Made by a program: the position numbers and the translations under genes
In this document: piece by piece, positions 1 to 64,000 of the stretch
Numbering within the stretch: the first letter of the stretch is position 1
Layout of the letters: every line of letters begins with the position of its first letter
Source: a phage
DNA: 64,000 bases
Reading direction: 5' to 3' (one strand)
Sequence record: PZ445526.1
The notes under the pieces: model-generated
The model's database searches: none
What the model was told of the DNA's origin: nothing
Seen by the model: only the letters and a program-made list of their open reading frames with translations

Positions 1-432
1 GCACGCTTTGAATCTGTCGCCCTGGAACAACTCCAGATAGTTCATATATCATCTGAGGCAGACTTTAGTGCGGTGTATTCTTTCCGCCCTAAAAACTTAA
101 ACTATTTTGTTGATATTATAGCATACGAAGGAAAATTACCTTCAACAATAAGTGAAAAATCACTTGGAGGATATCCTGTTGATAAAACTATGGATGAATA
201 TACAGTTCATTTAAATGGACGTCATTATTATTCCAACTCAAAATTTGCTTTTTTACCAACTAAAAAGCCTACTCCCGAAATAAACTACATGTACAGTTGT
301 CCATATTTCAATTTGGATAATATCTATGCTGGAACAATAACCATGTACTGGTATAGAAATGATCATATAAGTAATGACCGCCTTGAATCAATATGTTCTC
401 AGGCGGCCAGAATATTAGGAAGGGCTAAATAA
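1..432 (+). CDS. t: holin T, C-terminal portion (5' end lies upstream of window)
   Basis: Frame-1 ORF open from base 1 to TAA at 430-432; C-terminus ...ESICSQAARILGRAK matches remembered T4 holin; convergent with asiA as in T4. Confidence 0.8.
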   Translation, partial: ARFESVALEQLQIVHISSEADFSAVYSFRPKNLNYFVDIIAYEGKLPSTISEKSLGGYPVDKTMDEYTVHLNGRHYYSNSKFAFLPTKKPTPEINYMYSCPYFNLDNIYAGTITMYWYRNDHISNDRLESICSQAARILGRAK

Positions 433-705
433 TTATTTGTTCGTATACATCTCTAGATATCGATATACACCCTCAAAACCCTCGTTGAATTCATCGATGA
501 GGGTTTTCTTATCTTCCTGAGTTAATTCAGAAACAATTTTACGGAATGAATTCTGATTTAATTTTCTACCTTCATGTGTTACTCCAATCTCATTCAGAAA
601 TGCAATAAAATTAGCACGATTCTCAACAATATCTTCTCTGGAAAATTTAATCAAAATAGACGCAACAGTAATAATTTCACGAACTGTATCAATATTTTTA
701 TTCAT
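433..705 (-). CDS. asiA: anti-sigma70 factor AsiA
   Basis: 90 aa, MNKNIDTVREIITVASILIKF...; length and sequence match remembered T4 AsiA; ATG start. Confidence 0.85.
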   Translation of the reverse strand: MNKNIDTVREIITVASILIKFSREDIVENRANFIAFLNEIGVTHEGRKLNQNSFRKIVSELTQEDKKTLIDEFNEGFEGVYRYLEMYTNK

Positions 706-717
706 TAACTATACCAC

Positions 718-870
718 TCAATTAGTTGACTTTGTTATAATATCATCAGACGCTTGATTTGTAAACTGGTCTGTGTTATTTTCTTCAAAAATTTTTTCTA
801 CGAATTCCTTGAACGACTCACGTTCCTGAGCTACATTATGCTCGATTACCTTTTCAAGATTATGACTCAT
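718..870 (-). CDS. hypothetical 50-aa protein (not in ORF track)
   Basis: ATG overlaps stop of upstream ORF (ATGA); hydrophilic MSHNLEKVIEHN...; contains the asiA promoter, so coding status uncertain. Confidence 0.25.
   Translation of the reverse strand: MSHNLEKVIEHNVAQERESFKEFVEKIFEENNTDQFTNQASDDIITKSTN
737..766 (-). promoter_or_regulatory. early promoter upstream of asiA
   Basis: minus strand GTTTACA-N18-TATTAT. Confidence 0.45.
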
Positions 871-1145
871 TCGAAATAATCTTCAATTTCATAATCATGG
901 ACATAAATCATTATAGTTTTTAATACATCATCAATACTTTTTCCTGGAGCTGGAATTACGTAAAAATATCCTGCTTTTGAGAGGTCTTTATAAGTTCCAA
1001 TCAAGAAATCATTATTCTCAAGATGTAGTTCTTCAACTAATTCATTAACAATTGAATGGTATAGGTTTGGTAGAAACTTATATAGCTTTTCTAGAATATC
1101 AATTTTGATTGTGTATTGAACCACGGACTGAGAATCAATAATCAT
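867..1145 (-). CDS. hypothetical 92-aa acidic protein, possible Arn (anti-restriction nuclease) equivalent
   Basis: 92 aa, position just beyond asiA as for T4 arn; assignment by size and synteny only. Confidence 0.45.
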   Translation of the reverse strand: MIIDSQSVVQYTIKIDILEKLYKFLPNLYHSIVNELVEELHLENNDFLIGTYKDLSKAGYFYVIPAPGKSIDDVLKTIMIYVHDYEIEDYFE

Positions 1146-1228
1146 AGACCTTCCCCTTATGTTTCTGTTTGCGATTAGATTCTTTAAACGCTTTCTTCTT
1201 ATCTTTATGGACAGAAGCTTTATTAAAA

Positions 1229-1447
1229 TTATGTTTTGCGACTAAATTGTTCATAGTGCTGAATTACCTCTCTCAAACATTTGCATGTGAATGAAAACTT
1301 TTTAGCTACACCACATTCAAATATATGTTCTCTTAAATCGCGTGTATCGGTATATCCCATCTCAACAATAAAATGCCGTATTAGATTTTTATCTTTATCA
1401 TTGAGAGAATTAAAATAGTCAGATTTTGAATTAATTTCCCTGGCCAA
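1229..1447 (-). CDS. hypothetical protein (72 aa)
   Basis: ORF track; start codon is TTG, true start uncertain; overlaps upstream ORF by 17 nt. Confidence 0.35.
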   Translation of the reverse strand: MAREINSKSDYFNSLNDKDKNLIRHFIVEMGYTDTRDLREHIFECGVAKKFSFTCKCLREVIQHYEQFSRKT

Positions 1448-1727
1448 ATTGAATCACCTTCAGTTGACGTTTTAACTCTTTTATCATTTCTTCGTTCATC
1501 GCAATATAAAGATCGCGTAAAGCAGGTTTTAGCATTCCATTTACCGGAGAACTAAATGGGCATACATAATCTTTTCCTACGAGCTTTTTAGTGAATTCCA
1601 TATTACAGAACTGAAATGCCGGTTCATTGGCATAAATTCCCCAATTAGTTGACATCATTTTATTGGCATATTCTAGTGCCTGGATTTGATTCATAATTCC
1701 ATCAATTTGAAACTTTTTAATATTCAT
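1431..1727 (-). CDS. hypothetical protein (98 aa)
   Basis: ORF track, ATG start, tightly packed in asiA-motA interval. Confidence 0.5.
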   Translation of the reverse strand: MNIKKFQIDGIMNQIQALEYANKMMSTNWGIYANEPAFQFCNMEFTKKLVGKDYVCPFSSPVNGMLKPALRDLYIAMNEEMIKELKRQLKVIQFGQGN

Positions 1728-2188
1728 TAGTAAAGGTCCTCAGAGTAAAGTTCTTTTTCACTACCACCACGTTCAATACGTACTTGTCCAGCGTAAGTTG
1801 CAATAATCATTGCTTCTTCGCGAGTCCAATAATTACTATATTGGTCAATAAATCCTTGGTCATCATCACAAACTTGCTGAGTAACTAATTGAGGTTTAAC
1901 TACATCTAAAACTTCTGCCATATCTTTAGAATAATGACGAGCACCTGGAATAATAAGAGTTCGTCCATCTTTTAATTTAAAACGATTAGCTGCACAGACA
2001 ATTCGTCGTTGATACTTTTGGTTTTCATCCCAGTATGCAGGCTGCCAACAGATTTCAGGAACTTCTTTCAGAATATCTTCTTCTGCGCATTTATAACCGT
2101 GTGCTTTAAATTTTTGAACAAGACTTTCTGGAGTCTCACGAGATAAAGGAACATTCAGCATTTTTAAACGATTAATAAATGGATTCAT
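1727..2188 (-). CDS. hypothetical protein (153 aa)
   Basis: ORF track, ATG start, stop/start abutting neighbours. Confidence 0.55.
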
Positions 2189-2514
2189 TTAAACCATCCT
2201 TTAATACGCTGCCACAAAGTTTTCTGTTGAGCTTTGTTAACACCAATTGAACGAATAACCGGTTGAGATTCCTGGAATTCTTTATAATCGGCAAGGTAAA
2301 TTTCGTAAGCTGCATCTGTAAAGGAACTTATCGCTGCCATGAAATTATTGCGAATACCTACTGGAGCATCTTTACTTTCACGAATAATCATGTATTTACC
2401 AGTCTTAATCTTTACAATAGTTCCAAGATAAGCTCCATGGTACCAAATATCCCAACCCTCTTGAGTAGGTTCTGCACAACGACGAAGTTCATTGACAATT
2501 TCTAACTTGTTCAT
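2185..2514 (-). CDS. hypothetical protein (109 aa)
   Basis: ORF track, ATG start, 4-nt overlap with downstream ORF. Confidence 0.55.
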
Positions 2515-2524
2515 TATTTATTCC

Positions 2525-3160
2525 TCATAGTTCAGATGCTACAGTGATTACAGCTTCAATGTTTTCTACTGAGCGTTTAATGTCAAGATACACATTACCG
2601 TTTTTAGCGATTTTACATGACATTCCGATGTCAGTAAATTTCTGAATATGATGTTCCATCATTTTGTATCCAAAAATTCGCATATTTCCATTGTTGTTAA
2701 TTTCAAAATTACGAATTCCGTGAGTGCGTTTTTCTAAAATAGCGAGATAGTTACTGCGATAAGTTTCAACCTTTTTAAGAACAAATCCATTTTCATCTAA
2801 AAGTTTTAACATGAAGTCTTTATCTTCTTCCATATCAGAAGTAATCTCACGAGCTTTACGAGTTGCTCGTTTTTTCAGCAGTTCCGGAGCATTTTCTTGT
2901 GCGTATAAAGTTGCTGCATTTGAAATAATATCCTGAGCTTCACCAGTAATGATTAATCCATCACCAGATTTCTCCACCAGGCCTTTTTTAATCAATACCC
3001 CAATATTACTATTAACTACTGCGTTACCTAAATCTGGATGCACCTCACGAACTTCTGCAGCTGTAATGAAATCTTTCTTAGCAATGGTAATTAAAATCGC
3101 AGCAGTTTTTTCATTCAGAACATCGTTAGAAGCTTTGATGATGTAAGTTACTTTAGACAT
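2525..3160 (-). CDS. motA: middle-transcription activator MotA
   Basis: 211 aa, MSKVTYIIKASNDVLNEKTAAILITIAKKDF...; matches remembered T4 MotA length and sequence; early promoter 3202-3231 upstream. Confidence 0.9.
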   Translation of the reverse strand: MSKVTYIIKASNDVLNEKTAAILITIAKKDFITAAEVREVHPDLGNAVVNSNIGVLIKKGLVEKSGDGLIITGEAQDIISNAATLYAQENAPELLKKRATRKAREITSDMEEDKDFMLKLLDENGFVLKKVETYRSNYLAILEKRTHGIRNFEINNNGNMRIFGYKMMEHHIQKFTDIGMSCKIAKNGNVYLDIKRSVENIEAVITVASEL

Positions 3161-3201
3161 TTTCTAATCTCCGTAATTCTGTATCAGTAGTTGATAGTTG
3201 T

Positions 3202-3231
3202 ATAGTACCATAGAATGCTTTGGTTGTAAAC
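3202..3231 (-). promoter_or_regulatory. early promoter for motA
   Basis: minus strand GTTTAC-N18-TACTAT with TGG extension; conserved leader. Confidence 0.6.
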
Positions 3232-3251
3232 AGTTTTGTGAAAAAATTTTT

Positions 3252-3282
3252 GAAATAAAAAAGGGAGAGCCGAGGCTCTCCC
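3252..3282 (-). terminator. rho-independent terminator
   Basis: GGGAGAGC-CUCG-GCUCUCCC followed by UUUUUUAUUU. Confidence 0.6.
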
Positions 3283-3287
3283 TAAAA

Positions 3288-3437
3288 TTACTGCATGACT
3301 GTGATAACTGTCATGATAACACGTTGAATTCCGAACGCAAGAAGACCTCCTGCTACGGCTGGAACAACACCTAAACCCGCCAGTAAAATGCTACCGGATA
3401 CTAATGCAGCGCTTGTAATACCTATGAATGGACTCAT
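3288..3437 (-). CDS. 49-aa hydrophobic membrane peptide (not in ORF track)
   Basis: ATG overlaps gene 52 stop (ATGA); MSPFIGITSAALVSGSILLAGLGVVPAVAGGLLAFGIQRVIMTVITVMQ; followed at once by terminator hairpin. Confidence 0.4.
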   Translation of the reverse strand: MSPFIGITSAALVSGSILLAGLGVVPAVAGGLLAFGIQRVIMTVITVMQ

Positions 3438-4762
3438 TTGATTTCCTCTAAATCTTTGGTGTATTCTGTAACTACATCAGTAGTTTTCCAATATTCGTTT
3501 TCTTCTTTTTTAGCTTTAGCTTCTTCGGCAAGTTTCTTTGCTTCATCAGAAGTCATGTGAAAAATATTCATTCCAACTAGTTTATCAACATAAGAAGAAT
3601 ACATATCGATTTTCGAAAGTTCTTCGGTCAGTTCTTTACGAGTTTTACCCTGCACAATGATTTCACCTGAAATTACTTTCTTAATGAAATGTGCCTTGGC
3701 AAAGGCTAAACGAAAAGCTGATTCAGTTTCTTTAATTTTGTTATCAATTCGTTTTTGAACATAAGTTTTACGAACTTCAACAAAGTCTTTAATTAAATCA
3801 ACTACGTTATCGTAAACTTGTAGTTTTCCTTTCTCATTAATAACCGTAATATTCTGAGAACGACGCTCAATCAACCCGAAGTCTTTCATAATTTTTGCAT
3901 GGCGTTCTTCTTCGTTATCGCTCAAAGAATATTCTTTGCGGAATTTAACTTTGAATCCAAAACCGTGCTCACCACAAGCATCATCCCATGTAATGAAGCC
4001 TTTATCTTCAAGTGGGTCTAAGATTTTACTCACATAAGTTTCACGATCATACTTATACGGAATCTCAGTGATATTCATTTGAGTTCGTGAAGTAAACTTG
4101 TACGTTCCACGAATTTCATATTGACCGTCAATCTCAACGACTTCACCACGAAATTCTGGGAATTCTACCTTCGGTTTAGTTACTTTCTTTCCTTGAAGAG
4201 CTTGCAGTACAGCTTTCTTGACAGAAGAAACACTATGAGGAAGAATGTAAGTTGCATAACCAGTTGCAATACCGGAAACGCCATTAAGAAGAACAGTAGG
4301 AATAATAGGCAAATAGAAAGCAGGCGGAATGTGTTCTTTATCTTGATGTACCGGAGCATATTCAGTATCTTTATATACGTTATAGAAATTTTTACTTACA
4401 CGAGCAAAAATATAACGACTTGCCGCTGCTTTTTGAACGGTACGAGAACCGAAGTTTCCTTGACCATCTAACAGAGGAAAGTTATTATTCCAAGTGTTAG
4501 CCATCAAAGCTCCCGCATCTTGCGCAGAGTTTTCGCCATGGTGATATCCAAGGTCCGCTACACCACCTGCGATAGAAGCTAGCTTATGAAACTTATCTTT
4601 ATTTCCTCGTGCCAAATCAAGAGCTCGAGCAATAACAAATCGTTGAACTGGCTTAAATCCATCAATCATATTTGGGATAGCACGATTTTCAACCGTGTAC
4701 ATAGCATAAGCCAATGCTTCATTATCAATGATACTTTTTAAATCGCGATTATTCAGTTGCAT
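3434..4762 (-). CDS. 52: DNA topoisomerase II medium subunit gp52 (GyrA-like)
   Basis: 442 aa, MQLNNRDLKSIIDNEALAYAMYTVENRAIPNMIDGFKPVQR...; matches remembered T4 gp52 length and N-terminus. Confidence 0.95.
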   Translation of the reverse strand: MQLNNRDLKSIIDNEALAYAMYTVENRAIPNMIDGFKPVQRFVIARALDLARGNKDKFHKLASIAGGVADLGYHHGENSAQDAGALMANTWNNNFPLLDGQGNFGSRTVQKAAASRYIFARVSKNFYNVYKDTEYAPVHQDKEHIPPAFYLPIIPTVLLNGVSGIATGYATYILPHSVSSVKKAVLQALQGKKVTKPKVEFPEFRGEVVEIDGQYEIRGTYKFTSRTQMNITEIPYKYDRETYVSKILDPLEDKGFITWDDACGEHGFGFKVKFRKEYSLSDNEEERHAKIMKDFGLIERRSQNITVINEKGKLQVYDNVVDLIKDFVEVRKTYVQKRIDNKIKETESAFRLAFAKAHFIKKVISGEIIVQGKTRKELTEELSKIDMYSSYVDKLVGMNIFHMTSDEAKKLAEEAKAKKEENEYWKTTDVVTEYTKDLEEIK

Positions 4763-4766
4763 AAAT

Positions 4767-4907
4767 TTACCATACTAGTGAATGTAGTGCCATAATAACA
4801 TCAGAAATGAAAAGCACGACTTGAATTAATCCGAACATTACTCCATAATATAGTGCTACTAATAAAGTAGCAAGGGCTAATGAATAGCCCAAGATTTTCT
4901 TAATCAT
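4767..4907 (-). CDS. 46-aa hydrophobic peptide (not in ORF track)
   Basis: MIKKILGYSLALATLLVALYYGVMFGLIQVVLFISDVIMALHSLVW; start overlaps stop of upstream micro-ORF (ATGATTAA); stop 5 nt before gene 52 ATG. Confidence 0.4.
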   Translation of the reverse strand: MIKKILGYSLALATLLVALYYGVMFGLIQVVLFISDVIMALHSLVW

Positions 4908-5058
4908 TAGTAGATAACAACACAAATGTTAAATATGCACACATACCCTGAGCTAAAGCTTGCGAAAACACACTGCTGGCATCAATACAGATAGTTAAAA
5001 CACATGCTACTATCCAACAAATAAATGAAATAACTCCTAATAATTTTGCAATATTCAT
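4900..5058 (-). CDS. 52-aa hydrophobic peptide, possible ac equivalent (not in ORF track)
   Basis: MNIAKLLGVISFICWIVACVLTICIDASSV...; SD GAGGAAA 7 nt upstream; position between stp and 52. Confidence 0.4.
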   Translation of the reverse strand: MNIAKLLGVISFICWIVACVLTICIDASSVFSQALAQGMCAYLTFVLLSTND

Positions 5059-5065
5059 ATTTTCC

Positions 5066-5146
5066 TCACTGGCGTCCGAAGACGCCTTTAGTTTTAAGAT
5101 TATTACGATAGAACTGCATCACGTGTTCGTTGTGGAAATTACTCAT
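5066..5146 (-). CDS. stp: Stp peptide (26 aa)
   Basis: [26 protein letters not shown] matches remembered T4 Stp; ATG overlaps ndd stop (TAATG). Confidence 0.7.
5071..5086 (-). other. UUCG-tetraloop hairpin inside the 3' end of stp
   Basis: GGCGUC-UUCG-GACGCC; no U-tract. Confidence 0.4.
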
Positions 5147-5604
5147 TAATATGCCTGCAAAACGAATTTAAAATTATCAGCCAACATACGGTTCATTTCT
5201 TCAAGTGTTTGATACTCAGAATGATGATTACGAGTAAACGCTAAAGCTAACTGTCCTTTTCCAAATCCCGTCGTCAGAGGTTTCATCTTAGAAGCAGGCA
5301 GATAAAATACTGTGTATGGAACATTGTTATTTGCAATAGTACGTGCAAGCTGAGACCGACGTTGACGAATATGACTTAGAACTGCACTGAATCCTTGCTT
5401 AGAACGCTGATTACCTACATAAAATCGTGCTGACACACATGGATTACTAAATGGACGACCATCTAATTTACTTACTAAAAAGTAAAATCCAGGTTTAGAT
5501 AAAATATCTTTATGCGGAGTTCCCAAAAACCATTCACCGCCCTTGATTGTACCAATAACAGTTGCGCCTGCATTGTTCAGATCAGTAACAGTCATGTATT
5601 TCAT
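5146..5604 (-). CDS. ndd: nucleoid disruption protein Ndd
   Basis: 152 aa from internal ATG with SD GAGGAAA ([13 protein letters not shown]...), matching remembered T4 Ndd; track start 5658 lies inside an upstream hairpin. Confidence 0.8.
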
Positions 5605-5636
5605 ATTAATTTCCTCTAAATTATTTTCTACTCCAA

Positions 5637-5656
5637 GGCCGCATGAATACGCGGCC
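5637..5656 (-). other. intercistronic stem-loop upstream of ndd
   Basis: GGCCGC / GCGGCC stem with 8-nt loop. Confidence 0.35.
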
Positions 5657-5662
5657 ATTAAA

Positions 5663-5878
5663 TTAATCGTCGCAGTCGACGCTCAATTCCCAAAACTCTT
5701 CTACGGTATAAGTTTCAGTATCATTTTCAATACAGAAACGTTCATTACTGTTATTTGCTAAAGTAGCATTAACTGTCGGTTTCTCGCTAGTGCTCTTAAG
5801 AGGTGAAATACGAATTAACTGATCACCGTTATCTAAACAGAAAATTTCACCAACTTTTACATCTTTAAAACTTTTCAT
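5663..5878 (-). CDS. hypothetical protein (71 aa)
   Basis: ORF track, ATG start with SD GAGGTGA. Confidence 0.5.
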
Positions 5879-5886
5879 AATTCACC

Positions 5887-5997
5887 TCAAGGAGTATAAA
5901 ATCCAAATGCAGTTGTTGACCATCCCATCCAATACGGAAAATTTGCACCAATGTAAAACATGAGAATATAAAACCAACCGCTCAGCAAATTCATCAT
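5887..5997 (-). CDS. 36-aa hydrophobic peptide (not in ORF track)
   Basis: ATG overlaps stop of upstream ORF (ATGA); MMNLLSGWFYILMFYIGANFPYWMGWSTTAFGFYTP. Confidence 0.3.
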   Translation of the reverse strand: MMNLLSGWFYILMFYIGANFPYWMGWSTTAFGFYTP

Positions 5998-6191
5998 TTT
6001 ACACCATTCCAAATTGTTTCAATCACGGATTTTAAACCATTTTGATGAATATCAATTCCGACAACTGCCATCAAATAGATTCCAACTACAACTGAACCCA
6101 AGGCGAAAATCAGCATGAAAATGAATAAAGCCGGAAAAATATTATCGAAAAACCATTCAATAAATGTAAAAGCACTACGTTTACGCTTCAT
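5994..6191 (-). CDS. hypothetical membrane protein (65 aa)
   Basis: Track ORF starts at TTG 6212; internal ATG at 6191 has SD GAGGAAA; one long hydrophobic helix. Confidence 0.5.
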   Translation of the reverse strand: MKRKRSAFTFIEWFFDNIFPALFIFMLIFALGSVVVGIYLMAVVGIDIHQNGLKSVIETIWNGVK

Positions 6192-6198
6192 ATTTTCC

Positions 6199-6312
6199 TC
6201 ACATAAATCCAAAATAAGCGTTTAATACATCAATCATTAAAACGATTGGGAATATACTCAAAACTATTAGTATTATAACTACATTCCATATAGCTTTAAC
6301 AATCTTTTTCAT
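6199..6312 (-). CDS. 37-aa membrane peptide
   Basis: Track ORF 6199..6408 runs through promoter 6341-6370; ATG at 6312 follows leader SD GGAGGA; MKKIVKAIWNVVIILIVLSIFPIVLMIDVLNAYFGFM. Confidence 0.45.
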   Translation of the reverse strand: MKKIVKAIWNVVIILIVLSIFPIVLMIDVLNAYFGFM

Positions 6313-6340
6313 TTTCTGTTCCTCCGTAGTTGATAGGGTA

Positions 6341-6370
6341 ATAATACCACAGAGGAACAGTCTTGTAAAC
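6341..6370 (-). promoter_or_regulatory. early promoter cassette
   Basis: GTTTAC-N18-TATTAT, TGG-extended; near-identical to cassette at 58078-58107. Confidence 0.55.
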
Positions 6371-6376
6371 AACTTT

Positions 6377-6475
6377 TTAAAAATATTCGTAATAAATGTG
6401 AATACCAATCACCACTGCCGAAACTTGTGCAACCCACCACGCACAAGCAATAAGTACAGAATTAAAAATTTTCAT
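6377..6475 (-). CDS. 32-aa hydrophobic peptide (not in ORF track)
   Basis: MKIFNSVLIACAWWVAQVSAVVIGIHIYYEYF; SD GAGG; start overlaps stop of another 28-aa micro-ORF. Confidence 0.25.
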   Translation of the reverse strand: MKIFNSVLIACAWWVAQVSAVVIGIHIYYEYF

Positions 6476-6554
6476 AATAACCTCATCACAAAAGTAAATG
6501 TTAAACAAATTAATGGAATACTAATTAACCAAACAAAACACCACCATAATGAAC

Positions 6555-6818
6555 TCATAGCTCAATCTCAGCGATTTTCATTTCATTACTATTAATAGCC
6601 GCTTTAAGACTATCTGAAAGAATTACATTCCAGTGGTCATTCATATGACCATTAACTAAGCGTGTAATTTCTTCAGGAGTTGAAAAATAAGGCTGATCAG
6701 ACTCCCAATGCGATAATCCTAAGCGAGTATAAATCATGCCTTCATCATCGCTAGAATATTCAACTGACACAAACTCATCAGTTATTTTATGCTTAGCATA
6801 ATAAAATTTAAATTTCAT
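6555..6818 (-). CDS. hypothetical protein (87 aa)
   Basis: Track ORF trimmed to ATG at 6818 behind leader SD GGAGAG; upstream early promoter 6853-6882. Confidence 0.5.
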   Translation of the reverse strand: MKFKFYYAKHKITDEFVSVEYSSDDEGMIYTRLGLSHWESDQPYFSTPEEITRLVNGHMNDHWNVILSDSLKAAINSNEMKIAEIEL

Positions 6819-6852
6819 TTTACTCTCCAAATCCATATCAGTTGATAGTTGT

Positions 6853-6882
6853 ATAGTACCACGGTCCTTGTGGTATGTAAAC
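6853..6882 (-). promoter_or_regulatory. early promoter cassette
   Basis: GTTTAC-N18-TACTAT, TGG-extended. Confidence 0.6.
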
Positions 6883-6897
6883 TGTTTTGTGAAATTT

Positions 6898-7455
6898 TTA
6901 AATGGAAAGATACCATCCGTTGTAGTTGCTTTTTCTTACAACTTTACGAAGGTCTTCTCTGTCACCGATGAACTTCGGAGTGTACTGGATGACACCTGGA
7001 TGAATTTCTTTAGTGTTGAATATAATTATACAGTCAGCGACTTGATGATTTAGAATGGGCCCTAGATTTATTCCAGAACCGTATGGATACTCTCCGCTGC
7101 ATCCTGTTGTTACAGAAATCCAACGTGAGTCAGTTTGGTGTGTCTTAACTTCTACACGAAGCCCGCAGTATCTTGGATGCGCCAATACATCCCATGCGTA
7201 TGTATACGGGTCATTAACATCCTCTTGGCCTTTATTGACATATCCGCTTAGCCAATCTGCTACAAAAAATTCTGCGTACACAGCGATACGACATCTTTCG
7301 ATAACTTCTGCCTTATCCTGATTTGGGTTTTGTTTTAAAGAGTATCTTGCTGTATCAGCAATTTTGACCTTCATTTCACTAGTCAAGTCACTGTTCGATA
7401 GGGTAAATGTCGGAATCTGAAATAGTCTCTGTAAACCCGGATTCGTTTTCTGCAT
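6898..7455 (-). CDS. denB: endonuclease IV DenB
   Basis: 185 aa, matches remembered T4 DenB length and position between ndd region and rIIB; SD AAGGAAAG. Confidence 0.75.
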   Translation of the reverse strand: MQKTNPGLQRLFQIPTFTLSNSDLTSEMKVKIADTARYSLKQNPNQDKAEVIERCRIAVYAEFFVADWLSGYVNKGQEDVNDPYTYAWDVLAHPRYCGLRVEVKTHQTDSRWISVTTGCSGEYPYGSGINLGPILNHQVADCIIIFNTKEIHPGVIQYTPKFIGDREDLRKVVRKSNYNGWYLSI

Positions 7456-7510
7456 TTAGACTTTCCTTTATGTCGGAATCACTGATATTCATATAATAAA
7501 TCATAATTTC

Positions 7511-7537
7511 TCTTAAAACAAAAGGGCCGAAGCCCTT
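7511..7537 (-). terminator. UUCG hairpin, terminator-like
   Basis: AAGGGC-UUCG-GCCCUU then UUGUUUUAAGA. Confidence 0.5.
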
Positions 7538-7539
7538 AT

Positions 7540-7734
7540 TTATTTGAATTGTGCAATTCTTTTCTCTAGACATTCAGCATAAGATTTCATTGAGATGAAC
7601 TGTGAAAGCAGCAGTTCTTGCTCAACTGCACTAACCGTTAGAAACTTTGTGCTTTCTAAAAATTTGCTCAGTGCATTAATTTTGAGCATTAATTGATCGT
7701 ATTCTTCTTTTACTCGTGCTTGATAACCTAACAT
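7540..7734 (-). CDS. hypothetical protein (64 aa)
   Basis: ORF track, ATG with SD AAGGAAAA; bracketed by two UUCG hairpins. Confidence 0.5.
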   Translation of the reverse strand: MLGYQARVKEEYDQLMLKINALSKFLESTKFLTVSAVEQELLLSQFISMKSYAECLEKRIAQFK

Positions 7735-7748
7735 AATTTTCCTTAGTT

Positions 7749-7764
7749 AAGGGCCGAAGCCCTT
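7749..7764 (-). other. UUCG hairpin overlapping the rIIB stop codon
   Basis: AAGGGC-UUCG-GCCCUU; no U-tract. Confidence 0.4.
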
Positions 7765-8701
7765 ATTTAAATTGTTCAGTAACGTCTTCAACTACTTCGT
7801 ATTGGCAGGTACGCATTTTAGCATCGTTGTAATCAATCGGAATTGATACTACATCACGCGGATGTACTTTAACTTTTACAACTCGGCTAGTTGAACTGCC
7901 AAAGTGACGAATATAAGATTTAGAACACACATGTAGACCACGAGAACAAGTTTGTGTATCATCGTCATTCACACGAGTACGCGGCATTTTAACTACTTTA
8001 CCAGGACTGTTATCAAAGGTATTTGAGTGACAGTCAAAGTAATTACTACGAACTACTTTCCAAGCATAGAAGTAACCATCTTCTGTAATTTCAATATCGT
8101 TTGCTACCAAGAAATCAAAAAGTCGAGATACCGCTTTCTGGCTTGGGTTTTCCAGCAGATTTTCCAAGAACGGAAAATAAAATTCAAAGTTTTCGCCTTT
8201 TTCCATCGAATCAAGAATACGATCAACCAAACCAGACCGCAATTCAATATTTTGATAGAATAAGCTTCCACCTTCAATTCGAACATCGCCGGAAATATAT
8301 TTTTCAACAGCGCGACGAACATTAATTTTTTGTGCCGCTTCTTCTAACTTATCTGCTACGAGCAGATTAAGAATTTCCTGGAAGTTTGAATGAGTATTAG
8401 GAGTTGCGTTATAAGTTACACCGTCAACAGTAATTGAAATGAATTTTTTAGAAGCATTCCAAATAATATCAGATTTAGCAGCTGGAGCAATAACTGCATC
8501 GCTATTAACTTTAACTGTAATATCACCGCTAATAGTAACTGTAGAGCGTTCTGCTTCTTCAGCATTTTTCAAAACACGACGGATTGTGTCAACCGATACA
8601 CCTTGCCAATCAGCCAATTCCTGCTGAGTGTAATTACCACTTGAATACAGTTTAACAATTTCAGCTTGTTCGTTTTTGGTCAGGCATTTAATATTGTACA
8701 T
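7763..8701 (-). CDS. rIIB: rIIB protein
   Basis: 312 aa, immediately downstream of rIIA; size and synteny match T4 rIIB. Confidence 0.9.
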   Translation of the reverse strand: MYNIKCLTKNEQAEIVKLYSSGNYTQQELADWQGVSVDTIRRVLKNAEEAERSTVTISGDITVKVNSDAVIAPAAKSDIIWNASKKFISITVDGVTYNATPNTHSNFQEILNLLVADKLEEAAQKINVRRAVEKYISGDVRIEGGSLFYQNIELRSGLVDRILDSMEKGENFEFYFPFLENLLENPSQKAVSRLFDFLVANDIEITEDGYFYAWKVVRSNYFDCHSNTFDNSPGKVVKMPRTRVNDDDTQTCSRGLHVCSKSYIRHFGSSTSRVVKVKVHPRDVVSIPIDYNDAKMRTCQYEVVEDVTEQFK

Positions 8702-8712
8702 AATTTTCCTTA

Positions 8713-10890
8713 TTAGGCCGCAAGGGCCTTCATAGTTTTAGCGATTTGGGAAACTTCATCATCACTTAAAGAGTTGCGATAACCGATGAAGTCGGAAACA
8801 ATGCGGAATTTCTTGGTAAACTCAGCAACCATTTTATCACTGTTTTTTGAAGCATTATTTGATAATACATCAAAAAGATTAGTTACTGTCCAGATGTCAT
8901 GACCGATGGTATCTTTTCCACCATTAAAATATACACCCTGTAATGAACTAACCATATTAGCAAGTCGTGTATATTCTTCAGAAACTTCATCTACACTGAA
9001 GTACTTCATCATAAAATCTAATTCAGGATACTTGATAATTTTATCAATATATCGTTTAGCTGAACTTGAATAACCTACATACTTATCATAATCTACATCA
9101 TCAAAAGCATCTACATATAAATCACGCAAAGCTTCAAAAATACATTGGCACTGACCGAGTTCTTTTACCTTTTTCTGTAAAAGCGGACGAATAACATAAA
9201 ATTCATTAATGCCAATAAGATTAGCCATACGAATCAAAATATTCATAGATGGATTACAAAGAGATGTAGTACCATCCATAGAGAAAATATCAGAACGATG
9301 CATATACGCTACATAACCAGTAATTTCATCTGCTTCTGACGTAAGTGTAAATAGTTCCTCTTTTTCCCAGCGCCCGTCTTTAATTTCAAACTTAAATGCT
9401 GTAGCAGCTTTAGGACGAGGAGCTTTACTTTTAACTACCTTTGGAATATAGTTTTTAACTAAAGCTTCAATTTCTGACAAATAATGAATGTTAACTTCAT
9501 CACTTTCAAACATCGCCATAATATCAGGAAGCAAATCAATCTGCGATTCTACTTCTGGATTAATAAACAGAAGGCGTTCGTTGTGATGAATATTCAAAGT
9601 GTTATTAAATTCACTATCATCTAACGCACGTGCTAATCCACGGACAATATTAACACGATTTTTAATATTATCAATAACAATATTAATTTTTGTTGTATTA
9701 ATACCAAACAGACGATAACTTGATGCAACGGCTGAAGTTTCATGACTTTGCTTAATGCGCTTCAGTCGAGGGTCAAGATTTACTTCATACACAACTCCTG
9801 CATTACATAACTTACTATCAGGTTCAAACATGCTCTGCATCTTCTTATATGACAGATTTTTAGTCGTGAATTTGACTGAATTACTAATCATATAATCTCG
9901 AGCAGAATACCCCATCTTCATTAATTCGCGATATGTATGACGAGGAGATGTAGATTCTTTAAATCGTTTTACATCTTCATTAAATGCTTTCTCACTGAGT
10001 TCTTTAACTCGTTCAATAATATTTTTACGAGTACGATCATCCAATGAAAGAGCCTCACGAGATGGAGCAATATCAAGTGAACCCATTGGAAACTTAATGT
10101 AATTCACTTCATTACGGATGCTTAGCCAGTTACGGTCTCTAATAACACCATCGATAGGATAAACAATACCGCCATAGATAGCATATAATCCACCGCGATC
10201 AGGCCAGTATCTTTCTGGATTTACGCCGTAATAATCATCAAAATCCGGAAAATAGTCAATTTCACGGTCAAGGCCATTAATGATAGCCAAATCTTTGAAC
10301 GGTCGCATGATATAAGAAACTTCATAAGCAAAGTTTCTAAAGTCTTTTTCTTCAACTGGAACTACGATTTCAATACCAGTTTTATCATCTGGACCCATTT
10401 CTTTTACGAATGTAGGTTTAATCTGTGGGCCATCACCATCCATGTAAGCTACATAACCACGAATTTCACCTTTATGGTATGAAGTAATACTAAACGTATC
10501 AGTATAACTAAACGGAGATTTAGAACCTAAACCAAATCCACCAATAAAATCATTAGATTCAGCTTTAGATGAACTGAAGTATGAATTATACAGCCCAGGA
10601 GAATTATCATCACCCTGAATATCAAAATCACTCATACCCGGACCAAAATCTCGACAAACAAATCGCGGATCTAATCGTCCTGGAACTTGAATGATAAATT
10701 TTTCAGGATTTCCATTGAGAGCATGGGCATCAATCATGTTGGTAATCAATTCACGGACTACTGCGCGAATCTTGTTTGTATACAAATCAGATGACAGAAT
10801 TTTAAATACTTTAGGAGATGCTGTGATGCTAAATGCTTTTGATTTAGAACCATTACCAAGAATTGTTTCTTTTTCAGTGGTGATAATCAT
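8713..10890 (-). CDS. rIIA: rIIA protein
   Basis: 725 aa, N-terminal GHKL-like ATPase motifs ([16 protein letters not shown]); size and synteny match T4 rIIA. Confidence 0.9.
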
Positions 10891-10900
10891 AATTTCCTCA

Positions 10901-11104
10901 TTAATTCATATTACGCTTAATAACTTCAGCAACTTCTAGTAATTCATCTTTAGTTGCGGTGTCGGATTGAATTTTATCTCTAATATCCTTAAAGCGGTTT
11001 TTAAATTCTTCGGCTTCTCCCATATCGAAAAAGCGTTGAATGATTCTATATTCTCGATGAACTGCTTTATCAAAAAGTTCTAAATTTACTCTATATGATT
11101 TCAT
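10901..11104 (-). CDS. hypothetical protein (67 aa)
   Basis: ORF track, ATG with SD GAGGA, driven by early promoter 11130-11159. Confidence 0.5.
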
Positions 11105-11129
11105 TTCAATATCCTCATTTGCCCAATTA

Positions 11130-11159
11130 ATTATACCACATCCTTGTGGTAAAGTAAAC
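11130..11159 (-). promoter_or_regulatory. early promoter cassette
   Basis: GTTTAC-N18-TATAAT, TGG-extended; near-identical to 55101-55130. Confidence 0.6.
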
Positions 11160-12976
11160 TACTGGCTCATCCATTCTTTACGAAGGTCAGCATTATCTCC
11201 CATGAGCATTTCAAAAAGCTCTTTCCAGTTCTCAGGAAGTTTAACAACATCATATACTGGATTTTGAATCATTTCACGATATTCAGATTTTTCCAAAGAG
11301 CCAAGTCCTTTAATATAACGGATGCTATGTTTAGGTAGAGCATCTTTGGCACTCTCATATTCAGCGACTGTATAAAACCATTCTTGTTTTTTACCGACCT
11401 GAGCGATGATTACAGGAGTTTTGACAAAGCGAATTCGTCCTTGCTCAAACAATTCTGGCCAATTACTAAAAAACCCGAGCAGAGAAGGATAAATGCTTCC
11501 TAGACCATCATGGTCAGCATCAGTCATAATAGCAATATTGCGATAATTCAAGTTTTCAGCTTTTTCACCAAGAACTAGACCAGTGATTGCGCAAATATCA
11601 AATAGTTCTTTGTTTTTAAGCATATCGGCATATGACATACCCCAGCTATTAAGAACTTTACCACGCAATGGATAACCACCATGAAGTTCTTTATCGCGAA
11701 CATCAATAAGATATCCGATAGCAGAATCACCCTCAGTCAAGAAAAGAGTAGTATCAGCATCTTTACCACAAAGGTTCGCTTTGATATGTTTATGAACCTT
11801 AGCTTTAGAAGCCTTTTTAGCTGCTTTAGTTTCAGCTGCTTTTTCTGCTGCCAATTTACGGGCCAAGGCAGCTTCAATAATTGGCATCAAAATAGCTTCA
11901 TTATTTAGAATAGCGCGTGAAATCTTTTTAGCATCAAGCTGAATATGACTACGAATTTCGCCAAATGGAGAAGTCAAACGCTCTTTAGTTTGAGAATCAA
12001 ATCGCATGTTTTTCATATCACGAACAAACATAACGATAGTCAAACATTCTTTAACACGTGCTTTAGTCACATCAATTTTGAACTTACGTTTGATTTGTGG
12101 AATAAGGTCTTCACAAATATCATCCATAACACAATCAATGTGATGGCCACCATTCTTAGTATGAATGTTATTGACGTACGTCAACTGACGAAAACCATCC
12201 GGTGAACGACCAACCGCAATAGAACAATTTTCTTGTTCTTGAACAATAGCATGTTCATCATACTGTCGTGCATATTTCTTAAAATTGCCCTGAACCTTTT
12301 TACCATTAAAGGTAAATTGAATATCAGGATAAACAACAGCAAGTGTCTGGAGACGATCTAGTGTAATGTCAAGATAAACTTGGGACAGCTCATTAGTTTC
12401 AAATGACATAAAATCAGGAATGAAAGTAACACGGGTTCCTTTCCATTTTCCAGGAATATCTTCCCATGATTTATTTTCCATGCCATTTGAACAACGAACT
12501 ACAATATTATTTTGACCATCACCAGTTTCACCAACAAACATCACAGAAAAAATGTTTGTCAAACTAGAACCAACACCATTCATACCGCCAGTGACGCGTT
12601 CTTTATCATCGCCGAAGTTACCACCTGCTTTTGGAATAGTCCAAGCAGCAACTGGACCAGGAATTTCTTCACCGGTAGGTGTTTTAACCATAGCCTGTGG
12701 AATACCACGACCGTTATCTTCAACTGTTACTTGATTGTTTTTAATAGTAACATTAATTTTATTTGCGAATTTAAACTTAGTACGAATACCTTCATCGACT
12801 GAGTTATCGATAATTTCATCAATAAGCTTAACAAGACCAGGTACATACTGAACACTTTCCCATTTACCAAACAGAAAGCGCTCATGCATTTCATTAGCAG
12901 AAGAGCCAATATACATGCCGCTACGCTTTTTGATATGTTCAATATCGCTCAGAATTTTAATTTCATTCTTAATCAT
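11159..12976 (-). CDS. 39: DNA topoisomerase II large subunit gp39 (GyrB-like), unsplit
   Basis: 605 aa from ATG at 12976; GHKL ATPase motifs (EIIDNSVDE, DNGRGIP, GGMNGVGSS) and Toprim (EGDSA, DADHDG) in one ORF. Confidence 0.9.
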   Translation of the reverse strand: MIKNEIKILSDIEHIKKRSGMYIGSSANEMHERFLFGKWESVQYVPGLVKLIDEIIDNSVDEGIRTKFKFANKINVTIKNNQVTVEDNGRGIPQAMVKTPTGEEIPGPVAAWTIPKAGGNFGDDKERVTGGMNGVGSSLTNIFSVMFVGETGDGQNNIVVRCSNGMENKSWEDIPGKWKGTRVTFIPDFMSFETNELSQVYLDITLDRLQTLAVVYPDIQFTFNGKKVQGNFKKYARQYDEHAIVQEQENCSIAVGRSPDGFRQLTYVNNIHTKNGGHHIDCVMDDICEDLIPQIKRKFKIDVTKARVKECLTIVMFVRDMKNMRFDSQTKERLTSPFGEIRSHIQLDAKKISRAILNNEAILMPIIEAALARKLAAEKAAETKAAKKASKAKVHKHIKANLCGKDADTTLFLTEGDSAIGYLIDVRDKELHGGYPLRGKVLNSWGMSYADMLKNKELFDICAITGLVLGEKAENLNYRNIAIMTDADHDGLGSIYPSLLGFFSNWPELFEQGRIRFVKTPVIIAQVGKKQEWFYTVAEYESAKDALPKHSIRYIKGLGSLEKSEYREMIQNPVYDVVKLPENWKELFEMLMGDNADLRKEWMSQ

Positions 12977-13003
12977 CACTTATCCTCGTTTGGTTTCGGG
13001 AAT

Positions 13004-13029
13004 ATTATACTCCGGTAATCATAAAGCTA
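13004..13029 (-). promoter_or_regulatory. candidate middle-type promoter for gene 39
   Basis: TATAAT preceded at 11 nt by MotA-box-like AGCTTTAT, directly after a UUCG hairpin. Confidence 0.35.
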
Positions 13030-13046
13030 AAGGCCCGAAGGCCTTT
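13029..13046 (-). terminator. UUCG hairpin downstream of lipoprotein gene
   Basis: AAAGGCC-UUCG-GGCCUUU. Confidence 0.45.
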
Positions 13047-13306
13047 TATTTAAAACGGATAGTCGAATCCTTGAAGAATAGACCAGAACATACTGTTCCT
13101 TCTACTTTCTGCCCAGTAGGTCCAACAGCACGAAATCCAGTGTGTTGGAAATCATTTTCAGAGCAACCGAACCAGTTATATCCAGTGATTTCAATATTAG
13201 TAAAACCACTTGAAGACAAAACTTTGGTTGCATTATCAGCATCAGTACATCCTACTAAAGACACTGCTAATACTAATGCTGCGATAGAACGATTAATATA
13301 TTTCAT
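13046..13306 (-). CDS. putative lipoprotein (86 aa)
   Basis: Track ORF starts at GTG; ATG at 13306 gives signal peptide ending LVGC (lipobox). Confidence 0.55.
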   Translation of the reverse strand: MKYINRSIAALVLAVSLVGCTDADNATKVLSSSGFTNIEITGYNWFGCSENDFQHTGFRAVGPTGQKVEGTVCSGLFFKDSTIRFK

Positions 13307-13311
13307 AATTT

Positions 13312-13683
13312 TCACTTAAATTTAATGGCTTGAAGAAGACTAATAACTCTCAAGCGACTTCTTTCATCTTTAACTGTAAAGGAAAGAGGGTCACCAGATT
13401 TCATAGTGATAGTGCATCCAAAATCAAAATTTTCGGGAACTTCTTCGAAGAAGTCAAATTCTTCAGCATAAATTAGAACATTACTCTGCATACTGTGAAG
13501 AATTTTTCCATTATTTCCAGACGCTGTACTAATCATCGTAACATTATGACCTTTCATATCTTCAACGATAAATTCGCTTGAAGATATTACAGCATTAATA
13601 GAACCATTCCTATAAATAGCAGACATTAGATATTTCTTTTCTTCGCCTTCGCGAATACGATATTTCTTACCGATTTTAAACAT
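13312..13683 (-). CDS. hypothetical protein (123 aa)
   Basis: ORF track trimmed from GTG to ATG at 13683. Confidence 0.55.
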   Translation of the reverse strand: MFKIGKKYRIREGEEKKYLMSAIYRNGSINAVISSSEFIVEDMKGHNVTMISTASGNNGKILHSMQSNVLIYAEEFDFFEEVPENFDFGCTITMKSGDPLSFTVKDERSRLRVISLLQAIKFK

Positions 13684-13685
13684 AA

Positions 13686-13862
13686 TCACCCTTTAAGTAA
13701 GTCGTAAAATCCACCATTCACATGCTTAGGAGCAGAAGGCCGACGAGTAGACAAACGATGACATTTAGGACAAACATCATTTTCTCGTTCAGAAATCTTT
13801 TTAATTTTTTCATATTCATGCCCGCAGTCTTCAGATTGGCATTTATAATCATACATTGGCAT
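13686..13862 (-). CDS. 58-aa zinc-ribbon micro-protein (not in ORF track)
   Basis: MPMYDYKCQSEDCGHEYEKIKKISERENDVCPKCHRL...: CxxxxC ... CxxC; stop overlaps next ATG region. Confidence 0.45.
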   Translation of the reverse strand: MPMYDYKCQSEDCGHEYEKIKKISERENDVCPKCHRLSTRRPSAPKHVNGGFYDLLKG

Positions 13863-13864
13863 AA

Positions 13865-14269
13865 TTATTCCTTAAAATGAGCTTTCAGCATCTGATACAA
13901 AGACCATGCTTGTTCATTATTTTCAATAGTAACTTTCATGACCGGGAATTCTGTGAAATCTTCTATCTGTTCTTGCTCTTCAGAAGCTTGGTATGGATTT
14001 TCCACTTCATCAAAGAACTCTGCTTCATTCGTGGAGAGCCAGATAAAGTTTTCGTCAAGGATATCAGCGCCGGCACAACGTTTGAGTACACCTGTGGATG
14101 TCACAATTTTAGTAGGACGACTTAGATGGTCAGCATCTAAAATTTTAAAAGGCTCCATACCTAAACGTCGTGCATAGATTCCGTTATCAGTATGGTCTTT
14201 AATAAAATTTTCTTGTGCTTGTTTATTTTTAAATTGATACCATTTATTAACTTCAAATTTAATAGCCAT
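13865..14269 (-). CDS. hypothetical protein (134 aa)
   Basis: ORF track, ATG start; stop abuts next ATG. Confidence 0.55.
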
Positions 14270-14484
14270 TAATAAATTTCCTTCCAGTAAGTTGTGCCGT
14301 CTTCAGTAATTTCACGAAATACACCGTAAATTGGCTGTTTATCACCGACTTTCTCATACACATAAACCGAAGTCAAGTGAGTAAACTTAACGGTATGTTC
14401 CTTTTGAACCACTACCAAATCTGGATCAAATAATACATCTTCAAATTCGTCATTAGTGCAATTCTGAACAATTTTACGTTTCAT
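14269..14484 (-). CDS. hypothetical protein (71 aa), possible cef equivalent
   Basis: ORF track, ATG start; size and position only. Confidence 0.5.
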
Positions 14485-14497
14485 TACAATTTCCTCA

Positions 14498-14770
14498 TTA
14501 ATTAAATAGTGGAGCGATACGTTTCAGAAGAGTAGCAACACCTTTAGCGAATTTTACATCATGAAAAACAGTTTCTTCTTCTGTAACAACACGAACTTTA
14601 ATATTTTCGCAATCCCAATTTTTGCGAACAATCTTCAAAAGCTGTAGTAAATCTTTACATTCAGCAATATCAATAACACATCCACGAGAATCTTCCATTA
14701 TCGCACGATAACCGTAAGCCATACCATAATCGTTGAAAGATTGTTCGATGATGATGATTAAGTTTTCCAT
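14498..14770 (-). CDS. hypothetical protein (90 aa)
   Basis: Track ORF starts at TTG inside leader; ATG at 14770 follows SD GGAGAA. Confidence 0.5.
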   Translation of the reverse strand: MENLIIIIEQSFNDYGMAYGYRAIMEDSRGCVIDIAECKDLLQLLKIVRKNWDCENIKVRVVTEEETVFHDVKFAKGVATLLKRIAPLFN

Positions 14771-14794
14771 TTTATTCTCCAAGTTGTTTTCTGT

Positions 14795-14837
14795 ATCAGT
14801 AGTTGATATTGATATAGTACCATAATCAACTACTGAT
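14795..14837. repeat. perfect 13-bp inverted repeat with 17-bp spacer
   Basis: ATCAGTAGTTGAT (14795-14807) / ATCAACTACTGAT (14825-14837); spacer contains TGGTACTAT -10-like element. Confidence 0.7.
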
Positions 14838-14867
14838 GTATATAGTTTTATGAAAAAATTTTAAACT

Positions 14868-15359
14868 TTATGCACAGCGAGCTTTGCTATAGTGTTTAAT
14901 CCAACTTTCAGGAATGACTTTGTATGTTCCTAAAAATACCACATTATACAACTTAACACCGTCTTCTACCCATTGATCGGTAATGTATGCACACATAGCG
15001 CGAGTACGATTAACAACACCTTCCTCACCTTCAGTAAATTCAAACTCATAAGGAGCAACGAACTTGATAGCTTGACCGAGTTTCCACTTAAAGTCTACGC
15101 CTACATGCGAAGTATCAATCGTTTCAATTCCTTTAGCAGGAACAGCTTTCAAAAACGCAGACTCAAGAAATTTCGCACGAACATAGCCAAACTGGGGTTT
15201 AGACTTTCCATCTTTAGGAATGATACGAACTTTTACTTCAGAATCTTCATCTTTAACACCATGCTTAAGCTGAATGCTTACAACTTCGACCAATTTTCCT
15301 GCTGCTTTAGAGCGGGATTTATCAGATACACGAGCTAATTCACCAATATTAATAATCAT
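14868..15359 (-). CDS. hypothetical 163-aa protein, probable MotB equivalent
   Basis: Size (T4 MotB ~162 aa) and position between gene 39 and dexA; early promoter 15403-15432 upstream. Confidence 0.5.
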   Translation of the reverse strand: MIINIGELARVSDKSRSKAAGKLVEVVSIQLKHGVKDEDSEVKVRIIPKDGKSKPQFGYVRAKFLESAFLKAVPAKGIETIDTSHVGVDFKWKLGQAIKFVAPYEFEFTEGEEGVVNRTRAMCAYITDQWVEDGVKLYNVVFLGTYKVIPESWIKHYSKARCA

Positions 15360-15402
15360 AGTTATCTCTCACTTGTTAAAAGATTTTATACTCCACGGGA
15401 CC

Positions 15403-15432
15403 ATTATACTCTGGTCCCAAAAGTTTGTAAAC
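15403..15432 (-). promoter_or_regulatory. early promoter for MotB-like gene
   Basis: GTTTAC-N18-TATAAT. Confidence 0.55.
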
Positions 15433-15866
15433 TAGCTTACACGAACATTAATCACTGCGCTACGAGGAACTACAGAGTATTCTCCAGCATGAACTACGTT
15501 CAGAAGTTCAACGCCATCTTCAATCCACTGGTCAGTTACCCAACCACCAATCGGATTCGCGAATGGACGACGAATGTAAACCGCCTTACACAACAAATCA
15601 GTCGGATCTTCAGGTTTTTCAATTTCTGTCAATAGATTAAAATCTTCTTCATAGATGATGAATGATGATACCCTTCCATAATAGTTTCTAATTTCCATGT
15701 ACACTGTACCAATGAGAATTCCGCTATTAACACTAATAACAGTAAAAGGATATCCGCCAGTTGTACCAAGAAGTTCCCAAAACTTGCTATCAGTCGTATT
15801 TGACATTGTCTGGAAATCAATTTCAGATGGTTTTTTCATTTGATACGCAGTATTAATTTTAATCAT
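15432..15866 (-). CDS. hypothetical 144-aa protein, paralog of the MotB-like ORF
   Basis: C-terminal motif TDQWIEDGVELLNVVHAGEY parallels TDQWVEDGVKLYNVVFLGTY in 14868..15359. Confidence 0.55.
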   Translation of the reverse strand: MIKINTAYQMKKPSEIDFQTMSNTTDSKFWELLGTTGGYPFTVISVNSGILIGTVYMEIRNYYGRVSSFIIYEEDFNLLTEIEKPEDPTDLLCKAVYIRRPFANPIGGWVTDQWIEDGVELLNVVHAGEYSVVPRSAVINVRVS

Positions 15867-15876
15867 GATTTTCTCT

Positions 15877-16377
15877 TTAATCTAAAGTAATAAAGCCTTT
15901 TAATTCGGCATGTGATTTGCGGAACATTACTTGGTGCCCGCCAATGATAACTTGATCATCTGGAACTTCGTATACAGCGAGATAAAATCCTTTAGAAGAT
16001 AATTCTTCACGCTCTTCTCGTGTGAACCATCTCATCATATCATATTCGCTAGCGAAAGCAAAATGATAAAGAGCTATAAACCATCCTGGAATATGATATT
16101 CTACTCCAACATAATCTTTCTTGAACTTAATATTAATTGCTATATTAGCATTTTTAACTAATAATTTGTCTTCGTGCGGAAGAGGAATTCTTTTATTATC
16201 ATTACTATGATGCATAAAATTAGGTCTGTCATAACCTACGTGTAATAACCACTCTTCGCTCCATGAATCTATTATACTCCTGTATGGCGTTATTTGAACA
16301 CAAAGATTTCGACGTATTGTTATAGCATCTTCATAATTAAGAATACTAAACGATGATTCAACACGATAAATTTTCAT
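15877..16377 (-). CDS. hypothetical protein (166 aa)
   Basis: ORF track, ATG start, early promoter 16405-16434 upstream. Confidence 0.55.
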   Translation of the reverse strand: MKIYRVESSFSILNYEDAITIRRNLCVQITPYRSIIDSWSEEWLLHVGYDRPNFMHHSNDNKRIPLPHEDKLLVKNANIAINIKFKKDYVGVEYHIPGWFIALYHFAFASEYDMMRWFTREEREELSSKGFYLAVYEVPDDQVIIGGHQVMFRKSHAELKGFITLD

Positions 16378-16404
16378 TTTATTATCCTCAGTAGCTATGG
16401 TGTT

Positions 16405-16434
16405 ATAATACCATAACTAACCGAGGAAGTAAAC
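16405..16434 (-). promoter_or_regulatory. early promoter cassette
   Basis: GTTTAC-N18-TATTAT, TGG-extended. Confidence 0.6.
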
Positions 16435-16440
16435 AACTTT

Positions 16441-17124
16441 TTATCGTTTTGTTGGAAGAGATAGAGGATCGCAATCTTCCTCTGATGGAGCATCTTCAAG
16501 ACCCATAGCATATCGCAAAGCGTACTTCATCATCAGGATGTCTTTCGCACAGTCATGAATAGAATCATGTGCAACGAATCCATCTAAAGTTCCCTTTGGA
16601 AGAGGACATGTGGTCATATCACGAACAAGGAGAAGTGCTTCAATTCTGGTACGAATATCACGCTGATTCCAGAATTTACATGGTTCTAGCTTAAATGTGT
16701 CAAGTTCATTCTCAGAAACACCATTAAGACGTTGAATATCACGAATTAGATCGACTAAAATTGGAAAATCAAACGACATTCCACGGCACCAGCCTTGAGA
16801 TTTCCAAGGATCGATATTATGCGCATTGATGTAATCATTAAATTTTGCAATACCATCGATGGTGCTTACATCTTCATCTGATGGTGCAATATTTTTTCGA
16901 GCTTCAGGAGATTGATTCTTCCACCATTCGATAGTACTTTTAGTAAAAAGACGATGTCCTTTTTGGCTTTTTAAATCAAATTTGATTTTAATGCCGCGTG
17001 AAACTAATTCATCAAATGTTTCAACTACTTCTGGGTTAGGGTCAAAAGCAATTACAGCTAAATCAATAACAGCTGCTTTTTCACCACTTCCCATTGTTTC
17101 AAAATCTATAATAAAATCAAACAT
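16441..17124 (-). CDS. dexA: exonuclease A (DnaQ-like 3'-5' exonuclease)
   Basis: 227 aa; DEDDh motifs (FDFIIDFETMG, HDSIHDCAKD); size matches T4 DexA. Confidence 0.85.
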   Translation of the reverse strand: MFDFIIDFETMGSGEKAAVIDLAVIAFDPNPEVVETFDELVSRGIKIKFDLKSQKGHRLFTKSTIEWWKNQSPEARKNIAPSDEDVSTIDGIAKFNDYINAHNIDPWKSQGWCRGMSFDFPILVDLIRDIQRLNGVSENELDTFKLEPCKFWNQRDIRTRIEALLLVRDMTTCPLPKGTLDGFVAHDSIHDCAKDILMMKYALRYAMGLEDAPSEEDCDPLSLPTKR

Positions 17125-17366
17125 TAAATTTTCCTTGCTAAATCGCGAATTTGACCTACAGTATAGTCTTGAATATAAACTTTATTAATAGGTTCATCAA
17201 TAAATTTTGCCATAGATTCAATATCTTTTTGCATCTCTTCAAGACTGTATATTATCTTTAAAGCTTTTTCGCGAATAGTAATATTTTCAGGACCAGAATT
17301 TTTCTCAATGACAGCTTTAACATTTGTCATAAGAGATTTAAACTGACACCAACTTAATTCAATCAT
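17124..17366 (-). CDS. hypothetical protein (80 aa)
   Basis: Track ORF starts at GTG 17399; internal ATG at 17366 chosen; true start uncertain. Confidence 0.4.
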   Translation of the reverse strand: MIELSWCQFKSLMTNVKAVIEKNSGPENITIREKALKIIYSLEEMQKDIESMAKFIDEPINKVYIQDYTVGQIRDLARKI

Positions 17367-17619
17367 TAATAACCGCCTTATAAAGATGGCTAATTTCACC
17401 TAAAATGTAATCACCGATTGTAACAGTTTTTACTTCACCACAAAAGAATTCTAACGCAATTAAATCTCGTTCAATTTCTTCCAATTGAAGCATTAACTTG
17501 CCTGATTCAGTTTTCACATTTTTGCGATTTTTGCTATAAGCTATTTCATAAATTTCGCTTACTTTATCTTGAAGAAGATAAAACTGATCTTTAGTTATTT
17601 CCACGAATAGCTTCCTCAA
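17359..17619 (-). CDS. hypothetical protein (about 86 aa)
   Basis: ORF track (TTG start); GTG 15 nt downstream has SD GAGGAAG; true start uncertain. Confidence 0.4.
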   Translation of the reverse strand: MRKLFVEITKDQFYLLQDKVSEIYEIAYSKNRKNVKTESGKLMLQLEEIERDLIALEFFCGEVKTVTIGDYILGEISHLYKAVIND

Positions 17620-17625
17620 ATTTAA

Positions 17626-18945
17626 TCATACATAAAATACATCATAACGACCACGGGTGACACCAACATAAAGAAGTTGTTGAGCCAATTCAGCATCTGC
17701 ATAATGAATACAAGGCGTATAAATGAAAGCACGGTCTACAGACATACCCTGTGCTTTATGGAATGTTGATGCAGGAAGTGCTTTCACTTTACTAAACTGT
17801 GATTTAGCATCCCAAAAATCACTCCACGGAGCTTTTCCACCTTTATTCCAGTTTTTATAAGTTTCTGCTGTTTTACCTAAAAATAGGTTAAACTTATATA
17901 GCTCTTCATCAGATGAAATTATTTTAATCTTTTCACGATAATATTCATCATCGCCGTAAGTTTCTACTGTTAAATCCCAATGACGAATTAAGTATTCTCC
18001 AGGAACACCACGAGCTTTAACAAACGTTGATGTATACTCTGCTTCTATAATACGAACTAACTGTCCGTTATTAAAAATAATTTCTGACACAGGCTTTCCA
18101 TCAATTTTATATGTTTTAATTAATGGTTCCTGCATTACAATAATTTCACCGACAATAAAATCTTTATCAGTTTCAAAAATCTTTTTACGAATAATGCTAT
18201 TTAACTTGTCAACAGATTTATTCGTAAATGCCATTACGCGATTTTCAAACAAATCATCTAGTGATTTGACGATTGAAAAATAATTTACCATAAAATCGCG
18301 TAAAGCGGTATCACCAGTAAATCCACGTACTCCATGCCCGTCAACAACTTTATCATAAATCCACTTACCGTTGCGAACATCAGTAGCTACATCAATAATA
18401 GGAGCATTACTGCGTTTAACTTCAGTAAGTTCACACTGATAAAAATCTTTGTGTGTAAAGAATGGACTGATATAAGCAGTATTTTCTCCTGGGTCAACAG
18501 GTCTAATTTGCTTATTATCACCTATTCCAATTATAGTACACCAAGGTGGGATAGTTGAAAGCAGAATTTTAAATAGCTTTCTATCATACATTGATACTTC
18601 GTCGCAGATTAATACCCTGCATTTAGCTAAATCTGGTACTTCCTTCTGTTCAAAAAGAACATTTTCTTCATATGTTACTGGGTTAATTTTAAGAATACTA
18701 TGAATAGTACTCGCTTCTTTCCCTGATAGTTTTGAAAGAATCTTTTTAGCTGCATGAGTAGGAGCTGCTAAAATAATACCAGTTTCACCCGTAGATATTA
18801 AAGCTTCAATGATGAACTTAGTAAGAGTAGTCTTACCGGTACCGGCAGGTCCATTAATAGTTACATGGTGTTTCTTTTCTTTAATAGCCTTCATAACAAT
18901 GTTAAAAGCATTTTTCTGGCCTTCGGTCAAATCATCAAATGTCAT
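17626..18945 (-). CDS. dda: Dda DNA helicase (SF1)
   Basis: 439 aa, Walker A GPAGTGKT near N-terminus; size and position match T4 Dda. Confidence 0.9.
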   Translation of the reverse strand: MTFDDLTEGQKNAFNIVMKAIKEKKHHVTINGPAGTGKTTLTKFIIEALISTGETGIILAAPTHAAKKILSKLSGKEASTIHSILKINPVTYEENVLFEQKEVPDLAKCRVLICDEVSMYDRKLFKILLSTIPPWCTIIGIGDNKQIRPVDPGENTAYISPFFTHKDFYQCELTEVKRSNAPIIDVATDVRNGKWIYDKVVDGHGVRGFTGDTALRDFMVNYFSIVKSLDDLFENRVMAFTNKSVDKLNSIIRKKIFETDKDFIVGEIIVMQEPLIKTYKIDGKPVSEIIFNNGQLVRIIEAEYTSTFVKARGVPGEYLIRHWDLTVETYGDDEYYREKIKIISSDEELYKFNLFLGKTAETYKNWNKGGKAPWSDFWDAKSQFSKVKALPASTFHKAQGMSVDRAFIYTPCIHYADAELAQQLLYVGVTRGRYDVFYV

Positions 18946-19253
18946 CGTAAATTCCCTGCAATTGGTATACTAACAATACGCCCAGTATCTAAAATTCGCT
19001 GATATAATCTTTGTGTGTCTACGTCAGGCTTAACATGTTTAACTTCTATTTTATTAAACCAAAACTTGCGTGGAGTCTCAACTAATCTTGGAATTCCCTT
19101 ACCTAAAGCTAGTTGATACTGCTCTTTAAGAGTGGTAAATACTTTATCAGCAATCTTCCATTCAAAAAATACAGCAGGACGATGTTCATCAAGCGGAACT
19201 GGCGCCGTAAATCCGTCTTTGTCTCGGTAAACTATCGCATATACATAAACCAT
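18942..19253 (-). CDS. hypothetical protein (103 aa)
   Basis: ORF track, ATG start, 4-nt overlap with dda. Confidence 0.5.
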   Translation of the reverse strand: MVYVYAIVYRDKDGFTAPVPLDEHRPAVFFEWKIADKVFTTLKEQYQLALGKGIPRLVETPRKFWFNKIEVKHVKPDVDTQRLYQRILDTGRIVSIPIAGNLR

Positions 19254-19254
19254 A

Positions 19255-20001
19255 TTATCCTCGGATAAGTTTAAAAATTGAACAATTTAGCGGATATCCT
19301 CTTTTCAGTTTAAGTTTATCAATAAAAGACAAATTTTGATACCGCTCTACACCTTGAATAATTTTATCACACATATCATATTGCATTTCTGCTTCTGACA
19401 ACTTTTTCACAATTTTCCAATCCGAACCTTTAAGAAGAACGTTCAATTTAACAACTTCAGCGCCTTCTGCTATACGAGAACCATCAATACGAGCTTTAAG
19501 TGCTATAATTCTTAGCTTAATGTCAGAGGTCTGTTTTGATTTAGAAAGCTGAGAAATGTGTTCAATTCGATTTTCACGTTTTTTCTGTATAGCTTTAATT
19601 TGATTATAAGTCTTTTTGATTTTAGCCCATTTCTTTTCATCTAAATTTAGTTTATGAACTTTTTTCGCAGATGAACGACCAATTCGCAAAGCAAATAAAT
19701 CCCGTTTTTCAATCAACTCCTCTAAAGTATAATCAGAACGAAATGTATTATACTTTTTCTTTACTGCAATAACATTCCCTTTAATGTATCCAACGTTATT
19801 ATCAAAACGTTCTAATGATAATTTCTCTCCTTCAATACGATTATCAAAAGGTTCTCCCGAGTAAGCACAAACTTTTTGATCTAAAATGTTCTTAATGTAA
19901 TTGAAGTCTAAGTTAAAATCTTTAGAACGTCTTTTTGCAGATGCCTGAGTATGCTCTAAACGACGTTTAATTTTACGAATTTGGTTATTAGACAGCTTCA
20001 T
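19255..20001 (-). CDS. hypothetical basic 248-aa protein, possible Srd equivalent
   Basis: Size and position between dda and modA; no sequence-level recognition. Confidence 0.45.
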   Translation of the reverse strand: MKLSNNQIRKIKRRLEHTQASAKRRSKDFNLDFNYIKNILDQKVCAYSGEPFDNRIEGEKLSLERFDNNVGYIKGNVIAVKKKYNTFRSDYTLEELIEKRDLFALRIGRSSAKKVHKLNLDEKKWAKIKKTYNQIKAIQKKRENRIEHISQLSKSKQTSDIKLRIIALKARIDGSRIAEGAEVVKLNVLLKGSDWKIVKKLSEAEMQYDMCDKIIQGVERYQNLSFIDKLKLKRGYPLNCSIFKLIRG

Positions 20002-20037
20002 ATTTTTCTCACATCTTACGGACGGTTAACTACTTAT

Positions 20038-20070
20038 ACTATAACATTTTTACTTTAACTTTTGTAAACA
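20038..20070 (-). promoter_or_regulatory. possible early promoter for srd-like gene
   Basis: GTTTACA present but spacing to TATAGT is 21 nt rather than 18. Confidence 0.3.
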
Positions 20071-20126
20071 ACTTTATGTAAAAATGCTTTAAAAATTTCA
20101 TGGTATAATGAATCTAAGTCCTTCCA

Positions 20127-20729
20127 TTATAGATTAAATCCTTCAAAATCAAGAGTATAGATAGTGTATGTTGAATACTTTTTGTACTCATATCTATCTG
20201 CAATTCTAAATACACTTCCAGCTGGTATCATTACTTCTTGTTCATCTGAAACTAATTCCATATTACGATAACGATGGCTATCCGGAAACTTAAAGTTTGG
20301 ATTGTATTCTTTACAGCGTAGAGCTTTTATAGCATACTCCTGGAAATTGAATACCATAGGAGCTTTGAATTCAAAGATAACTTGTGTGTTATACTCTAAA
20401 CCGGAAGCAAAATGTAGAGCTATATTTTTATCATATGAAGCTGATACGACTTTATCAAATGTAATAATATCAATTCCTTGATTTAATACTTGTTTAGTCT
20501 CAGCTGGAACACCTCTCCAAAGAGGTTTATCGTTTGGAACCAAACGAGATTTGATTATTTCATTTAACCAAGAATGATCGTCTGGTTTATTAGTAATACA
20601 ATGAATTAAAAGTTCAATTTCAGATAAATTAAACCCTTCAGAAAGTAATTCTTCACGAATAGAAGCACGCACCGATGCATCCATTGATTTTATTTTAAAA
20701 TCTTTTAGTTGCATTACTGAGTATTTCAT
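20127..20729 (-). CDS. modA: ADP-ribosyltransferase ModA
   Basis: 200 aa; R-S-EXE pattern (LWRGV ... SAS ... EQEVMIP); size matches T4 ModA. Confidence 0.8.
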   Translation of the reverse strand: MKYSVMQLKDFKIKSMDASVRASIREELLSEGFNLSEIELLIHCITNKPDDHSWLNEIIKSRLVPNDKPLWRGVPAETKQVLNQGIDIITFDKVVSASYDKNIALHFASGLEYNTQVIFEFKAPMVFNFQEYAIKALRCKEYNPNFKFPDSHRYRNMELVSDEQEVMIPAGSVFRIADRYEYKKYSTYTIYTLDFEGFNL

Positions 20730-21349
20730 TCAACTACCTCAATATCATAAACTTTAAATGTTCCAAATGAATCGTGTAATTTTTCTTTTGAAATAGAAGT
20801 TATTCTATACTTTCCAATTGGAATCATCCATTCTTGTTCACGCACAATCATCATTAAGTTATCAGTACGCTCTGAATCTAGCCCATCAGTATCTTCATAC
20901 GTGTACTTAAACTCAGTATTAGGAGAAGAAAGTATAATATCGCTGATATGGTCAGAATAATTAAAAGCTTTATCAGTTTTTAAGCGAAATATTATTTCAG
21001 TGAAATATTCAGCATAAGAAAAAGAACACGCTGTATGCAAACTAGTAGTAAATGAATCTACCCTGTTCGTTGAAAACACTTCTCCAACTTGTAAATCTTT
21101 AATAAGTTCTTCTGTTGATTTTGATATACCACGATATAACTGATATGGTGATTTAGTTAAATGCTTTTTAATGATTTTATTCAATTGCCGATGAAGAGCT
21201 TCATTCTTTTTGGCTTCCATACATTGCCAAAGAATTGACTGTTCAAAGTCAGTAAATTTTTCACAGACCTTTTTATACATATCATATTGAAAATCAACGC
21301 TTTCAGCTTTTATAGATAACTGTTCAACATCTGCAGGATTAATAATCAT
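20726..21349 (-). CDS. modB: ADP-ribosyltransferase ModB
   Basis: 207 aa; R-S-EXE pattern (LYRGIS ... EQEWMIP); paralog of ModA, 4-nt overlap; early promoter 21376-21405. Confidence 0.8.
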   Translation of the reverse strand: MIINPADVEQLSIKAESVDFQYDMYKKVCEKFTDFEQSILWQCMEAKKNEALHRQLNKIIKKHLTKSPYQLYRGISKSTEELIKDLQVGEVFSTNRVDSFTTSLHTACSFSYAEYFTEIIFRLKTDKAFNYSDHISDIILSSPNTEFKYTYEDTDGLDSERTDNLMMIVREQEWMIPIGKYRITSISKEKLHDSFGTFKVYDIEVVE

Positions 21350-21375
21350 GATAGCCTCCGTATACTTCAGAAGCT

Positions 21376-21405
21376 ATCATATCATCGTTAGAAAGGAAAG
21401 TAAAC
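21376..21405 (-). promoter_or_regulatory. early promoter for modB-modA
   Basis: GTTTAC-N18-TATGAT, TG-extended. Confidence 0.5.
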
Positions 21406-21416
21406 AACTTTTTGAA

Positions 21417-21599
21417 TTATTTTGCCCAGGGAGCCCAAGGCGGAGGGTCAAGATGGTATGAAGCTAGTTCTTCTAGAAGAGCATCTGGGGCTTCAATTCC
21501 ATAATTCTGTAATACTATACGGTACTCTTTCTTATAATCACTAGAATCATTCTGGTTATTCGTAGAATGATTATCTTCTAACATCTCAAATAAATCCAT
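21417..21599 (-). CDS. hypothetical protein (60 aa)
   Basis: ORF track. Confidence 0.4.
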   Translation of the reverse strand: MDLFEMLEDNHSTNNQNDSSDYKKEYRIVLQNYGIEAPDALLEELASYHLDPPPWAPWAK

Positions 21600-21607
21600 A
21601 TTAATTC

Positions 21608-22078
21608 CTAGCGATAAAAACCAAAGTGACGATTAGCTTCAACAATCTTTCTTTCTTCTTCGGACATTCTCCAGCGTAGTCCAACATCAAAATGAGCCCA
21701 GACCATCTTAACAAATGCGTTTATATCTTTAATATCTTCAATAATGAATGTTTTACTTTTAGAAGGTTGACTCGCTAATTTAACTTTATCATCTTCAAAC
21801 AGGTCAAAAAGACCATATTCATGAGCTCTTTTATAGCCTTTAATAGTTAAAGCTTCAGAAGAAGAAAACGGTGAATCAGTATTCTGCAAAATATCTTCAG
21901 TATGCTTTATAATTAGAATAACATTTTCTGGATATTTTCTTTCTTTTATATCTTTAATTAAAAAATCCGGATTTTCTGCTAAAGGAATAATCAATGAGCA
22001 ATTTTTATCAAGCGTATTTACTGATTTACCTTCTTTAGACATAAATTCTATTGAATAGTGTTTTGCTACTTCAATCAT
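21608..22078 (-). CDS. hypothetical protein (156 aa)
   Basis: ORF track, ATG start. Confidence 0.5.
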
Positions 22079-22231
22079 GTGATTTCCTTTTGCCTACTAA
22101 TGGACCGTCGGGAATTTTGTTTTCCTGGATATATTTCTCGTTTTCTTCCATCATTTTACTACCAATTTTAAGAAGCAAATCCATTGCTTCATTTGCTTTA
22201 GCTTTAGCCTCTTCTAACGTCATATCTTTGT

Positions 22232-22435
22232 TCATGATTTATCGCCATAGATGTCTCTCATCAATTTAAGCGCTGAGCGTTCTAATTTCTTTTCTTTCTC
22301 AGCACTAATCATTGATTTCATCCATTCTTCTGATTCATTCTGCATTTCTTTATTTGCTTGTTCAACCCAACCATCATCAATATACATTGAGTTTGGTCTA
22401 TTGAACCATTCAAGTATTTTCTTCAGAACTTTCAT
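22232..22435 (-). CDS. hypothetical protein (67 aa)
   Basis: ORF track, ATG start. Confidence 0.45.
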
Positions 22436-22895
22436 TTGTTTTACCTAAAACAATAGTAGGAGCATCGTCAAATTCATGAATTTTTAGCAATTTTGGATTT
22501 AAATTATTCCATACATAATAAATAAAGTATGATAAAGCATCTTCACTCGCAATTATAAATTTATTTCCTTCATTTATTTTCCAGTCATATACTGAATCGT
22601 ACGAATAAAAAGATAAAGGATTACCATTATATTGTTCTGCGCTAACATTAATGTATTCGGATTTAGTAAATGCTTCAATTGCTCTAAACGGACTATTTGG
22701 CACAGTTTCAATAATTCCGATCTTTTTAAGTTTTATTTCAACATCTTCTGGAACTGGCATTGAAACGAAATTTTCTACGAGATACATAGGGTTACAATAA
22801 CCCTTATCAATCACTACGGCTACAGTAATTGGAACATCTTTAGCAAACGACATGCTATTACTGCTAATATACATTTCAAACAAAATTGCTTCCAT
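22410..22895 (-). CDS. hypothetical protein (161 aa)
   Basis: Track ORF starts at TTG; ATG at 22895 has SD GAGGAAA. Confidence 0.5.
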
Positions 22896-22903
22896 AATTT
22901 TCC

Positions 22904-23236
22904 TCAATCACAAGATGTAGATGAACAGCTAGAATCACAAGAACTTCCACATGAATCGCCCGCCCATACATGAACAGGAACATTCGTATCATATGAATCA
23001 GAACTAGACTGTGTATTAGATGATGTAGTAGGTGTTGACCAGCGCCAAGGATTTTTATAATATTCTTGGGCTTCTTCATAAGTCATAGTAACTGCTTCTA
23101 CTGTTCCATCTCCCATATAAACATATTCAACTACAGTTAAAGGAAGATAGTCATTTGAAATAGGAACTACACCTTCCCCAGGAGTCGTAGAGAAAAAATC
23201 CGTAAAGAAACTTTTAAACCAATTAAAGATAAACAT
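22904..23236 (-). CDS. hypothetical protein with Ser/Cys-rich C-terminal tail (110 aa)
   Basis: ORF track, ATG start; C-terminus ...[20 protein letters not shown]. Confidence 0.5.
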
Positions 23237-23442
23237 TACAAAAAGCCTCTCTTGAATTCGACTTGCTTCTCACCATAATCGTATCGAATTTCTGCATTAA
23301 ATTCAACAGAACCATCTGCGTACATCATAAATGAATGTACAATAACTTCTGTAGACCATGGCTGTAGTTCATATTTCTTCATTACATGCCGTGAAATGAT
23401 AATATCTAAATCTTCATTCGGTTTAATCCAACGATTTAACAT
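23236..23442 (-). CDS. hypothetical protein (68 aa)
   Basis: ORF track, ATG start; early promoter 23469-23498 upstream. Confidence 0.5.
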   Translation of the reverse strand: MLNRWIKPNEDLDIIISRHVMKKYELQPWSTEVIVHSFMMYADGSVEFNAEIRYDYGEKQVEFKRGFL

Positions 23443-23468
23443 AGCGCTCTCCTCTATAAGATAATTCT

Positions 23469-23498
23469 ATTATACCATACTCATTTTGATATGTAAAC
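23469..23498 (-). promoter_or_regulatory. early promoter cassette
   Basis: GTTTAC-N18-TATAAT, TGG-extended; directly after soc terminator. Confidence 0.6.
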
Positions 23499-23504
23499 CG
23501 TTTA

Positions 23505-23536
23505 AATGAAAAAAAAGGACTCCCGAAGGAGTCCTT
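23505..23536 (-). terminator. rho-independent terminator after soc
   Basis: AAGGACUCC-UUCG-GGAGUCCUU followed by eight U. Confidence 0.65.
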
Positions 23537-23540
23537 GAAT

Positions 23541-23786
23541 TTATTCACCAGTTACTTTCCACAAATCTTCATTTGCAGTAATCCATTCAGTACGTTGATT
23601 TTCTTCATATACTGTAGAATATGCTGCTTTTTCTGAAGGGAATGTCTGGTAATGAGCACCAGAAATTTTGTGAACGTCAGAATAAAGAGGGAAAGCTACG
23701 GAAATTTCCTTTCCTTCAATTTTCTTATTTCCATCTAATTTCTGCTCAAATGTTTTGATATTAACATAACCGCGAGTACTAGCCAT
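23541..23786 (-). CDS. soc: small outer capsid protein Soc
   Basis: 81 aa, MASTRGYVNIKTFEQKLDGNKKIEGKEISVAFPLYSD... matches remembered T4 Soc; TATAAATA late promoter upstream, strong terminator downstream. Confidence 0.9.
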   Translation of the reverse strand: MASTRGYVNIKTFEQKLDGNKKIEGKEISVAFPLYSDVHKISGAHYQTFPSEKAAYSTVYEENQRTEWITANEDLWKVTGE

Positions 23787-23802
23787 GTAATTCTCCTTTT
23801 AT

Positions 23803-24012
23803 TTAAATTACATGATTATTTATAATAAATTCTCGCGGAACGTTAAAATACCCAATTTTAGTTAATATAACAACATCGCCGTTAATAATTACCGGAGAAT
23901 AATCGGCTGGAGCATTAAATTTCCAATGGGCTCTAATATTATATCCATCAGAACCAAATGCTCGACTAGCCGGTCTCCCGGCTTTTTGCCATGCATAAAA
24001 ATCAAATTTCAT
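23803..24012 (-). CDS. hypothetical protein (69 aa)
   Basis: ORF track. Confidence 0.45.
   Translation of the reverse strand: MKFDFYAWQKAGRPASRAFGSDGYNIRAHWKFNAPADYSPVIINGDVVILTKIGYFNVPREFIINNHVI
23817..23824 (-). promoter_or_regulatory. late promoter for soc
   Basis: exact TATAAATA on minus strand about 30 nt upstream of soc ATG. Confidence 0.5.
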
Positions 24013-24209
24013 TTTGAATGCTCTATAATTAATTTTAAAGCTTCTTCACGCACCAACTTGCCTGGTATATGCCCAGTTTTAATTGTGTAAACTTTGTGGA
24101 GCTGATTAGATAAGAGCTCACATACGAGCTCCTTGTCATAATCTTTAAATAGCTGGTCAATACGCTTCTTGTGGGCTTTCTTGAGCTGGCGTTTATTTAA
24201 ACGAGCCAT
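24009..24209 (-). CDS. hypothetical basic protein (66 aa)
   Basis: ORF track; Lys/Arg-rich N-terminus. Confidence 0.45.
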   Translation of the reverse strand: MARLNKRQLKKAHKKRIDQLFKDYDKELVCELLSNQLHKVYTIKTGHIPGKLVREEALKLIIEHSK

Positions 24210-24727
24210 TAATAGCCTCGATCTTGACGAGCGAAGTTTTCAGCATTTTTCAGATAATAAAGTTTAAAGATTTCCTCAGCTGACATTCCAAGAGCAATGA
24301 ATTTATTCATGAAAAAGTGAAATTGATCAATCAGTTCAAATTTAATTTCAAGTTGATCTTCAGGAGATAAATCTTGAATTTTCTTGGATTGCATTTCAGA
24401 ATAACGTTTTTTCCAAGGTTTCCATACAGCAGAAGCTTCTTTTTCACCATTACTCATACCACCAAGAGAAGTATATAGCTCGCGAGTTTCATCTGCGATA
24501 TAATCGTCTTGGTTTCGCAGCCAAGCAAGAACTTCTCCTGCAGTTTCAAGTGAATCAGGATGACGATTTGTTTCTGGTTTATCATTAGCCAAACGAATCT
24601 GTAAATGCCGCTGCATGTCAAGCATAACCTGTAGTGGGTCAATATTGTGCATAATATTCTCAGCATATGCACGATTTGCTTTATCAACACCTTCGATCAA
24701 ATGAGCACATTCATTAAAGTGAGCCAT
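24209..24727 (-). CDS. 56: dCTP pyrophosphatase gp56 (MazG-like)
   Basis: 172 aa from internal ATG (MAHFNECAHLIEG...) with SD AAAGGAAAAA; size and position match T4 gp56; track start extended 31 codons. Confidence 0.8.
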   Translation of the reverse strand: MAHFNECAHLIEGVDKANRAYAENIMHNIDPLQVMLDMQRHLQIRLANDKPETNRHPDSLETAGEVLAWLRNQDDYIADETRELYTSLGGMSNGEKEASAVWKPWKKRYSEMQSKKIQDLSPEDQLEIKFELIDQFHFFMNKFIALGMSAEEIFKLYYLKNAENFARQDRGY

Positions 24728-24798
24728 TATTTTTCCTTTCAATTCATGGGTTAGTAGATTAATTATACAATAAATATATAAAGCAATAAGGAGGACAT

Positions 24799-24999
24799 AT
24801 GGTACAAAAATTAATGGCACTTGTTAATGCCATCAAAGGTAATAAAAAGCGTATAGCTTTTACTATTTCTGCTATGGTAGGAATTTTACTCTGGAACTTT
24901 ATTTTATCACCTGTTGCAATTGCACATGGTATTAATATTCCAGTAGTTACTCTTGATACATTCGTAGATTTAGCATTTGCTTTAGTTGGGTTAATTTAA
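24799..24999 (+). CDS. 66-aa predicted membrane protein on the plus strand
   Basis: Strong SD TAAGGAGG 4 nt before ATG; two hydrophobic segments; convergent with and overlapping the primase stop. Confidence 0.5.
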   Translation: MVQKLMALVNAIKGNKKRIAFTISAMVGILLWNFILSPVAIAHGINIPVVTLDTFVDLAFALVGLI

Positions 25000-26024
25000 A
25001 TCTTAGCATATTTAGATAGCCGCATTTTAGCCATCAACCCCTGGGCAATATTATTTTTCATATATTCCATAATTTGTTCAGGGGTTGCACCTTCCTTTTT
25101 AATCATATCATTAACATCTTTTGATTTCCAGGGAGATTTATCCCAAAACATAACCCTTTCTCCTGCATCAACTAATTTAGTCATTCGCTTAATAGTGTCA
25201 GGATGACGAGGTTCATTATCTAAAACCCACACACGTCTATCTTTAAATGGAACAACTTCTAGGTCTAATTGACCACCCGTAATAGCTATACCATTTTCAA
25301 TAAAAAGTGAATCTATAGGTCCTTCTAGAACATATACATCACCATCTTTAACTCGTTCGACTCCATAGATTTTTGTTGCCTCAGGATAAGCTTTGATGGT
25401 TATATATTTTTGAGGAGCATCTTTCTTTAATGCACGTCCTTGAAAAGACTCAGCTTTTCCATTAGCATTATAAATTGGAATAACAAGACGAGGCTCAGGT
25501 ATTTCCTTTTTATATGTTCCGGGTGCTATACTATTAACTAATTTAGGCCATTCGGTTGTAAACCAAAGATATTTCCATTTATCCTTTGGAATACAACGAG
25601 CTTTTACATATTTTATAATTGGATGGTCTTCCGCCAGTTTATCTAATCTAACACATGACGGAAGAGATTTAATTATTTTCTTCTCAGGTTGTTTAGGAAG
25701 TTCTTTAGGTTTTTCTACTGGACGACTTTTACCTTTTTCTTTTCTTATTTCAAAGATATACTCACGATATAAATCAGGTTCAAACTCCTTTAAATATATT
25801 CCGATTGGTGCATGATAGTTACAGTTATAACAATGAATATTTCCTTCATTATTATCACCATAATACCATCCACGAGCTTTATTCTGGTCGGTTTTTGAAT
25901 CTCCACAAACAGGGCATCTAAACCGCAATTTAAAAGTTGAACTATTATTTACTTGTGTGAATTTAGGTAAATGAGCTAATGCACGGTATGCAAACTCATT
26001 ATCAATCCAAGGTATTGATGACAT
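24996..26024 (-). CDS. 61: DNA primase gp61
   Basis: 342 aa; N-terminal zinc ribbon (CPVCGDS ... CYNC); size matches T4 gp61. Confidence 0.9.
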   Translation of the reverse strand: MSSIPWIDNEFAYRALAHLPKFTQVNNSSTFKLRFRCPVCGDSKTDQNKARGWYYGDNNEGNIHCYNCNYHAPIGIYLKEFEPDLYREYIFEIRKEKGKSRPVEKPKELPKQPEKKIIKSLPSCVRLDKLAEDHPIIKYVKARCIPKDKWKYLWFTTEWPKLVNSIAPGTYKKEIPEPRLVIPIYNANGKAESFQGRALKKDAPQKYITIKAYPEATKIYGVERVKDGDVYVLEGPIDSLFIENGIAITGGQLDLEVVPFKDRRVWVLDNEPRHPDTIKRMTKLVDAGERVMFWDKSPWKSKDVNDMIKKEGATPEQIMEYMKNNIAQGLMAKMRLSKYAKI

Positions 26025-26026
26025 TT

Positions 26027-26191
26027 TTACTCTTCTTTTTCTTTAGATTCCTCTTTTTTCTTTTTAGGAATCTGTTCAGGACCTTTATTTACTACAGCGC
26101 CTGACGTTGTTCCAGTAGAGATATTTTCAGGATTACCACCTGAATCTCCAGCTACCATATCTTCTTTAATAAATTCTTTATATGTTTTCAT
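26027..26191 (-). CDS. 54-aa Lys-rich hydrophilic protein (not in ORF track)
   Basis: MKTYKEFIKEDMVAGDSGG...KKKKEESKEKEE; SD AGAGGT; stop 2 nt before primase ATG. Confidence 0.35.
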   Translation of the reverse strand: MKTYKEFIKEDMVAGDSGGNPENISTGTTSGAVVNKGPEQIPKKKKEESKEKEE

Positions 26192-26192
26192 A

Positions 26193-26819
26193 TTAACCTC
26201 TATTCATAAAAGCATTAAAAATTTGGTCATCAATAGAAACATTTACTTTAGACTGTTTTTCAGATGGCAATTCATATCCACATATTACAATTTTATGATC
26301 AATATCAAAATACACAGAAGCAATATGATTAATGATATTTTCAGTGAAGTCTAAATCAACATCAATGTCTTTTTGACCAAAGCCCAAAGGATAAATAATG
26401 CGAGTAATTCGATTATCTTTAACAAAGATTCCACCGACATACTCTGTGCTGCGTTTAAAGTCTACACGCCGACGAAATGAAAAATATTCAGGCTCTTTAT
26501 GAGCTCGGCTCATAGGGCACAACGAATAACTAGAATAAGAGATGTCAAATCCTACGCCTTCAATATGAACTAAATTGTCATGATTAAACCAATTATAATC
26601 ATATGCCAAGTCCATTAGATTGTCATATGTGAAAGGCACCGGATTAACATCATTGGTCACAAGCATATAATTAGCAACTGCTATAATTTCATTATTTTTA
26701 ACGAATACAAACCGTGATTGATGCGAATGACCTGGACCTGCGTTTTCACGATTAATGATATAACACTGGGCACCTTTATATTTGTACGTGTCTTTACACT
26801 TGTGCATTTGATAAAGCAT
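26193..26819 (-). CDS. hypothetical protein (208 aa), 61.2-position accessory gene
   Basis: ORF track, ATG start; between primase and sp. Confidence 0.55.
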   Translation of the reverse strand: MLYQMHKCKDTYKYKGAQCYIINRENAGPGHSHQSRFVFVKNNEIIAVANYMLVTNDVNPVPFTYDNLMDLAYDYNWFNHDNLVHIEGVGFDISYSSYSLCPMSRAHKEPEYFSFRRRVDFKRSTEYVGGIFVKDNRITRIIYPLGFGQKDIDVDLDFTENIINHIASVYFDIDHKIVICGYELPSEKQSKVNVSIDDQIFNAFMNRG

Positions 26820-27112
26820 TATTCACCTACCACTTCAGCGATGATATTTTTATTATTAAAGTTTTTATCGCAATACAGAACATAATTATACTGCATTACA
26901 CCACCAGACTTAAGTTGTTTTTGAACTTCAGCTTTCATTTCAGGACGATCACGCTCAACGATATTCATAATATCTGCTTCAATTTGAGTTTCAACCTCAG
27001 TCTGATCTGCAGTCATAGACCATTCACACAAATCTTTATCATAACCTGCCATAGCAGGCTGAGCAGCACAAGAAGCTAAAGCAAAAATTGTAGCAAAGAT
27101 AAATTTTTTCAT
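26819..27112 (-). CDS. sp: spackle periplasmic protein Sp
   Basis: 97 aa with signal peptide MKKFIFATIFALASCAAQPAMA; size and position match T4 sp (61.3). Confidence 0.75.
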   Translation of the reverse strand: MKKFIFATIFALASCAAQPAMAGYDKDLCEWSMTADQTEVETQIEADIMNIVERDRPEMKAEVQKQLKSGGVMQYNYVLYCDKNFNNKNIIAEVVGE

Positions 27113-27173
27113 GATAATCTCCTCAGTAATTTATGTTTATATAGTATCTCAATTTCTAATAAAAAGTAAACAG

Positions 27174-27473
27174 TTATTTTAAAACTTTTGCATAATCACA
27201 TGTTACAAACTGTTTCTCTAGCTTGACGATTTTACGAAAGTATCTTTTGCATTGGCGAATCTGCCGCTTCGTAGGGCGAACAACAAACTTAATAAATTCC
27301 ACTCGACCAAATGGAGGACTTTCTTCTGCTGGAATATCTAACACCAATTCCCACGTATCTGCAATAAGTGCTTTGAATTGTGTATTTTTCCTGACGTTAT
27401 ACGGAGTAGGTTTAAATAAAACAATATGCATATTATCCTCGGCAATCCACTTCACATACTTTCTTGTCATCAA
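27174..27473 (-). CDS. hypothetical basic protein (99 aa), 61.4-position accessory gene
   Basis: ORF track; strongly basic; between sp and dmd. Confidence 0.5.
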   Translation of the reverse strand: MMTRKYVKWIAEDNMHIVLFKPTPYNVRKNTQFKALIADTWELVLDIPAEESPPFGRVEFIKFVVRPTKRQIRQCKRYFRKIVKLEKQFVTCDYAKVLK

Positions 27474-27615
27474 TGAAAGCTTTAACTAATGCTTTATTAA
27501 CTTCAGCATATTGAGCAGTAGCCCATTGAACGTCATCTTTCATCATTGTAGTTTCTTTAGTAAACATGCTTTCATTCTTAAACCACCCCATAAAAACTAC
27601 CTTTACCAATTCCAT
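27433..27615 (-). CDS. dmd: Dmd (discriminator of mRNA degradation, antitoxin against RnlA/LsoA)
   Basis: 60 aa, MELVKVVFMGWFKNESMF...; size and position (next to gene 41) match T4 dmd; SD GAGGAG. Confidence 0.75.
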   Translation of the reverse strand: MELVKVVFMGWFKNESMFTKETTMMKDDVQWATAQYAEVNKALVKAFIDDKKVCEVDCRG

Positions 27616-27644
27616 AACAATCTCCTCATTTAACCAACAAGACT

Positions 27645-27674
27645 ACTATACCATAGTCCTGTCAGCTTGTAAAC
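27645..27674 (-). promoter_or_regulatory. early promoter for dmd
   Basis: GTTTAC-N18-TATAGT, TGG-extended. Confidence 0.6.
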
Positions 27675-29101
27675 TAAAATTTTAATTCATTTGCCAAAGC
27701 ATCTAACTGAGCTCGAGTCGATTCATTTCTTTGATAGCGATTCTGTTCAGCCTGAATCTGTTGTGAACCTGCTACTTCACTCACTTCAGTTGGAGTAGAA
27801 TCTTGTTCAATTTCTACCCATTTCTGATTTCCTTTTTGAACACCCATCAAAAACTTATTCCATTTGTTCTTATCGCCATATCGTGATTTGATTTGCTTAA
27901 TGAGTTGTTGTTCAGCAGCTGCTAGCTCCTCGGTTTCAATGACCGCAAGCATAAAATCGGCTGTTGCTGGAAGACCGGCAGATTCTGCAATATCGCTCAT
28001 GTTAACATCGGAAGAGTCCCAAGCTTGTTTACCAACCTGTGCTGCAGTCCAAAGAACAGTTTCGGTTTCAACAGCCAGAGCACGCAATTCCTCTGCAATA
28101 GCTTTAACAGTTGTGTAACTATTTTCTGAATAAACTCTAATGCGGCAAGATTTACAAATACCTAGATAATCGACAATAATGATTGTTGGAACAAAATTCT
28201 TTTTGAGCTTCAATTCGTTTAAAAGTGATCGAAACGTATTAGCATCTGCTCCACCGGTAGGATACTGTTTAACGATTAAACGACCGAGAGTAGATTTCTC
28301 ACGCCATTTTTCCATTTTTCCTTTATACTCAGCGTAAGAAATATGCCCATCATCAATGTCATCAAGAGAAACATCAAGCATATTAGCATCAATACGCTTA
28401 GCACAGACTTCTTCTGCCATTTCCATGGAAATGTAAAGAACATTATGTCCGAGCTGTAAATAATCTGCTGCCAATGAACACAGACCTAATGACTTACCAA
28501 CGTTAACGCCAGCCATTAAAACGTTCAGTGTTCCAGTCTCAGCTCCGCCTTTAGTAATTTTGTTCAGAATTCTGAGTTTAAATGGAACCTTACGAGCTTT
28601 ATTCATATAAGATAGCCAACGTGCTTCGTAGTCATCCATCCAGTCATGACCAACGTAACTATCAAATGAAATTGATAATGCTTGGCGCATGATGTCAGGA
28701 ATAGCACCAACATCCGGCATTTTCTTATTTCGTTTTTCCGGAGGAAGCTCAGCATTAGTTTGAATTTCGATTATTTTAGACGTAGCATTAAACATCGCCC
28801 TTTGCTGAACATATTTTTCTGTTTCTTTTATTAACCAACTGTGGTCTTCCGGAGAATCAGCCAGTTTTGAAATAAGTGTTTTTACACCAGAATATTCTGT
28901 TTCAGTAAATGAACTATTTTCTAATGCAACATTTAACGCATTAATAGATGGAACGCTATGATACTCATTAACATGAGATTTAATTAATTTGAATGTATTT
29001 TTAGCTGGGCCACTTTCAAAATATTCTGAATCCATATATGGCCAAACTTTTGAAAAATAAGCTTGATCAAATATGAGATGAGAAAGAATAATTTCTACCA
29101 C
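27674..29101 (-). CDS. 41: replicative DNA helicase gp41 (DnaB-like)
   Basis: 475 aa; Walker A GVNVGKS; GTG start with SD AAGGAG 6 nt upstream; size matches T4 gp41. Confidence 0.9.
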   Translation of the reverse strand: MVEIILSHLIFDQAYFSKVWPYMDSEYFESGPAKNTFKLIKSHVNEYHSVPSINALNVALENSSFTETEYSGVKTLISKLADSPEDHSWLIKETEKYVQQRAMFNATSKIIEIQTNAELPPEKRNKKMPDVGAIPDIMRQALSISFDSYVGHDWMDDYEARWLSYMNKARKVPFKLRILNKITKGGAETGTLNVLMAGVNVGKSLGLCSLAADYLQLGHNVLYISMEMAEEVCAKRIDANMLDVSLDDIDDGHISYAEYKGKMEKWREKSTLGRLIVKQYPTGGADANTFRSLLNELKLKKNFVPTIIIVDYLGICKSCRIRVYSENSYTTVKAIAEELRALAVETETVLWTAAQVGKQAWDSSDVNMSDIAESAGLPATADFMLAVIETEELAAAEQQLIKQIKSRYGDKNKWNKFLMGVQKGNQKWVEIEQDSTPTEVSEVAGSQQIQAEQNRYQRNESTRAQLDALANELKF

Positions 29102-29110
29102 ACTTACTCC

Positions 29111-29473
29111 TTAAAAGAATTTAAATTTTTTCTTTGACCTTTTATTAAATGCATCTTGCAGTTGCATTGTAATACATTTTTCTACATGAGGAGCTAACTC
29201 AGCTTTTCTTTCTTGGTCAAGAACAGCAAAGTCCATTACAACCTTTCCATCAACCCAATCCAGTTTTGTTACATACACTATATGTGTAGAACCATCTTCT
29301 AGTTTAATGACAATCTCCTGGATAACATTTTCCATGGCAGATTTAATTATCTTAAGAGACTCATTAAAAAGACGTTCTTTTCTTTCTTCTTCCCCCTCCG
29401 AAGAGGGGGATTCATCGATAATTTCTAGATCTAAATCTAAATCATCTTTATTCATTAAATTCTTCCATATCAC
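29111..29473 (-). CDS. hypothetical acidic protein (120 aa), possible gp40 equivalent
   Basis: Position between 41 and uvsX; track start is GTG, internal ATG at 29455 possible. Confidence 0.45.
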   Translation of the reverse strand: MIWKNLMNKDDLDLDLEIIDESPSSEGEEERKERLFNESLKIIKSAMENVIQEIVIKLEDGSTHIVYVTKLDWVDGKVVMDFAVLDQERKAELAPHVEKCITMQLQDAFNKRSKKKFKFF

Positions 29474-30629
29474 TTAACTGTTCTAGGTCAGTTTCTAAAT
29501 CAGCTGCTGATTTACTTTTACTTTCTGGAGATTTAAATTTTTCAACCTTTGAGTTAATCAATTCATCAACTTCAGCTTCAACAATTTCATTACTATCAAT
29601 AGCACCTAACTGATAAGCACGTTTAATAGCATCTCGGAATGGTTGATGCTTAAATAAAGGACCCCAGAATGTAGTACAGTTGGTATCTTTTGCACGCCAA
29701 GATTTTTCTTCGCGAATCATCTCGCCGGTTTCTTCATCAAGAAATTCACGAGCATACCAGCCATTTTTAGGTTTTACTACAAATCCTAATTCTAGAGCCA
29801 TATCTAACAATCCAGAATAAGGATCGATACCACCGTCAAATTTAACATCAATAAAGAATTTACTTTTTTCTTTAACGGTACGAGATTTTTCTACATTTAG
29901 AACAAATTGATACCCCTGAAGATCAGAACCATCTTTAATCTGACGTTTACCAATAATGAATACAGTATCAGCCGAATACATTACGCCTGTACCACCTGTC
30001 ATCACGGTTTTACTAAACATTTCAATTGTTTCAATTGTATGGTTAACCGCAACGCATGGAATGTTTTTAATGCTAAAATAAGGAGTAACAATACGGAATA
30101 ATGACTTCAGTGATTTAGCACGAGTCATATCTGCCACAGATTTTTCATTCAAGGCATCTTCAGTTTCTTTCTTAGAAGCCATATTACCGATTGAGTCGAT
30201 GAATACAATAACCTTTTCACCACGCTCAATAGCTTCAAGCTGATTCACCATATCAATTTTCAGCTGTTCAACTGACTGAATTGGCGTATGAATTACTCGT
30301 TCCGGGTCAACTCCCATGGATCGCAAATAAGCTGGAGTAATACCAAATTCGCTATCATAGAATAGACAAACCGCGTCAGGATACTTGTTCAAATATGCCG
30401 CAACCATAGTCAAAGACATATTTGATTTAAAGTGTTTAGAAGGCCCTGCGAAAATAGTTAAACCAGACTGCATACCACCATCAATCGCACCGGAAATAGC
30501 GATATTAAGCATTGGAATTTTTGTACGGATTACATCCTTTTCATTAAAGAATTTAGATGTAGTCAGTTCAGCAGTCATTTTAGAAGTGGAAGCTTTAATC
30601 AAACGGGATTTTAAATCTGCAATAGACAT
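29448..30629 (-). CDS. uvsX: UvsX recombinase (RecA-like)
   Basis: 393 aa; MSIADLKSRLIKASTSKMTAELTTSKFFNEKDV..., Walker A GPSKHFKS; matches remembered T4 UvsX. Confidence 0.9.
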   Translation of the reverse strand: MSIADLKSRLIKASTSKMTAELTTSKFFNEKDVIRTKIPMLNIAISGAIDGGMQSGLTIFAGPSKHFKSNMSLTMVAAYLNKYPDAVCLFYDSEFGITPAYLRSMGVDPERVIHTPIQSVEQLKIDMVNQLEAIERGEKVIVFIDSIGNMASKKETEDALNEKSVADMTRAKSLKSLFRIVTPYFSIKNIPCVAVNHTIETIEMFSKTVMTGGTGVMYSADTVFIIGKRQIKDGSDLQGYQFVLNVEKSRTVKEKSKFFIDVKFDGGIDPYSGLLDMALELGFVVKPKNGWYAREFLDEETGEMIREEKSWRAKDTNCTTFWGPLFKHQPFRDAIKRAYQLGAIDSNEIVEAEVDELINSKVEKFKSPESKSKSAADLETDLEQLSDMEEFNE

Positions 30630-30682
30630 TCATTTTTTCCATAGGCATCATTATATTTTCCTCACTGGTTAAAGATAGAGTA

Positions 30683-30712
30683 ATTATAACACAATAAATT
30701 TAGGCATTAATC
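30683..30712 (-). promoter_or_regulatory. candidate promoter for uvsX
   Basis: extended -10 TGTTATAAT with imperfect MotA-like box ATGCCTAAA 11 nt upstream. Confidence 0.3.
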
Positions 30713-31549
30713 AACTGCTATTGGATGAATAGCATTAAACTTATGAAATGCTTCTGATTTTTCTTTACGCGAAACACACATGCGAAGAACCTTTAATGGC
30801 TCATCTTCTTCACCCAACGATTTTCGTTTTTCAATATTAGAAGTTTTCCAACGAGCTTGCTCTGGAAACTCTCTATTGATTTGCTCAAGCGCTCTATTAT
30901 GTTTAGAATTACTACGAATTGAACTGCACCCGCCAGGAGCTTGTGCTTTTCCAGATACAACCAGATATTTGAACAAGGCCAAATGCGGATAACCTTGATT
31001 AATTAAATTGAGAAATGCATACATATCTTCACATAAATCAATTTTTCCATACCCAATTTGTTCTGTCGTAAGTTTTCCAAGGTCATACCATGTATTCGTG
31101 AATCCATATGAATTTTCACGATAATTACCCCAAGATGAAGTAATTTTAAAAATAGGTAGACGAGCATGGCCATGATAATACCCGCAATCCATGGCATCCT
31201 CAACATATTGAATCAATTCATAGAACTGTTCACGAGTTAATTGATTAATTTTATCTACACATCGGCGATCATCTCTTTTTCGCATTGAACTCATACGAAT
31301 AGTAGTATCATCGTCAATCATCCAGATTCGTTGACCTGCATACATGTCAGTAATTGCTTTACGAGTACCGGCAATTCCATTTACATCATCAGGAATAGTT
31401 ACAATTTTAGCTCTAGACCCATAGGCATCATAATAAGCTTTTTCTTCGTGTTCACGCACTACAATATGCGGTTCATAATCAGTCGGAAACATATCAAGGG
31501 CAAAAACTGCCCCTACACGTTGATAGCTTGGAATTACGAATTGAATCAT
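30707..31549 (-). CDS. GT-A type (DXD) glycosyltransferase, probable DNA glucosyl-modification enzyme
   Basis: 280 aa from ATG overlapping gene 42 stop (ATGA); DXD-like motif WMIDDDT; occupies the slot where T4 has beta-gt. Confidence 0.5.
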   Translation of the reverse strand: MIQFVIPSYQRVGAVFALDMFPTDYEPHIVVREHEEKAYYDAYGSRAKIVTIPDDVNGIAGTRKAITDMYAGQRIWMIDDDTTIRMSSMRKRDDRRCVDKINQLTREQFYELIQYVEDAMDCGYYHGHARLPIFKITSSWGNYRENSYGFTNTWYDLGKLTTEQIGYGKIDLCEDMYAFLNLINQGYPHLALFKYLVVSGKAQAPGGCSSIRSNSKHNRALEQINREFPEQARWKTSNIEKRKSLGEEDEPLKVLRMCVSRKEKSEAFHKFNAIHPIAVD

Positions 31550-32286
31550 TTCCACTCACCGTTATAATCTTTTTTCACAATATGAGTTTCGCCAGTATTC
31601 CACCAGTGATCAACCAAGTAAAAATGACGAGAATATACATGAAGACTTCCAACATTCCATATAATAGAACCTGCTTTATACTGACGAGTTGAATCGCCTG
31701 CATTCAAATCAGATACTAATTTATCTAATACGTATTTTTGCCATGCATAATCATTACGGAATCCGAAGACCACGTCATTTGAGCGCATGCTTACTACTGC
31801 ATTGACTTTCTTATCACGAATCAGGTACTGTACTGTATTCGTACACATGAAATCTGACATACCATCTTTATTGTAGTCAAATTGCATGGATGGACGAGTA
31901 TAAATCATGATACCACGTCGAGAATCAGGATTTTGACCAAGTTCAGCTAAACACATATCATACTGGGCATAGTTATCTTCTGACCAAATAGCCCAACCAT
32001 AATTCGAGTTAATTTCGCCTTTAGAAGATGCTACCTGCTGCCAAATCTTTGGTGTTTCACCTGGAATATCTTTAACAAACAAGCTCTTAGATTTATACCA
32101 TTCAAGTTCGCGCTGAATGTATTCATCATTAAGAGCGCCAAAAATAAACGGTTCATCTGCTACAAATGATGCGCCAATAATTTCAATAGTTTTAACACCA
32201 GTTTTATCAACTACGAAATCTTTTTCTTTTAATGCAAGCCCCAAATGAAGACGGATTTCTTCAACTGTCATAGAGTCACTAATCAT
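31546..32286 (-). CDS. 42: dCMP hydroxymethylase gp42
   Basis: 246 aa, thymidylate-synthase-like; size and position match T4 gp42. Confidence 0.9.
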   Translation of the reverse strand: MISDSMTVEEIRLHLGLALKEKDFVVDKTGVKTIEIIGASFVADEPFIFGALNDEYIQRELEWYKSKSLFVKDIPGETPKIWQQVASSKGEINSNYGWAIWSEDNYAQYDMCLAELGQNPDSRRGIMIYTRPSMQFDYNKDGMSDFMCTNTVQYLIRDKKVNAVVSMRSNDVVFGFRNDYAWQKYVLDKLVSDLNAGDSTRQYKAGSIIWNVGSLHVYSRHFYLVDHWWNTGETHIVKKDYNGEWK

Positions 32287-32439
32287 TTAAACCTCAGTTG
32301 ATACATTCATATTTAACTTGTAACAGTAATAAACCCCAACCTAAAATAATAGTTGGAATCATAAGAGGAACCGTTACACTATAGTATATACTTATTATAA
32401 CCATCAAGATTAAAAGCAATGCTGCTATAATTTTGCTTT

Positions 32440-32691
32440 TCATTCCTTCTCTCTGATGATAATTACCTGATTTGGCTGTGCAGACTTTTTAGTTTCACCT
32501 GCAATTGACCAAATAAATGTAATAAACCAACCAATAATTGACCAGTTAAACAGTAAAGATGTGAAAAAGATTCCTACTGTCGATTTTGACCCACGCATCA
32601 AGGCGATAAACCATGGAAGCATGTATATAATAATAGCCAACACGCCTGAAACTAAAACCATAAAAATTGAACCTGCTACTAAAGTTTCCAT
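32440..32691 (-). CDS. imm: immunity (superinfection exclusion) membrane protein Imm
   Basis: 83 aa, two hydrophobic helices; size and position match T4 Imm. Confidence 0.8.
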   Translation of the reverse strand: METLVAGSIFMVLVSGVLAIIIYMLPWFIALMRGSKSTVGIFFTSLLFNWSIIGWFITFIWSIAGETKKSAQPNQVIIIREKE

Positions 32692-32698
32692 GTTTTCC

Positions 32699-33079
32699 TC
32701 ACTTAGTCAAATTTTTTACACATGAATTATAAGAATTCACTACATACTCCATCGGAGCATTTTTACCGGTACGCCACTGGTAATTATTAGCCCAATTTGC
32801 CCAAATTTCAGCGCAGTAGTTTTCAATTTTTTCTTCGCGTGTAATTACATCCGAATTACGATATGCTTGAGCAGATTCATCTGGACGAATAGCTTCGTCA
32901 AAATTCGCCTGCATTTGTTCTACTGTCTGTTTTGGAGCTTCTTTATAACACTTTACATTAGGATTATAAAACTTGCTTGAACAGTTTACAATTTTTCCTA
33001 CATCAGACTGATTTACTACCGGTCCTTGAGCTACACAACCAGTAAGACCTAATGCAATAACCAAAATAGCGATTTTCAT
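32699..33079 (-). CDS. putative lipoprotein (126 aa)
   Basis: Track ORF runs through promoter 33117-33146; ATG at 33079 gives MKIAILVIALGLTGC lipobox signal. Confidence 0.5.
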   Translation of the reverse strand: MKIAILVIALGLTGCVAQGPVVNQSDVGKIVNCSSKFYNPNVKCYKEAPKQTVEQMQANFDEAIRPDESAQAYRNSDVITREEKIENYCAEIWANWANNYQWRTGKNAPMEYVVNSYNSCVKNLTK

Positions 33080-33116
33080 TTCATTCTCCAAATCCGTATC
33101 AGTAGTTGATAGTTGT

Positions 33117-33146
33117 ATAGTACCATAGAAGAACAGGGATGTAAAC
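33117..33146 (-). promoter_or_regulatory. early promoter cassette
   Basis: GTTTAC-N18-TACTAT, TGG-extended; after gene 43 terminator. Confidence 0.6.
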
Positions 33147-33225
33147 AGTTTTGTGAAAAAAATTTTTAGGGAATCCAAAGGGTCCAGAATCATCTCTTTT
33201 TCATAAGTATAGATTTATATTACTT

Positions 33226-33251
33226 GTATGAAAAAGGGACCTGGAGGTCCC
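33226..33251 (-). terminator. rho-independent terminator after gene 43
   Basis: GGGACC-UCCA-GGUCCC followed by UUUUU. Confidence 0.6.
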
Positions 33252-33264
33252 TAGATTTATTCTA

Positions 33265-35961
33265 TCAGCCAAACAGGAAGTCTAACGAAGCTTTTTCTTC
33301 ATAGTCCATGCCAGCCGATTCACACATACCCGCAAGCGGTTTAACAAACGATTTTTGGAACAAAGTTGAGTGGTCAATCCAAGATAGCACATCAGAACGA
33401 ATTTCTTTTGGAAGTTCTGTACCCGATGGCCAAGCAATGCACTTGTCACCAAATGGATTTCCTTCACGTAATGGAAGAACCATTACTTTATTTCCATCCA
33501 AAATTGGAGCTACACCCAGACCACTAACAGCTCGACGATAAGTTAGCACACCGCGAATATGGAACGGGCATTTAAATCCTGGCCAACCTTTATCATCATA
33601 TTTCGCTATATCGTTCGCAGTTTTTACTTCAGCAATAACTTTATAGTCAAGTTGACGATATTCTTTCTCGAAGTTCTTGTAATATTCTTGGACAGACTCT
33701 TCACCTTCCTGAAGAATACGACGAATACTTTCTTCGAGAGCTTCTTGGACCGCTTTAGGCGTTGAACTCTGCTGAGTTTCCATACCCATGATTTTTAGAT
33801 GCGGTTCAGCAAATCGCTTATCTTCCATATCATATACGTTCAGAGCATAACGCTTTTTCGCTTTCCAAAATCCACCAACGCCCTTTGAACCAAGTGGAGG
33901 GCAAGAAATAGCTTCACGGTCCATATGCATCAGATGCTCGCGGTTATTCATATAATCACATAACTCACGATATGCAACATCAATCATAGGTTCCATCTTT
34001 TTCTTACCGAACTGATTCATGAATTCAACTAAATCGTTCTGCTCTTTGAATCGGTCAAGACCAACTTTTTCAATAACTTTATCTACACAAACATATACCG
34101 AATCAGTATCACCTGCTGCAATGAAATCTTCGCCATTAGTTCCGCATACTTTATTCAGATATTCATTAATTTTACGAGCAATCCACTGAATACCAACTTG
34201 GCCGAAAATTGTGATAGCAGTAGCATTTCGCAAATCATAGTAACGGAAATGAATATTACCAAGAGCACCATAAAGACTGTTAATAAGAATTTTACGGTTC
34301 AGCTGATTTGTATTAGCAAGTGTAGCCGCTTTTTCACATTCTTCAATCAAACTATTGAGAACAGATTCAGTATAATTCGATAGTTCATTTAAGAAATCAT
34401 CACTGAACTTAACATATCGTTCAACTTCAGGTTTAGTTGAACAAGACCCTGCGCCTTTCATAATAATCTTTTTAATAGCTTCGGCATTCATTTCTTCAGC
34501 GAACATTTTCTTTTTCCAATCTTTACGCTGGAAAAATACTTTAGCGATTTCCTTTGGAATGATACCTTCTTGATGCTTATCATACATCCATCCATTAGGA
34601 GAACAAGAATATTCATCACTCGGTTTAGGAGCTGTTCCTGCGATATATTCATGAATTGGATGAACTTTAAACTGACCACGAATAGTTTCAGGACTAATGT
34701 TAACCTGACGAATAATGCTCGGATACAGAGACGTCAAGTCAAAACTCATAATGTATCGACGTGCAATTGGTTTAGGTTCAAATACAAATGCACCCGGAAA
34801 ACTCTGTTTAACGTGCGAACCTTGTTGAGGAATAACCTTATGTTCACCTTTCAATGAGTTAAAAATAATAGCATCCCAAGTTTTAATAGGACTCATTACA
34901 CCAGAAAAAGGCATTTTAGCGTAATAAGACATACTTAAAACTAGATCGATAAACCCGCGAATTTTATCAATTGCTTGAACTGATTCTACGTCAATGATGT
35001 TATAACTAATGTATCGTTGATGATTAGTCTCACGAAGTTTATTAATAGGACCGTCGTATGGTAATTTACCTTTTTTGGTTTCATGTTGAGCAACTGATTC
35101 CAAAGAGAATGACGGCAAATTAGTAAAAGCAAATTTCTTGTACAAATCTAAATAATCAAGAATAGATACGCCATCAATAGAATAAATTTCTTTGCTGCCG
35201 TACATATTTTGAATTAGTTTAGATTTTACCCGACCGATTGGAGAGAAACGTTTCATACTGCGTTCGCCCAGAATCATTTTAACACGATTCATGATATACG
35301 GAACGTCAAACCCCTCAATATTCCAACCAGTAAAAATAGCAGGTCGTTTCTGTTCCCAGAGATTGATATATTCCATGAGCATATCACGCTCATTATCGAA
35401 TGGCATATAAATTACTCGGTCAAGAATTTCTTGAGGAACTTCATCACCACCTTCACAGTCAAGCTTAGCAGCTAACTTTGCATCCCATTTTGATACTGAA
35501 CCGTACATTGAATTCAAAAGGTCGAAAACATAAAAACGATCGTCAATTGAATCGTAATGAGTGATAGCATCAATTTCATATTCAGCTTTCATTGGGTCAG
35601 GAAATTTATCACCAGTAACCTCAATGTCACAGTTAGCTACACGAACAAATTTTCGGTCATAAACAATTTCTGAACCATATGTATCACTGATATAAGCGAG
35701 TTTAAAATCGTTCATACCGAGAGCTTCGAGACCGATGTCTTCCATTCGCTTCATCCAATCTCGAGCATCTTTCATTGATGGAAATTTTTGAGGAGCGCAG
35801 TTTTTACCATAGATGTCTTTGTATTTTGACTCTTCCTTACAATGCCTAAACATAGTTGGAAGATATTCTACTTCACGAGTACGTTCCTTTCCGTTTTCAT
35901 CAATATAACGTTCAACAATGTTATTTCCGACTGTTTCGATAGAGATATAAAATTCTTTCAT
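33265..35961 (-). CDS. 43: DNA polymerase gp43 (family B)
   Basis: 898 aa; exonuclease DIE motif, polymerase DTDS motif; C-terminus ...SLDFLFG; size matches T4 gp43. Confidence 0.95.
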   Translation of the reverse strand: MKEFYISIETVGNNIVERYIDENGKERTREVEYLPTMFRHCKEESKYKDIYGKNCAPQKFPSMKDARDWMKRMEDIGLEALGMNDFKLAYISDTYGSEIVYDRKFVRVANCDIEVTGDKFPDPMKAEYEIDAITHYDSIDDRFYVFDLLNSMYGSVSKWDAKLAAKLDCEGGDEVPQEILDRVIYMPFDNERDMLMEYINLWEQKRPAIFTGWNIEGFDVPYIMNRVKMILGERSMKRFSPIGRVKSKLIQNMYGSKEIYSIDGVSILDYLDLYKKFAFTNLPSFSLESVAQHETKKGKLPYDGPINKLRETNHQRYISYNIIDVESVQAIDKIRGFIDLVLSMSYYAKMPFSGVMSPIKTWDAIIFNSLKGEHKVIPQQGSHVKQSFPGAFVFEPKPIARRYIMSFDLTSLYPSIIRQVNISPETIRGQFKVHPIHEYIAGTAPKPSDEYSCSPNGWMYDKHQEGIIPKEIAKVFFQRKDWKKKMFAEEMNAEAIKKIIMKGAGSCSTKPEVERYVKFSDDFLNELSNYTESVLNSLIEECEKAATLANTNQLNRKILINSLYGALGNIHFRYYDLRNATAITIFGQVGIQWIARKINEYLNKVCGTNGEDFIAAGDTDSVYVCVDKVIEKVGLDRFKEQNDLVEFMNQFGKKKMEPMIDVAYRELCDYMNNREHLMHMDREAISCPPLGSKGVGGFWKAKKRYALNVYDMEDKRFAEPHLKIMGMETQQSSTPKAVQEALEESIRRILQEGEESVQEYYKNFEKEYRQLDYKVIAEVKTANDIAKYDDKGWPGFKCPFHIRGVLTYRRAVSGLGVAPILDGNKVMVLPLREGNPFGDKCIAWPSGTELPKEIRSDVLSWIDHSTLFQKSFVKPLAGMCESAGMDYEEKASLDFLFG

Positions 35962-36000
35962 AGATATTCCTTAGTTTATAGCCCGAGTTATTAGGCTCTT
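35962..36000 (-). promoter_or_regulatory. candidate gene 43 translational operator
   Basis: minus strand AAGAGCCUAAUAACUCGGGCUAUAAACUAAGGAAUAUCUAUG: short hairpin next to the SD of gene 43, as remembered for the T4 gp43 autoregulatory operator. Confidence 0.4.
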
Positions 36001-36020
36001 GATATATTATACTCCAAATA

Positions 36021-36036
36021 AGGGGCCGAAGCCCCT
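36021..36036 (-). other. UUCG hairpin upstream of gene 43
   Basis: AGGGGC-UUCG-GCCCCU followed by a TATAAT element. Confidence 0.4.
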
Positions 36037-36039
36037 TGC

Positions 36040-36261
36040 TTAAATTAGTACTATTTGTCGGTGAAAAATTGTCATTCCATCTGCATTAATTGACTTAACG
36101 ACTGCGGTAAAGTGTTTTTGTTCTGGATGAATTAATTTTTGAAATTCTACCTGAAATTTTAGTTGAAGGTTTTCTGGTAAATCAAAAAGTGTTTCTGTTG
36201 CAGAAAGATTATATTTTTCTTTAAGAGACGCCATGTATTCTTGTGGAGTTATAGCAGTCAT
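36040..36261 (-). CDS. hypothetical protein (73 aa)
   Basis: Track ORF trimmed to ATG 2 nt after regA stop. Confidence 0.4.
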   Translation of the reverse strand: MTAITPQEYMASLKEKYNLSATETLFDLPENLQLKFQVEFQKLIHPEQKHFTAVVKSINADGMTIFHRQIVLI

Positions 36262-36262
36262 A

Positions 36263-36631
36263 TTAATTACCAATCGTATATTTAGGAACGAGTTTCCATT
36301 CATGTTTTTGTTTAAAAGAGATAACTCGGAAGTTATTAGTTAAATCTTTCATAAAAGTTCTTTGACCGGGAACGATTTCAATCAGTCCCCAATCTTCTAA
36401 CAACCATGCAATCGAATCACGACGAACTTCATCTTCTTCTGTCATTTCAACTTGGCGACCATCCATACGAAGCATTTCTTTAAAATGAACGATATAGTAT
36501 AGTCCTTTTTTCTGAAGAATATGACAGGACTGATACAGAACTTTATCTTTATTATTAGCAATTCCCATACGAGTCAAAGTTTCTTTTACTTTCAGAAAAT
36601 CTTCAGGTTTTTTAAGAGTAATTTCAATCAT
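36263..36631 (-). CDS. regA: translational repressor RegA
   Basis: 122 aa, MIEITLKKPEDFLKVKETLTRMGIANN...; size and position match T4 RegA. Confidence 0.85.
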   Translation of the reverse strand: MIEITLKKPEDFLKVKETLTRMGIANNKDKVLYQSCHILQKKGLYYIVHFKEMLRMDGRQVEMTEEDEVRRDSIAWLLEDWGLIEIVPGQRTFMKDLTNNFRVISFKQKHEWKLVPKYTIGN

Positions 36632-36632
36632 T

Positions 36633-37196
36633 TTACCATTCCAATGCTAGTTTTTTGAGTTGTTTCTGTTCTTTTACGTTCTTAGTCACTTCTTTTAAAA
36701 AATCATCCGTGACTAAACCTTTTAGTTCTTTTAATACTAAAGGAAGTTTTCCATTTTTAGTAAGAATTGATTTATAGTTAATTGCATCATTTGTATTAAC
36801 TTGATACCGCTTAGCAAGTAACTTAATAATCAATACTTCGGTGGAATCTTCAACCAGTTTTGCCCATTTACCATATCTTTTACCACGAGGAACTGCAGCC
36901 ATCAGATAATTAAAATGAGCTTCATCACTTAAACCTGATCCAATTAAATTCATAGCATATACAGCTGGCATGCACTCTGGAAATTGTGATAATGCATTCT
37001 CAACCATGTATTTTGAATAATCTTTTTGAGCAATAGAGCATTTAGTTTTATTATTAATAGCTCCAATTATTTCAAAAAATTCATTTTCAGCTTTTTCTTT
37101 AAAAGAATCAGCAGCGGATTGGACAGCTGTCCAATCTTTTGAATACCAAGCAACTTGATGCTCGTTTAATTGAATATCATCTTCAAATAAGCTCAT
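36633..37196 (-). CDS. 62: clamp loader small subunit gp62
   Basis: 187 aa from ATG at 37196 (track starts at GTG); coupled to gene 44 stop. Confidence 0.85.
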
Positions 37197-37197
37197 A

Positions 37198-38157
37198 TCA
37201 CTTCCACTGCATTTCACATGCCAATTGAATGAAAAGATATGCTAAATGTAATTCAGTATTAGCTGCAATACCATGATACTGATTATTTTCACCAACAATT
37301 TCATACATACGAATAATACTTTGCGGAGTTACACGTGAATAGATTTCTTCGGCAAGTTTACCCACGAACCACGAATAATCAGCTGCATATTTTGGTGCTA
37401 AAGCTCTGAGTTGTTTAACATCTTTATTTTTGAGAGACTCAAGAACATCATCAATAGCACCACGATCGTTAGTAACCAGTGATAAAATACCAGCATCCAA
37501 AACACCTTTAGATGAATAACTATCGAGTTCGCCAATAGTTTTACGAAAATCAGGAAAATTCTTTTTAACCAAAGCTGCTACAACTTTCATATCAGCTATA
37601 GCAATTCCTTCATGCTTACAGATTTCAGTCAATCGACGAATCATCTGCTTCATCATTTCAATTTTATCTTCATCGGTCGGTTGACCGAATGTAATAACTC
37701 GGCAGCGTGACTGAAGAGGTTTAATAATACCATCAATATTGTTAGCAGTAATAATAATACTACAGTTTGAACTATAAGCTTCCATAAAGGAACGAAGATG
37801 TCGCTGAGACTCTGCTAATCCTGAACGGTCAAATTCATCAATAACGATTACTTTTTGACGACCATCAAATGAAGCTGCACTGGCAAAATTAGTCAAAGGA
37901 CCACGAACGAAATCAATTTTACAGTCTGATCCATTCACAAACATCATATCAGCATTTACATCATGACACAATGCTTTCGCTACAGTTGTTTTACCTGTTC
38001 CTGGAGAAGGAGAATGAAGAATAATATGTGGAATCTTACCTTTACTTGTAATAGATTTAAAGGTTTCTTTATCAAAGGCGGGAAGAATACATTCATCGAT
38101 AGTAGATGGACGATATTTCTGTTCAAGAATGTGTTCTTTTTCATTTACGGTAATCAT
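37198..38157 (-). CDS. 44: clamp loader ATPase gp44
   Basis: 319 aa from ATG at 38157 with SD GAGGAAA (track starts at TTG); Walker [11 protein letters not shown]. Confidence 0.9.
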
Positions 38158-38189
38158 AATTTCCTCATTCAAGTTTTAGTGTAAATTAT

Positions 38190-38207
38190 AAAGGGCCGAA
38201 GCCCTTT
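38190..38207 (-). terminator. UUCG hairpin just after gene 45 stop
   Basis: AAGGGC-UUCG-GCCCUU. Confidence 0.45.
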
Positions 38208-38208
38208 A

Positions 38209-38895
38209 TTAAAAATCGTGGGTAGAATCAGCTTCAAGAGCTACTACATAATTCGCATGTTCACCTTCAAATTTAGCAGCACCTTGTTTACCTTTTGCCC
38301 AGAGCAGAAGTTTATAATTTCCTGGTTGCATTTTCATATTTGCCATATTGATAATGAAATTAAATGTATTTTCACCATCATAATCACCAAGAGTCAAAGA
38401 ATATTTAACACGGGTCAGAGCAGAATCTTCTACTTTATTAAAACCGTTAATTACGATTTTACCTTCTTTTACCGTGATAGCAATTGTATCAATTTGCAGA
38501 CCACGAGATACACGCAACAGTTGTTGAAGGTCTTCAGCTTTAATTTCAGTAACAACAGATGCTACCGGGAATGGAATTGGTTTATTAGGAGCAACTACTG
38601 TGCTCGGATCGGCTGCTGGCCAAAAAATTGTTGAGCGGGCATCAGCAATTTTAATATTTCCATCTTCTGACTGGGAAATTTCTGCATCATCATTAACTAG
38701 AGACAGAATACCGAGAAAACCGTTCAAATCGTAAATTGCTACATCAAAATCAATAACGTCAGAAATATTTGCTTCCGCATAAGTTGTACCATTAACTGCG
38801 CGAGTCATAATAAATTGACCGGATTTAAGCATAATACCGGAGTTAATAGTAGCGAAATTTTTAAGCAGAGCAGTAGTATCTTTAGACAGTTTCAT
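38209..38895 (-). CDS. 45: sliding clamp gp45
   Basis: 228 aa; size and position match T4 gp45; MotA-box middle promoter upstream. Confidence 0.9.
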   Translation of the reverse strand: MKLSKDTTALLKNFATINSGIMLKSGQFIMTRAVNGTTYAEANISDVIDFDVAIYDLNGFLGILSLVNDDAEISQSEDGNIKIADARSTIFWPAADPSTVVAPNKPIPFPVASVVTEIKAEDLQQLLRVSRGLQIDTIAITVKEGKIVINGFNKVEDSALTRVKYSLTLGDYDGENTFNFIINMANMKMQPGNYKLLLWAKGKQGAAKFEGEHANYVVALEADSTHDF

Positions 38896-38924
38896 GTAAT
38901 TTCCTTCAATTCAAATGAGATTTA

Positions 38925-38951
38925 ATTTTATAACTAATTTAATAAAGCAAT
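38925..38951 (-). promoter_or_regulatory. MotA-dependent middle promoter for gene 45
   Basis: MotA box ATTGCTTTA, 12-nt spacer, -10 TAAAAT. Confidence 0.55.
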
Positions 38952-39340
38952 TAACGATTAAAATCAGCCGCAATTGTTTCCGCAACAATTTGAGCAGCAA
39001 CAATTAAACGTTCATCTGCATTACCGCAATAATCATCTTCAAGGCGTTCACCACATGAAGTCATAATAAATTTAGCACCGGCGTTTAGGGATTCTGCAGT
39101 ATGTTTGCGCATTAGTTCAATCCATTTATTACTTACTTCACGATCGATAGCTTCATAATACGCATGACGAGCAGGTGCAGATTTAATTTTATTCTGAATA
39201 ACTTCCATTGCGTTATCAGAAAGAGACAAAACCCATGCTCGACGAATTTTATTTTGGTTTTGTGGATTTGATTCAGAACGCACGTGTTTTGGCTGAATAT
39301 CTTTTACATCAACAGTATAATTCACAGTAATTTTAGTCAT
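38951..39340 (-). CDS. rpbA: RNA polymerase binding protein RpbA
   Basis: 129 aa between genes 45 and 46; size and position match T4 RpbA. Confidence 0.7.
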
Positions 39341-39349
39341 AATACACCT

Positions 39350-39538
39350 TTAGTCATAATAATCAGTAACAGTCCAAGCTTCATTTCTATTGGACATTAT
39401 TTTTGTATATTCTGCTTTAAATGCATTCCTAAGCATAGATTCAGTAACTATATGCTCTTCATTAGAAAAATTATTTCTCAGAATATATCGTTTTATTTCA
39501 GGAATGGTTAATAGATGCTGTCCGGTTGAATATTCCAT
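39350..39538 (-). CDS. hypothetical protein (62 aa)
   Basis: ORF track, ATG with SD GGAGGAAAA; own middle-type promoter. Confidence 0.45.
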   Translation of the reverse strand: MEYSTGQHLLTIPEIKRYILRNNFSNEEHIVTESMLRNAFKAEYTKIMSNRNEAWTVTDYYD

Positions 39539-39555
39539 GTTTTTCCTCCATAGAG

Positions 39556-39580
39556 ATTATACTCTAATAAATTAAAGCAT
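39556..39580 (-). promoter_or_regulatory. MotA-dependent middle promoter
   Basis: MotA box ATGCTTTA, 11-nt spacer, -10 TATAAT; inside an 8-bp inverted repeat. Confidence 0.5.
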
Positions 39581-39593
39581 AATCTCTTATAAA

Positions 39594-41276
39594 TTAAACC
39601 ATTACAGTAAATCGACCAACTTTCTTCATTTGAAGATGCTGACCGTATGCTTGTGGGTCATGGTCTCTATGCGAAATAACAAAAACATTAGTATTTTTTA
39701 AACTATCTAAAATAGTTGAAATAGCTTTTACACCTTCAACGTCGGTCGCTGAATCAAAAACTTCATCAAGAATCAGTGTGTTTATTTTAACACCTGAAAC
39801 TTTTTCAGCAATATCACGCCAAGTAAATAAAAGAGCAATATCAATTCGCGCTTTTTCACCTTGACTAAATGAAGCATAACTAAAATCTTCACGACCACGG
39901 GATTTAATTGTCTCATTAAATTCTTCATCTAATGTAAACACATAATCCGCTTCCATTATTTTAAGATAATGGTTAATCTGCTTATTAAATAATGGAATGT
40001 ACTTTTTAATAATAGCACCTTTAATACCAGAATCTTTGAGCATATCAGTCAAAATTCCTCGGTGGTATTTTTCCATTACTAAATTAGTTTTTGTCTTAAC
40101 AATTTTATCAAGTTCTTCTTGAAGCAGTGCTATTTCATCAGCATGGTCAATAAACTCAGAAGATGCTTTTTCTATAGCTGCTTTAACTTTTTTAGCTTTA
40201 TCTACCGTCGTGATTAGAGATTGCTTTTTATTGCGAATATCATTTGCCAACGACTGTTGGGTTTTAATATTATCTCGGTATTCATCAACAAGAACTTTTA
40301 AATTATCACGATGTGTTGAAAGCTGTTCAAACGAATGCGTACATTCAGAAACTTTATCTTTAATTTTAGAAACAACTTTATCACCGGAACTTAATTGTGA
40401 CAAACAGGTTGGACATAATCCACCTTCGTGATACATATTAATGACTTTATTATACGAGTCAATTTTTGATTTAATTAAAACTGCTTCTTGACCGATTTTA
40501 TTAAATGCATCAGTCGGGTCTTCATCCAAAACAATATTAACTAATCTTTCATTAGCTTCTTCTATTTCCGATTTTAGCGTTCTAGCTTCCTTTGCCAAAT
40601 CGTCATACATATTCTGCAGACGAGTAAGGTTGTCACCAGACAATTTTTTCTGGCGTTCAACGTTATCATTATATATTTTAATTTGTTGGATAATACTATC
40701 TTTTTTAACATCAAGCACTTGGTTCTGCGAATTTAATTCACGTATTAGTGCTTTATTAAGCTTATCCATTTCAGCTAATGTTCCTACCTCGAGCAGGTCT
40801 TCCACAAGCTTTCTTCGCGCAGGGGTCGACAAACCCATGAAAGGGGTATACCCTGCTGTACCAAGGACAACAATCTGCTTGAAACTGGCATATGACATTC
40901 CGATAAGCTGTTCAAATTCTGCTTGGAAATCTTTACTGCTGGCAGATTCATTAAGACGTGTACCGTTAACGGTGATTTCGAAAACGTTTGGTTTTTGTCC
41001 TCTTTTGATATAGTACTTTTTCTCATCATATTCCATCCACAGTTCAACTAAAAGTTCTTTCTTATTTGTGCTGTTTATTAATTGACCTTTCTTTACATCA
41101 CGGAATGGCTTGCCAAAAAGCCCAAATGTGATGGCTTCTAACATAGTAGACTTACCACCGCCATTTCGTCCAGTAATAAGAGTTTTTTGAACCTTATCTA
41201 ATTGAATGTCAATAGGATTTCCACCTACTGACATTATATTTTGATACCTAACTCGGTTTAGTTTAAAATTCTTCAC
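39594..41276 (-). CDS. 46: recombination nuclease subunit gp46 (Rad50/SbcC-like)
   Basis: 560 aa; Walker A GRNGGGKST, zinc hook CPTC, signature FSQGEKARID; GTG start with SD AAGGAA. Confidence 0.9.
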   Translation of the reverse strand: MKNFKLNRVRYQNIMSVGGNPIDIQLDKVQKTLITGRNGGGKSTMLEAITFGLFGKPFRDVKKGQLINSTNKKELLVELWMEYDEKKYYIKRGQKPNVFEITVNGTRLNESASSKDFQAEFEQLIGMSYASFKQIVVLGTAGYTPFMGLSTPARRKLVEDLLEVGTLAEMDKLNKALIRELNSQNQVLDVKKDSIIQQIKIYNDNVERQKKLSGDNLTRLQNMYDDLAKEARTLKSEIEEANERLVNIVLDEDPTDAFNKIGQEAVLIKSKIDSYNKVINMYHEGGLCPTCLSQLSSGDKVVSKIKDKVSECTHSFEQLSTHRDNLKVLVDEYRDNIKTQQSLANDIRNKKQSLITTVDKAKKVKAAIEKASSEFIDHADEIALLQEELDKIVKTKTNLVMEKYHRGILTDMLKDSGIKGAIIKKYIPLFNKQINHYLKIMEADYVFTLDEEFNETIKSRGREDFSYASFSQGEKARIDIALLFTWRDIAEKVSGVKINTLILDEVFDSATDVEGVKAISTILDSLKNTNVFVISHRDHDPQAYGQHLQMKKVGRFTVMV

Positions 41277-41536
41277 AAAAGATTCCTTTTAATGTATCTT
41301 TTAGACCATTCTATCATATCATCATAATCTAAAAAGTATTCATCAAATTCAGCCATGCAAACAACACCTTGTGCTGTTTTTGATGTAATATAAATTATTC
41401 CAACATATCTAGAATCTTCTTCGGTATAATCAATGTTTGCTATGAATTCATCATTAATGTCAAATGTCGAAAACTTCACAGTATGCATCCTTAATACAAG
41501 ATACAGCCATATCTCGTAATGATTTAGGTGTGTCAT
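41273..41536 (-). CDS. hypothetical protein (87 aa)
   Basis: ORF track, ATG start; overlaps next ORF by 77 nt. Confidence 0.4.
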   Translation of the reverse strand: MTHLNHYEIWLYLVLRMHTVKFSTFDINDEFIANIDYTEEDSRYVGIIYITSKTAQGVVCMAEFDEYFLDYDDMIEWSKRYIKRNLL

Positions 41537-41723
41537 TATCTAAAATGTTGAAGTTAAAAGATACAGCCCAGTCAGTGCAGACCGTGACCTTTTTAATACA
41601 ATTATCTTCAACCTCTAACGGTTCAAACCAATATTCAATAATTTCTTTATGTCCAATATCATCTTTTACTTCGCATTCAAAATGCTGACTCATCATAACA
41701 TTTTTAAATTCATCAAAAGTCAT
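41460..41723 (-). CDS. hypothetical protein (87 aa)
   Basis: ORF track, ATG start, 4-nt overlap with gene 47. Confidence 0.45.
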   Translation of the reverse strand: MTFDEFKNVMMSQHFECEVKDDIGHKEIIEYWFEPLEVEDNCIKKVTVCTDWAVSFNFNILDNDTPKSLRDMAVSCIKDAYCEVFDI

Positions 41724-42739
41724 TGTGTTGCCTCTACATATAACTGATTTGCATATTGAATAAGTGCTTCGCGATCAGAATCAGTGATGTCTGGAATTGC
41801 ATTAATGTATTCTTCCATCAATGTCTGAAGAGATTGAACTTCAACTTCTTCACTGTCATCTGACTCGACAGAGTTATCAATCTTTGACACAACTCGTAAC
41901 GAATGCACAACTTTTTCTAGTTCAGATTCGAACTTCGTCAGATTTTTGTCTACTTCAGTTACTATAACACGTACTGATAGATTTGTAAAATCTTTATAGT
42001 CAATTTTTCCTTTAAATGGATAATGAATTCTACGATGCCAGGTAGTATTGTTTGGAATAAATTCCATTCGTTCTGTTTCTGTATCAAACACCCAGAACCC
42101 ACGAGGGTCATTCTCGTCACCTGCAGTTAGTGTCCATGGTGTCCCAATATATCTGACGTTTGCAGCCTCAGAGATAGTATGGAAGTGACCAGACCACACT
42201 TCTTTATAAGTCTTAAGGAAATCAGGTTCAAGACCGTGAGATTTCATTCCTTTATAAAAATAAAATCCATTCAGTTCCCAGTGACCAACACAAAAAGAAG
42301 CAGATGAAGTTTTGATGTGCTCAAGAATTTCACCAGTATTTTCTTCACACATCCAAGGAATTAAATCAATTAAACATCCGTCAAAATCTACCGTAGTAGG
42401 CTTATCATATACTTTAACATTAGGATATTTAGCCAAAAGCTCAGTAGAGGCATTTGGATGCATTACATTTTTGTAGTGGAGATCGTGATTTCCTACAACA
42501 GTATGTAGGGTAATACCAGCATCATCAAGCATTTGAACTATTTCACGGGCGAACTCCATAGTTTTATGCGTGATTGCTTTTCGCACATCAAAAATATCAC
42601 CGTATTGAATCCATACCGTAATTCCATTTTTCTTAGAATATTCTATCGCTTGCTTAATTCCATCAATTTGAATACCGCGAATCCACTCATCATCAGCTTT
42701 AACGCCTAAATGCCAATCACCTAAATTTAAAATTTTCAT
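41720..42739 (-). CDS. 47: recombination nuclease subunit gp47 (Mre11/SbcD-like)
   Basis: 339 aa; phosphoesterase motifs GDWHLG, GNHD, GHWE, GHFH. Confidence 0.9.
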   Translation of the reverse strand: MKILNLGDWHLGVKADDEWIRGIQIDGIKQAIEYSKKNGITVWIQYGDIFDVRKAITHKTMEFAREIVQMLDDAGITLHTVVGNHDLHYKNVMHPNASTELLAKYPNVKVYDKPTTVDFDGCLIDLIPWMCEENTGEILEHIKTSSASFCVGHWELNGFYFYKGMKSHGLEPDFLKTYKEVWSGHFHTISEAANVRYIGTPWTLTAGDENDPRGFWVFDTETERMEFIPNNTTWHRRIHYPFKGKIDYKDFTNLSVRVIVTEVDKNLTKFESELEKVVHSLRVVSKIDNSVESDDSEEVEVQSLQTLMEEYINAIPDITDSDREALIQYANQLYVEATQ

Positions 42740-42884
42740 ATATCAAGAACCGTCATTGAAATGCAAAATAAAATTATTGAAATAAATCCATCTAGAGTGC
42801 TAAAGAACCCAATCCAACATGCTCTAGTGAATAGATAAAATGCAAGAAAAAGTATCACATATCCAAGAAATATCATTATATCAA

Positions 42885-42899
42885 ACTCCGTATAAAGCT
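42885..42899 (-). promoter_or_regulatory. candidate middle-type promoter upstream of gene 47
   Basis: AGCTTTATA, 12 nt, TATAAT directly after UUCG hairpin; same layout as gene 39 candidate. Confidence 0.35.
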
Positions 42900-42900
42900 A

Positions 42901-42916
42901 AAGGGCCGAAGCCCTT
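42901..42916 (-). other. UUCG hairpin overlapping the alpha-gt stop codon
   Basis: AAGGGC-UUCG-GCCCUU. Confidence 0.4.
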
Positions 42917-44118
42917 TATTTTGTAATAATGTCAAACTGTTCTTTAAAGCAGAAGCTTGAATCTTGGTGCTGATACAAAAATTCATATGCTTTTTCTCGC
43001 TCACGGTCATAAAGAGCTCGGTCAGATGACAGTTCTTTAATACGCTCGAGTGTTGATTCCATATCATTTTCATCAAACCAAATGATACCGCTATCATGCG
43101 AGGTCAAAGGAGTATTATCAACACGGAATTTTAAATTTTCGCCAGTAGATTTCCAAAATACCGGAATTGTTCCACATGCACCAAGCTCGAGATGAGTATA
43201 TTCTAAAGAACGTTGTAGATATTTTTTGTCCAACTTACTCAGCTGATAACCAAATCCGGATTTACTCATGCGTTCAAGCATTTCGCTATTTACATAACGG
43301 TCAAGAATTTGCGTTGGCAAATTAGGAGCAATTTTAATTTGGTCTACTTGATGAAGACGATAATACTCGTATGGAATTCCTTTTTCTTTAATAGGAATGA
43401 ACGCTGGAGAACGTTCCAGACCTTCCATAATAGTACTTAGTCCTGCAGGTTTAAGATGTTTTTCGTGAAAATCAAACATCTGGTAAAAACCTTTCCATGT
43501 AGTCGTACGACCAATCCAACGGTTGATATTCATGTTAATTTCAGAAACATCTTTCCAGTAGGTTGATCGAACCTTCGCAATATCCATAGGAGGCTGAAAG
43601 TTGTATACGGTCGGTGCTTCTTCAATATCATCAAACAGAGAAACTGTTTCTGGATACCATTCTTTCATCAAAACTTTATTAAAGTCACCATTATCAGAAT
43701 GGCTAAAAATAACATCAGCTCGACGAACAGTTTCTTCTAATCCCAAATTTCGACGCAAAGAAAGAGAAGAATGGTCATGTTGATAAACTACAACACGAAC
43801 CGAAGGTTTAATGTTATCAATAATTTTTTTATAGTTATTAATAGTGTCTTCTTCAACTGAAGTAGCAGGAACTGAATTGATAATTAGAATATCACAATCA
43901 TTTACCAGCTTAAGTGTTTTATCGTATTCTTTTGCCAATAAAACCGGAATTGAAAATGATTTATAATCATGTGCACAGTTACGAGTAAATGATTTATCTT
44001 TAGCATAAACCAAAGTTACTTCATGACCATTTTTAATAAACCAATCACGTTGCTCAAGAGAAAATTTAGTTACACCGCAACCTTCAAGACCTCGAGCCAT
44101 AAAAATACATACTTTCAT
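42916..44118 (-). CDS. agt: DNA alpha-glucosyltransferase
   Basis: 400 aa, MKVCIFMARGLEGCGVTKFSLEQRDWFIKNGHEVTLVYAKDKSF... matches remembered T4 alpha-gt. Confidence 0.9.
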   Translation of the reverse strand: MKVCIFMARGLEGCGVTKFSLEQRDWFIKNGHEVTLVYAKDKSFTRNCAHDYKSFSIPVLLAKEYDKTLKLVNDCDILIINSVPATSVEEDTINNYKKIIDNIKPSVRVVVYQHDHSSLSLRRNLGLEETVRRADVIFSHSDNGDFNKVLMKEWYPETVSLFDDIEEAPTVYNFQPPMDIAKVRSTYWKDVSEINMNINRWIGRTTTWKGFYQMFDFHEKHLKPAGLSTIMEGLERSPAFIPIKEKGIPYEYYRLHQVDQIKIAPNLPTQILDRYVNSEMLERMSKSGFGYQLSKLDKKYLQRSLEYTHLELGACGTIPVFWKSTGENLKFRVDNTPLTSHDSGIIWFDENDMESTLERIKELSSDRALYDREREKAYEFLYQHQDSSFCFKEQFDIITK

Positions 44119-44142
44119 TTAATATCCTCTTTGTTTTGGTTT

Positions 44143-44168
44143 ATTTTACCAAAAATTTATAAAGCAAT
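44143..44168 (-). promoter_or_regulatory. MotA-dependent middle promoter for alpha-gt
   Basis: MotA box ATTGCTTTA, 11-nt spacer, -10 TAAAAT. Confidence 0.55.
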
Positions 44169-44169
44169 A

Positions 44170-44187
44170 TAGGAGCCGAAGCTCCTA
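44170..44187 (-). terminator. UUCG hairpin upstream of alpha-gt middle promoter
   Basis: UAGGAGC-UUCG-GCUCCUA. Confidence 0.45.
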
Positions 44188-44358
44188 TCCACATAATACG
44201 CCATACAGAGGCTCGTTAGAACTTCTAAATTTTCTGCGCTTATATGTTATAGTTCCTTCTGCTTTAGCTTTATCATGAGACTCTTTAAAGCGTCTCATCA
44301 TTTCCTCTTTAGAGGAACTAATTTTATTATAATCTATTTCAGAAGTCTGGGTGTTCAT
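44185..44358 (-). CDS. 57-aa basic protein (not in ORF track)
   Basis: MNTQTSEIDYNKISSSKEEMMRRFKESHDKAKAEG...; stop lies inside UUCG hairpin. Confidence 0.35.
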   Translation of the reverse strand: MNTQTSEIDYNKISSSKEEMMRRFKESHDKAKAEGTITYKRRKFRSSNEPLYGVLCG

Positions 44359-44361
44359 CTT

Positions 44362-44568
44362 TCATAACTGCCACCATTTTTTAACTTGATAAGAATCAAC
44401 CCACACTTTCATATTAGGGTCTGCTCTTACAATAGGAGGATTAACTTCTTTAATTGAACTATCACGGTATTCTTTTTCAGAAATTTTCACACAAAGATGA
44501 CCATTCAAAGATTCAGTAAATCCTGCATTAATTTTAAGACGCTTGAATTTTACGTGTGTAAGCATCAA
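44362..44568 (-). CDS. hypothetical protein (68 aa)
   Basis: ORF track. Confidence 0.4.
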   Translation of the reverse strand: MMLTHVKFKRLKINAGFTESLNGHLCVKISEKEYRDSSIKEVNPPIVRADPNMKVWVDSYQVKKWWQL

Positions 44569-44851
44569 TCATATCCTCAATCTGCGATCTAGTAGTCTTC
44601 CAAAGAATACTAATGAGTTCATCGTTATATGGCTGTTTTAGAATATCCCGACTTTTCTTGATAGCATATTCGTATTGAGCAAAATTATTATTTTCAGCTG
44701 CAATCTGAGCGTGCTTATAAAGACGATTCAGTTCGCGTTTGTTTTTAGACAATAACTTATTTGCTTTTCTTTCTGCTTCAAGACGGTTCTTTTCTTCAAT
44801 AGAAGAAATAAGCTTTTCCACTTCATCATTAATTTCGGGTTTATCAGTCAT
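44534..44851 (-). CDS. hypothetical protein (105 aa)
   Basis: ORF track. Confidence 0.5.
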   Translation of the reverse strand: MTDKPEINDEVEKLISSIEEKNRLEAERKANKLLSKNKRELNRLYKHAQIAAENNNFAQYEYAIKKSRDILKQPYNDELISILWKTTRSQIEDMIDAYTRKIQAS

Positions 44852-44852
44852 A

Positions 44853-45071
44853 TTATTTCTCTAATATAAAATAAAAATCATCATCTGTTAAATGATACCG
44901 ATAGTTTAATTCTACACCATTAGATTTAAAAGCGGTATCATACGGATTTTCTGGATCAATATCAATGTCAAGAGCTAAAACTTCCCTGAGATACATTTTA
45001 AGTAAATAGGGAATAGCTTCAACTTCAGGTATTTCTTCCAAGAATCCGGAGAGGTTAATCGTTAGCCTCAT
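44853..45071 (-). CDS. hypothetical protein (72 aa)
   Basis: ORF track. Confidence 0.5.
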
Positions 45072-45612
45072 ATAAAAAATCCAAACTAGGAGAATCGTCT
45101 ACAACACTTTTCTTTTCAGCCCCCGGTGTTCTATAGGTTGATTCTTCGTAATGCGTCATTTTATCGTAGATGTCTTGAATAAAAGTTTCATCTACTAACG
45201 CAACCATATCGTCGTCACGGCTGTCATAGACATTGTGAACGAAGTAACTATATTTCTTTGCAACTTCCTTACGTTCTTTTTTAATACGTTGGACGAATGC
45301 ATTAAAACAAGCTTGAGTTATATACGCATGTGGATTTTTATATTTCGTTTCATCAAAATTATGAAGCCCCTTAATAGAAGCTTCTATACCATCTGCAATC
45401 ATTTCTTGTTTCCAAGACTGGGTGTATCCTGAAAAGTTGAAACGTTTAGATAAGCCTTCTGCAATAAGCATAATGGCTAATCCGATAGTATCATTCTGAC
45501 GAACTACTTTATTTGGGTCTTTATTATTTGCTAATTCTGTTTTCCAATCAATAATAGCTTGTAAAAGCTCTTTATTGTTTACGTAATTATATTTAGGCTT
45601 AGTTTCTGACAT
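45055..45612 (-). CDS. 55: late-transcription sigma factor gp55
   Basis: 185 aa from ATG at 45612 ([17 protein letters not shown]...), track begins at GTG two codons upstream. Confidence 0.85.
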
Positions 45613-45690
45613 TTTCACCTCTTAGCTTAATTCATAGATCTATTATATCATAATATTTGAAGATCTATCTTAAAGCATAGAGGATATCAG

Positions 45691-45960
45691 TTATCTAAGT
45701 AAACAGTATGCTTGGAATACTTTTTCCATCATCTTTTTAAATTCATGAATATCTATATAATGACTAGTTAAATCAGCATGATATAAAAAGTCTAAAAACT
45801 TTTCATGTGTATTAACATATTCGCTTTCATTTAATTCAGAAACATGGCTTTCCCAATATCCAACACCAGTCTTATTTGGGAAAAATGAAATTTTCATGTA
45901 TTGGTCAACATAGAAAATGCCATAATTTTCAATAGTAATAGAAATATTAATAAATTTCAT
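45691..45960 (-). CDS. hypothetical protein (89 aa)
   Basis: ORF track. Confidence 0.5.
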   Translation of the reverse strand: MKFINISITIENYGIFYVDQYMKISFFPNKTGVGYWESHVSELNESEYVNTHEKFLDFLYHADLTSHYIDIHEFKKMMEKVFQAYCLLR

Positions 45961-46172
45961 ACATTCATCAACTTAGCCGCTCCAAGAGCTGTATCTAGTG
46001 AATCAAATTGATCAACATATTCAATCAATTCGCCGTAATTGGCATATAACCACCATTGGCTAAATTCATACTCAAGGATGAATCCATTTCCTTCAATTTG
46101 AGTTAAACCATTGCCGTTTGTATTTACTTCATATCCGGCAAGACGCAAATCGTTAATAAGAGTTTCGTTCAT
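45957..46172 (-). CDS. hypothetical protein (71 aa)
   Basis: ORF track, 4-nt overlap. Confidence 0.5.
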   Translation of the reverse strand: MNETLINDLRLAGYEVNTNGNGLTQIEGNGFILEYEFSQWWLYANYGELIEYVDQFDSLDTALGAAKLMNV

Positions 46173-46174
46173 AA

Positions 46175-46501
46175 TTATACCTTAGTAATTTTCAGGTCTG
46201 CAAATTTTTTCTTGCGTTGATTTTTCATGCGACGAATAGTTTTATCGGAAATTTCATGCTTTTGATAAGCTTTAGATTCTACACCAAAAGCTTTAACATC
46301 AAATTCTGACAAGATATATTGAACCATCAATTCGCGGACAGTGTTGCGTCCAATTTTCTGATCATTCTGTTTCATCGTCTGATGAAGCTCTTTTTCCCAT
46401 TTATCCAAAATTTGAGGAGTTACAATATCGCCTTTTTCTAGCAAAGAAACTACTTTATCATATGCGTAAGAATTGATGGCGTTTTTAATTTGAATAGTCA
46501 T
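46175..46501 (-). CDS. hypothetical protein (108 aa)
   Basis: ORF track. Confidence 0.5.
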   Translation of the reverse strand: MTIQIKNAINSYAYDKVVSLLEKGDIVTPQILDKWEKELHQTMKQNDQKIGRNTVRELMVQYILSEFDVKAFGVESKAYQKHEISDKTIRRMKNQRKKKFADLKITKV

Positions 46502-46529
46502 ACATTATCCCCAATTACGTTAAAATTTT

Positions 46530-46555
46530 ATTATCCAAAAAGGGCCGAAGCCCTT
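46530..46555 (-). terminator. UUCG hairpin terminator-like
   Basis: AAGGGC-UUCG-GCCCUU then UUUUGGAUAAU. Confidence 0.45.
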
Positions 46556-46754
46556 AGCTAAACTTTTTTGCACCCTTCCAGCCTTCGTACATCATTGCGA
46601 CTGACAATGACAAAGCTCCTTCACATGCTGCATACTTATTATTCCAGAACCAATTTAGAAAAACTTCATCCTCAATACCATTGTGTTTCATGTTCTGGAA
46701 AAATTTGGCGCGTTCTTCAGCAATTCGCTGCGATAATTTAGATTCAGGATTCAT
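46554..46754 (-). CDS. hypothetical protein (66 aa)
   Basis: ORF track; followed by hairpin terminator. Confidence 0.45.
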   Translation of the reverse strand: MNPESKLSQRIAEERAKFFQNMKHNGIEDEVFLNWFWNNKYAACEGALSLSVAMMYEGWKGAKKFS

Positions 46755-46886
46755 TTAAATTTCCCAATTGCCATTTTCATCAATAAATTTAATCCAGTCA
46801 TTTACTGACCACTTAGTTGTATCGCCTTTTGGAGTAACATTTAAAGTATATAGCCCTTGCTTAAAAAGCATTCGTTTGATATTCAT
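46755..46886 (-). CDS. hypothetical protein (43 aa)
   Basis: Track ORF trimmed to ATG with SD GAGGAAA. Confidence 0.35.
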   Translation of the reverse strand: MNIKRMLFKQGLYTLNVTPKGDTTKWSVNDWIKFIDENGNWEI

Positions 46887-46893
46887 ATTTTCC

Positions 46894-47187
46894 TCAGCTG
46901 TAACGATAACACTCGTTTGATTTACGTTTAGCAACTCGTTGAGAAGTATTATAATCAAAATCATCATCAATGTAAACTGATTTTTTCAACTTTCTTACTT
47001 CACCGCGTAATTGACGATTTAACTCATCTTTAACTTCTGAATCAATACCTTTCATTCTACGCCATTTATCTGAGCGAAAAATGTTTTCAACCATATCTTT
47101 ATGACTTACACCATCAGGAGCTTTACGCTTTCCGAAATAGTCATAATCACGCACTTTTAAGTCTTTACGACGATACGTTTTACCCAT
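46894..47187 (-). CDS. hypothetical basic protein (97 aa)
   Basis: Track ORF starts at GTG; internal ATG at 47187 with SD AAGGA. Confidence 0.45.
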   Translation of the reverse strand: MGKTYRRKDLKVRDYDYFGKRKAPDGVSHKDMVENIFRSDKWRRMKGIDSEVKDELNRQLRGEVRKLKKSVYIDDDFDYNTSQRVAKRKSNECYRYS

Positions 47188-47362
47188 GGAGTTTAATTTC
47201 CTTAGCAACTGAACTAAATGCAGCACGATCGCAAATCATGCGTTTATGTAACTTGAGTATAATATAGCAAACTTCAAAACTATTTACATGAGTAACACGA
47301 ACAGCATTACCATTAATGAGATAATACTGTCCCTTTTTAATTTCTTTATCAACCATAACCAT
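47180..47362 (-). CDS. hypothetical protein (60 aa)
   Basis: ORF track, ATG with SD GAGGAA; early promoter 47393-47422. Confidence 0.45.
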   Translation of the reverse strand: MVMVDKEIKKGQYYLINGNAVRVTHVNSFEVCYIILKLHKRMICDRAAFSSVAKEIKLHG

Positions 47363-47392
47363 ATCAATTCCTCAAAGGTAATTCATATGTTA

Positions 47393-47422
47393 ATAATACC
47401 ATAGTTTGAACTTGTTGTAAAC
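47393..47422 (-). promoter_or_regulatory. early promoter cassette
   Basis: GTTTAC-N18-TATTAT, TGG-extended. Confidence 0.6.
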
Positions 47423-47489
47423 AACTTTGTGAAAAATATTTTAGGGAATGATAAGAAAGGAACGATAGCTTAGAATGGTAATATACAGA

Positions 47490-47516
47490 ATGTGAGAAAG
47501 AAAGGCCCAGAGGGCC
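47490..47516 (-). terminator. rho-independent terminator after nrdH
   Basis: GGCCC-UCU-GGGCC followed by UUUCUUUCUC. Confidence 0.5.
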
Positions 47517-47520
47517 CGTC

Positions 47521-47829
47521 TTAATCTTCTATGATATCTCTATCATATCCAAGTGAAATGAGAGTTTCTTTGAAGTGTTTAATGTTCTTTTGTCTAGAAT
47601 CATTAATGAAAATGACTGGATAACGAATGTTAAGAGATGTGAATCCAGCGCGTTTAGCAAGAGATACAATCAGCGGACGATCATACTCAATCTTACCATT
47701 ATTTGTAAGAACTTTATAGAAAGTAAAAGGAGCATTGAGCTCCTTTAGAAGTTTTGTAACTGATTGACATCCAGGACAACGACCTACTTCATCTGGAATT
47801 CCATAGACTTCAATCTTATTTTGTTTCAC
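47521..47829 (-). CDS. nrdH: glutaredoxin-like protein NrdH
   Basis: 102 aa, CPGC redox motif; GTG start with SD AAGGAA. Confidence 0.8.
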   Translation of the reverse strand: MKQNKIEVYGIPDEVGRCPGCQSVTKLLKELNAPFTFYKVLTNNGKIEYDRPLIVSLAKRAGFTSLNIRYPVIFINDSRQKNIKHFKETLISLGYDRDIIED

Positions 47830-47831
47830 AA

Positions 47832-48044
47832 CTATTCCTTACTAAGAGCAGCATTCAGCTTGTTAGTAATTTTATCCAGACGCTCACTGAACTCACTTGA
47901 AGATAAGCCCTTTTCTGGAGAAATTAAACTAATCACGAAAAATATAGCAATAAAAGGAATAAGGAAAATAGCTCCAACTGCCATAAACAGAAAGAATGTT
48001 ACAGTTGTAAGAAAATCAGCTAAACCTTTACGAAATTTATACAT
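47832..48044 (-). CDS. hypothetical membrane protein (70 aa)
   Basis: ORF track; hydrophobic core LFMAVGAIFLIPFIAIFFVISLI. Confidence 0.5.
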   Translation of the reverse strand: MYKFRKGLADFLTTVTFFLFMAVGAIFLIPFIAIFFVISLISPEKGLSSSEFSERLDKITNKLNAALSKE

Positions 48045-48162
48045 TTACCTTTACCTTTAATTGATTAACCAAGCATTAATAAGCACTAAACTATATTGTG
48101 AATAAAATTCTGGACCAAAATGAAAAATCATATCATTTATAGTATCCATAATATAATTCAAT

Positions 48163-48633
48163 TTAATCATGTTTCCACACCCCATCGGTATTTGACCAAA
48201 GTCGCTGATTATCTGATCCTCGCCACAGCTTTTTAGTCGGAAGATTTTTCTCATACTTCCCATCAATAATAACATCAACATATTTAAGCATTTCTAGTTG
48301 TTTAATATCTTCAAACTTATATCCTGTCCACAACCAAATGCTTTTATTGGGATAAAGATTTTTTACTGTTTGAACAATGCAATGAACAACATCTCGATTG
48401 TCAGGATAGAGAGGGTCTCCTCCAGTTATAGTTAATCCTTCTATATAATCATTATTCAAACATTCAATCAATTGTTCTAGTGTTTCACCAGTGAATGGAA
48501 TACCATTTCTAGCATTCCATGTTGATTTATTATAACACCCTTCGCATTTATGCAAACAACCTGTAACGAAAAGAACGACCCTGCATCCAGGGCCATTCAC
48601 AAAATCACAAGGATAAAATCTATCATAATTCAT
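48163..48633 (-). CDS. nrdG: anaerobic ribonucleotide reductase activating enzyme NrdG (radical SAM)
   Basis: 156 aa; CLHKCEGC cysteine cluster; 4-nt overlap with nrdD. Confidence 0.9.
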   Translation of the reverse strand: MNYDRFYPCDFVNGPGCRVVLFVTGCLHKCEGCYNKSTWNARNGIPFTGETLEQLIECLNNDYIEGLTITGGDPLYPDNRDVVHCIVQTVKNLYPNKSIWLWTGYKFEDIKQLEMLKYVDVIIDGKYEKNLPTKKLWRGSDNQRLWSNTDGVWKHD

Positions 48634-50447
48634 TGGTGTTTAACCCTATGCATGATTTCTTTATTTTTACCGAGATTAAATCCGCGTTCGTTCGGATTTC
48701 CCAAATAACCACATGTTCTTCTTATTGTGTTCATCTTTTTAGGATCAGTTTCTCCACAAATAGAACAAACAAATCCGTTTTCAGTAGGAGTCATTTCATG
48801 GGTACTTCCACATGTAAAACATTTATCTACTGGCATATTAACACCAAAATAATCTAAATGTTGTGCAGCATAATCCCATACGGCCTCAAGACCCTTTAAG
48901 TTATTTTTCATATCAGGAAGTTCAACATAAGAAATGTGACCACCTGTCGCAATGAAATGATATGGTGCTTCACGAGAAATCTTTTCAAACGGAGTAATAT
49001 TTTCTTCTACTGAAACATGGAAACTGTTAGTGTACCAGCCTTTATCGGTAACATCTTTTACGCTTCCATATTTTTCTGTATCGAGTTTACAGAAGCGATA
49101 ACAAAGGTTTTCAGCAGGAGTCGAATATAAACTAAAAGCAAATCCAGTTCTTTCAGTCCACTGTTTAAGATGAGCATTCATTTTAGTTAAAATTTCCTGT
49201 CCAATATCACGACCGACAAGAATATTCAATTCATGAATACCAATGTATCCTAGGGACACTGAACTTCTACCGTTTTTAAATAACTCAATTACGTCGTCAT
49301 CAGGTTTAAGACGAACCCCGAATGCACCTTCTTGGTAAAGAATAGGAGCAACAGTCGCTTTAACTCCTTTTAAGGAACTAATTCTACACATCAAAGCTTC
49401 AAAACACAAATCCATTCGTTCATTGAATAATTCAACAAATTTATGTTCATTGAACTGTGTTCCAATATAAGAATCTAACGCGATGCGAGGAAGATTCAGT
49501 GTTACAACACCAAGATTATTACGTCCATCAAGAATTTCATTACCAGTCGAATCTTTCCATACGCTCAAGAAACTACGGCAACCCATTGGAGAAACAGGAA
49601 CAGATGAACCAGTGATAGCTTTATTATTCTTAGCTGAAATAATATCAGGATACATCCTTTTGCTTGCGCACTCTAGAGCAAGCTGCTTAATATCATAGTT
49701 CGGATCGTCTTTATAAAGATTAACGCCTTCTTCGACGAACATAACAAGCTTAGGAAAAATAGGAGTTATCCCATCACGACCGAGACCTTTAATACGATTT
49801 TTCAGAATTGCTTTCTGAATCATTCGTTCAGTCCAGTCAGTTCCCGTACCAAATGTAATTGTTACAAAAGGAGTCTGTCCGTTTGAACTAAAGAGAGTAT
49901 TTACTTCATATTCATAAGCTTGGAATGCATCGTATACGTCTTTTTCTGTTTTAGATTGAGCATAATTCAACGCATCAGCGATTTGCCATTTTTCTGCATC
50001 CTCAATATGTTTTGCATAGGTGCGTTTAACATAAGGAGAAAGTACTTTATCTACATTCGCAAAAGTCGTTCCGCCGTATTGGTGAGAAGCAACCTGTGCA
50101 GTAATTTGTGCCATAATTGCAGTAGCAACACCGATTGATTTAGGAGTTTCAATCTGTGCATTACCAAGCTTAAATCCATTCTCAAGCATTCCTTTTAAAT
50201 CTACTAAACAACAATTAGTAAATGGAAGAGCAGGGGAATAATCAATATCGTGGAAATGGATAATTCCGCTTTCATGCGCTTTCATAATAAAAGACGGGAC
50301 CATATTTTTGGCAATGTGTTTAGACACAATACCAGCCATAAGGTCCCGTTGAGTTGGAAAAACACGAGAATCTTTATTAGCATTCTCGTTTAAAAGGTCT
50401 TTATTAGTTTTATGAATCAATCCTTCAATTTCTTTTTCAATTGTCAT
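48630..50447 (-). CDS. nrdD: anaerobic ribonucleotide reductase NrdD, uninterrupted
   Basis: 605 aa continuous ORF; C-terminal zinc ribbon and glycyl-radical motif RRTCGYLG. Confidence 0.9.
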   Translation of the reverse strand: MTIEKEIEGLIHKTNKDLLNENANKDSRVFPTQRDLMAGIVSKHIAKNMVPSFIMKAHESGIIHFHDIDYSPALPFTNCCLVDLKGMLENGFKLGNAQIETPKSIGVATAIMAQITAQVASHQYGGTTFANVDKVLSPYVKRTYAKHIEDAEKWQIADALNYAQSKTEKDVYDAFQAYEYEVNTLFSSNGQTPFVTITFGTGTDWTERMIQKAILKNRIKGLGRDGITPIFPKLVMFVEEGVNLYKDDPNYDIKQLALECASKRMYPDIISAKNNKAITGSSVPVSPMGCRSFLSVWKDSTGNEILDGRNNLGVVTLNLPRIALDSYIGTQFNEHKFVELFNERMDLCFEALMCRISSLKGVKATVAPILYQEGAFGVRLKPDDDVIELFKNGRSSVSLGYIGIHELNILVGRDIGQEILTKMNAHLKQWTERTGFAFSLYSTPAENLCYRFCKLDTEKYGSVKDVTDKGWYTNSFHVSVEENITPFEKISREAPYHFIATGGHISYVELPDMKNNLKGLEAVWDYAAQHLDYFGVNMPVDKCFTCGSTHEMTPTENGFVCSICGETDPKKMNTIRRTCGYLGNPNERGFNLGKNKEIMHRVKHQ

Positions 50448-50917
50448 TTTAAACTCTTTCTAAGCTGCTTCTTGAATGAAGCTATTAATTGTGTTTTGGT
50501 GTCAGATTCATTATATTCAAATCCTCTTTGAAGCATCTCAGCCATCATTTCCTCTTTTCCTAAACGAGAAAATTCCTTTGATTTATCTCCAACGAAGTTA
50601 GGGTGAATATTATTTTGGGTGTAATCGGATTTTAAATAAGTAAGTAAATTTTCTAACCATTCAAGATAATCAACACCTTGTCCCTTTAAGCCAGAACGAT
50701 TAAATTTATGCTTCATTTGACCTTCTGCGGCATTGCAGAGATTACAAAGCAATCCACGTACCTTTCCTGCTTTTGGTCCATTTAATTCATGGTCATGGTC
50801 GAGGTGATTAGCTTGAACGTCAGGATTTAGTTCTCGTTGGCAAATTAAGCATTTACCGTTTTGTGCATCATAAAATTTCTGTTTTTCTTCTTTATATAAT
50901 TTGCCAGTCAATAACAT
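50444..50917 (-). CDS. 49: endonuclease VII gp49 (Holliday junction resolvase)
   Basis: 157 aa, MLLTGKLYKEEKQKFYDAQNGKCLICQRELNP...; matches remembered T4 endo VII. Confidence 0.85.
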   Translation of the reverse strand: MLLTGKLYKEEKQKFYDAQNGKCLICQRELNPDVQANHLDHDHELNGPKAGKVRGLLCNLCNAAEGQMKHKFNRSGLKGQGVDYLEWLENLLTYLKSDYTQNNIHPNFVGDKSKEFSRLGKEEMMAEMLQRGFEYNESDTKTQLIASFKKQLRKSLK

Positions 50918-50958
50918 AATAAACCCTTACCTTAAATAGATAAGGGTATTTATTATTT

Positions 50959-51462
50959 TCAAGTATTGTAAAACATTTGATGCAATCGCTTATATTGCCG
51001 AATCTTTTGGTCAGAAAAAGAAATTTGAGTTTCAAGCCATTCAATGTACTCTGCGGCAGCTTGCATTAAATTTCCTTCATAACCATCGTTATTTTCTTGT
51101 GCAGCTAATTTAGCTAATGCATATGAAATGCGTTCACCTTGAAAAGCGGCTTTAGGTTTATGAATAGCTTGATCAACTCGTTCTACGACTTCTTCAATTT
51201 CGCCATTTTCTACTGATTCAGTATTCCACAAACACCAATACGTAATTGGCTTATCGTAGATGTTAATAATCTTTCCATCAGAAAGTTCAATTTCAATAAT
51301 TCCAGTATCAGGTTCTATATCATCTTCACATTCTTTTGCAAGTTCACGAACTTTAAAGACAGTACCTGCACTAAGTTCCGGCCAGTAATTACATAGCCCT
51401 GTATCAGCACGATTAATTCTAAACCACTTATCTACTGTAATCATGTCCCATCTCCATATCAA
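50959..51462 (-). CDS. hypothetical protein (167 aa), possible Pin (protease inhibitor) equivalent
   Basis: Position just beyond gene 49 and similar size to T4 Pin; no sequence recognition. Confidence 0.4.
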   Translation of the reverse strand: MIWRWDMITVDKWFRINRADTGLCNYWPELSAGTVFKVRELAKECEDDIEPDTGIIEIELSDGKIINIYDKPITYWCLWNTESVENGEIEEVVERVDQAIHKPKAAFQGERISYALAKLAAQENNDGYEGNLMQAAAEYIEWLETQISFSDQKIRQYKRLHQMFYNT

Positions 51463-51567
51463 TTAAGTCATTTATCGTTGGTTCATTATATACTGTTTCT
51501 TCATCAGTGTAAACCGGTTCTTCCGGCTCTGGCTCTACAGTTTCCCATCTAGCCGCCCACCAAGGTT

Positions 51568-51888
51568 TTATAGCGTAATCCATTCTCGTACTGTCTGAAT
51601 TACTACACGTTCTCGAAGCTCAACCAGTTCAACAGTAGGAACTGCATAATACCAGTCAGAATGGTAAGAACCTGAGCGAGATTCATTTACGGAAACATAT
51701 ACGTGGTGTTTTGAGCTAAAGTAAATTACTCGACGATATTGGCATTTGCCTTGTTGAGTCCATTCTTCGGATTCAATCGGAATAAGATAGTCGGAAAAAT
51801 CGAAATCATAGTTTTCCGAAAATGCATCATGGTCTTCGATGATTTCACTCAGAATTGCATCAACATCTAATTTATTTTCAATAGTCAT
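51568..51888 (-). CDS. hypothetical protein (106 aa)
   Basis: ORF track. Confidence 0.5.
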   Translation of the reverse strand: MTIENKLDVDAILSEIIEDHDAFSENYDFDFSDYLIPIESEEWTQQGKCQYRRVIYFSSKHHVYVSVNESRSGSYHSDWYYAVPTVELVELRERVVIQTVREWITL

Positions 51889-51899
51889 TTTTTCACCAA

Positions 51900-52109
51900 T
51901 TAATTTCGCAATTTATTAAGTTCTTCATAATCAATCCAGGATTCTAATCCTGATGGCAAATCAGATTCAATTTCCCAAAGAAGCTCTTCAATTTTCTGAA
52001 GACGATCTAGTTCTTCAGCTGGAATAGTAACCATTGATGGAGTTCTTGATACACTAATATCGTAAATCATATTTACCCCAGTTTGACCATGCAATCGCCG
52101 TATTTCCAC
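51900..52109 (-). CDS. hypothetical protein (69 aa)
   Basis: ORF track. Confidence 0.45.
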   Translation of the reverse strand: MEIRRLHGQTGVNMIYDISVSRTPSMVTIPAEELDRLQKIEELLWEIESDLPSGLESWIDYEELNKLRN

Positions 52110-52288
52110 TTAGAAATAGACTTTTCACCATTAGAATAATAAACTTCGAGTTTAGCACGATTATTTTTAATTTGAATAACCTTGGCTGTCATCAAAGTTC
52201 CATACCCATAGTAAACTGCAACTTCATCACCTACATATACCGCGCTTCCGCGGTAATCATGGATATAATCAGTTCCTTCAAGCATCAT
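52073..52288 (-). CDS. hypothetical protein (71 aa)
   Basis: ORF track. Confidence 0.45.
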   Translation of the reverse strand: MMLEGTDYIHDYRGSAVYVGDEVAVYYGYGTLMTAKVIQIKNNRAKLEVYYSNGEKSISKWKYGDCMVKLG

Positions 52289-52548
52289 TTAAAGTATTCC
52301 CGCAATTGGTCAAATCCACCAATATGACTTCCATCAGGAGCAAATACCTGAGGCATCGTCAGTCCAATTTGAGTATCACGACCTAGTTTAGTCAGAAGCT
52401 CAGCGATTTTCTCATCATCAAAAACACCTTTTTCCGGCATAATGTTGATAAATTCAAATGGCTGTTTCTTCACGGTCAAAAGACGTTTTGCATTATCGCA
52501 ATACACACATTTATGGATGTTGCTATCATAACCATATACTTTAAACAT
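52285..52548 (-). CDS. nrdC: thioredoxin/glutaredoxin NrdC
   Basis: 87 aa, CVYC redox motif; size matches T4 NrdC. Confidence 0.85.
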   Translation of the reverse strand: MFKVYGYDSNIHKCVYCDNAKRLLTVKKQPFEFINIMPEKGVFDDEKIAELLTKLGRDTQIGLTMPQVFAPDGSHIGGFDQLREYFK

Positions 52549-52549
52549 A

Positions 52550-52792
52550 TTATTCCTTAATTCCTAGTACTTGTTTAAAAGTCTCGTCGTAATCAAGACT
52601 TTGGCCCGTTTGTTCTTTATGTTTGTATATAATATCACTTACTTCTGATAGCATATTTTTATATGAACGAGTTAAAGCAGATTTAAGCACGCTGTATCTA
52701 TCAGGAAATTTACCATGTTCATTATAATAAGCTATTGCTAATTCACGGACTGCCTTTTCAGCAGTCTCCATATATTCTTTACGCTTGGTCAT
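52550..52792 (-). CDS. hypothetical protein (80 aa)
   Basis: Track ORF trimmed to internal ATG; upstream part overlaps neighbouring ORF in another frame. Confidence 0.4.
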
Positions 52793-53093
52793 TTTCTTCT
52801 CGGTCAAATCGGTGTTTACAATGGCGACATTTATAACGAAGATTATTAGTCTGCCAATGGACCAATTGCACCTGTTCAGTTCCACATTCAGGGCAATTAG
52901 GAACGTTTTTAGAAGCCCTTTCGCGACGTTCAACCATGACCATTACAGAATCCCAATTAATAGGGCTGCTATAATCATCACAACCGTGAATCTTTCCACG
53001 CATTTCCAGATCGTCTTCTTCACCAGCCATAATAATTTTAATTAGACTAGAATTACTTGAAGCTGCAATGTCTTCTAATAGACGCTTTTTCAT
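52779..53093 (-). CDS. hypothetical zinc-ribbon protein (104 aa)
   Basis: CPECG ... CRHCKHRF cysteine pairs. Confidence 0.5.
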
Positions 53094-54016
53094 TTCAATA
53101 CCTCAATAGCATTACGTAAACCATTTGCTTTTGCATTAAGAGCTTTTAACAATTTGGTGTGTTCTGCAATTTGGGCTTCAACTTCAATCAAACGAGCATT
53201 GAGATATTCGCGTTCTTCTTTCATAGTATCATTCCCATGATTGGATTTTGGTGTAGGTTTAAATTCACTAGGGTCCTTTAATTTAATAACAAATTTAGTT
53301 TCAAACAGTGAAAGACCATAATTCGTATTATCATCAAAGGATTTGACTACATCCATATCAGATAATAACACGCGTAAATTATAAGCCAAAGAACTAATAG
53401 TTTCATTGTGTTTATTAGCTTCGCGTGGTTTCATATACGGAAGATTTTTATATATCTCGTGCGGAGCACAAATGATAATTGACAATTCAAATTGCCCATT
53501 CTGGGACGATGGAGTGAATTTAGCCGTAACCCAGTCTTTTACATTCACATTAATAGTACGGTTATCACCATGACAAAACAGTCTACGAGAATGCTTAAAA
53601 AGCATATTCACGTTATTATTGAATTCGTGTGAAAATTCACTAGCAAATTTTTCTTTACTATCTTTAGAAAACCATTCTTCTAAATAAGTTCTTTTCACGT
53701 CGTTAATAATATTAAATGTAACAACACTAGCATTTGATACATTAGTCTCAATGTAGCTTGGATACATAAATTTTTTAACATTATTAACAGCTATCACAGA
53801 AGATAGTAATCGGGAACGTTTGAACCACTCGAGCAAAGAACCAAGAGAATGTGAATACGCATTTTGTGTATCTTTACAAATATGGTTTTCCCATCCAATA
53901 TAGTCTAAAAAATCACGAAGAATATTATTGATTACTGCTCTGTGTCCTATCTGATAATTACGATGTTTAGTAATAAGACTGTCAAAATAATCAATATAAT
54001 GTTTACGAGTTTTCAT
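53090..54016 (-). CDS. coiled-coil family protein A (308 aa)
   Basis: ORF track; N-terminal motifs shared with 54071..55072; C-terminal predicted coiled coil. Confidence 0.6.
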   Translation of the reverse strand: MKTRKHYIDYFDSLITKHRNYQIGHRAVINNILRDFLDYIGWENHICKDTQNAYSHSLGSLLEWFKRSRLLSSVIAVNNVKKFMYPSYIETNVSNASVVTFNIINDVKRTYLEEWFSKDSKEKFASEFSHEFNNNVNMLFKHSRRLFCHGDNRTINVNVKDWVTAKFTPSSQNGQFELSIIICAPHEIYKNLPYMKPREANKHNETISSLAYNLRVLLSDMDVVKSFDDNTNYGLSLFETKFVIKLKDPSEFKPTPKSNHGNDTMKEEREYLNARLIEVEAQIAEHTKLLKALNAKANGLRNAIEVLK

Positions 54017-54070
54017 GTTCTTCTCACTTGGTTAATGATTTATACTCCGAGCCATCCTTGGCTTTAAATT

Positions 54071-55072
54071 TTACTTAATTAACTGTAAAGCTTGTTCCAG
54101 ACGATCAAGACGATTAACAGATTCTTCCCAAATCCTTTTAGCCTGCTCATATTCTTTCTGCGCTTTATTAGAAATTTCTAGAACTTCTTTATAAGCTTTT
54201 TCTAATGCAATAACTTCTGGACGAATTTCTATCGGTTCAGGTGAATCATCAAGACATTCCATTAGTTCCTCAAGGGTAGTTTCTTCTTTAGGAGTATTCA
54301 CAATTTCATCACATTTTTGTTGGTAAATTTCTTTATCAGTAGGTGAGTACGCGCACTTTACTTCACGAAGACTAATTACAATTTTATATCCTTCCCAACC
54401 GCATATATTCTTAAAAGGATAAGTATGAATATTTTCTACTGTTTCCATACAAAGTAATGCGGTCTCTAATTGACGAGTTATAGTGCTAGCAATTGAGAAA
54501 AATTTATTAATATTCTTTTGGTTAGTTTCTGGTGTAAAAAATCCATAATTCACAAAAATAGATACTTTATTTTTATCAAGTTCATATTCTTTTATGATAA
54601 TCATATCAGAAGCCAAAGGATGAATTTGACGATAATCGCCATAACATAATTTAGAAGCTGATTTTAGAATCTGTCCTTTGAAAAGTCTGAAATTACTAAT
54701 CCAACGACGAGTAAAAATATTCTCAGGGTCTTCTTTATTATTAAGATGATAAGAATTAACATCACCGAACCAATTATATCCTACTACATCTTTGGTTCGT
54801 TTAATTTCTTTCCCAAAATTACCAAGAATATCCCGATTAACCAAATATGAAAGAAGACGAGACTCTTTAAAGGTTTTCTTGATAACATCTTTATCTACAC
54901 GGCTAGAAATTTTACGAATTTCATGAATAAATTTAGTAGAAGAAACAATACTTGCATCAACACTATTGAGCCATTGATTGATAATAGAAAGAACGCTATT
55001 TTGGCCAAACATCGGTATAGCTTTATCATCAATAACGCTATTGAATGATTTGATATATTCGTTACGAGTCAT
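54071..55072 (-). CDS. coiled-coil family protein B (333 aa)
   Basis: Track ORF trimmed to ATG with SD GAGGAG (upstream part is promoter DNA); paralog of protein A; C-terminal coiled coil. Confidence 0.6.
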   Translation of the reverse strand: MTRNEYIKSFNSVIDDKAIPMFGQNSVLSIINQWLNSVDASIVSSTKFIHEIRKISSRVDKDVIKKTFKESRLLSYLVNRDILGNFGKEIKRTKDVVGYNWFGDVNSYHLNNKEDPENIFTRRWISNFRLFKGQILKSASKLCYGDYRQIHPLASDMIIIKEYELDKNKVSIFVNYGFFTPETNQKNINKFFSIASTITRQLETALLCMETVENIHTYPFKNICGWEGYKIVISLREVKCAYSPTDKEIYQQKCDEIVNTPKEETTLEELMECLDDSPEPIEIRPEVIALEKAYKEVLEISNKAQKEYEQAKRIWEESVNRLDRLEQALQLIK

Positions 55073-55100
55073 ATTAATCTCCTCAGTAGAAAGTAAGAAC

Positions 55101-55130
55101 ATTATACCACATCCTTGTGGCAAAGTAAAC
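55101..55130 (-). promoter_or_regulatory. early promoter cassette
   Basis: GTTTAC-N18-TATAAT, TGG-extended; near-identical to 11130-11159. Confidence 0.6.
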
Positions 55131-56158
55131 TAGTTCAGTGCATTTAGTGCATTGTTCAGTTTAGAACGTTGCTTTGTCAGATTTTGAACCCTTGACTGAG
55201 CTTGTTTTAACACCTTTTCAGCTTCTAACACTTCATTAGTTGCTTTAACGAGTTCAGCATCTACTGCTTTAAGAGACTTCTCAATCGCATCTGCATGCCA
55301 TTTTTCAACAGGTTTAAGACTCGGATTTTCAATAGGAAGAAAATTCACTTTATTGAATTTCCATGCATCCTTATTACCTGAACTATACATCCAAAATTTA
55401 GGATCGTTTGATAAGTAATTGGATAAATTTAAATTTAAGTTATCTTGTACTTCTTGCTTTTTCTCTTGTGTAACTTCGTCCTTTCTCAAAAAATCATATT
55501 TAAATGAAACAATCATATCAAGTTCATATGATGTTGTATCTAACTTAAATCGTTCAAAACGAGGTAAAATCTTAGATTGAACAGCAGCAACAACATCCAT
55601 ATACTTAAATGCTTCTGTCAACTGTGATTTAAGGCATTCACAAATTGAAAGAGAATTTTTTGTATTAGGTTTAAAGCTAATTCGTGCAGTTCTATTATTT
55701 TCTTTTAACGGTCTTACTTCCATCTGAAGAGTATAACCATCAAATTTCAGGTTCTTTAAGTTAATATCAGAACCTTTTAATCGACTTGCTGTGGACAAAA
55801 TTTGCTTTAATTGTTTACGGAATAGAGCAATAAATCTCCATTCAAGACGATAATGATTTGGATTAAAAAATCCTGTTGATAAATCGACCTTACTTTGACC
55901 AACGCCTTGAACAAATAGAGGATTTTTATAATCAATAGTTTTACAGAAATCGGTGAGCTGTTCACGAGCAGTCATTTGCGTAATATACCCTGCTTTACTA
56001 AAATTACGCACCCATTCACTGCTATTCGTATACTTAAAGTGATGAATAACACGATTAACTTTATCAGGGTCTAAATTATTTTCACACAAAAATGTCATAA
56101 CATCACGAGTATAGCTGGCATTACGAACCATATCTTCAATTTGAGAACGAGTTTTCAT
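55130..56158 (-). CDS. coiled-coil family protein C (342 aa)
   Basis: ORF track; N-terminus MKTR... like protein A; C-terminal coiled coil. Confidence 0.6.
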   Translation of the reverse strand: MKTRSQIEDMVRNASYTRDVMTFLCENNLDPDKVNRVIHHFKYTNSSEWVRNFSKAGYITQMTAREQLTDFCKTIDYKNPLFVQGVGQSKVDLSTGFFNPNHYRLEWRFIALFRKQLKQILSTASRLKGSDINLKNLKFDGYTLQMEVRPLKENNRTARISFKPNTKNSLSICECLKSQLTEAFKYMDVVAAVQSKILPRFERFKLDTTSYELDMIVSFKYDFLRKDEVTQEKKQEVQDNLNLNLSNYLSNDPKFWMYSSGNKDAWKFNKVNFLPIENPSLKPVEKWHADAIEKSLKAVDAELVKATNEVLEAEKVLKQAQSRVQNLTKQRSKLNNALNALN

Positions 56159-56166
56159 GGTGTTCC

Positions 56167-57072
56167 TTAAGATTTAAGTAAATCAACAATTTTAATTAAT
56201 TTTTCACGTTCAGATTTAGCTTTACTACTCAATCCGGATAGTCTAAAGATTTCATCGTCATATTGTTGAATAGAAATATTCAGCTCTTCAATTTGCTTAT
56301 TAAAATAATCAATTTGTTCAGAATGTTTTTCGTTACTACGAACTGGTACATGGTTTGTAGGCAATTTAGTTAAACTGGATTCATCCGGGCGATAAATTAA
56401 AATACAACTTGAACCAATCGGACATTTAGCACCAGACACATATTCTAATGTTCCAGCTTCTTTTAAAATTTCAAAAGCTAAACAGAGATGATGACCCATA
56501 TTGGCATAATCTGTAGAGTGAGCTCTGACGTAATAATCATCTCCACGAGTGCTAAATTTAAAGCATTTAAGGTCTTCTGTATTATTAGTTTTAAAAATCA
56601 TTTGTTTATCTAGACCTTTAGCCAATCGAGCGCCTAATGCTAATAATCGTCGTTGATTTTCCCACAAATCCGCAATCATTTGATCGAATGATAATTTCGG
56701 CATTAGTCGGCCATAAAGGTCATATCCTTTATTATAATTGCGAAGGATTTCACTCGCATTAATGCGAGACAACGCTCCAATTTTATTAAGGGCTTTCATG
56801 ATGCGATTAGATAAACTCATTCCAGACCCGTTTGTTCGCTGTAAATGTTTTTCTAATCCAAATCCAATATCAACTTTAAATTTATCTAAAATTTTGGCAT
56901 GAACGTCTCTGTCAATAACATTCAAATCCAAAGTTGGGTTAAATCTATGAAAAAATTTATCTGGCTCTCCACGACGAAATACAGTCCATTCATTCATCAT
57001 TTTTTTATTAACTAAAGATTTAATTACTGCATTGACATTATTAATTACTACTGACATATTTTCCTCACTCAA
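56167..57072 (-). CDS. coiled-coil family protein D (301 aa)
   Basis: ORF track; similar length and C-terminal coiled coil. Confidence 0.55.
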   Translation of the reverse strand: MSEENMSVVINNVNAVIKSLVNKKMMNEWTVFRRGEPDKFFHRFNPTLDLNVIDRDVHAKILDKFKVDIGFGLEKHLQRTNGSGMSLSNRIMKALNKIGALSRINASEILRNYNKGYDLYGRLMPKLSFDQMIADLWENQRRLLALGARLAKGLDKQMIFKTNNTEDLKCFKFSTRGDDYYVRAHSTDYANMGHHLCLAFEILKEAGTLEYVSGAKCPIGSSCILIYRPDESSLTKLPTNHVPVRSNEKHSEQIDYFNKQIEELNISIQQYDDEIFRLSGLSSKAKSEREKLIKIVDLLKS

Positions 57073-57466
57073 TTTTACTAATTACGCGGAATAAGATTGA
57101 ACAGACTATATAAGTACCACATATAGATTGAACTAATGCCATTCCAAAGAACCAAACAATATTATCAAACCATGTCTGTTTTACGTCGAAAGGACGTAAA
57201 CTTACAGTAATATTATCACCTTTTTCTATTGAAGAATACATCTCTGGTGAAATATATTCACTAAATCTATAACCGTCTTTGAGTTCATATACAGCAATAA
57301 ACGATAAACTAGACCCCTTTCCTTGAGTTCCTGTAAGGGTATTAACTACAGTAACATCATAATCTTTATAATGCATATAATCATTAATTGCGTAATAACC
57401 ATATGCAATTACTATACATAAACAACATATCAATAAATTCAATCTTTTAATTATCAACTGTTTCAT
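57065..57466 (-). CDS. hypothetical membrane protein (133 aa)
   Basis: ORF track; hydrophobic helices at both ends. Confidence 0.55.
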   Translation of the reverse strand: MKQLIIKRLNLLICCLCIVIAYGYYAINDYMHYKDYDVTVVNTLTGTQGKGSSLSFIAVYELKDGYRFSEYISPEMYSSIEKGDNITVSLRPFDVKQTWFDNIVWFFGMALVQSICGTYIVCSILFRVISKIE

Positions 57467-57495
57467 AATAATCTCAATTAAAAGGGCTTAGAACC

Positions 57496-57525
57496 ATTAT
57501 ACCATCCTTGGTATAAAGCGGTTAT
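57496..57525 (-). promoter_or_regulatory. candidate middle-type promoter
   Basis: TGG-extended TATAAT with CGCTTTA box 12 nt upstream. Confidence 0.35.
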
Positions 57526-58049
57526 GCGAGTACCGTCTTTAACCGTTCTTCAAACTTCCGAAGAGTATTTTGGCGTTCAGCTCTTTGCTTTTTGTAAGTT
57601 TCAATACGCTCTGAAATGAGAGTGTATCGTTCATTTACTGATTCTTTCATAAAATCAGGAATTTCACGAGAAGCTTTAATCTCGTCAAATTTATCAATAA
57701 CAGCTTGCTCTTCAGCAATTAAGTTATCATACATCAAAATATCTTTCTTGATGAACTCAATATCTTCTTGAGTTACGCGAGATAATTTAGATGCTTTATC
57801 CTTTTTGTACTGTTCGTTAGTATCACGAGACCAGTGTAATGTACGATTTTTATTCGTATTCTTGTAAATTTCTACAATACCAATCTCATCAATAATAACG
57901 ATCCAATTCCAACGGGATTTGTAAATTTGTCCTCCGTCAACCGTGATTTCACCTCCGATTGAGATGTCATTAAAGAACTTGCTTTGTGCTTCAGATTTAA
58001 ATTTACCATCATTGTAGTTTACCAAGTTGAAAATATCTTTAGCATTCAT
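57522..58049 (-). CDS. hypothetical protein (175 aa)
   Basis: Track ORF trimmed to ATG after leader SD GGAGGA; early promoter 58078-58107. Confidence 0.55.
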   Translation of the reverse strand: MNAKDIFNLVNYNDGKFKSEAQSKFFNDISIGGEITVDGGQIYKSRWNWIVIIDEIGIVEIYKNTNKNRTLHWSRDTNEQYKKDKASKLSRVTQEDIEFIKKDILMYDNLIAEEQAVIDKFDEIKASREIPDFMKESVNERYTLISERIETYKKQRAERQNTLRKFEERLKTVLA

Positions 58050-58077
58050 TTTCTGTTCCTCCGTAGTTGATAGTTGT

Positions 58078-58107
58078 ATAGTACCACAGAGGAACGGTCT
58101 TGTAAAC
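58078..58107 (-). promoter_or_regulatory. early promoter cassette
   Basis: GTTTAC-N18-TACTAT, TGG-extended; near-identical to 6341-6370. Confidence 0.6.
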
Positions 58108-58109
58108 AA

Positions 58110-58424
58110 CTAAAAGAAACTTCTTTCACAATTTTTTCCACTAAACCATGCGCTAACCGCTTTCTTAGTCTCAGGAGCAGTGTTATCCATAAACCATTCA
58201 AAAGCAGCCTTTTTATGATTCTGGAGGGCTTCTCGGGCTTTAATCTGCTCACGGTCTATTAACACTAACATATGAGCCTTTCTTGTCACCAGGGGCTTCT
58301 TATGATTTTTTGAATATTCCCAATCATTTGTCCATCGCATCGTTGTTGCGAATTGAAGTACAGCTTCTTTAATCTTAGTTTCGTAAATTTCACGAGCCTT
58401 TGAGTATAACATCATTACCTCCAT
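58110..58424 (-). CDS. hypothetical protein (104 aa)
   Basis: ORF track. Confidence 0.5.
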   Translation of the reverse strand: MEVMMLYSKAREIYETKIKEAVLQFATTMRWTNDWEYSKNHKKPLVTRKAHMLVLIDREQIKAREALQNHKKAAFEWFMDNTAPETKKAVSAWFSGKNCERSFF

Positions 58425-58513
58425 TTACTAGTTTAATTCTAGTCATCTTTTTGATGGCAGTCCATATAATCTATTTCTGAACTGCCTTTTTGTCATAGAA
58501 GTCCTCTTATGAA

Positions 58514-59482
58514 TTATTTCAGAAGAGTAACCTCAGCGATTTCTTCCCAACCGTTTTTGTCGGTCATAATAAAGTCAGCAAGATAAAGAGCAGTACGCAG
58601 TGAAACATTGCGTAAACGATTAACATTGACTTTCATCCATGATAATGCTTTATAAGTTTCTTCATCAGAAAGACCGCGCTTTTGCATCATGTCGGTTGAA
58701 AGAATAACATCTTCAACCCTGACCATAATTTCTTCATTAGTGTGAACACCCAAATCCAAATAAACTGAGCGGGACACTAATGCTTGTAAATGTGGAGCAA
58801 GTTTAGTACCACGGTCTAATTCGCGGTCAATGTCAACGTTTGTGATAAAAACAATCGTTCCTTTAAATTCAAACTCACGCTCAATGCCTTTTTCTTCTAA
58901 GTAAGAAGATGCAGTGCTCCAGCAGACTTTACGGGTCTCTCCAGTGTCCAGAGCAGCTTTCAGAAGATTAAGAATGTCCATATCAGAGAAAACATCCACA
59001 TCATCAATCAAAAGGACAGAATTCTCTTCACGATTATTCCAAAGCTGTTCATAAAGACCAATACCAGAGATTTTACCATTAATGCTTTTATATTCAATGT
59101 ATCCAATATCATTTGCTTTATTTAAAGCTTTATCTAAAGAATACGTTTTACCAATACCCGCCGCACCAGAGATAATTAATGAACGAATGTTTCCGTTAAT
59201 AATACCATTCGTCATCATTCCCATAACATTAAATCTTTTATTAATGCGGGTTTTCATATCTTCATATGATTCTTTAACTTCTTCAACTTTTACACCATCA
59301 TATGAAATGTCTGATTTGTAAACCCAAACACCGCGACGTTTACCGTCAATTTCAACAAAAACTTTACCATCTCCTTGTGCATCTACCGGAGCATTATCTG
59401 GGAACCATTCACCTAAGAGCTCAAAAGTTCCAGAGATTTCTTTACCGAAGTAGATACCCTTATTGATAGTTACAGTTTTCAT
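58514..59482 (-). CDS. AAA+/P-loop ATPase (322 aa)
   Basis: Walker A GAAGIGKT, Walker B LLIDDVD, sensor-1-like FITN; trimmed to ATG behind leader; early promoter 59517-59546. Confidence 0.6.
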   Translation of the reverse strand: MKTVTINKGIYFGKEISGTFELLGEWFPDNAPVDAQGDGKVFVEIDGKRRGVWVYKSDISYDGVKVEEVKESYEDMKTRINKRFNVMGMMTNGIINGNIRSLIISGAAGIGKTYSLDKALNKANDIGYIEYKSINGKISGIGLYEQLWNNREENSVLLIDDVDVFSDMDILNLLKAALDTGETRKVCWSTASSYLEEKGIEREFEFKGTIVFITNVDIDRELDRGTKLAPHLQALVSRSVYLDLGVHTNEEIMVRVEDVILSTDMMQKRGLSDEETYKALSWMKVNVNRLRNVSLRTALYLADFIMTDKNGWEEIAEVTLLK

Positions 59483-59516
59483 TTTATTCTCCAAATCCGT
59501 ATCAGTTGATAGTTGT

Positions 59517-59546
59517 ATAGTACCATAAAGCTTTATGCTTGTAAAC
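59517..59546 (-). promoter_or_regulatory. early promoter for AAA+ ATPase gene
   Basis: GTTTAC-N18-TACTAT, TGG-extended; directly after terminator 59566-59593. Confidence 0.6.
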
Positions 59547-59565
59547 CGTTTTGTGAAAAAATTTT

Positions 59566-59593
59566 GAAATAAAAAGGGAGCCCGAAGGCTCCC
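59566..59593 (-). terminator. rho-independent terminator after nucleotidyltransferase gene
   Basis: GGGAGCC-UUCG-GGCUCCC followed by UUUUUAUUU. Confidence 0.6.
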
Positions 59594-59595
59594 TA

Positions 59596-60609
59596 TCATT
59601 TATAATAACTTCGGTGGTTTTCAAGATAGACCTTCTCAAGGAAGTCATCCCAGAAACCCATGTCTACTTTTTGCTGCATACCGTTCTTAGAAGCTTCAGT
59701 AGATGCTGCTTCTACTTGATCGACCACATCTTCCAAAAACTCTTGAACTGTTTTAAATGGATGTTTACCCAACTTCACGTCGAGAATAAATGGAGCATCT
59801 TGGAGTGGATAAACCAAGTCACCAGTTTTGTAAATTTCCAATAGTTGAAGTCCACCACGACAAGCATGGCTCAGAGCTTTCCAGTCAATACCTTCATTGG
59901 CTTCGGCCTTACGAGCACGTTCACCGTATTCAGCATCTAATTTGTTCAGTGACTGCTTAAGCTCAATAAGAGAAAGCGTTGTCTGATATTTACGACCCAA
60001 CACAGTGTAGAACGTTTGTGGGCCTGTTTTCTCATGATTATGGAACACCCATTCACAGAATTCGTTTTCTGGAAGACGATGCTTAATATCTTCAACTTTA
60101 GTACGACGCTGCTTAATGGAACCGTCTTCTTGGTAATCAACCCATTGCTCAGGGATTTGATTAACTACTTTCAATACATCGCGTAATGCAGCCAAACGAG
60201 AACCCTTGACACCGTATTTAGAAGCTTGCTTGCGAACATATCCTAAATAGGATTTCATGTTAGTCGTATAAAAACGAGAACGGTTGTCTTGAATAAACTT
60301 CCACACATCAGGCAAATCAGATTTAACCACTAGTTCAGGTGGAGTGTGAAGCATATCCAATGCTACAGTTTCACCATCTGCTGCTAATTTAAAGAAATAT
60401 TTAAGACTGTATAGTTCATGGTCAATATCATCTTTAGTGTTTTTAGATGATGTGTTGTTAGTGTTTTTACTCATGTGCTCTTTAACATTTCCAATAAGAA
60501 TATCACGAGCAGGAGGAACAAAGATTTCTTTAAAATCTACATCAGATTCTAGAGTAGAAGTTCCATAAAGATGACTACCAAAATAGCTTTTCATTACTGT
60601 TTTCATCAT
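59596..60609 (-). CDS. Pol-beta superfamily nucleotidyltransferase-like protein (337 aa)
   Basis: N-terminal signature YFGSHLYGTSTLESDVDF (G-S ... D-x-D) with third acidic residue in VALDMLH. Confidence 0.6.
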   Translation of the reverse strand: MMKTVMKSYFGSHLYGTSTLESDVDFKEIFVPPARDILIGNVKEHMSKNTNNTSSKNTKDDIDHELYSLKYFFKLAADGETVALDMLHTPPELVVKSDLPDVWKFIQDNRSRFYTTNMKSYLGYVRKQASKYGVKGSRLAALRDVLKVVNQIPEQWVDYQEDGSIKQRRTKVEDIKHRLPENEFCEWVFHNHEKTGPQTFYTVLGRKYQTTLSLIELKQSLNKLDAEYGERARKAEANEGIDWKALSHACRGGLQLLEIYKTGDLVYPLQDAPFILDVKLGKHPFKTVQEFLEDVVDQVEAASTEASKNGMQQKVDMGFWDDFLEKVYLENHRSYYK

Positions 60610-61067
60610 TCAGCCTTATATTCAATAACAGGACATACTTTAGCTTTACGAGCTTTTAAAAATTCAACGATAACCGATTTCTTGGGTTGAATAGGAGGTA
60701 AACCTTTATACGCCCTATCAATATTTTCTACGTGTAAAGCATAATCCTTTTTCCATTTATAATCTTTATATTTTTCACGCAAATGTGCAGGAATAACAAA
60801 TGAACCGATAATAAGTAAAACAACCAAAAGCGCAAGTATAAATGCTGATGGAAGCAAAGTCCATAAACTACCAAAAATAATCCAACGCTGTAGGCTTTCT
60901 GCACAAATAATTGTTAGCCCTACGAGTATAGCACATCCAAAAATAGAAACGAAAAATGTAGGAATGGCAATAGACCAAAAATATGCGCATAGTGTCTTAG
61001 GTCGTTGCCATTCATCGTTAAACAATTTGAATAATTTATAGTGCCAAGAGTTTTCATTAATAATCAT
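60606..61067 (-). CDS. hypothetical membrane protein (153 aa)
   Basis: ORF track; about three hydrophobic helices. Confidence 0.55.
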   Translation of the reverse strand: MIINENSWHYKLFKLFNDEWQRPKTLCAYFWSIAIPTFFVSIFGCAILVGLTIICAESLQRWIIFGSLWTLLPSAFILALLVVLLIIGSFVIPAHLREKYKDYKWKKDYALHVENIDRAYKGLPPIQPKKSVIVEFLKARKAKVCPVIEYKAE

Positions 61068-61069
61068 AA

Positions 61070-61591
61070 TTATCCTTTCATTGAAGGCGTAACGGTTGTT
61101 AAATACTTAATCATAGCTTCAGCTTCTGATTTTGATAATGAAATTTCTCCATTGTTTTGACGAATAGAAATAAAATCCGGATGACGGTCACCACCAGCTT
61201 TTAAAACACACATATAAGTATCAACTTCGCCTTCAATATTTGAAATGATTGAAGCAGTTCCACATGAATGCGGTTTTTGATAAATCAATACAGCTTTTCT
61301 TCCGCCATTTGACTGCTCATAGGCTTTTAATACATCAAACAAATCAGTTCTTTTATCAATAGCTAAAATGTTATTTTCATCTTCAATGTTAAATCCTTCG
61401 GATACTTCATAAAGCGTTACCCATAAATCACCAATGTCAATAACAGCATTTACTTTTCCACGGCTTTCAAGGGTATGACAAATTTTCTTGATTTCGTCAT
61501 AACTCATTTTAATAATATCATCTCCTTGAATAAGGAAGATGTCATTTTTAAATTCAACACGAATTAAACCGCTTCCACTTGAAATAAACAT
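61070..61591 (-). CDS. hypothetical protein (173 aa), tandem paralog E
   Basis: Shares GFNIEDEN and ...EAEAMIKYLTTVTPSM motifs with 61598..62143. Confidence 0.55.
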   Translation of the reverse strand: MFISSGSGLIRVEFKNDIFLIQGDDIIKMSYDEIKKICHTLESRGKVNAVIDIGDLWVTLYEVSEGFNIEDENNILAIDKRTDLFDVLKAYEQSNGGRKAVLIYQKPHSCGTASIISNIEGEVDTYMCVLKAGGDRHPDFISIRQNNGEISLSKSEAEAMIKYLTTVTPSMKG

Positions 61592-61597
61592 ATTTCC

Positions 61598-62143
61598 TCA
61601 CTTTGAAATCATAGTTGGAATAACAGAATCAAGATAAGTCTTTAGCGCAATAGCTTCGTCTTTGGTAAATGTGACAATATGTGCTCGAAAATCATCAATT
61701 TGACGAATAGTTAAGACATCTCCATCTTCATAACATTTTGATACGTTTAAAACAGTTTCATCATTCTGATCGCAAGCGTTAGTAATAATAGCATTGCAAT
61801 TTTTAAGCCATTTTAAACTATGTTTTCTTTCATTAGAATAATAAAAATATTTAATCTTAGTTATAAAATTATCCCAATTATTAATTGATAAGCATATTGA
61901 CTCGCTTTCAATATTAAATCCTGGGCATAAAGAATAAAAATGAATTTTATGCTCATCATTAATGCTTACAATTTTATCAGTATAAGAATTTTCAATTTGG
62001 GTTAAATGAATAATTTCGTTAGGCGTAAAATATAACATATCGTCTTCTTGTGTCAAACGATACATATTATTTACTTTTTCTATAGCCAATTCACCAAAAA
62101 GTGAACTAACTTCTAATACTAATCGTTTCGCCTCGCCCATCAT
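61598..62143 (-). CDS. hypothetical protein (181 aa), tandem paralog F
   Basis: Shares GFNIESES and ...DEAIALKTYLDSVIPTM motifs with 61070..61591; SD GAGGAG. Confidence 0.55.
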   Translation of the reverse strand: MMGEAKRLVLEVSSLFGELAIEKVNNMYRLTQEDDMLYFTPNEIIHLTQIENSYTDKIVSINDEHKIHFYSLCPGFNIESESICLSINNWDNFITKIKYFYYSNERKHSLKWLKNCNAIITNACDQNDETVLNVSKCYEDGDVLTIRQIDDFRAHIVTFTKDEAIALKTYLDSVIPTMISK

Positions 62144-62247
62144 TACATACTCCTCTGAATCATATCAATAATGTTGTTCACCAGATTATAAGTAAACATT
62201 GGGTAATTATATTGAATCATCACATACACAACAAACAAAACTTTCAT
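62143..62247 (-). CDS. 34-aa leader micro-ORF (not in ORF track)
   Basis: ATG with strong SD AAGGAGAAGAGA just downstream of promoter 62276-62305; stop overlaps next ATG (TAATG). Confidence 0.3.
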   Translation of the reverse strand: MKVLFVVYVMIQYNYPMFTYNLVNNIIDMIQRSM

Positions 62248-62275
62248 TCTCTTCTCCTTGGCAGTTGACAAGATT

Positions 62276-62305
62276 ACTATACCATAACCTTGCCAACTTG
62301 TAAAC
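62276..62305 (-). promoter_or_regulatory. early promoter cassette
   Basis: GTTTAC-N18-TATAGT, TGG-extended. Confidence 0.55.
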
Positions 62306-62470
62306 CATTAAATGACGTTTTCGATAAAATTCTGAAGCTTTGTGTGAGCATCAACCATGATTTTCATTTCTTCTTTGGCGAAAGCTATACCTCTTTCCCG
62401 AGAAGAACATTCATAGTCAGAAACTGCATTAGCATATTCTTCAATTAGCTTCATTAAAAACATCTGCTTT

Positions 62471-62665
62471 TCAGTTTTCATTATTCCACCTAATCATTTC
62501 AAGATATTGAACTAACTTAGCTTTAGATTTATCCAAATCCTTTTTAGCTGCTTCTATACCGTCGTATGAATATCCTTCACAATGCTCAACTGCTAATTGA
62601 TATGAATCTATTTCAATATCACGTGCTAATTTAATGATTTTTTCAAACTGTTCACGTGTTAGCAT
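62471..62665 (-). CDS. hypothetical protein (64 aa)
   Basis: ORF track. Confidence 0.45.
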   Translation of the reverse strand: MLTREQFEKIIKLARDIEIDSYQLAVEHCEGYSYDGIEAAKKDLDKSKAKLVQYLEMIRWNNEN

Positions 62666-62667
62666 AA

Positions 62668-62886
62668 TTAAACTCTCGTATTATGATCGATAATTTCATC
62701 AAGAAACATATCTAACGCTTCTAAAGCATTATCAACTTTAGCTTCAAATTCTTCAATACCTGATAAGGCAAAGTTAATGCGTTCCTCATCTGCTTTACGA
62801 ATTAAAGCTACCAATTCCTTAATTTTATCCGCTTGTTCGATACTAATCATTATTCCACCACATATGAAAGAGAGAATATTGCACAC
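62668..62886 (-). CDS. hypothetical protein (72 aa)
   Basis: ORF track. Confidence 0.45.
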
Positions 62887-63038
62887 GCCATGTGAGTTGC
62901 AACTTCATCACACATATTATAACGTTTCTTGAGAAGTTCTACAAGTTCTTCACTAGTAACTTCATCCATGTCGACGAAAAAATCACCATTAATGATGACG
63001 TAGATATTTCCTTCTTGATTGAGTGCTTCAATTTTCAT
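62850..63038 (-). CDS. hypothetical acidic protein (62 aa)
   Basis: Track ORF trimmed to ATG with SD GAGGAGAA; upstream part is promoter/leader DNA. Confidence 0.45.
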
Positions 63039-63066
63039 GATGTTCTCCTCTTTATCCGATAGTTGT

Positions 63067-63096
63067 ATAGTACCACAGCTCAAACGGAAAGTAAAC
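63067..63096 (-). promoter_or_regulatory. early promoter cassette
   Basis: GTTTAC-N18-TACTAT, TGG-extended; directly after terminator 63104-63129. Confidence 0.6.
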
Positions 63097-63103
63097 CGGT
63101 AAA

Positions 63104-63129
63104 ATGAAAAAAGTCTCCCGAAGGAGACT
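63104..63129 (-). terminator. rho-independent terminator
   Basis: AGUCUCC-UUCG-GGAGACU followed by UUUUUUC. Confidence 0.6.
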
Positions 63130-63133
63130 AATG

Positions 63134-63520
63134 TTATTCGAGGGAAAGAAGATACTTACTCTGGTAAAACATTCCAGTAATATCATCTATCGTGCTTTGG
63201 ATGGCTGGAGGCATTTCTTTATAAATGCTGTTAGATTGGTCTAGTATGTGATCAATCATTTTAATTGTGTCGGTAGGAAGTTTACTGGCATCTGGAATTG
63301 AAGGCGTGTATTTTCTACCAGAATACCCCAAATATTGCTCACCAAATTTATCAATCAAATCTGGCAACTCGGAGAAAATAAAATCGTATGCTTTGTGTCT
63401 AGCATAACTTTTAGTTTCAAAATGCGCAGAATGAAAATAAGCTTGTGCAGCCATTAATAAACCTAAGTATTCATCTGCCTTTGAAGGTTTTCCACTTTGT
63501 GAAAAGTCGCTGAATTTCAT
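63134..63520 (-). CDS. hypothetical protein (128 aa)
   Basis: ORF track; immediately downstream of rI. Confidence 0.5.
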
Positions 63521-63810
63521 TCAGTCTCCAATTTAATTTTCATAATTCTAGCGTATGATTGTGCCATCTCCGCGCCTCGCTCTATACATTCAAAATCAGA
63601 AGAGCACGGGTCATTTTTATAGGTCGTTCTCATAAAACTATAGAATTGTTCAGACGATTCTACGCTTTTATTTTCAAAAAGCATATAAACGTGCCTAATA
63701 CCAGATTCCATAAATTTATCAAAATGAGGATCGACATTCGCTTCAATCGATGGAGATAAAACAAATGACAATCCTAGCATGGCAAATAGTGCCGTTGCTT
63801 TTAAGGCCAT
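63517..63810 (-). CDS. rI: lysis-inhibition regulator RI
   Basis: 97 aa, MALKATALFAMLGLSFVLSPSIEANVDPHF... matches remembered T4 RI; SD GGAGG. Confidence 0.8.
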   Translation of the reverse strand: MALKATALFAMLGLSFVLSPSIEANVDPHFDKFMESGIRHVYMLFENKSVESSEQFYSFMRTTYKNDPCSSDFECIERGAEMAQSYARIMKIKLETE

Positions 63811-63822
63811 AAAGGCCTCCTA

Positions 63823-64000
63823 TCATTTTTGTCCTGTATTTACTTTATGCCGATGCACGGCCTTAACTTTATCAAGGTATTTTTCAAAATTTCGCAATCT
63901 AGTATAGTCTGCCGGAGATTGGTTGAGTGATACTTCTCGACGCAAAGCTGAAATGATATTTCCAACTTCCCTACGAATTTCATCTAATTGAAGCACAGTA
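63823..64000 (-). CDS. 3' end of a gene whose start lies beyond the window
   Basis: Open frame from window edge to TGA at 63823-63825 (...[17 protein letters not shown]). Confidence 0.4.

Follow-up and report, generated by a model that had tools for sequence, protein, structure and literature searches.

The minus strand of the window, by which we mean the whole 64,000-nucleotide stretch of phage DNA analysed here (record PZ445526.1), carries 21 to 22 copies of a repeated cassette plus one candidate copy (20069), and we consider it very probable that these repeats are sigma70-dependent early promoters of Tequatrovirus that also serve as occasional recombination points for the gain and loss of genes. 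The window covers the early-gene region of a Tequatrovirus (T4-like) phage that is 95-97% identical to T4-like phages, and in an unbiased repeat search the cassettes formed its largest families of dispersed direct repeats. An initial annotation had read them as early-promoter/leader cassettes of a T4-type phage, a reading that is supported by orthologous T4 sites, the published consensus, cassette-flanked insertions, and mosaic copies. That the cassettes would act as promoters is predicted from their motif anatomy, their orthology, and the literature.

Number and anatomy of the cassettes

The motif GTTTAC-N18-TAnnAT has exactly 17 minus-strand matches, with outer coordinates from 737-766 to 63067-63096, and an extra copy with a 19-nt gap (27141-27171) brought the minus-strand total to 18, against 1.1 ± 1.0 matches (maximum 3) on both strands of shuffled sequence. 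The initial annotation had reported the same 17 copies with the same outer coordinates. Its GTTTAC and TAnnAT elements hold, but the layout as it was written, GTTTACW-N18-TANNAT, matches only once because the notation was off by one; the correct layout is GTTTAC-N18-TAnnAT, which equals TTTACW-N17-TAnnAT. The plus strand has one match, at 58017, which is a chance match. A weight matrix trained on the 17 minus-strand copies recovered 21 minus-strand sites, adding 62305, 27674, and 14843, whereas the scan of the plus strand yielded no site above threshold. The cassettes are as follows:

703..766, minus strand: asiA cassette; -35 G at 766, ATG at 705, extended -10 TGA; T4 orthologue at 161211; its upstream part lies within asiA.1
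3158..3283, minus strand: motA cassette; hairpin 3262-3283, UP element, -35 G at 3231, leader, ATG
6310..6370, minus strand: ndd.4 cassette; near-twin of the 58107 cassette
6816..6882, minus strand: cassette of ORF 6555-6818 (ndd.6 site in T4); mosaic
11102..11161, minus strand: rIIA.1 cassette; twin of 55130 (1 mismatch in 30); -35 overlapped by the TAG stop of topoisomerase
14768..14843, minus strand: cassette of ORF 14498-14770 (cef site in T4); found by weight matrix; -35 degenerate (ATATAC)
15357..15432, minus strand: motB cassette; TGn absent; -35 overlapped by the TAG stop of the gene upstream
16375..16434, minus strand: motB.2 cassette; motif match
19999..20069, minus strand: candidate srd copy; GTTTAC, 20-nt gap, TATAGT; ATG 68 nt after the -35 G; score under the weight-matrix threshold
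21347..21405, minus strand: modB cassette; motif match
23440..23536, minus strand: mrh.2 cassette; hairpin 3' end at 23515, -35 G at 23498, ATG
27110..27171, minus strand: sp cassette; 19-nt gap
27613..27676, minus strand: dmd cassette; TGG TATAGT; the gene 41 TAG stop overlaps the -35
33077..33146, minus strand: imm.1 cassette; reference copy of the conserved leader
46884..46977, minus strand: weak copy before 55.4, a putative promoter of uncertain function; inside gene 55.5; no TGn; ATG 91 nt downstream; low weight-matrix score
47360..47422, minus strand: 55.6 cassette; motif match
51442..51514, minus strand: weak copy before pin, a putative promoter of uncertain function; inside gene 49.1; no TGn or UP element; ATG 70 nt downstream; lowest score of the weight-matrix training set
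55070..55132, minus strand: nrdC.4 cassette; twin of 11159; the nrdC.5 TAG stop overlaps the -35
58047..58107, minus strand: nrdC.8 cassette; twin of 6370
59480..59594, minus strand: nrdC.10 cassette; hairpin 3' end at 59575, UP element, -35 G at 59546, leader, ATG
62245..62305, minus strand: mobD.2 cassette; found by weight matrix; TGG TATAGT
63036..63129, minus strand: cassette of ORF 62850-63038; hairpin 3' end at 63112, -35 G at 63096, ATG

A unit reads, in order, as an A/T-rich UP element, the -35 G-TTTAC(A/T), a 17-bp spacer that ends in TGn, the -10 TA(C/T)(T/A)AT, a leader, a Shine-Dalgarno (SD) sequence, and ATG, with a presumed terminator hairpin upstream in some units. The -35 GTTTAC(A/T), at positions -36 to -31, is exact in 21 copies (22 if the 20069 candidate is included); the 14843 copy, with ATATAC, keeps the UP element, TGG, TACTAT, and leader. 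From TTTACW to the -10, 21 copies have a spacer of 17, whereas that of 27171 measures 18 and that of the 20069 candidate 19. Of 22 copies, 17 have the extended -10 TGn, which reads TGG in 15 of them, and the copies 46977, 51514, and 15432, which lack it, may be weak or non-functional. The UP element shows a consensus of an A-run, a T-run, and AAA between -19 and -4, counted from the -35 G; six copies have TTTTTCACAAAAC in common in this region, and copies whose -35 abuts a stop codon have no UP element. All copies lie on the coding strand, with the ATG 55-91 nt (median 59; 21 cassettes) after the -35 G.

For every cassette, T4, T2, PYps32T, IME537, vB_SsoM_113 (Sso113), and LH2 carry an orthologue at the same site, and these orthologous sites precede asiA, motA, motB, modB, sp, dmd, imm.1, pin, and nrdC.x. 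In MotA/AsiA-dependent middle promoters, the -35 element is replaced by a MotA box, (a/t)(a/t)TGCTT(t/c)A, centred at -30. None of the copies has the MotA box TGCTT at the -35 position, where GTTTAC stands instead, and they do not fit middle promoters of this type. The cassette motif is identical to the consensus published for T4 early promoters and for the PeSLs of PST/T4, TTTACW-N17-TAYWAT (PMC4122927, PMC1524935, PMC2988021). With the T4 early promoters (Hinton 2010, PMC2988021; Nolan et al. 2006, PMC1524935) the cassettes share the -35 GTTTAC, the 17-bp spacing, TGn, TAnnAT, and the UP element, and they are also alike in orientation, in placement before early genes, and in their orthologous positions in T4. 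We see no essential difference between the two; the minor departures are that 46977, 51514, and 15432 lack TGn or lie within a coding sequence and that the -35 of 14843 is degenerate. By analogy with T4 biology, the host RNA polymerase would transcribe the cassettes immediately after infection, giving expression of the first gene of each early unit.

Leaders and terminator hairpins

The units end in the SD and start codon of the downstream ORF. The conserved leader described in the initial annotation, ending in SD plus ATG, is seen as ...CAACTATCAACTACTGATACGGATTTGGAGAATGAAATG at 33146 and in closely similar form at 59546, 6882, 3231, and 14843, and translation through it reproduced the spurious N-terminus ...GTIQLSTTDTDLENE of the ORF track. 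The SD contains GGAG in 15 of 21 cassette genes, compared to 8 of 107 other genes (p = 1e-9); the remaining six cassette genes have a GAGG-type or other SD. Seven of the eight minus-strand matches (with at most 1 mismatch) to the RegB/S1 target consensus GGAGRAYARAA (PMC3014915) fall in cassette leaders, and the nrdC.10 leader carries the RegB consensus GGAGAATAAAA. With z about 0, the cassette leaders are unstructured.

Being short (about 20-35 nt), unstructured, and followed by a strong and mostly GGAG-containing SD and the ATG, such a leader would, as in T4, allow efficient translation from its GGAG(A-rich) sequence, and later cleavage by the phage RegB/S1 endonuclease would shut off the early mRNA. 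The RegB/S1 sites in T4 early mRNAs (Uzan & Miller 2010, PMC3014915) likewise have a GGAG SD in an unstructured, A-rich context of the first early cistron, although 6 of 21 cassette genes do not have GGAG.

Strong hairpins with a T-run were found 16-34 nt upstream of 4 of 22 cassettes (63096, 59546, 23498, and 3231). Two more copies have a hairpin and T-run within 90 nt, and by the same criterion the remaining cassettes have none. The earlier statement that several copies sit directly after a hairpin terminator thus holds for these four cassettes, but for only 4 of the 22.

Copying between cassettes and gene turnover at their borders

Permutation of alignment columns bore out the proposal that some copies resemble each other more than sigma70 recognition requires: two spacer pairs match at 17 of 18 positions (column-permutation maximum 15) and leader pairs are identical at 21-24 of 25 (maximum 20), above every replicate. 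Between 6313-6370 and 58050-58107 we counted 6 differences in 58 positions, where about 7 had been given, and 11130-11159 and 55101-55130 indeed differ at 1 of 30. The grouping of copies changes from segment to segment, as expected of mosaics; the 6882 cassette, for example, is mosaic because its spacer and leader belong to different families (a CCACAAGGA-family spacer and a 59546-family leader). The T2 imm.1 cassette matches the T2 nrdC.8 cassette at 58 of 61 positions, compared to 44 of 61 for the orthologous imm.1 cassette in the window, and the Sso113 motA cassette has an nrdC.10-type spacer.

Across seven phages, the fraction of variable alignment columns was 0.9% for the -35, 4.5% for the -10, 6.9% for the leader, 6.0% for the SD, 13.0% for the spacer, and 19.8% for third codon positions. 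The -35, -10, and leader are under purifying selection, which is very strong at the -35 and -10, whereas orthologous spacers, taken together, vary significantly more than first and second codon positions do. Since paralogous pairs are near-identical yet orthologous spacers vary, the data point to copying between cassettes and not to an added binding site.

A comparison of flanking genes, of the kind proposed in the initial annotation, revealed cassette-ORF-cassette insertions in relatives at motA, sp, and nrdC.10: a 321-bp insertion at the motA site (3158..3283) in PYps32T and Sso113, an insertion at the sp site (27110..27171) in IME537, and three alleles among the relatives at the nrdC.10 site. 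At the imm.1 site, T2 and PYps32T carry extra ORFs at the leader/ATG, the T2 copy with an nrdC.8-type core. Breakpoints lie at 6813-6825 at the ORF 6555-6818 site (T4, T2, LH2, and Sso113), at 14760-14764 at the cef site (four relatives), and, for a replacement just upstream of the mrh.2 hairpin, at 23542-23550 (three relatives). The motB.1/motB.2 deletions in T2 and Sso113 end at 15433-15434, with ends that differ and are out of register, and the LH2 deletion of nrdC.4 begins at 55053.

Upon comparing only six relatives on a hand-curated gene map, we found that 16 of the 36 indels not attributed to homing endonucleases end in the cassette zone, which makes up 5% of the window. This enrichment at cassette junctions is moderate, and weaker than it appears once gene junctions serve as the null: the odds ratio was 2.3 for all events (p = 0.07, Fisher) and 3.6 upon post-hoc exclusion of homing-endonuclease events (p = 0.009), with p = 0.043 for junctions of at least 50 nt only. 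The suggested association of cassettes with synteny breakpoints is thus seen without the homing-endonuclease events but falls short of significance when all events are counted. Several of the breakpoints next to cassettes fall at the ATG or slightly beyond the core, where microhomology of 8-24 bp is all that they require, and selection retaining a promoter before the surviving gene could account for part of the association.

One could ask whether the copies are alike only through independent selection for the RNA-polymerase consensus, with no role in recombination and with breakpoints that are whole-gene indels ending between genes. The very strong conservation of the -35 and -10 fits this explanation, as do the non-significant enrichment for all events and the many cassette-free indels that also end at junctions with short overlaps. 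We nevertheless hold it to be quite improbable: specific spacer and leader pairs beat every permutation replicate although orthologous spacers vary at 13% of columns, so that consensus alone fails to explain the pairs; moreover, the cassette of one locus carries the core of another in some phages, and inserted ORFs in relatives are flanked by two cassettes. A different source of likeness would be an additional phage or host regulator that binds the conserved spacer, especially CCACAAGGATGTGG, at a subset of early promoters, in line with the earlier remark that the spacer often contains a small palindrome that could be a further binding site. "Often" overstates the case, as CCACAAGGATGTGG occurs in two copies plus one variant, confined to one subfamily. 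Perfect stems of at least 5 bp in the spacer/-10 were found in 5 of 20 copies where 1.7 would be expected (p about 0.02), and at three loci the CCACAAGGA spacer shows little or no variation among seven phages. But that one subfamily accounts for three of the five copies with a palindrome, and the excess is gone when it is counted once; the right arm is no more than the TGn/-10 consensus; the spacers exceed first and second codon positions in variability; and nothing found in this analysis indicates a candidate binding protein. We therefore judge such a regulator very improbable.

We regard as more improbable still that the cassettes are autonomous mobile elements with a dedicated site-specific recombinase. 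The cassette-ORF-cassette units do look like integron-like gene cassettes, and the possibility was raised by Arbiol et al. (PMC2839356), but the crossovers are scattered along the entire unit (before the -35, within the core, and at the leader/ATG) without a single conserved core site, short homology suffices for T4 general recombination (PMC2839356), and nothing found in this analysis points to a cassette-associated recombinase. 

On the reading that we favour, of early promoters that double as occasional recombination points, the recombination system would copy and exchange units between loci because these share 60-100 bp of similar sequence, and, as in the published PeSL model, the cassettes would occasionally serve as crossover points at which the small ORFs that they drive are added, removed, or swapped.

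A more speculative extension, which we think unlikely, is that frequent gene conversion keeps the cassettes in concerted evolution over more than 50 kb, with crossovers preferred at the UP/-35 boundary and the leader/ATG, such that the promoter, the leader, and an SD that RegB can cleave make up a portable "express early, then shut off" module with which the phage domesticates new ORFs. In addition, a further factor might recognise some of the copies (TAG-TTTACTTTRCCACAAGGATGTGGTATAAT at 11159 and 55130; the spacer variant at 6882).

Relation to known systems and significance

In lambdoid phages, morons consist of a gene with its own promoter and terminator. The cassettes similarly provide small accessory ORFs between resident genes with their own promoter and sometimes a terminator; they differ in that, in the window phage and its relatives, the shared cassette sequence itself swaps between loci. 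PeSL cassettes (Arbiol et al. 2010, PMC2839356; Comeau et al. 2014, PMC4122927) have the same A/T-rich region, early promoter, SD, ATG, and sometimes a stem-loop, as well as the same TTTACW-N17-TAYWAT; they also adjoin insertions, deletions, or replacements of small ORFs and occur in relatives as cassette-ORF-cassette units. The differences are that a strong stem-loop lies directly upstream in only 4 of 22 copies here and that the association with breakpoints is moderate under the junction null. The example given in the 2014 PST/T4 paper, the ndd.4/ndd.6 site, falls in the window (PMC4122927).

Our findings match the published work on T4 early promoters and PeSLs and are to this extent already known: the T4 early promoters, their conservation beyond the consensus, the RegB-cleaved GGAG leaders, and the shuffling of promoter cassettes have all been published, and the analysis adds no new kind of element. 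The increment is quantitative, in that variable orthologous spacers set against near-identical paralogous pairs point to copying. The early-transcription architecture of a T4-like phage was correctly recognised from raw sequence. For annotation, the cassettes fix the true start codons where ORF callers extend through the leader, mark early transcription units, and flag the spots where accessory ORFs are gained and lost.

Layout and copy number of the cassettes

About 480 Tequatrovirus (T4-like) genomes cover this region, and several hundred genomes of this genus are 95-97% identical to the window, whose genes lie essentially all on the minus strand and span asiA, motA, rIIB/rIIA, gene 39, dda, modA/B, 41, 43, 45, 46 and 55, followed at the end by nrdD and then the nrdC.x and mobD region; a tRNA scan of the window found no tRNAs. 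We curated the gene map by hand from the ORF list and the T4 annotation; automatic calling, attempted twice, had mis-set many starts.

The initial annotation described 17 early-promoter/leader cassettes. Its notation, GTTTACW-N18-TANNAT, gave a single match in the window when taken literally, because its spacing is off by one: as read from the named copies, the actual layout is GTTTAC-N18-TAnnAT, or, in sigma70 terms, G + TTTAC(A/T) + 17 bp + -10. With this 18-nt gap we found exactly 17 copies across 737-63096, as claimed, and allowing gaps of 16-19 nt yielded 19 matches, 18 of them on the minus strand (shuffled sequences, 1.1 ± 1.0, maximum 3). A weight matrix trained on the 17 copies added three good ones, named here by the coordinate of the -35 G: 62305 and 27674 (both TATAGT) and 14843 (degenerate -35). 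It gave no cassette match on the plus strand of the window. The cassettes also emerged from an unbiased repeat search as the largest dispersed direct-repeat families in the window, and the repeat search provided one candidate that was overlooked by the exact pattern and the weight matrix alike:

19999-20069, minus strand: candidate early promoter, GTTTAC-N20-TATAGT, upstream of srd; -35 G to ATG 68 nt

The element at 20069, which has an unusual 20-nt gap, is probably a further early promoter upstream of srd.

On the hand-curated map, all 21 cassettes have a start codon 55-91 nt (median 59) 3' of the -35 G. These cassettes serve asiA, motA, ndd.4, an ORF at the ndd.6 site, rIIA.1, an ORF at the cef site, motB, motB.2, modB, mrh.2, sp, dmd, imm.1, 55.4, 55.6, pin, nrdC.4, nrdC.8, nrdC.10, mobD.2 and a further small ORF. 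Orthologues of every cassette occupy the matching site in T4, T2, PYps32T, IME537, vB_SsoM_113 (Sso113) and LH2. In four cassettes the TAG stop of the upstream gene overlaps the -35 G (11159-11161, gene 39; 15432-15434, motB.1; 27674-27676, gene 41; 55130-55132, nrdC.5), which therefore leaves no room for a non-coding UP element. In the motB cassette (15395-15424), the arms of a 6-bp inverted repeat, GGGACC...GGTCCC, lie on either side of the -10 TATAAT; relatives largely preserve the repeat, and we saw no compensatory changes among them.

Correspondence to known early promoters and leaders

Published T4 early promoters carry a -35 GTTTAC at -36 to -31, a GT-rich/TGn extended -10, an A-rich UP element and extra consensus regions beyond the sigma70 elements (PMC1524935, PMC2988021), which is the anatomy of the window cassettes. 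Likewise, the consensus of the promoter-early stem-loops (PeSLs) of PST/T4, TTTACW-N17-TAYWAT, in a unit that takes in an AT-rich region, SD and ATG (PMC4122927), is the consensus of the window cassettes. By every sequence-level defining feature, the cassettes are members of the T4 early-promoter family, and they correspond to the PeSLs of Comeau et al. (2014) for the PST/T4 pair; one of the examples given there, the ndd.4/.5 exchange, falls in the 6.3-6.9 kb region of the window. We also considered middle promoters and rejected them, since the MotA box is absent from the cassette sequences. With anatomy and consensus both in agreement with published elements, the initial interpretation as T4-type early-promoter cassettes, of a kind proposed to mediate gene shuffling, is therefore right, but contributes nothing new.

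At four cassettes (63096, 59546, 23498 and 3231) a strong hairpin with a trailing T-run lies 16-34 nt upstream, and such hairpins occur within 90 nt of two more, with loops mostly of the UUCG type. The "stem-loop" component that gives PeSLs part of their name is therefore seen at a minority of copies.

The leaders themselves are unstructured: folding z-scores were near 0 and Rfam gave no match for the leaders or elsewhere in the window, so that a structured leader RNA was rejected. A GGAG within 18 nt of the start codon was present in 15/21 cassette genes versus 8/107 others (OR 31, p=1.3e-9), and of the eight minus-strand matches (at most one mismatch) to GGAGRAYARAA, the consensus of strong RegB/S1 sites (PMC3014915), seven fall in cassette leaders. 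On this enrichment and these matches, the conserved leader has in its 3' half the known pairing of a strong SD with the predicted RegB cleavage site of early mRNAs. Translation of the leader reproduced the spurious N-terminus ...GTIQLSTT... pointed out initially.

Constraint and exchange between cassettes

Orthologous cassettes were aligned for 19 loci, each with 4-7 phages and 8 of them with all 7, and variable columns were counted per segment.

Variable columns by segment
-35: 0.9%
-10: 4.5%
TGn: 8.8%
Leader: 6.9%
SD region: 6.0%
UP: 11.2%
Spacer: 13.0%
Codon positions 1 / 2 / 3: 8.0% / 6.7% / 19.8%

Constraint on the core elements and leader equals that on coding positions. Variability in the spacer significantly exceeds that of codon positions 1+2 (p=0.003) and falls only somewhat below that of codon position 3 (p=0.011).

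Within the window, some copies are nearly identical to each other: 6313-6370 and 58050-58107 differ at 6 positions in 58 (initially put at about 7), and 11130-11159 and 55101-55130 at 1 in 30, as had been stated. We compared such pairs with a null in which each alignment column was permuted among copies, preserving the consensus. Two spacer pairs were 17/18 identical (null maximum 15) and four leader pairs 21-24 of 25 (null maximum 20), bearing out the claim of a likeness beyond what sigma70 recognition needs. This excess could reflect a sequence-specific requirement, for which a spacer palindrome, CCACAAGGATGTGG, had been put forward as an additional binding site. Stems of at least 5 bp were indeed found in 5/20 copies against 1.7 expected (p about 0.02), but three of the five come from one subfamily, which drives the nominal excess, and we therefore rejected the palindrome as a general feature; its proposed role as a binding site is not supported.

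The likeness between paralogous copies is mosaic. Cassettes 59546 and 6882 have a common leader and different spacers; 58107 and 6370 have a common spacer and leader and different UP regions; and 11159 and 55130 have only a 32-bp core in common, beginning at the upstream gene's TAG stop. In T2, the imm.1 cassette has an imm.1-type upstream flank, while its core and leader agree with those of the T2 nrdC.8 cassette at 58/61 positions; agreement with the orthologous imm.1 cassette of the window is just 44/61. In Sso113, the upstream cassette at motA has an nrdC.10-type spacer. These inter-locus exchanges, and the weakness of constraint on the spacer, point to copying or conversion between cassettes as the source of the extra likeness, not to a sequence-specific requirement.

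Synteny breakpoints and other dispersed repeats

From colinear BLAST chains against the six relatives we obtained 53 separate indels or replacements. Homing endonucleases, an intron or the dam region accounted for 17, and none of these ended in a cassette zone (-60 to +95 of a -35). Among the remaining 36, 16 had at least one end in the cassette zone, which spans 5% of the window. Because whole-gene indels must end between genes, we evaluated the association on 128 gene junctions (21 cassette, 107 other).

Junctions with a breakpoint
All events: 11/21 cassette, 35/107 other; OR 2.3, p=0.07
Excluding homing-endonuclease events: 11/21 cassette, 25/107 other; OR 3.6, p=0.009
Non-homing-endonuclease events, junctions of at least 50 nt only: 10/18 cassette, 4/18 other; OR 4.4, p=0.043

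The association with breakpoints is moderate: it reached significance only after a post-hoc removal of homing-endonuclease events (p=0.009) and not over all events (p=0.07).

Textbook cassette-ORF-cassette units occur at motA in PYps32T and Sso113 (321 bp) and at sp in IME537 (336 bp). The nrdC.10 site has three alleles: a single cassette (window, T4), a 582-bp insert with an ADP-ribosyltransferase-like ORF (T2), and a different insert (Sso113, IME537). In T2 (PV648364), 62222-62805 corresponds to window 59541-59578 and holds an additional ORF of 486 nt, annotated "RNA polymerase ADP-ribosylase", which lies between nrdC.11 and nrdC.10 with a terminator-promoter cassette on either side; the Sso113 and IME537 insert is unrelated to it. 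Other events have joints at the leader/ATG via short microhomology, the imm.1 joint lying in ATGAAAAT. The motB.1/motB.2 deletions of T2 and Sso113 end beside cassette 15432. In-register recombination between 16434 and 15432 was considered as their cause, but each phage has a different joint and neither is in register, and we therefore did not count them as homologous cassette-cassette exchange; selection for promoter retention and cassette-cassette recombination are equally compatible with these deletions.

Segments of T4 that the window lacks make up the majority of the large indels, and no such indel ends in a promoter cassette. Absent are segF, dam, segA with beta-gt, mobB, mobC, mobD and the nrdD intron with I-TevII; segA/beta-gt gives way to a 282-aa ORF located where the T2-type beta-glucosyl-HMC-alpha-glucosyltransferase would lie. 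The topoisomerase II large subunit (11159-12979) is one unsplit 606-aa ORF (no genes 39 + 60), without the gene-60 bypass segment and mobA, both present in T4 and LH2.

Sites of the T4 segments absent from the window
23800-24800
30617-31564
44106-44134
48613-48633
49909-49912
60617-61573

The window holds another dispersed repeat family, AAGGGCCGAAGCCCTT, which reads AAGGGCUUCGGCCCUU on the minus strand, the one transcribed, and forms an intergenic GC-rich hairpin with a UUCG loop. It is reminiscent of the GGGC...GCCC motifs that have been reported at the endpoints of T4 deletions (as cited in PMC2839356).

Copies of the hairpin repeat (repeat search)
7505-7549
7749-7776
13013-13046
36018-36049
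38174-38219
42884-42928
46523-46568

A 215-bp insertion with a 73-aa ORF between regA and gene 43 (36040-36263), absent from all six relatives compared, abuts one copy of this hairpin repeat at its left end (36047) and involves no promoter cassette.

The cassette finding is already known. Modest additions to it are the contrast in constraint between spacer and leader, the strong association of cassettes with GGAG leaders of the RegB type, and a soberer estimate of the breakpoint association.

What the first reader, a model, noticed from the sequence alone, without database searches (positions are those of the whole stretch)
3288..6818. Chains of translationally coupled micro-ORFs encoding hydrophobic peptides
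Around genes 52, stp and ndd there is a run of very short ORFs (26-65 codons) whose starts overlap the preceding stop (ATGA, TAATG, ATGATTAA) and which mostly encode single hydrophobic helices, for example 3288..3437, 4767..4907, 4900..5058, 5887..5997, 5994..6191, 6199..6312 and 6377..6475. Most fall below the 60-aa ORF-track cutoff. Stp is a known anticodon-nuclease activator, which shows that peptides of this size are functional in this phage group. The rest are uncharacterised small membrane peptides made early in infection.
Basis: partly seen in the sequence, partly recalled or inferred. Interest (0 to 1): 0.45.

Follow-up and report, generated by a model that had tools for sequence, protein, structure and literature searches.

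The report
Known T4 small membrane-protein genes
The run of tiny overlapping reading frames is real, but these are the long-annotated small early genes of a T4-like phage (motA.1, 52.1, ac, stp, ndd.2 to ndd.6), clearly protein-coding and mostly of unknown function.

Summary
The window is a Tequatrovirus, 99.8% identical to RB3 across this stretch.

The ORFs are real genes. They are intact in 15-17 of 17 Tequatrovirus sequences (16 of 16 for motA.1). In-frame pN/pS is 0.07-0.25, against mostly above 1 in the other frames. ndd.4 varies too little within the genus to measure. Each has its own PHROG family.

Hydrophobicity alone proves nothing. 13% of all short ORFs in this 34% GC window are equally hydrophobic.

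Stop/start overlaps are a T4-wide habit: 6 of 12 junctions here against 30 of 84 elsewhere. Coupling is plausible only for the four followers with weak or intermediate ribosome-binding sites: 52.1, stp, ndd.6 and ndd.2.

Published data show early transcripts, no detected proteins, and no fitness effect on knock-down. Ac sensitises cells to acriflavine, proposedly by blocking AcrAB-TolC. Deleting the region abolishes phage stimulation of phosphatidylglycerol synthesis.

Most likely the peptides are inner-membrane modulators of host envelope machinery. The finding is already known. The most interesting by-product is a hydrophobic micro-ORF overlapping the gene 52 stop in most Tevenvirinae, drawn from unrelated families.

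The parts
6853..6881 (-). Early-type sigma-70 promoter (TTTACA, 17 nt, TACTAT, with TG extension) that starts the first chain. It is part of a roughly 60-nt promoter cassette repeated three times.
   Evidence: repeat copies at 6835-6865 and 6876-6894.
6555..6818 (-). 87-aa soluble ORF homologous to RB14ncORF269c and absent from T4. It has its own Shine-Dalgarno site (SD, -6.8 kcal/mol) and leads the chain; its stop overlaps the ndd.6 start (ATGA).
   Evidence: pN/pS is 0.38.
6472..6558 (-). ndd.6, a 28-aa hydrophobic peptide. Its SD is weak (-2.7 kcal/mol), so it is a likely coupled follower.
   Evidence: phrog_8851; 16 of 17 intact; pN/pS 0.11.
6377..6475 (-). ndd.5, a 32-aa hydrophobic peptide. 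It overlaps the ndd.6 stop (ATGA) but has its own GAGGT SD (-6.3 kcal/mol). Found only in Tequatrovirus.
   Evidence: phrog_5011; 17 of 17 intact; pN/pS 0.07.
6341..6369 (-). Second early-type promoter (TTTACA, 17 nt, TATTAT, with TG extension) in the 64-nt gap before ndd.4.
6199..6312 (-). ndd.4, 37 aa. The N-terminus MKKIVK is followed by one 21-residue uncharged hydrophobic segment. It has the strongest SD of the set (-9.5 kcal/mol).
   Evidence: phrog_3098; homologues in Dhaka-, Gapriver- and Karamvirus and other lineages; 17 of 17 intact.
5994..6191 (-). ndd.2a, 65 aa, Pfam DUF7248. It has a KRKR N-terminus, a 30-residue uncharged segment, and a conserved polar C-terminal tail (GLKSV.E..WNG). 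It corresponds to T4 'ndd.3' plus 'ndd.2a'.
   Evidence: 67.3 bits against a cut-off of 27; 15 of 17 intact; pN/pS 0.10.
5887..5997 (-). ndd.2, 36 aa (35 aa from the second ATG, which is the start conserved in all relatives). It is aromatic-rich and has no charged residue. It overlaps the ndd.2a stop.
   Evidence: phrog_4135; 16 of 17 intact; pN/pS 0.11; SD -5.2 kcal/mol.
5663..5878 (-). ndd.1, 71 aa, acidic and soluble. It is not a membrane peptide. It belongs to the operon, and its T4 protein was detected early in infection.
5146..5604 (-). ndd, the nucleoid disruption protein (152 aa). It leads the ndd-to-stp pair.
5066..5146 (-). [quoted passage not shown] Its start overlaps the ndd stop (TAATG) and its SD is weak (-2.5 kcal/mol). 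Its last codons form a GGCGUC-UUCG-GACGCC hairpin (5071-5086) just before the ac SD.
   Evidence: PF08133, 75.3 bits against a cut-off of 25; 100% identical to T4.
4900..5058 (-). ac, the acridine sensitivity/resistance gene, 52 aa. It is the variant with an extra Thr near the C-terminus and retains G38. It has its own GAGGAAA SD.
   Evidence: phrog_2501; 96% identical to T4; pN/pS 0.09; PF26944.
4767..4907 (-). 52.1, 46 aa, Pfam DUF7396. It has no SD (+0.9 kcal/mol), overlaps ac by 8 nt, and ends 4 nt before the gene 52 start. It is the most widely conserved micro-ORF of the set.
   Evidence: (81.9 bits against a cut-off of 27).
3434..4762 (-). Gene 52, the topoisomerase II medium subunit (442 aa). 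Its own SD is weak (-2.8 kcal/mol). It is flanked by 52.1 and motA.1.
3288..3437 (-). motA.1, 49 aa, Gly/Ala-rich and hydrophobic. Its start overlaps the gene 52 stop (ATGA) and it has its own GAGGAAA SD.
   Evidence: phrog_3487; 16 of 16 intact; pN/pS 0.10.
3262..3283 (-). Intrinsic terminator (9-bp stem followed by a T run), 5 nt after the motA.1 stop. It is followed by the third copy of the early promoter cassette (3202-3243), which serves motA.

Best explanation
These are genuine, separately translated early genes of a T4-like phage: motA.1, 52.1, ac, stp, ndd.2, ndd.2a, ndd.4, ndd.5 and ndd.6.

They are transcribed leftward from two early promoters (about 6881 and 6369) through ndd and gene 52 to a terminator at 3283..3262.

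Eight of them make helical hydrophobic peptides of 28-65 aa. The inference is that these insert into the host inner membrane within the first minutes of infection. There they would act as small accessory-subunit-like modulators of host envelope machinery.

Ac is the paradigm. Expressed alone, it makes cells hypersensitive to acriflavine and ampicillin, proposedly by disabling AcrAB-TolC efflux. Collectively the region is needed for the phage-induced rise in phosphatidylglycerol synthesis.

Stp is the exception. It is a soluble peptide that inhibits type Ic restriction.

The genes are dispensable on laboratory hosts and are gained, lost and swapped as cassettes. This fits conditionally useful host-takeover or host-range functions.

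Expression logic: ORFs with a strong GAGG site initiate independently (ac, ndd, ndd.2a, ndd.4, ndd.5, motA.1 and the 87-aa ORF). The SD-poor followers that overlap the preceding stop (52.1, stp, ndd.6 and probably ndd.2) would be translated by ribosomes terminating on the upstream ORF.

Shown: gene identity, purifying selection, early transcription, dispensability, and the Ac phenotype. Inferred: membrane insertion, protein targets, and coupling.
For: Identity:
- The coordinates map one-to-one onto annotated genes of RB14, T4 and RB3. The window is 99.8% identical to RB3 over 4763-6560.
- Each ORF has its own PHROG family. Pfam hits are DUF7396, DUF7248 and PF08133, plus PF26944 for Ac.

Coding:
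- The ORFs are intact in 15-17 of 17 Tequatrovirus sequences (16 of 16 for motA.1).
- In-frame pN/pS is 0.07-0.15 for seven of them and 0.25 for 52.1. ndd.4 has too few changes within the genus to measure. The other frames are mostly above 1; the antisense frame that shares third positions is low, as expected.
- Cross-genus pN/pS is 0.11-0.65.
- Homologues occur in Mosig-, Dhaka-, Gapriver-, Karam-, Winkler- and Jiaodavirus.

Hydrophobic and helical.

Transcription units.

Early transcripts for all T4 orthologues: Table S2 of PMC9697503.

Ribosome-binding-site dichotomy.

Ac function: bioRxiv 10.1101/2025.06.30.662393 and PMC13250531.

Region phenotype: the saΔ9 deletion abolishes stimulation of phospholipid synthesis (PMC6071114).

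Precedent: a small transmembrane protein, AcrZ, binds AcrB (PMC7267776).

Cassette turnover.
Against: - None of the hydrophobic peptides was detected in the T4 time-course proteome (Class_P = NA). They have only 0-6 Lys/Arg, and 0-3 in all but ndd.2a, so this is weak negative evidence.
- CRISPRi-ART knock-down of every one of them gave 'Not Fit'. No function is therefore demonstrated on the laboratory host.
- The Ac-AcrB interaction is a proposal from a preprint. It has no binding data.
- Ac shows no sequence similarity to AcrZ.
- The gene responsible for the phosphatidylglycerol phenotype is unmapped. It could be ndd, ndd.1 or denB.
- Coupling has not been tested. A guide on the 52.1 start did not phenocopy gene 52 knock-down, so at least gene 52 does not depend strictly on the upstream chain.
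Confidence: 0.6

Rival explanations
1. The peptides act on the lipid bilayer itself rather than on specific host proteins. On this view they are toxin-like or holin-like membrane-perturbing peptides, or superinfection-exclusion factors in the manner of T4 Imm and Sp. They would collapse transport or proton-motive force, or seal the envelope against secondary phages.
For: - They are very short, very hydrophobic peptides with few charges.
- Kutter et al. note that many small immediate-early T4 genes are host-lethal when cloned.
- T4 has other clusters of membrane proteins involved in exclusion, imm and sp.
- Nine unrelated families, and turnover of families at fixed positions, suggest that generic hydrophobicity may be enough.
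Against: - Amino-acid sequences are under strong purifying selection with specific conserved motifs. Examples are LYYGV.FGLIQVVLFISDVI...W in 52.1, SVFSQALAQG in Ac, and GLKSV.E..WNG in ndd.2a.
- A single G38R change abolishes Ac function.
- Ac expression reduces viability mainly in the presence of drug.
Confidence: 0.2
2. The ORFs matter mainly in cis, as relay or leader frames. Their translation would keep ribosomes on the long early polycistronic mRNA. That would protect it from Rho and RNases and deliver ribosomes to SD-poor essential genes such as gene 52. The peptide products would be of secondary importance.
For: - Gene 52 has a weak SD (-2.8 kcal/mol) and starts 4 nt after the 52.1 stop. 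52.1 has no SD and overlaps ac.
- 52.1 sits immediately upstream of gene 52 in the Tevenvirinae loci where it was found.
- In T4, deletion of the 87-aa ORF left an 8-codon relic that keeps the SD and the ATGA overlap with ndd.6.
- Unrelated families occupy the same coupled positions.
Against: - pN/pS of about 0.1 shows selection on the peptide sequence, not merely on an open frame.
- Knock-down at the 52.1 start has no fitness cost, whereas knock-down of gene 52 does.
- The saΔ9 deletion, which removes 52.1 through denB, is viable.
Confidence: 0.1
3. Several of the peptides, like Stp, are counter-defence factors or triggers. They would target membrane-bound or membrane-associated host immunity or prophage exclusion systems found only in some natural hosts.
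For: - Stp, embedded in the same chain, is exactly such a factor.
- The genes are dispensable on laboratory strains.
- Cassette gain, loss and replacement between close relatives is typical of arms-race genes.
- The position after ndd holds either stp or a 57-aa hydrophobic ORF, or both.
Against: There is no direct evidence for any of the hydrophobic peptides. Several families (52.1, ndd.4, ndd.6, ndd.2a) are conserved across genera infecting different hosts. That is less typical of narrow arms-race genes.
Confidence: 0.1
4. The ORFs are chance open frames in AT-rich spacer DNA and are not genes.
For: 13% of all short ORFs in the window are equally hydrophobic. The proteins were never detected by mass spectrometry.
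Against: - Frame-specific purifying selection and ORF integrity across 17 relatives.
- Cross-genus homologues.
- Strong SD sites.
- A genetic phenotype for ac and for stp.
Confidence: 0.02

Closest known systems
Phage T4 genes motA.1, 52.1, ac, stp, ndd.2, ndd.2a/ndd.3, ndd.4, ndd.5 and ndd.6 (NC_000866), and their RB14 and RB3 orthologues
   Same: Same order, strand and junctions. Protein identity to the T4 or RB14 orthologues is 94-100%.
   Different: - The window carries the intact 65-aa ndd.2a, which the T4 reference record splits by a 1-nt difference.
- It carries the 87-aa ORF upstream of ndd.6, which T4 and RB3 lack.
- It carries the Ac variant with an extra Thr.
Bacterial small transmembrane regulators of membrane complexes, for example AcrZ bound to AcrB (PMC7267776)
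   Same: These are helical hydrophobic peptides of similar size. Ac alters drug susceptibility in a way that points to the same pump.
   Different: There is no sequence similarity (Smith-Waterman z of 0.8 for Ac against AcrZ). The AcrZ sequence was supplied from memory. Ac appears to impair resistance rather than enhance it. No binding has been shown.
T4 Imm and Sp, and the other T4 clusters of small predicted membrane proteins (for example 47.1 and 55.8)
   Same: These are small early membrane proteins encoded in non-essential regions of the same genome. Many overlap their neighbours.
   Different: Imm and Sp have defined superinfection-exclusion phenotypes. No such phenotype is known for the ndd.x, 52.1 or motA.1 peptides.
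Hyperplastic regions and PeSL promoter-terminator cassettes of T4-like phages (PMC2839356, PMC4122927)
   Same: The region varies between relatives by cassette insertions and deletions. It contains three copies of a roughly 60-nt early-promoter cassette, one of them directly after a terminator hairpin.
   Different: I did not align these copies to the published PeSL consensus. Several indels here lie at gene junctions without a promoter copy.
Type I toxin peptides (Hok, TisB and similar)
   Same: Hydrophobic peptides of 28-50 aa.
   Different: No antisense RNA or Rfam family was found in the region. The ORFs are expressed from phage early promoters as parts of long operons. Toxicity has not been shown.

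Membership tests
Stp / Pfam PF08133 (anticodon nuclease activator) | Match to the family model above the gathering score | tested here: met
   75.3 bits against a cut-off of 25, covering 26 of 26 residues.
Stp / Pfam PF08133 (anticodon nuclease activator) | Conserved N-terminal 18 residues, which carry the activity | tested here: met
   [18 protein letters not shown] is identical to T4 and present in 16 of 17 Tequatrovirus sequences; one has L17F. Only the C-terminus varies.
Stp / Pfam PF08133 (anticodon nuclease activator) | Inhibition of type Ic restriction and activation of PrrC | not testable with these tools
   Requires a prr+ host or an in-vitro assay.
Ac (acridine sensitivity protein; PF26944, phrog_2501) | Sequence membership | tested here: met
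   phrog_2501 at E = 3.7e-25. 96% identical to T4 Ac. All homologues carry PF26944.
Ac (acridine sensitivity protein; PF26944, phrog_2501) | Functionally critical Gly38 (G38R gives resistance), and Asp26/Ala27 between the two hydrophobic halves | tested here: met
   The window sequence has D26, A27 and G38.
Ac (acridine sensitivity protein; PF26944, phrog_2501) | Confers acriflavine sensitivity on infected cells | not testable with these tools
   Shown for T4 Ac only.
DUF7396 (gp52.1) | Match above the gathering score; position directly upstream of gene 52 | tested here: met
   81.9 bits against a cut-off of 27. It lies 4 nt upstream of gene 52 here and at the same position in the other Tevenvirinae loci where it was found.
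DUF7248 (ndd.2a) | Match above the gathering score | tested here: met
   67.3 bits against a cut-off of 27.
Translationally coupled gene pairs | Start codon overlapping, or within a few nt of, the upstream stop | tested here: met
   Six junctions overlap by 1, 4 or 8 nt. The frequency is not higher than in T4 at large (p = 0.36).
Translationally coupled gene pairs | The downstream gene lacks an effective ribosome-binding site of its own | tested here: inconclusive
   Met for 52.1 (+0.9), stp (-2.5) and ndd.6 (-2.7 kcal/mol). Intermediate for ndd.2 (-5.2). Not met for motA.1 (-6.0) and ndd.5 (-6.3).
Translationally coupled gene pairs | Downstream translation depends on upstream translation | not testable with these tools
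   Needs nonsense mutants or reporter fusions.
AcrZ-like small transmembrane regulators | Sequence homology to AcrZ | tested here: not met
   Smith-Waterman against shuffles gives z = 0.8 for Ac. The best pair, 52.1, gives z = 3.4, which is not significant over 231 pairs. The AcrZ sequence was taken from memory.
AcrZ-like small transmembrane regulators | Short helical hydrophobic peptide | tested here: met
   AlphaFold2 gives a helix over residues 2-45 of 52.1 (pLDDT 96) and residues 3-50 of Ac (pLDDT 74).
AcrZ-like small transmembrane regulators | Physical binding to a host membrane complex | not testable with these tools
   No complex prediction or binding assay was available.
Type I toxin-antitoxin peptides | Associated antisense or regulatory RNA family | tested here: not met
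   Rfam found nothing near gathering scores in 3000-7800.

The most novel reading that the evidence does not exclude
The conserved arrangement of 52.1, gene 52 and a hydrophobic micro-ORF overlapping the gene 52 stop is functional, not accidental.

The arrangement is kept in most Tevenvirinae even though at least seven unrelated peptide families occupy the downstream slot. On this reading, small membrane peptides made from the same mRNA as gp52 would tether or regulate the phage topoisomerase II and replication machinery at the inner membrane.

Alternatively, or in addition, one of the 52.1 or ndd.x peptides is the unidentified factor that switches host phospholipid synthesis towards phosphatidylglycerol.
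Probability: 0.1. Interest if true: 0.6.

Novelty: already known. Interest (0 to 1): 0.25.

Why it matters
The finding itself adds little. These ORFs have been in the T4 annotation for decades, and orthologues are annotated in hundreds of phage records.

It still points at a real gap. Eight conserved, selected membrane peptides in the best-studied phage have no known target. The region carries an unmapped phenotype, stimulation of phosphatidylglycerol synthesis. Only Ac has a mechanistic proposal.

The candidate list is short: about eight peptides plus ndd.1. Single-gene add-back into the saΔ9 deletion would make that old question directly testable.

If Ac does block AcrAB-TolC, phage-encoded efflux inhibitors would be of practical interest for combining phages with antibiotics.

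Tried and rejected
- Paralogy. I tested whether the micro-ORFs arose by tandem duplication. All 36 within-window pairs score z of 2.0 or less against shuffles, so they are nine unrelated families.
- Ac as an AcrZ mimic by sequence. No similarity was found.
- Solved structures for Stp and Ac. None exist.
- NCBIfam names. None were found; there was only a sub-threshold bacteriocin hit for Ac.
- Rfam RNAs in the region. None were found.
- AlphaFold2 to decide single pass against hairpin. Both 52.1 and Ac came out as one long helix. For isolated hydrophobic peptides this does not settle topology.
- 52.1 appearing more conserved than gp52 in JS10 and P479 looked like exceptional constraint. The cause is a younger shared history of that segment: pS is 0.36-0.41 against 0.71-0.74 in gp52, with ordinary pN/pS of 0.11-0.13.
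- Enrichment of stop/start overlaps in this region. It is not significant against T4 1-50 kb.
- Literature search by gene names was swamped by 'NDD' (neurodevelopmental disorder) papers.
- The T4 genome review, looked up as PMC150520, is not held.
- No T4 ribosome-profiling study was found.
- No paper on membrane association of T4 topoisomerase was found. My recollection of such work is not used as evidence.
- The HIDEN-SEQ preprint does not mention these genes in its text.

Full report
WHAT THE WINDOW IS

The 4.4-kb stretch around the finding matches hundreds of Tequatrovirus (T4-like) genomes at 95-97% nucleotide identity. The 4763-6560 core is 99.8% identical to phage RB3. All genes here lie on the minus strand.

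The annotations of RB14, T4 and RB3 give a one-to-one mapping:
- motA 2525..3160
- motA.1 3288..3437
- gene 52 3434..4762
- 52.1 4767..4907
- ac 4900..5058
- stp 5066..5146
- ndd 5146..5604
- ndd.1 5663..5878
- ndd.2 5887..5997
- ndd.2a 5994..6191
- ndd.4 6199..6312
- ndd.5 6377..6475
- ndd.6 6472..6558
- an 87-aa ORF 6555..6818, present in RB14 and absent from T4
- denB 6898..7455

CHECK OF THE OBSERVATION

The overlap motifs read exactly as described. ATGA occurs four times, TAATG once and ATGATTAA once.

Eight of the nine micro-ORFs are hydrophobic. Seven have a best 19-residue Kyte-Doolittle window of 2.2-3.1, and ndd.2 reaches 1.2. Stp is hydrophilic.

IS IT MORE THAN CHANCE?

Hydrophobicity alone is weak evidence in a 34% GC genome. 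40 of 300 ATG-ORFs of 25-70 aa in all six frames of the window reach the same hydrophobicity. Only 7 of these also have a Shine-Dalgarno motif, and 5 of the 7 lie in 3288..6475.

The decisive test is comparative. I aligned 17 Tequatrovirus sequences: the window, RB14, T4, RB3, four IMG/VR contigs and nine GenBank phages.
- The ORFs are intact in 15-17 of 17 sequences, and in 16 of 16 for motA.1.
- Pooled pN/pS in the annotated frame is 0.07-0.15 for ndd.6, ndd.5, ndd.2a, ndd.2, stp, ac and motA.1. It is 0.25 for 52.1.
- These values are the same as for ndd (0.09) and ndd.1 (0.10).
- The two other sense frames and two of the antisense frames give values mostly above 1.
- ndd.4 has too few changes within the genus to judge, but it has homologues at 36-61% identity in other genera.

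The few broken alleles look like strain-level lesions. They are ac and ndd.2a nonsense codons in SV76, an ndd.2 nonsense codon in JK23, and an ndd.6 frameshift in one IMG/VR contig.

ANATOMY OF EXPRESSION

Three near-identical copies of a roughly 60-nt early-promoter cassette lie at 6835-6894, 6323-6382 and 3184-3243. Each contains a TTTACA-17-TAnTAT promoter with a TG extension.

The first copy precedes the 87-aa ORF. The second sits in the 64-nt gap before ndd.4. The third follows a strong terminator (3283..3262, 5 nt after motA.1) and serves motA.

There are therefore two nested early units:
- 87-aa ORF, ndd.6, ndd.5
- ndd.4, ndd.2a, ndd.2, ndd.1, ndd, stp, ac, 52.1, gene 52, motA.1

Duplex energies with the 16S 3' end split the genes into two classes.
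- Independent initiators, -6 to -9.5 kcal/mol: the 87-aa ORF, ndd.5, ndd.4, ndd.2a, ndd.1, ndd, ac and motA.1.
- SD-poor followers that overlap the preceding stop: ndd.6 at -2.7, stp at -2.5 and 52.1 at +0.9. ndd.2 is intermediate at -5.2.

Gene 52 itself is SD-poor (-2.8) and starts 4 nt after 52.1.

Termination-reinitiation coupling is thus a reasonable inference for four of the six overlaps. It is not needed for motA.1 or ndd.5. Overlapping junctions are as common in the rest of the T4 early regions (30 of 84 against 6 of 12, p = 0.36). The arrangement is a genome-wide habit, not a special property of the micro-ORFs.

The last codons of stp form a GGCGUC-UUCG-GACGCC hairpin immediately upstream of the ac ribosome-binding site.

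WHAT THE PRODUCTS ARE

Each ORF has its own PHROG family. 52.1 is Pfam DUF7396, ndd.2a is DUF7248 and stp is PF08133. Ac homologues carry PF26944.

The nine peptides are unrelated to each other, with all pairwise z of 2.0 or less against shuffles. Homologues of 52.1 and Ac occur essentially only in T4-like phage sequences. No solved structure, NCBIfam family or Rfam RNA matches.

AlphaFold2 predicts continuous helices for 52.1 (residues 2-45, pLDDT 96) and Ac (residues 3-50, pLDDT 74). The Ac preprint's ESMFold model has two helices hinged at D26/A27. Topology is therefore unresolved.

Charge patterns suggest single-pass peptides with a basic N-terminus for ndd.4 and ndd.2a. ndd.2a also has a conserved polar C-terminal tail.

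PUBLISHED FUNCTIONAL DATA

Stp. This 26-aa peptide inhibits type Ic restriction (EcoprrI, EcoR124I) and thereby unleashes the PrrC anticodon nuclease. Its N-terminal 18 residues carry the activity (PMC3014915). Those residues are nearly invariant in my set, while the C-terminus comes in two versions.

Ac. Loss of ac makes T4 resistant to acriflavine. Ac expressed alone sensitises E. coli to acriflavine and ampicillin. G38R inactivates it. A variant with an extra Thr near the C-terminus, the form in this window, is functional. The authors propose that Ac blocks AcrAB-TolC (bioRxiv 10.1101/2025.06.30.662393; repeated in PMC13250531). There are no binding data. The host small protein AcrZ shows that a single transmembrane helix can modulate AcrB (PMC7267776).

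Region phenotype. The saΔ9 deletion removes 52.1, ac, stp, ndd, ndd.1-ndd.6 and denB. It abolishes T4's stimulation of phospholipid synthesis, especially phosphatidylglycerol, yet still gives about half the normal phage yield. The responsible gene is unknown (PMC6071114).

Omics. Transcripts of all T4 orthologues are classed as early. Of the proteins, only Ndd and Ndd.1 were detected (PMC9697503 Table S2). The hydrophobic peptides have only 0-6 Lys/Arg, and 0-3 in all but ndd.2a. Non-detection is therefore expected.

Fitness. CRISPRi-ART knock-downs of motA.1, 52.1, ac, stp, ndd and ndd.1-ndd.6 were all 'Not Fit'. Gene 52 was 'Fit' (PMC11879866 supplement).

MOST LIKELY MECHANISM

These are early, non-essential phage peptides that insert into the inner membrane and modulate host envelope machinery. 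Ac acting on drug efflux is the paradigm. The phospholipid phenotype is the collective read-out.

The followers 52.1, stp, ndd.6 and probably ndd.2 would be expressed by coupling to the ORF upstream.

Gene identity, selection, timing and dispensability are shown. Membrane insertion, host protein targets and coupling are inferred.

Rivals are listed with their tests in the rival-explanations section:
- bilayer-perturbing or exclusion peptides
- cis-acting relay ORFs
- counter-defence factors
- chance ORFs

The chance-ORF reading is excluded. The relay-ORF reading is weakened by the low pN/pS and by the lack of polarity on gene 52.

COMPARATIVE PICTURE BEYOND THE GENUS

I examined 61 loci around gene 52, and tabulated homologues of each micro-ORF in the first 52 of them. 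The denB-to-gene 52 interval is a small-hydrophobic-protein island throughout the Tevenvirinae.
- 52.1, ndd.4, ndd.6 and ndd.2a recur across genera.
- ndd.5 is confined to Tequatrovirus among these loci.
- motA.1 and ndd.2 also occur in one unnamed lineage of IMG/VR contigs.
- The slot after ndd holds stp, or a 57-aa hydrophobic ORF with two hydrophobic segments, or both.
- The slot before 52.1 holds ac or an unrelated 51-54-aa 'GVWVPS' family. Some Tequatroviruses carry a second, divergent ac.

In 31 of 50 loci, and in 31 of 39 with gp52 at least 66% identical, a hydrophobic ORF of 22-77 aa starts within -12 to +15 nt of the gene 52 stop, overlapping it in most. These ORFs come from at least seven unrelated families.

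This positional conservation with family turnover is the most interesting thing I saw. It fits the known cassette plasticity of T4-like hyperplastic regions (PMC4122927). It may also hint at a functional link with gp52.

VERDICT

The feature is already known and annotated, and its functions remain mostly open. Interest is low to moderate.

Noticed in passing
window 5994..6191; T4 NC_000866 locus L002:3933..4129; resequenced T4 MT984581 locus L063:1528..1725: The T4 reference genes 'ndd.3' (26 aa) and 'ndd.2a' (40 aa) are one 65-aa gene (DUF7248) split by a 1-nt difference just after the start codon. The window reads ATGAAGCGT and NC_000866 reads ATGAACGT. The resequenced T4 record has the intact 65-aa ORF, as do 15 of the 17 Tequatrovirus sequences I aligned. 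The split is therefore probably a sequencing error or a stock-specific lesion. 'ndd.3' is a PHROG singleton for that reason.
   Followed up: yes
window 6555..6818; T4 locus L002 about 4497..4520 (minus strand): T4 lacks the 87-aa ORF, as do RB3, SV76 and PhiZZ30. In T4 an 8-codon relic remains (ATGAAAATCGCTGAGATTGAACTATGA, MKIAEIEL*). It is the start codon and SD fused in frame to the last seven codons, and it still overlaps the ndd.6 ATG by ATGA. The deletion lies between two ATGAAA repeats and preserves the coupling geometry for the SD-poor ndd.6.
   Followed up: partly
Loci L001-L052, at the stop codon of gene 52 (window 3434..3437): In 31 of 50 loci a hydrophobic ORF of 22-77 aa starts within -12 to +15 nt of the gene 52 stop, in most cases overlapping it by 1 or 7 nt. 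These ORFs belong to at least seven unrelated sequence families: motA.1, MSLGVEF..., MRVA..., MIEFYLI... and others. Mosigvirus, CC31-like and Acinetobacter phages lack one.
   Followed up: partly
L053 (JLBYU22) 1907..2062; L054 (JK23) 1983..2156; equivalent to window about 5059..5146: Some Tequatroviruses carry extra cassettes in the chain. JLBYU22 has a second, divergent ac paralogue (51 aa, of the Mosig/Jiaodavirus type) between stp and ac. JK23 has a 57-aa hydrophobic ORF with two hydrophobic segments between ndd and stp. That family replaces stp in the Winkler-, Jiaoda- and Karamvirus loci examined here.
   Followed up: partly
window 3184-3243, 6323-6382, 6835-6894; also 7522-7542 and 7749-7769: There are three copies of a roughly 60-nt early-promoter cassette. 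One sits directly after the motA.1 terminator, making a PeSL-like terminator-promoter composite. There are also two identical copies of the hairpin AAGGGCCGAAGCCCTTATTTA flanking denB.1. Such repeats are the proposed recombination points for cassette shuffling in T4-like phages.
   Followed up: partly
window 4763..4766 and the gene 52 start at 4762: Essential gene 52 has a weak ribosome-binding site (-2.8 kcal/mol). It starts 4 nt after the stop of the SD-less 52.1, which in turn overlaps ac. Even so, a CRISPRi-ART guide on the 52.1 start had no fitness effect in T4.
   Followed up: partly
L056 (SV76), L054 (JK23), L014 (IMG/VR contig): Strain-level lesions occur in these genes. SV76 has nonsense codons in ac and ndd.2a. 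JK23 has one in ndd.2. L014 has a frameshift at the end of ndd.6 that extends it to 83 aa. This is consistent with dispensability in culture.
   Followed up: no
L003 (Mosigvirus KAW3E185) 3288..3428; several other GenBank records: Many deposited annotations omit 52.1, stp, ndd.6 or ndd.4. One example is an unannotated 52.1 homologue in KAW3E185. Other records give these genes transferred names that look spurious, such as 'naphthalene 1,2-dioxygenase', 'transcriptional regulator' or 'outer membrane protein'.
   Followed up: no
window 5146..5658: The mechanical ORF list, and the RB3 and JLBYU22 annotations, start ndd at an upstream ATG (170 aa). T4 and RB14 start it at the ATG at 5604 (151 or 152 aa), which has a GAGGAAA site 6 nt upstream. 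A GGCCGC...GCGGCC hairpin lies in the ndd.1-ndd spacer.
   Followed up: no
window 42736..42876 (-) and 24799..24999 (+): These are the only other hydrophobic micro-ORFs with an SD motif in the 64-kb window. The first (46 aa) may correspond to T4 47.1, a predicted membrane protein that overlaps the start of gene 47; this was not checked. The second (66 aa, plus strand) was not identified.
   Followed up: no
protein P0017 (81 aa, a Logan assembly): One database protein carries both the Stp (PF08133) and Ac (PF26944) domains in a single chain. This implies a frameshifted or fused stp-ac allele, or an assembly error.
   Followed up: no

Follow-up and report, generated by a model that had tools for sequence, protein, structure and literature searches.

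A T4-type early promoter with an embedded palindrome between motB and cef in a Tequatrovirus genome: a candidate PeSL-type cassette

The DNA analysed here is a stretch of 64,000 nucleotides of phage sequence (record PZ445526.1, hereafter the window), which by its sequence belongs to a Tequatrovirus: 647 phage records match about 2.1 kb around the element under study, nearly all of them Tequatrovirus (T4-like) with 90-95% identity. The element is located in the 97-bp intergenic region between motB and a 90-aa ORF that itself lies upstream of cef. The cef gene starts 13 nt after this ORF, and the ORF has no second cassette flanking it. The motB stop codon and the stem of the palindrome are separated by 30 nt, and the GGAG of the ORF lies 6 nt before its ATG. 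A scan of both strands of 14200-16600 for terminator-like sites called none. The genes and features of the locus are listed below by coordinate.

13865-14269, minus strand: goF
14269-14484, minus strand: cef (PF24050)
14498..14770, minus strand: 90-aa ORF (phrog_3720) of unknown function, served by the predicted promoter of the element
14777..14780, minus strand: Shine-Dalgarno (SD) GGAG of the 90-aa ORF, 14 nt downstream of the stem
14795..14807, minus strand: 3' arm of the hairpin, ATCAACTACTGAT, predicted +1 to +13 of the transcript
14814..14822, minus strand: extended -10, TGGTACTAT (TGn and TACTAT), in the apical part of the hairpin
14825..14837, minus strand: 5' arm of the hairpin, reading ATCAGTAGTTGAT, in the -35/-10 spacer at about -30 to -18
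14837..14842, minus strand: -35 hexamer TATACA, one mismatch to TTTACA, gapless alignment with 12 sibling promoters
14844..14862, minus strand: A/T-rich UP element, AAAATTTTTTCATAAAACT, near-identical to the siblings at 3210, 33125 and 59525
14868..15359, minus strand: motB (PF17613, E 1e-100), the gene upstream of the element
15403..15431, minus strand: predicted motB promoter, TTTACA-17-TATAAT with 11/12 matches, from a consensus scan only

The two arms, ATCAGTAGTTGAT (14795-14807, plus strand) and ATCAACTACTGAT (14825-14837), are perfectly complementary, and the 17 nt between them hold TGGTACTAT on the minus strand, so that the perfect 13-bp inverted repeat with a 17-bp spacer and a -10 element inside is present as the first-pass annotation of this DNA had claimed. 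Its picture of a stem holding the -10 in its loop is also real; TGGTACTAT lies in the apical part, which is made of a 5-bp upper stem and a 3-nt loop. The repeat continues inward, with 17 of 20 positions paired around the 3-nt loop; outward, the complementarity of the arms ends exactly at the 13-mer and does not reach into the cassette flanks. No other perfect inverted repeat of at least 12 nt with a spacer of up to 30 nt is found in the 64-kb window, and a 13-mer inverted repeat with such a spacer appeared in only one of 60 dinucleotide shuffles (mean 0.03); the 13-bp palindrome is not due to chance. As RNA of the minus strand, it is predicted to fold into 13 bp, a 2x2 internal loop and 5 bp (a stem of about 18 bp), the 47-nt core having a free energy of -20.2 kcal/mol (z about -6.5), and as single-stranded DNA the element folds with -11.5 kcal/mol (z -5.6). 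The stem is AT-rich, with G-C pairs at 4 of its 13 positions, and is followed by the tail ACAGAAAAC. A search of Rfam 15 gave no match to the element, the only hit being a chance snoRNA (E 0.8) far below the gathering score.

On the minus strand, the same sequence reads as a complete T4-type early promoter, composed of an UP element, the -35 hexamer TATACA, a 17-nt spacer, the TGn motif and the -10 hexamer TACTAT. The usual -35 had been thought absent and replaced by the palindrome, which proved wrong: TATACA is present at 17 nt from TACTAT in a gapless alignment with the siblings, and the inverted copy fills the spacer from -30 to -18, overlapping only the final base of the -35 hexamer. This spacer segment otherwise differs freely between sibling promoters. 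At the -35 position the target reads ATATACA and the siblings GTTTACA, while the UP element of the siblings ends in CACAAAACT and the target has AAAATTTTTTCATAAAACT in the same place; a TATACA -35 is also found at the orthologous Dhakavirus promoter. The 9-mer TGGTACTAT is identical in the siblings at 3210, 6861, 33125, 58086, 59525 and 63075. Against the strict TTGACA/TATAAT consensus, the target matches 8 of 12 positions plus TGn, and a simple promoter scan omits it. Given that T4 early promoters combine UP, -35, TGn and -10 elements (PMC2988021), a single mismatch in the -35 should leave the predicted promoter usable. From the usual distance of 7 nt after the -10, transcription would start at the A at 14807, which is the first base of the 3' arm. 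An antisense promoter within the palindrome was considered and rejected, as the plus strand has TATAGT with no usable -35. No promoter features are annotated at the T4 locus in GenBank M89919 and AF158101, and the MotB, DksA and GoF papers make no mention of this T4 promoter.

The 3' arm had also been described as a conserved leader segment, and this description holds: exact copies of ATCAACTACTGAT are located at 3183 and 33098, downstream of sibling promoters, this leader being common to the promoters near 3210 and 33125 and the exact 13-mer being found at three promoters. A Gaprivervirus-like contig (L008, 583-595) has the leader ATCAACTACTGAT behind a promoter-like site in front of another gene, so that the conservation of this initial transcribed sequence extends well beyond Tequatrovirus. 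A related observation concerns the 17-mer TATGGTACTATATCAAT, found in a conserved promoter-like context of unrelated IMG/VR contigs (L024, L026, L028, L029, L033, L034 and L037), where it precedes an ORF starting with MDNIGKRIKKER and is not accompanied by a palindrome.

The homologous locus was compared in relatives, as the first-pass annotation had proposed. T4 carries the identical promoter and palindrome at about 6582-6624 of NC_000866, in which position 6594 is the equivalent of 14807 in the window. Of 498 phage records, 434 share without any change the 53-mer that has the palindrome at its centre, and 63 more have one mismatch in it. Four of these single-mismatch variants were examined, three of them changed in the flank and one in an arm; in Shigella phage vB_SsoM_113, an A to G change in the 5' arm turns an A-U into a G.U pair, so that pairing is kept on the sense strand only. 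The 63 bp that run from TTTTTCAT to ACTGAT show no difference among 14 Tequatrovirus sequences, and variation is found outside this core, in the upstream T-run, in the leader just downstream and in motB. The invariance within the genus spans the whole promoter and so does not single out the stem, and there is no covariation to read within the genus, as every sequence fetched has the same 63-bp core. Promoters that are otherwise identical carry between 5 and about 10 T in the T-run of their UP element (14853-14858), a variation that could tune promoter strength or merely reflect slippage.

The genes on both sides of the element are less constant. T4 has an internal deletion in the 90-aa ORF, with the junction ATGGAAAA/TTCGC, which brings the element directly before cef. 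The same deletion junction, ATGGAAAA/TTYGCYAAAGG, is shared by T4 (L002, about 2990-3060) and other Tequatroviruses (L004-L007 and L040); the deletion leaves a short out-of-frame remnant, and the promoter would then serve cef directly. In RB6 (L017, 1387-1912) and GiZh (L041), the motB allele is divergent and is separated from the promoter by an extra motB-like gene; GCATAAA is repeated at the junction, and promoter and palindrome are unchanged.

To look beyond the genus, the region after motB, or before cef, was taken from ten further lineages and each was folded. A MotB search of viral contigs gave 7 loci, and an annotated phage collection was used for other genera. The stems are as follows.

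Dhakavirus (Bp7, E33): AGGGTAGTAGTG / TACTATTACCCT, with a -35 TATACA as in the window
Viral-contig locus L009: GGTAGGGTA / TACCCTATC
Marfavirus: GTAGGAGCATG / TATGCTCCTAC
Karamvirus and Moonvirus: AGGGCTATG / TATAGCCCT
Kanagawavirus: TGGTGTAGGACCATG / TATGTTCCTACACCA, 15-nt arms with one mismatch
Mosigvirus, upstream of cef: GGTCTATG / TATAGACC
Mosigvirus, after a second motB-like gene: TTCTCCTCTGGTT / AACCAGAGGAGAA, SD inside the 3' arm
Roskildevirus: 6-bp stem around TATTAT, with a canonical terminator after motB as well
Jiaodavirus: CCACA / TGTGG, within the spacer
Gaprivervirus: GATAGGGTA / TGCCCTATC, with no recognisable promoter

In every lineage with a promoter, the 5' arm occupies the spacer, and the 3' arm is found at the -10 or beyond it; the sequences differ. 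The symmetry axis shifts between lineages, being located at about -14.5, at -11.5 or, as in the window, at -9, and the register moves by at most 5 nt. Between L009 and Marfavirus, three adjacent compensatory pairs lie beside a shared GTAGG/CCTAY core; the Dhaka-, Gapriver-, Marfa- and Karam-type stems have a GTAGG/CCTAY-like core in common and are therefore not fully independent. Since the stems use at least three registers, a formal cross-genus count of pairs on one structure was dropped in favour of a duplex test of own against other sequences, described below. The occurrence of different sequences with pairing kept argues for selection on pairing, and against a recombination scar or a fixed protein site. 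In Gaprivervirus (L010, L013 and L008), the motB-cef hairpin has no recognisable -35 or -10, which shows that the stem plays a part even where nothing is initiated; a late-promoter-like TATAAAATA is found just upstream of it.

The target is one of 13 canonical early promoters on the minus strand of the window, compiled from a listing of TGGTAYTAT-type sites and from their leader contexts, with 9-mers that start at 3210, 6349, 6861, 11138, 14822 (the target), 16413, 23477, 33125, 47401, 55109, 58086, 59525 and 63075. At least 13 cassettes of the window have UP, -35, TGGTAYTAT and leader blocks in common. Four of these promoters, namely the target and those at 6349, 58086 and 16413, have a strong hairpin that straddles the -10, with z at or below -3.5. 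An intrinsic terminator lies within 120 nt upstream of the -35 in 6 of the 13, none of which has an embedded hairpin, while all seven terminator-less promoters have a promoter-internal helix, which straddles the -10 in four cases and lies in the spacer in three. Helices of -14 kcal/mol or lower occur in 5/7 promoters without a terminator against 0/6 with one (Fisher p about 0.02); the spacer helices of 6861 and 11138 are weak (about -8 kcal/mol, z -0.2 and -1.5) and do not exceed those of some terminator-bearing promoters. Embedded hairpins and upstream intrinsic terminators are thus mutually exclusive among the 13 promoters of the window. This is consistent with a device of importance only at promoters reached by read-through from upstream, and it suggests that the embedded hairpin plays a role equivalent to that of an intrinsic terminator.

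A wider sample was drawn from viral contigs, in which 120 unique GTTTAC-N15-TGATACTAT sites, some of them perhaps not real promoters, were grouped into 93 clusters. An embedded hairpin was found in none of the 7 with a terminator and in 19 of the 86 without, which is the same direction as in the window and, with so few terminators in the sample, is not significant. In the duplex test, the pairing of each spacer with the sequence downstream of its own site was compared with its pairing to downstream sequences taken from the other sites. Across the 93 clusters, duplexes of -10 kcal/mol or lower were formed by 20% of own pairs against 4% of mismatched pairs, and those of -14 kcal/mol or lower by 14% against 0.4% (Mann-Whitney p = 0.01 for own versus mismatched duplexes on cluster representatives).

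Several observations bear on the level at which the stem may act. The sense RNA is more stable than the antisense in 9 of 10 orthologous or sibling hairpins, and in a wider set in 14 of 19 (p = 0.06), a trend and not proof. Two simple functions were considered for the target and rejected. The stem is not G+C-rich, no U tract follows it, and the scan calls no terminator on either strand, which makes classical intrinsic termination at the stem unlikely. Occlusion of the SD does not apply either, the SD being located 14 nt past the stem with a predicted probability of being unpaired of 0.36 in read-through RNA and 0.38 in promoter-initiated RNA, and the AUG being no less accessible.

Some sibling promoters behave differently in the same predictions. 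Those at 6349, 58086 and 16413 have spacer-versus-leader hairpins (6316-6360, 58055-58095 and 16385-16427, respectively, minus strand) with the SD within the 3' arm, following the logic of genes e, soc and 49 with early instead of late promoters. The predicted probability of an unpaired SD is 0.00 in read-through RNA for both 6349 and 58086, against 0.80 and 0.41 in promoter-initiated RNA; for 16413 it is 0.00 and 0.01, the model showing no relief. At 6861 and 59525, the SD of the read-through RNA is predicted to pair with the U-rich UP element (0.05-0.08 unpaired, against 0.62-0.70 in promoter-initiated RNA), which may be an effect of composition or a second way of silencing read-through translation.

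Cassettes of this kind have been described as PeSLs, which are repeated units of an early promoter and a stem-loop upstream of small variable ORFs; five stem positions are known, including one between the -35 and -10 elements and one overlapping the -10, T-even phages carry AT-rich analogues on T4-type early promoters, and one RB49/phi1 stem-loop had terminator activity in a lacZ reporter (PMC2839356; PMC4122927). The target resembles them in having an early promoter with an AT-rich upstream region and a stem-loop straddling the -10, followed by an SD and a small ORF, as well as in the variability of this ORF (deleted in T4 and others), its intergenic location and the repetition of the motif in the genome. 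By these features of its sequence, the target can be classed as a PeSL. As for PeSL-style recombination, relatives have indels on both sides of the target, but the common ORF deletion has an internal, non-cassette junction. There are further differences: the PST/T4 stems figured in 2014 lie just upstream of the promoter, whereas the arms of the target are the spacer and the initial transcribed sequence; its stem is a perfect 13-mer with neither a G/C run nor a U tract; and terminator activity was shown for a single RB49/phi1 stem-loop, which is not of the target's type.

Another known arrangement is that of the T4 genes e, soc, 49 and I-TevI, in which a late promoter lies in the 5' half of a hairpin whose 3' arm sequesters the SD or AUG (PMC3014915). 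The target shares with them an internal promoter and a stem that only long upstream transcripts would fold, its own RNA being predicted to lack the 5' arm, but it has an early promoter, and its SD is located outside the stem and is predicted to be no less accessible in the long transcript. The intrinsic terminators of the siblings are likewise intercistronic stem-loops in the same class of cassette position and exclude embedded hairpins, though the stem of the target differs from them in being AT-rich, in having no U tract and in not being called by the terminator scan. The promoters of the coliphage N4 virion RNA polymerase are DNA hairpins with a 5-7 bp stem and a 3-nt loop, which act on supercoiled DNA with SSB. 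They are similar to the target in presenting a promoter element in a hairpin, but they are read by a phage polymerase, whereas the target is a standard sigma-70-type promoter for which the evidence favours folding of RNA.

The reading that we prefer, with a probability of roughly 0.55, is that the element is a PeSL-type cassette whose hairpin would form only in RNA reading through from motB and would stand in for a terminator. The predicted promoter would drive the 90-aa ORF, cef and goF, and its spacer (-30 to -18), normally free, has become the exact complement of the predicted +1 to +13. RNA from the embedded promoter would begin at the first base of the 3' arm and could not form the stem, and RNA from the motB promoter (the likely source of read-through being the predicted site at 15403..15431) would meet no terminator, carry both arms and fold in the cell into a stem that would start 30 nt after the motB stop and end 14 nt before the next SD. 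The hairpin would in this way take the place of the terminator stem-loop found immediately before the promoter in other cassettes and may serve as a 3'-end barrier or attenuator insulating the motB message, with the embedded promoter re-supplying transcription downstream of the stem. The exact fate of the read-through RNA is proposed with less confidence than the PeSL-type reading as a whole. Of the structure-regulated promoter suggested by the first-pass annotation, the stem around the -10 stands and recurs across genera, but the evidence points to a hairpin of the read-through RNA rather than to a promoter switch.

The stem might instead control the downstream gene according to the transcript isoform, in the manner of T4 e, soc, 49 and I-TevI; hindered ribosome standby binding, or a 5' protective stem after processing, could then make translation or decay differ between read-through and promoter-initiated RNA. 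A start on the first base of the 3' arm would indeed yield two leader isoforms, the paradigm is established for T4 late promoters (PMC3014915), and the siblings 6349, 58086 and 16413, together with the Mosigvirus promoter after the second motB-like gene, have the SD in the 3' arm with a predicted probability of being unpaired of 0.00 in read-through RNA; at the target, however, the SD lies beyond the stem with accessibility nearly equal in the two RNAs, and in Gaprivervirus a hairpin without a promoter would leave no second isoform, so that this control appears rather unlikely here. An element acting as DNA, either a cruciform or hairpin through which supercoiling would expose or conceal the -10, or an operator at which a dimeric protein of the phage or the host would shut the promoter, would account for the symmetry centre in the -10 region and for the significant single-stranded DNA fold; moreover, the shut-off of T4 early promoters is not fully explained (PMC3014915) and the PeSL authors speculated on a DNA-binding recombination protein (PMC2839356). 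Nevertheless, a stem whose sequence changes from genus to genus, with register shifts of up to 5 nt, is in keeping with pairing and not with a conserved protein site. G.U pairs make the sense strand the better folder, and the Gaprivervirus hairpin persists without a promoter. Promoters with a terminator upstream to stop read-through have no hairpin, an absence that is not expected of a DNA device intrinsic to the promoter. In addition, the 17-nt gap between the perfect arms disfavours cruciform extrusion. We consider a DNA-level role improbable, and the protein-binding palindrome proposed earlier is disfavoured in particular by stems that change between genera with pairing kept and by an arm variant that pairs on the sense strand only.

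The remaining explanations take the palindrome as a trace or a tool of recombination. It could be a neutral by-product, that is, a scar between cassettes or a quasi-palindrome perfected by template switching and too young to diverge, given that the 3' arm is a leader common to other cassettes, that PeSL cassettes recombine (PMC2839356), that relatives have indels at the locus (the ORF deletion and the extra motB-like gene in RB6 and GiZh), and that a perfect 13/13 match suggests a templated origin. Such an origin is compatible with later selection, though, and the cross-genus structure with its compensatory changes, as well as the enrichment of own spacer/downstream pairing over mismatched controls, speaks against neutrality, which has little probability in our estimate. 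The scar that the first-pass annotation had envisaged loses further ground because the UP element and the unusual -35 are orthologous across genera and not chimeric, the complementarity stops at the 13-mer and the element is identical in 434 of 498 records. Alternatively, the locus could be a recombination site for modular gene shuffling through PeSL mini-circles, with the stem as a recognition or hot-spot feature: in RB49/phi1, PeSLs border indels and give rise to mini-circles (PMC2839356), the presence of the downstream ORF varies, and some relatives have an extra gene upstream. The loss of the ORF is, however, an internal deletion at ATGGAAAA/TTYGC rather than a cassette exchange, the ORF has no second cassette beside it, and terminator exclusivity would be left unexplained; a recombination site is accordingly another poor candidate.

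A broader and rather doubtful reading is that promoter-embedded stems without a U tract are a distinct and general device of the Tevenvirinae early region, which would replace terminators in a non-classical way. Candidate modes of action are factor-dependent 3'-end formation or protection of the read-through RNA, and such stems could perhaps be read by phage RNA-binding proteins, e.g. the LSm-like GoF and MotB.1 of the same cluster. If this were true, the shifting register around the -10 would reflect selection keeping the stem out of the promoter's own transcript. A second and likewise improbable reading is a supercoil-sensing DNA hairpin at the -10.

The element reveals no new kind of system; it refines the picture of PeSLs and corrects the idea of a missing -35. 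Side results that may have separate value are the early-promoter hairpins that would sequester an SD, the exclusivity between hairpins and terminators, and the cross-genus conservation with register shifts. For the biology of these phages, the finding would mean that T4-like phages pack two signals into about 100 bp by recruiting the free promoter spacer as a stem arm, in such a way that the stem could be formed by upstream transcripts only. The exclusivity with terminators, together with the recurrence at one and the same locus in about nine genera with different sequences, leads to a hypothesis on how early cassettes may be insulated from one another, and since T4 carries the identical element, this hypothesis is directly testable in T4.
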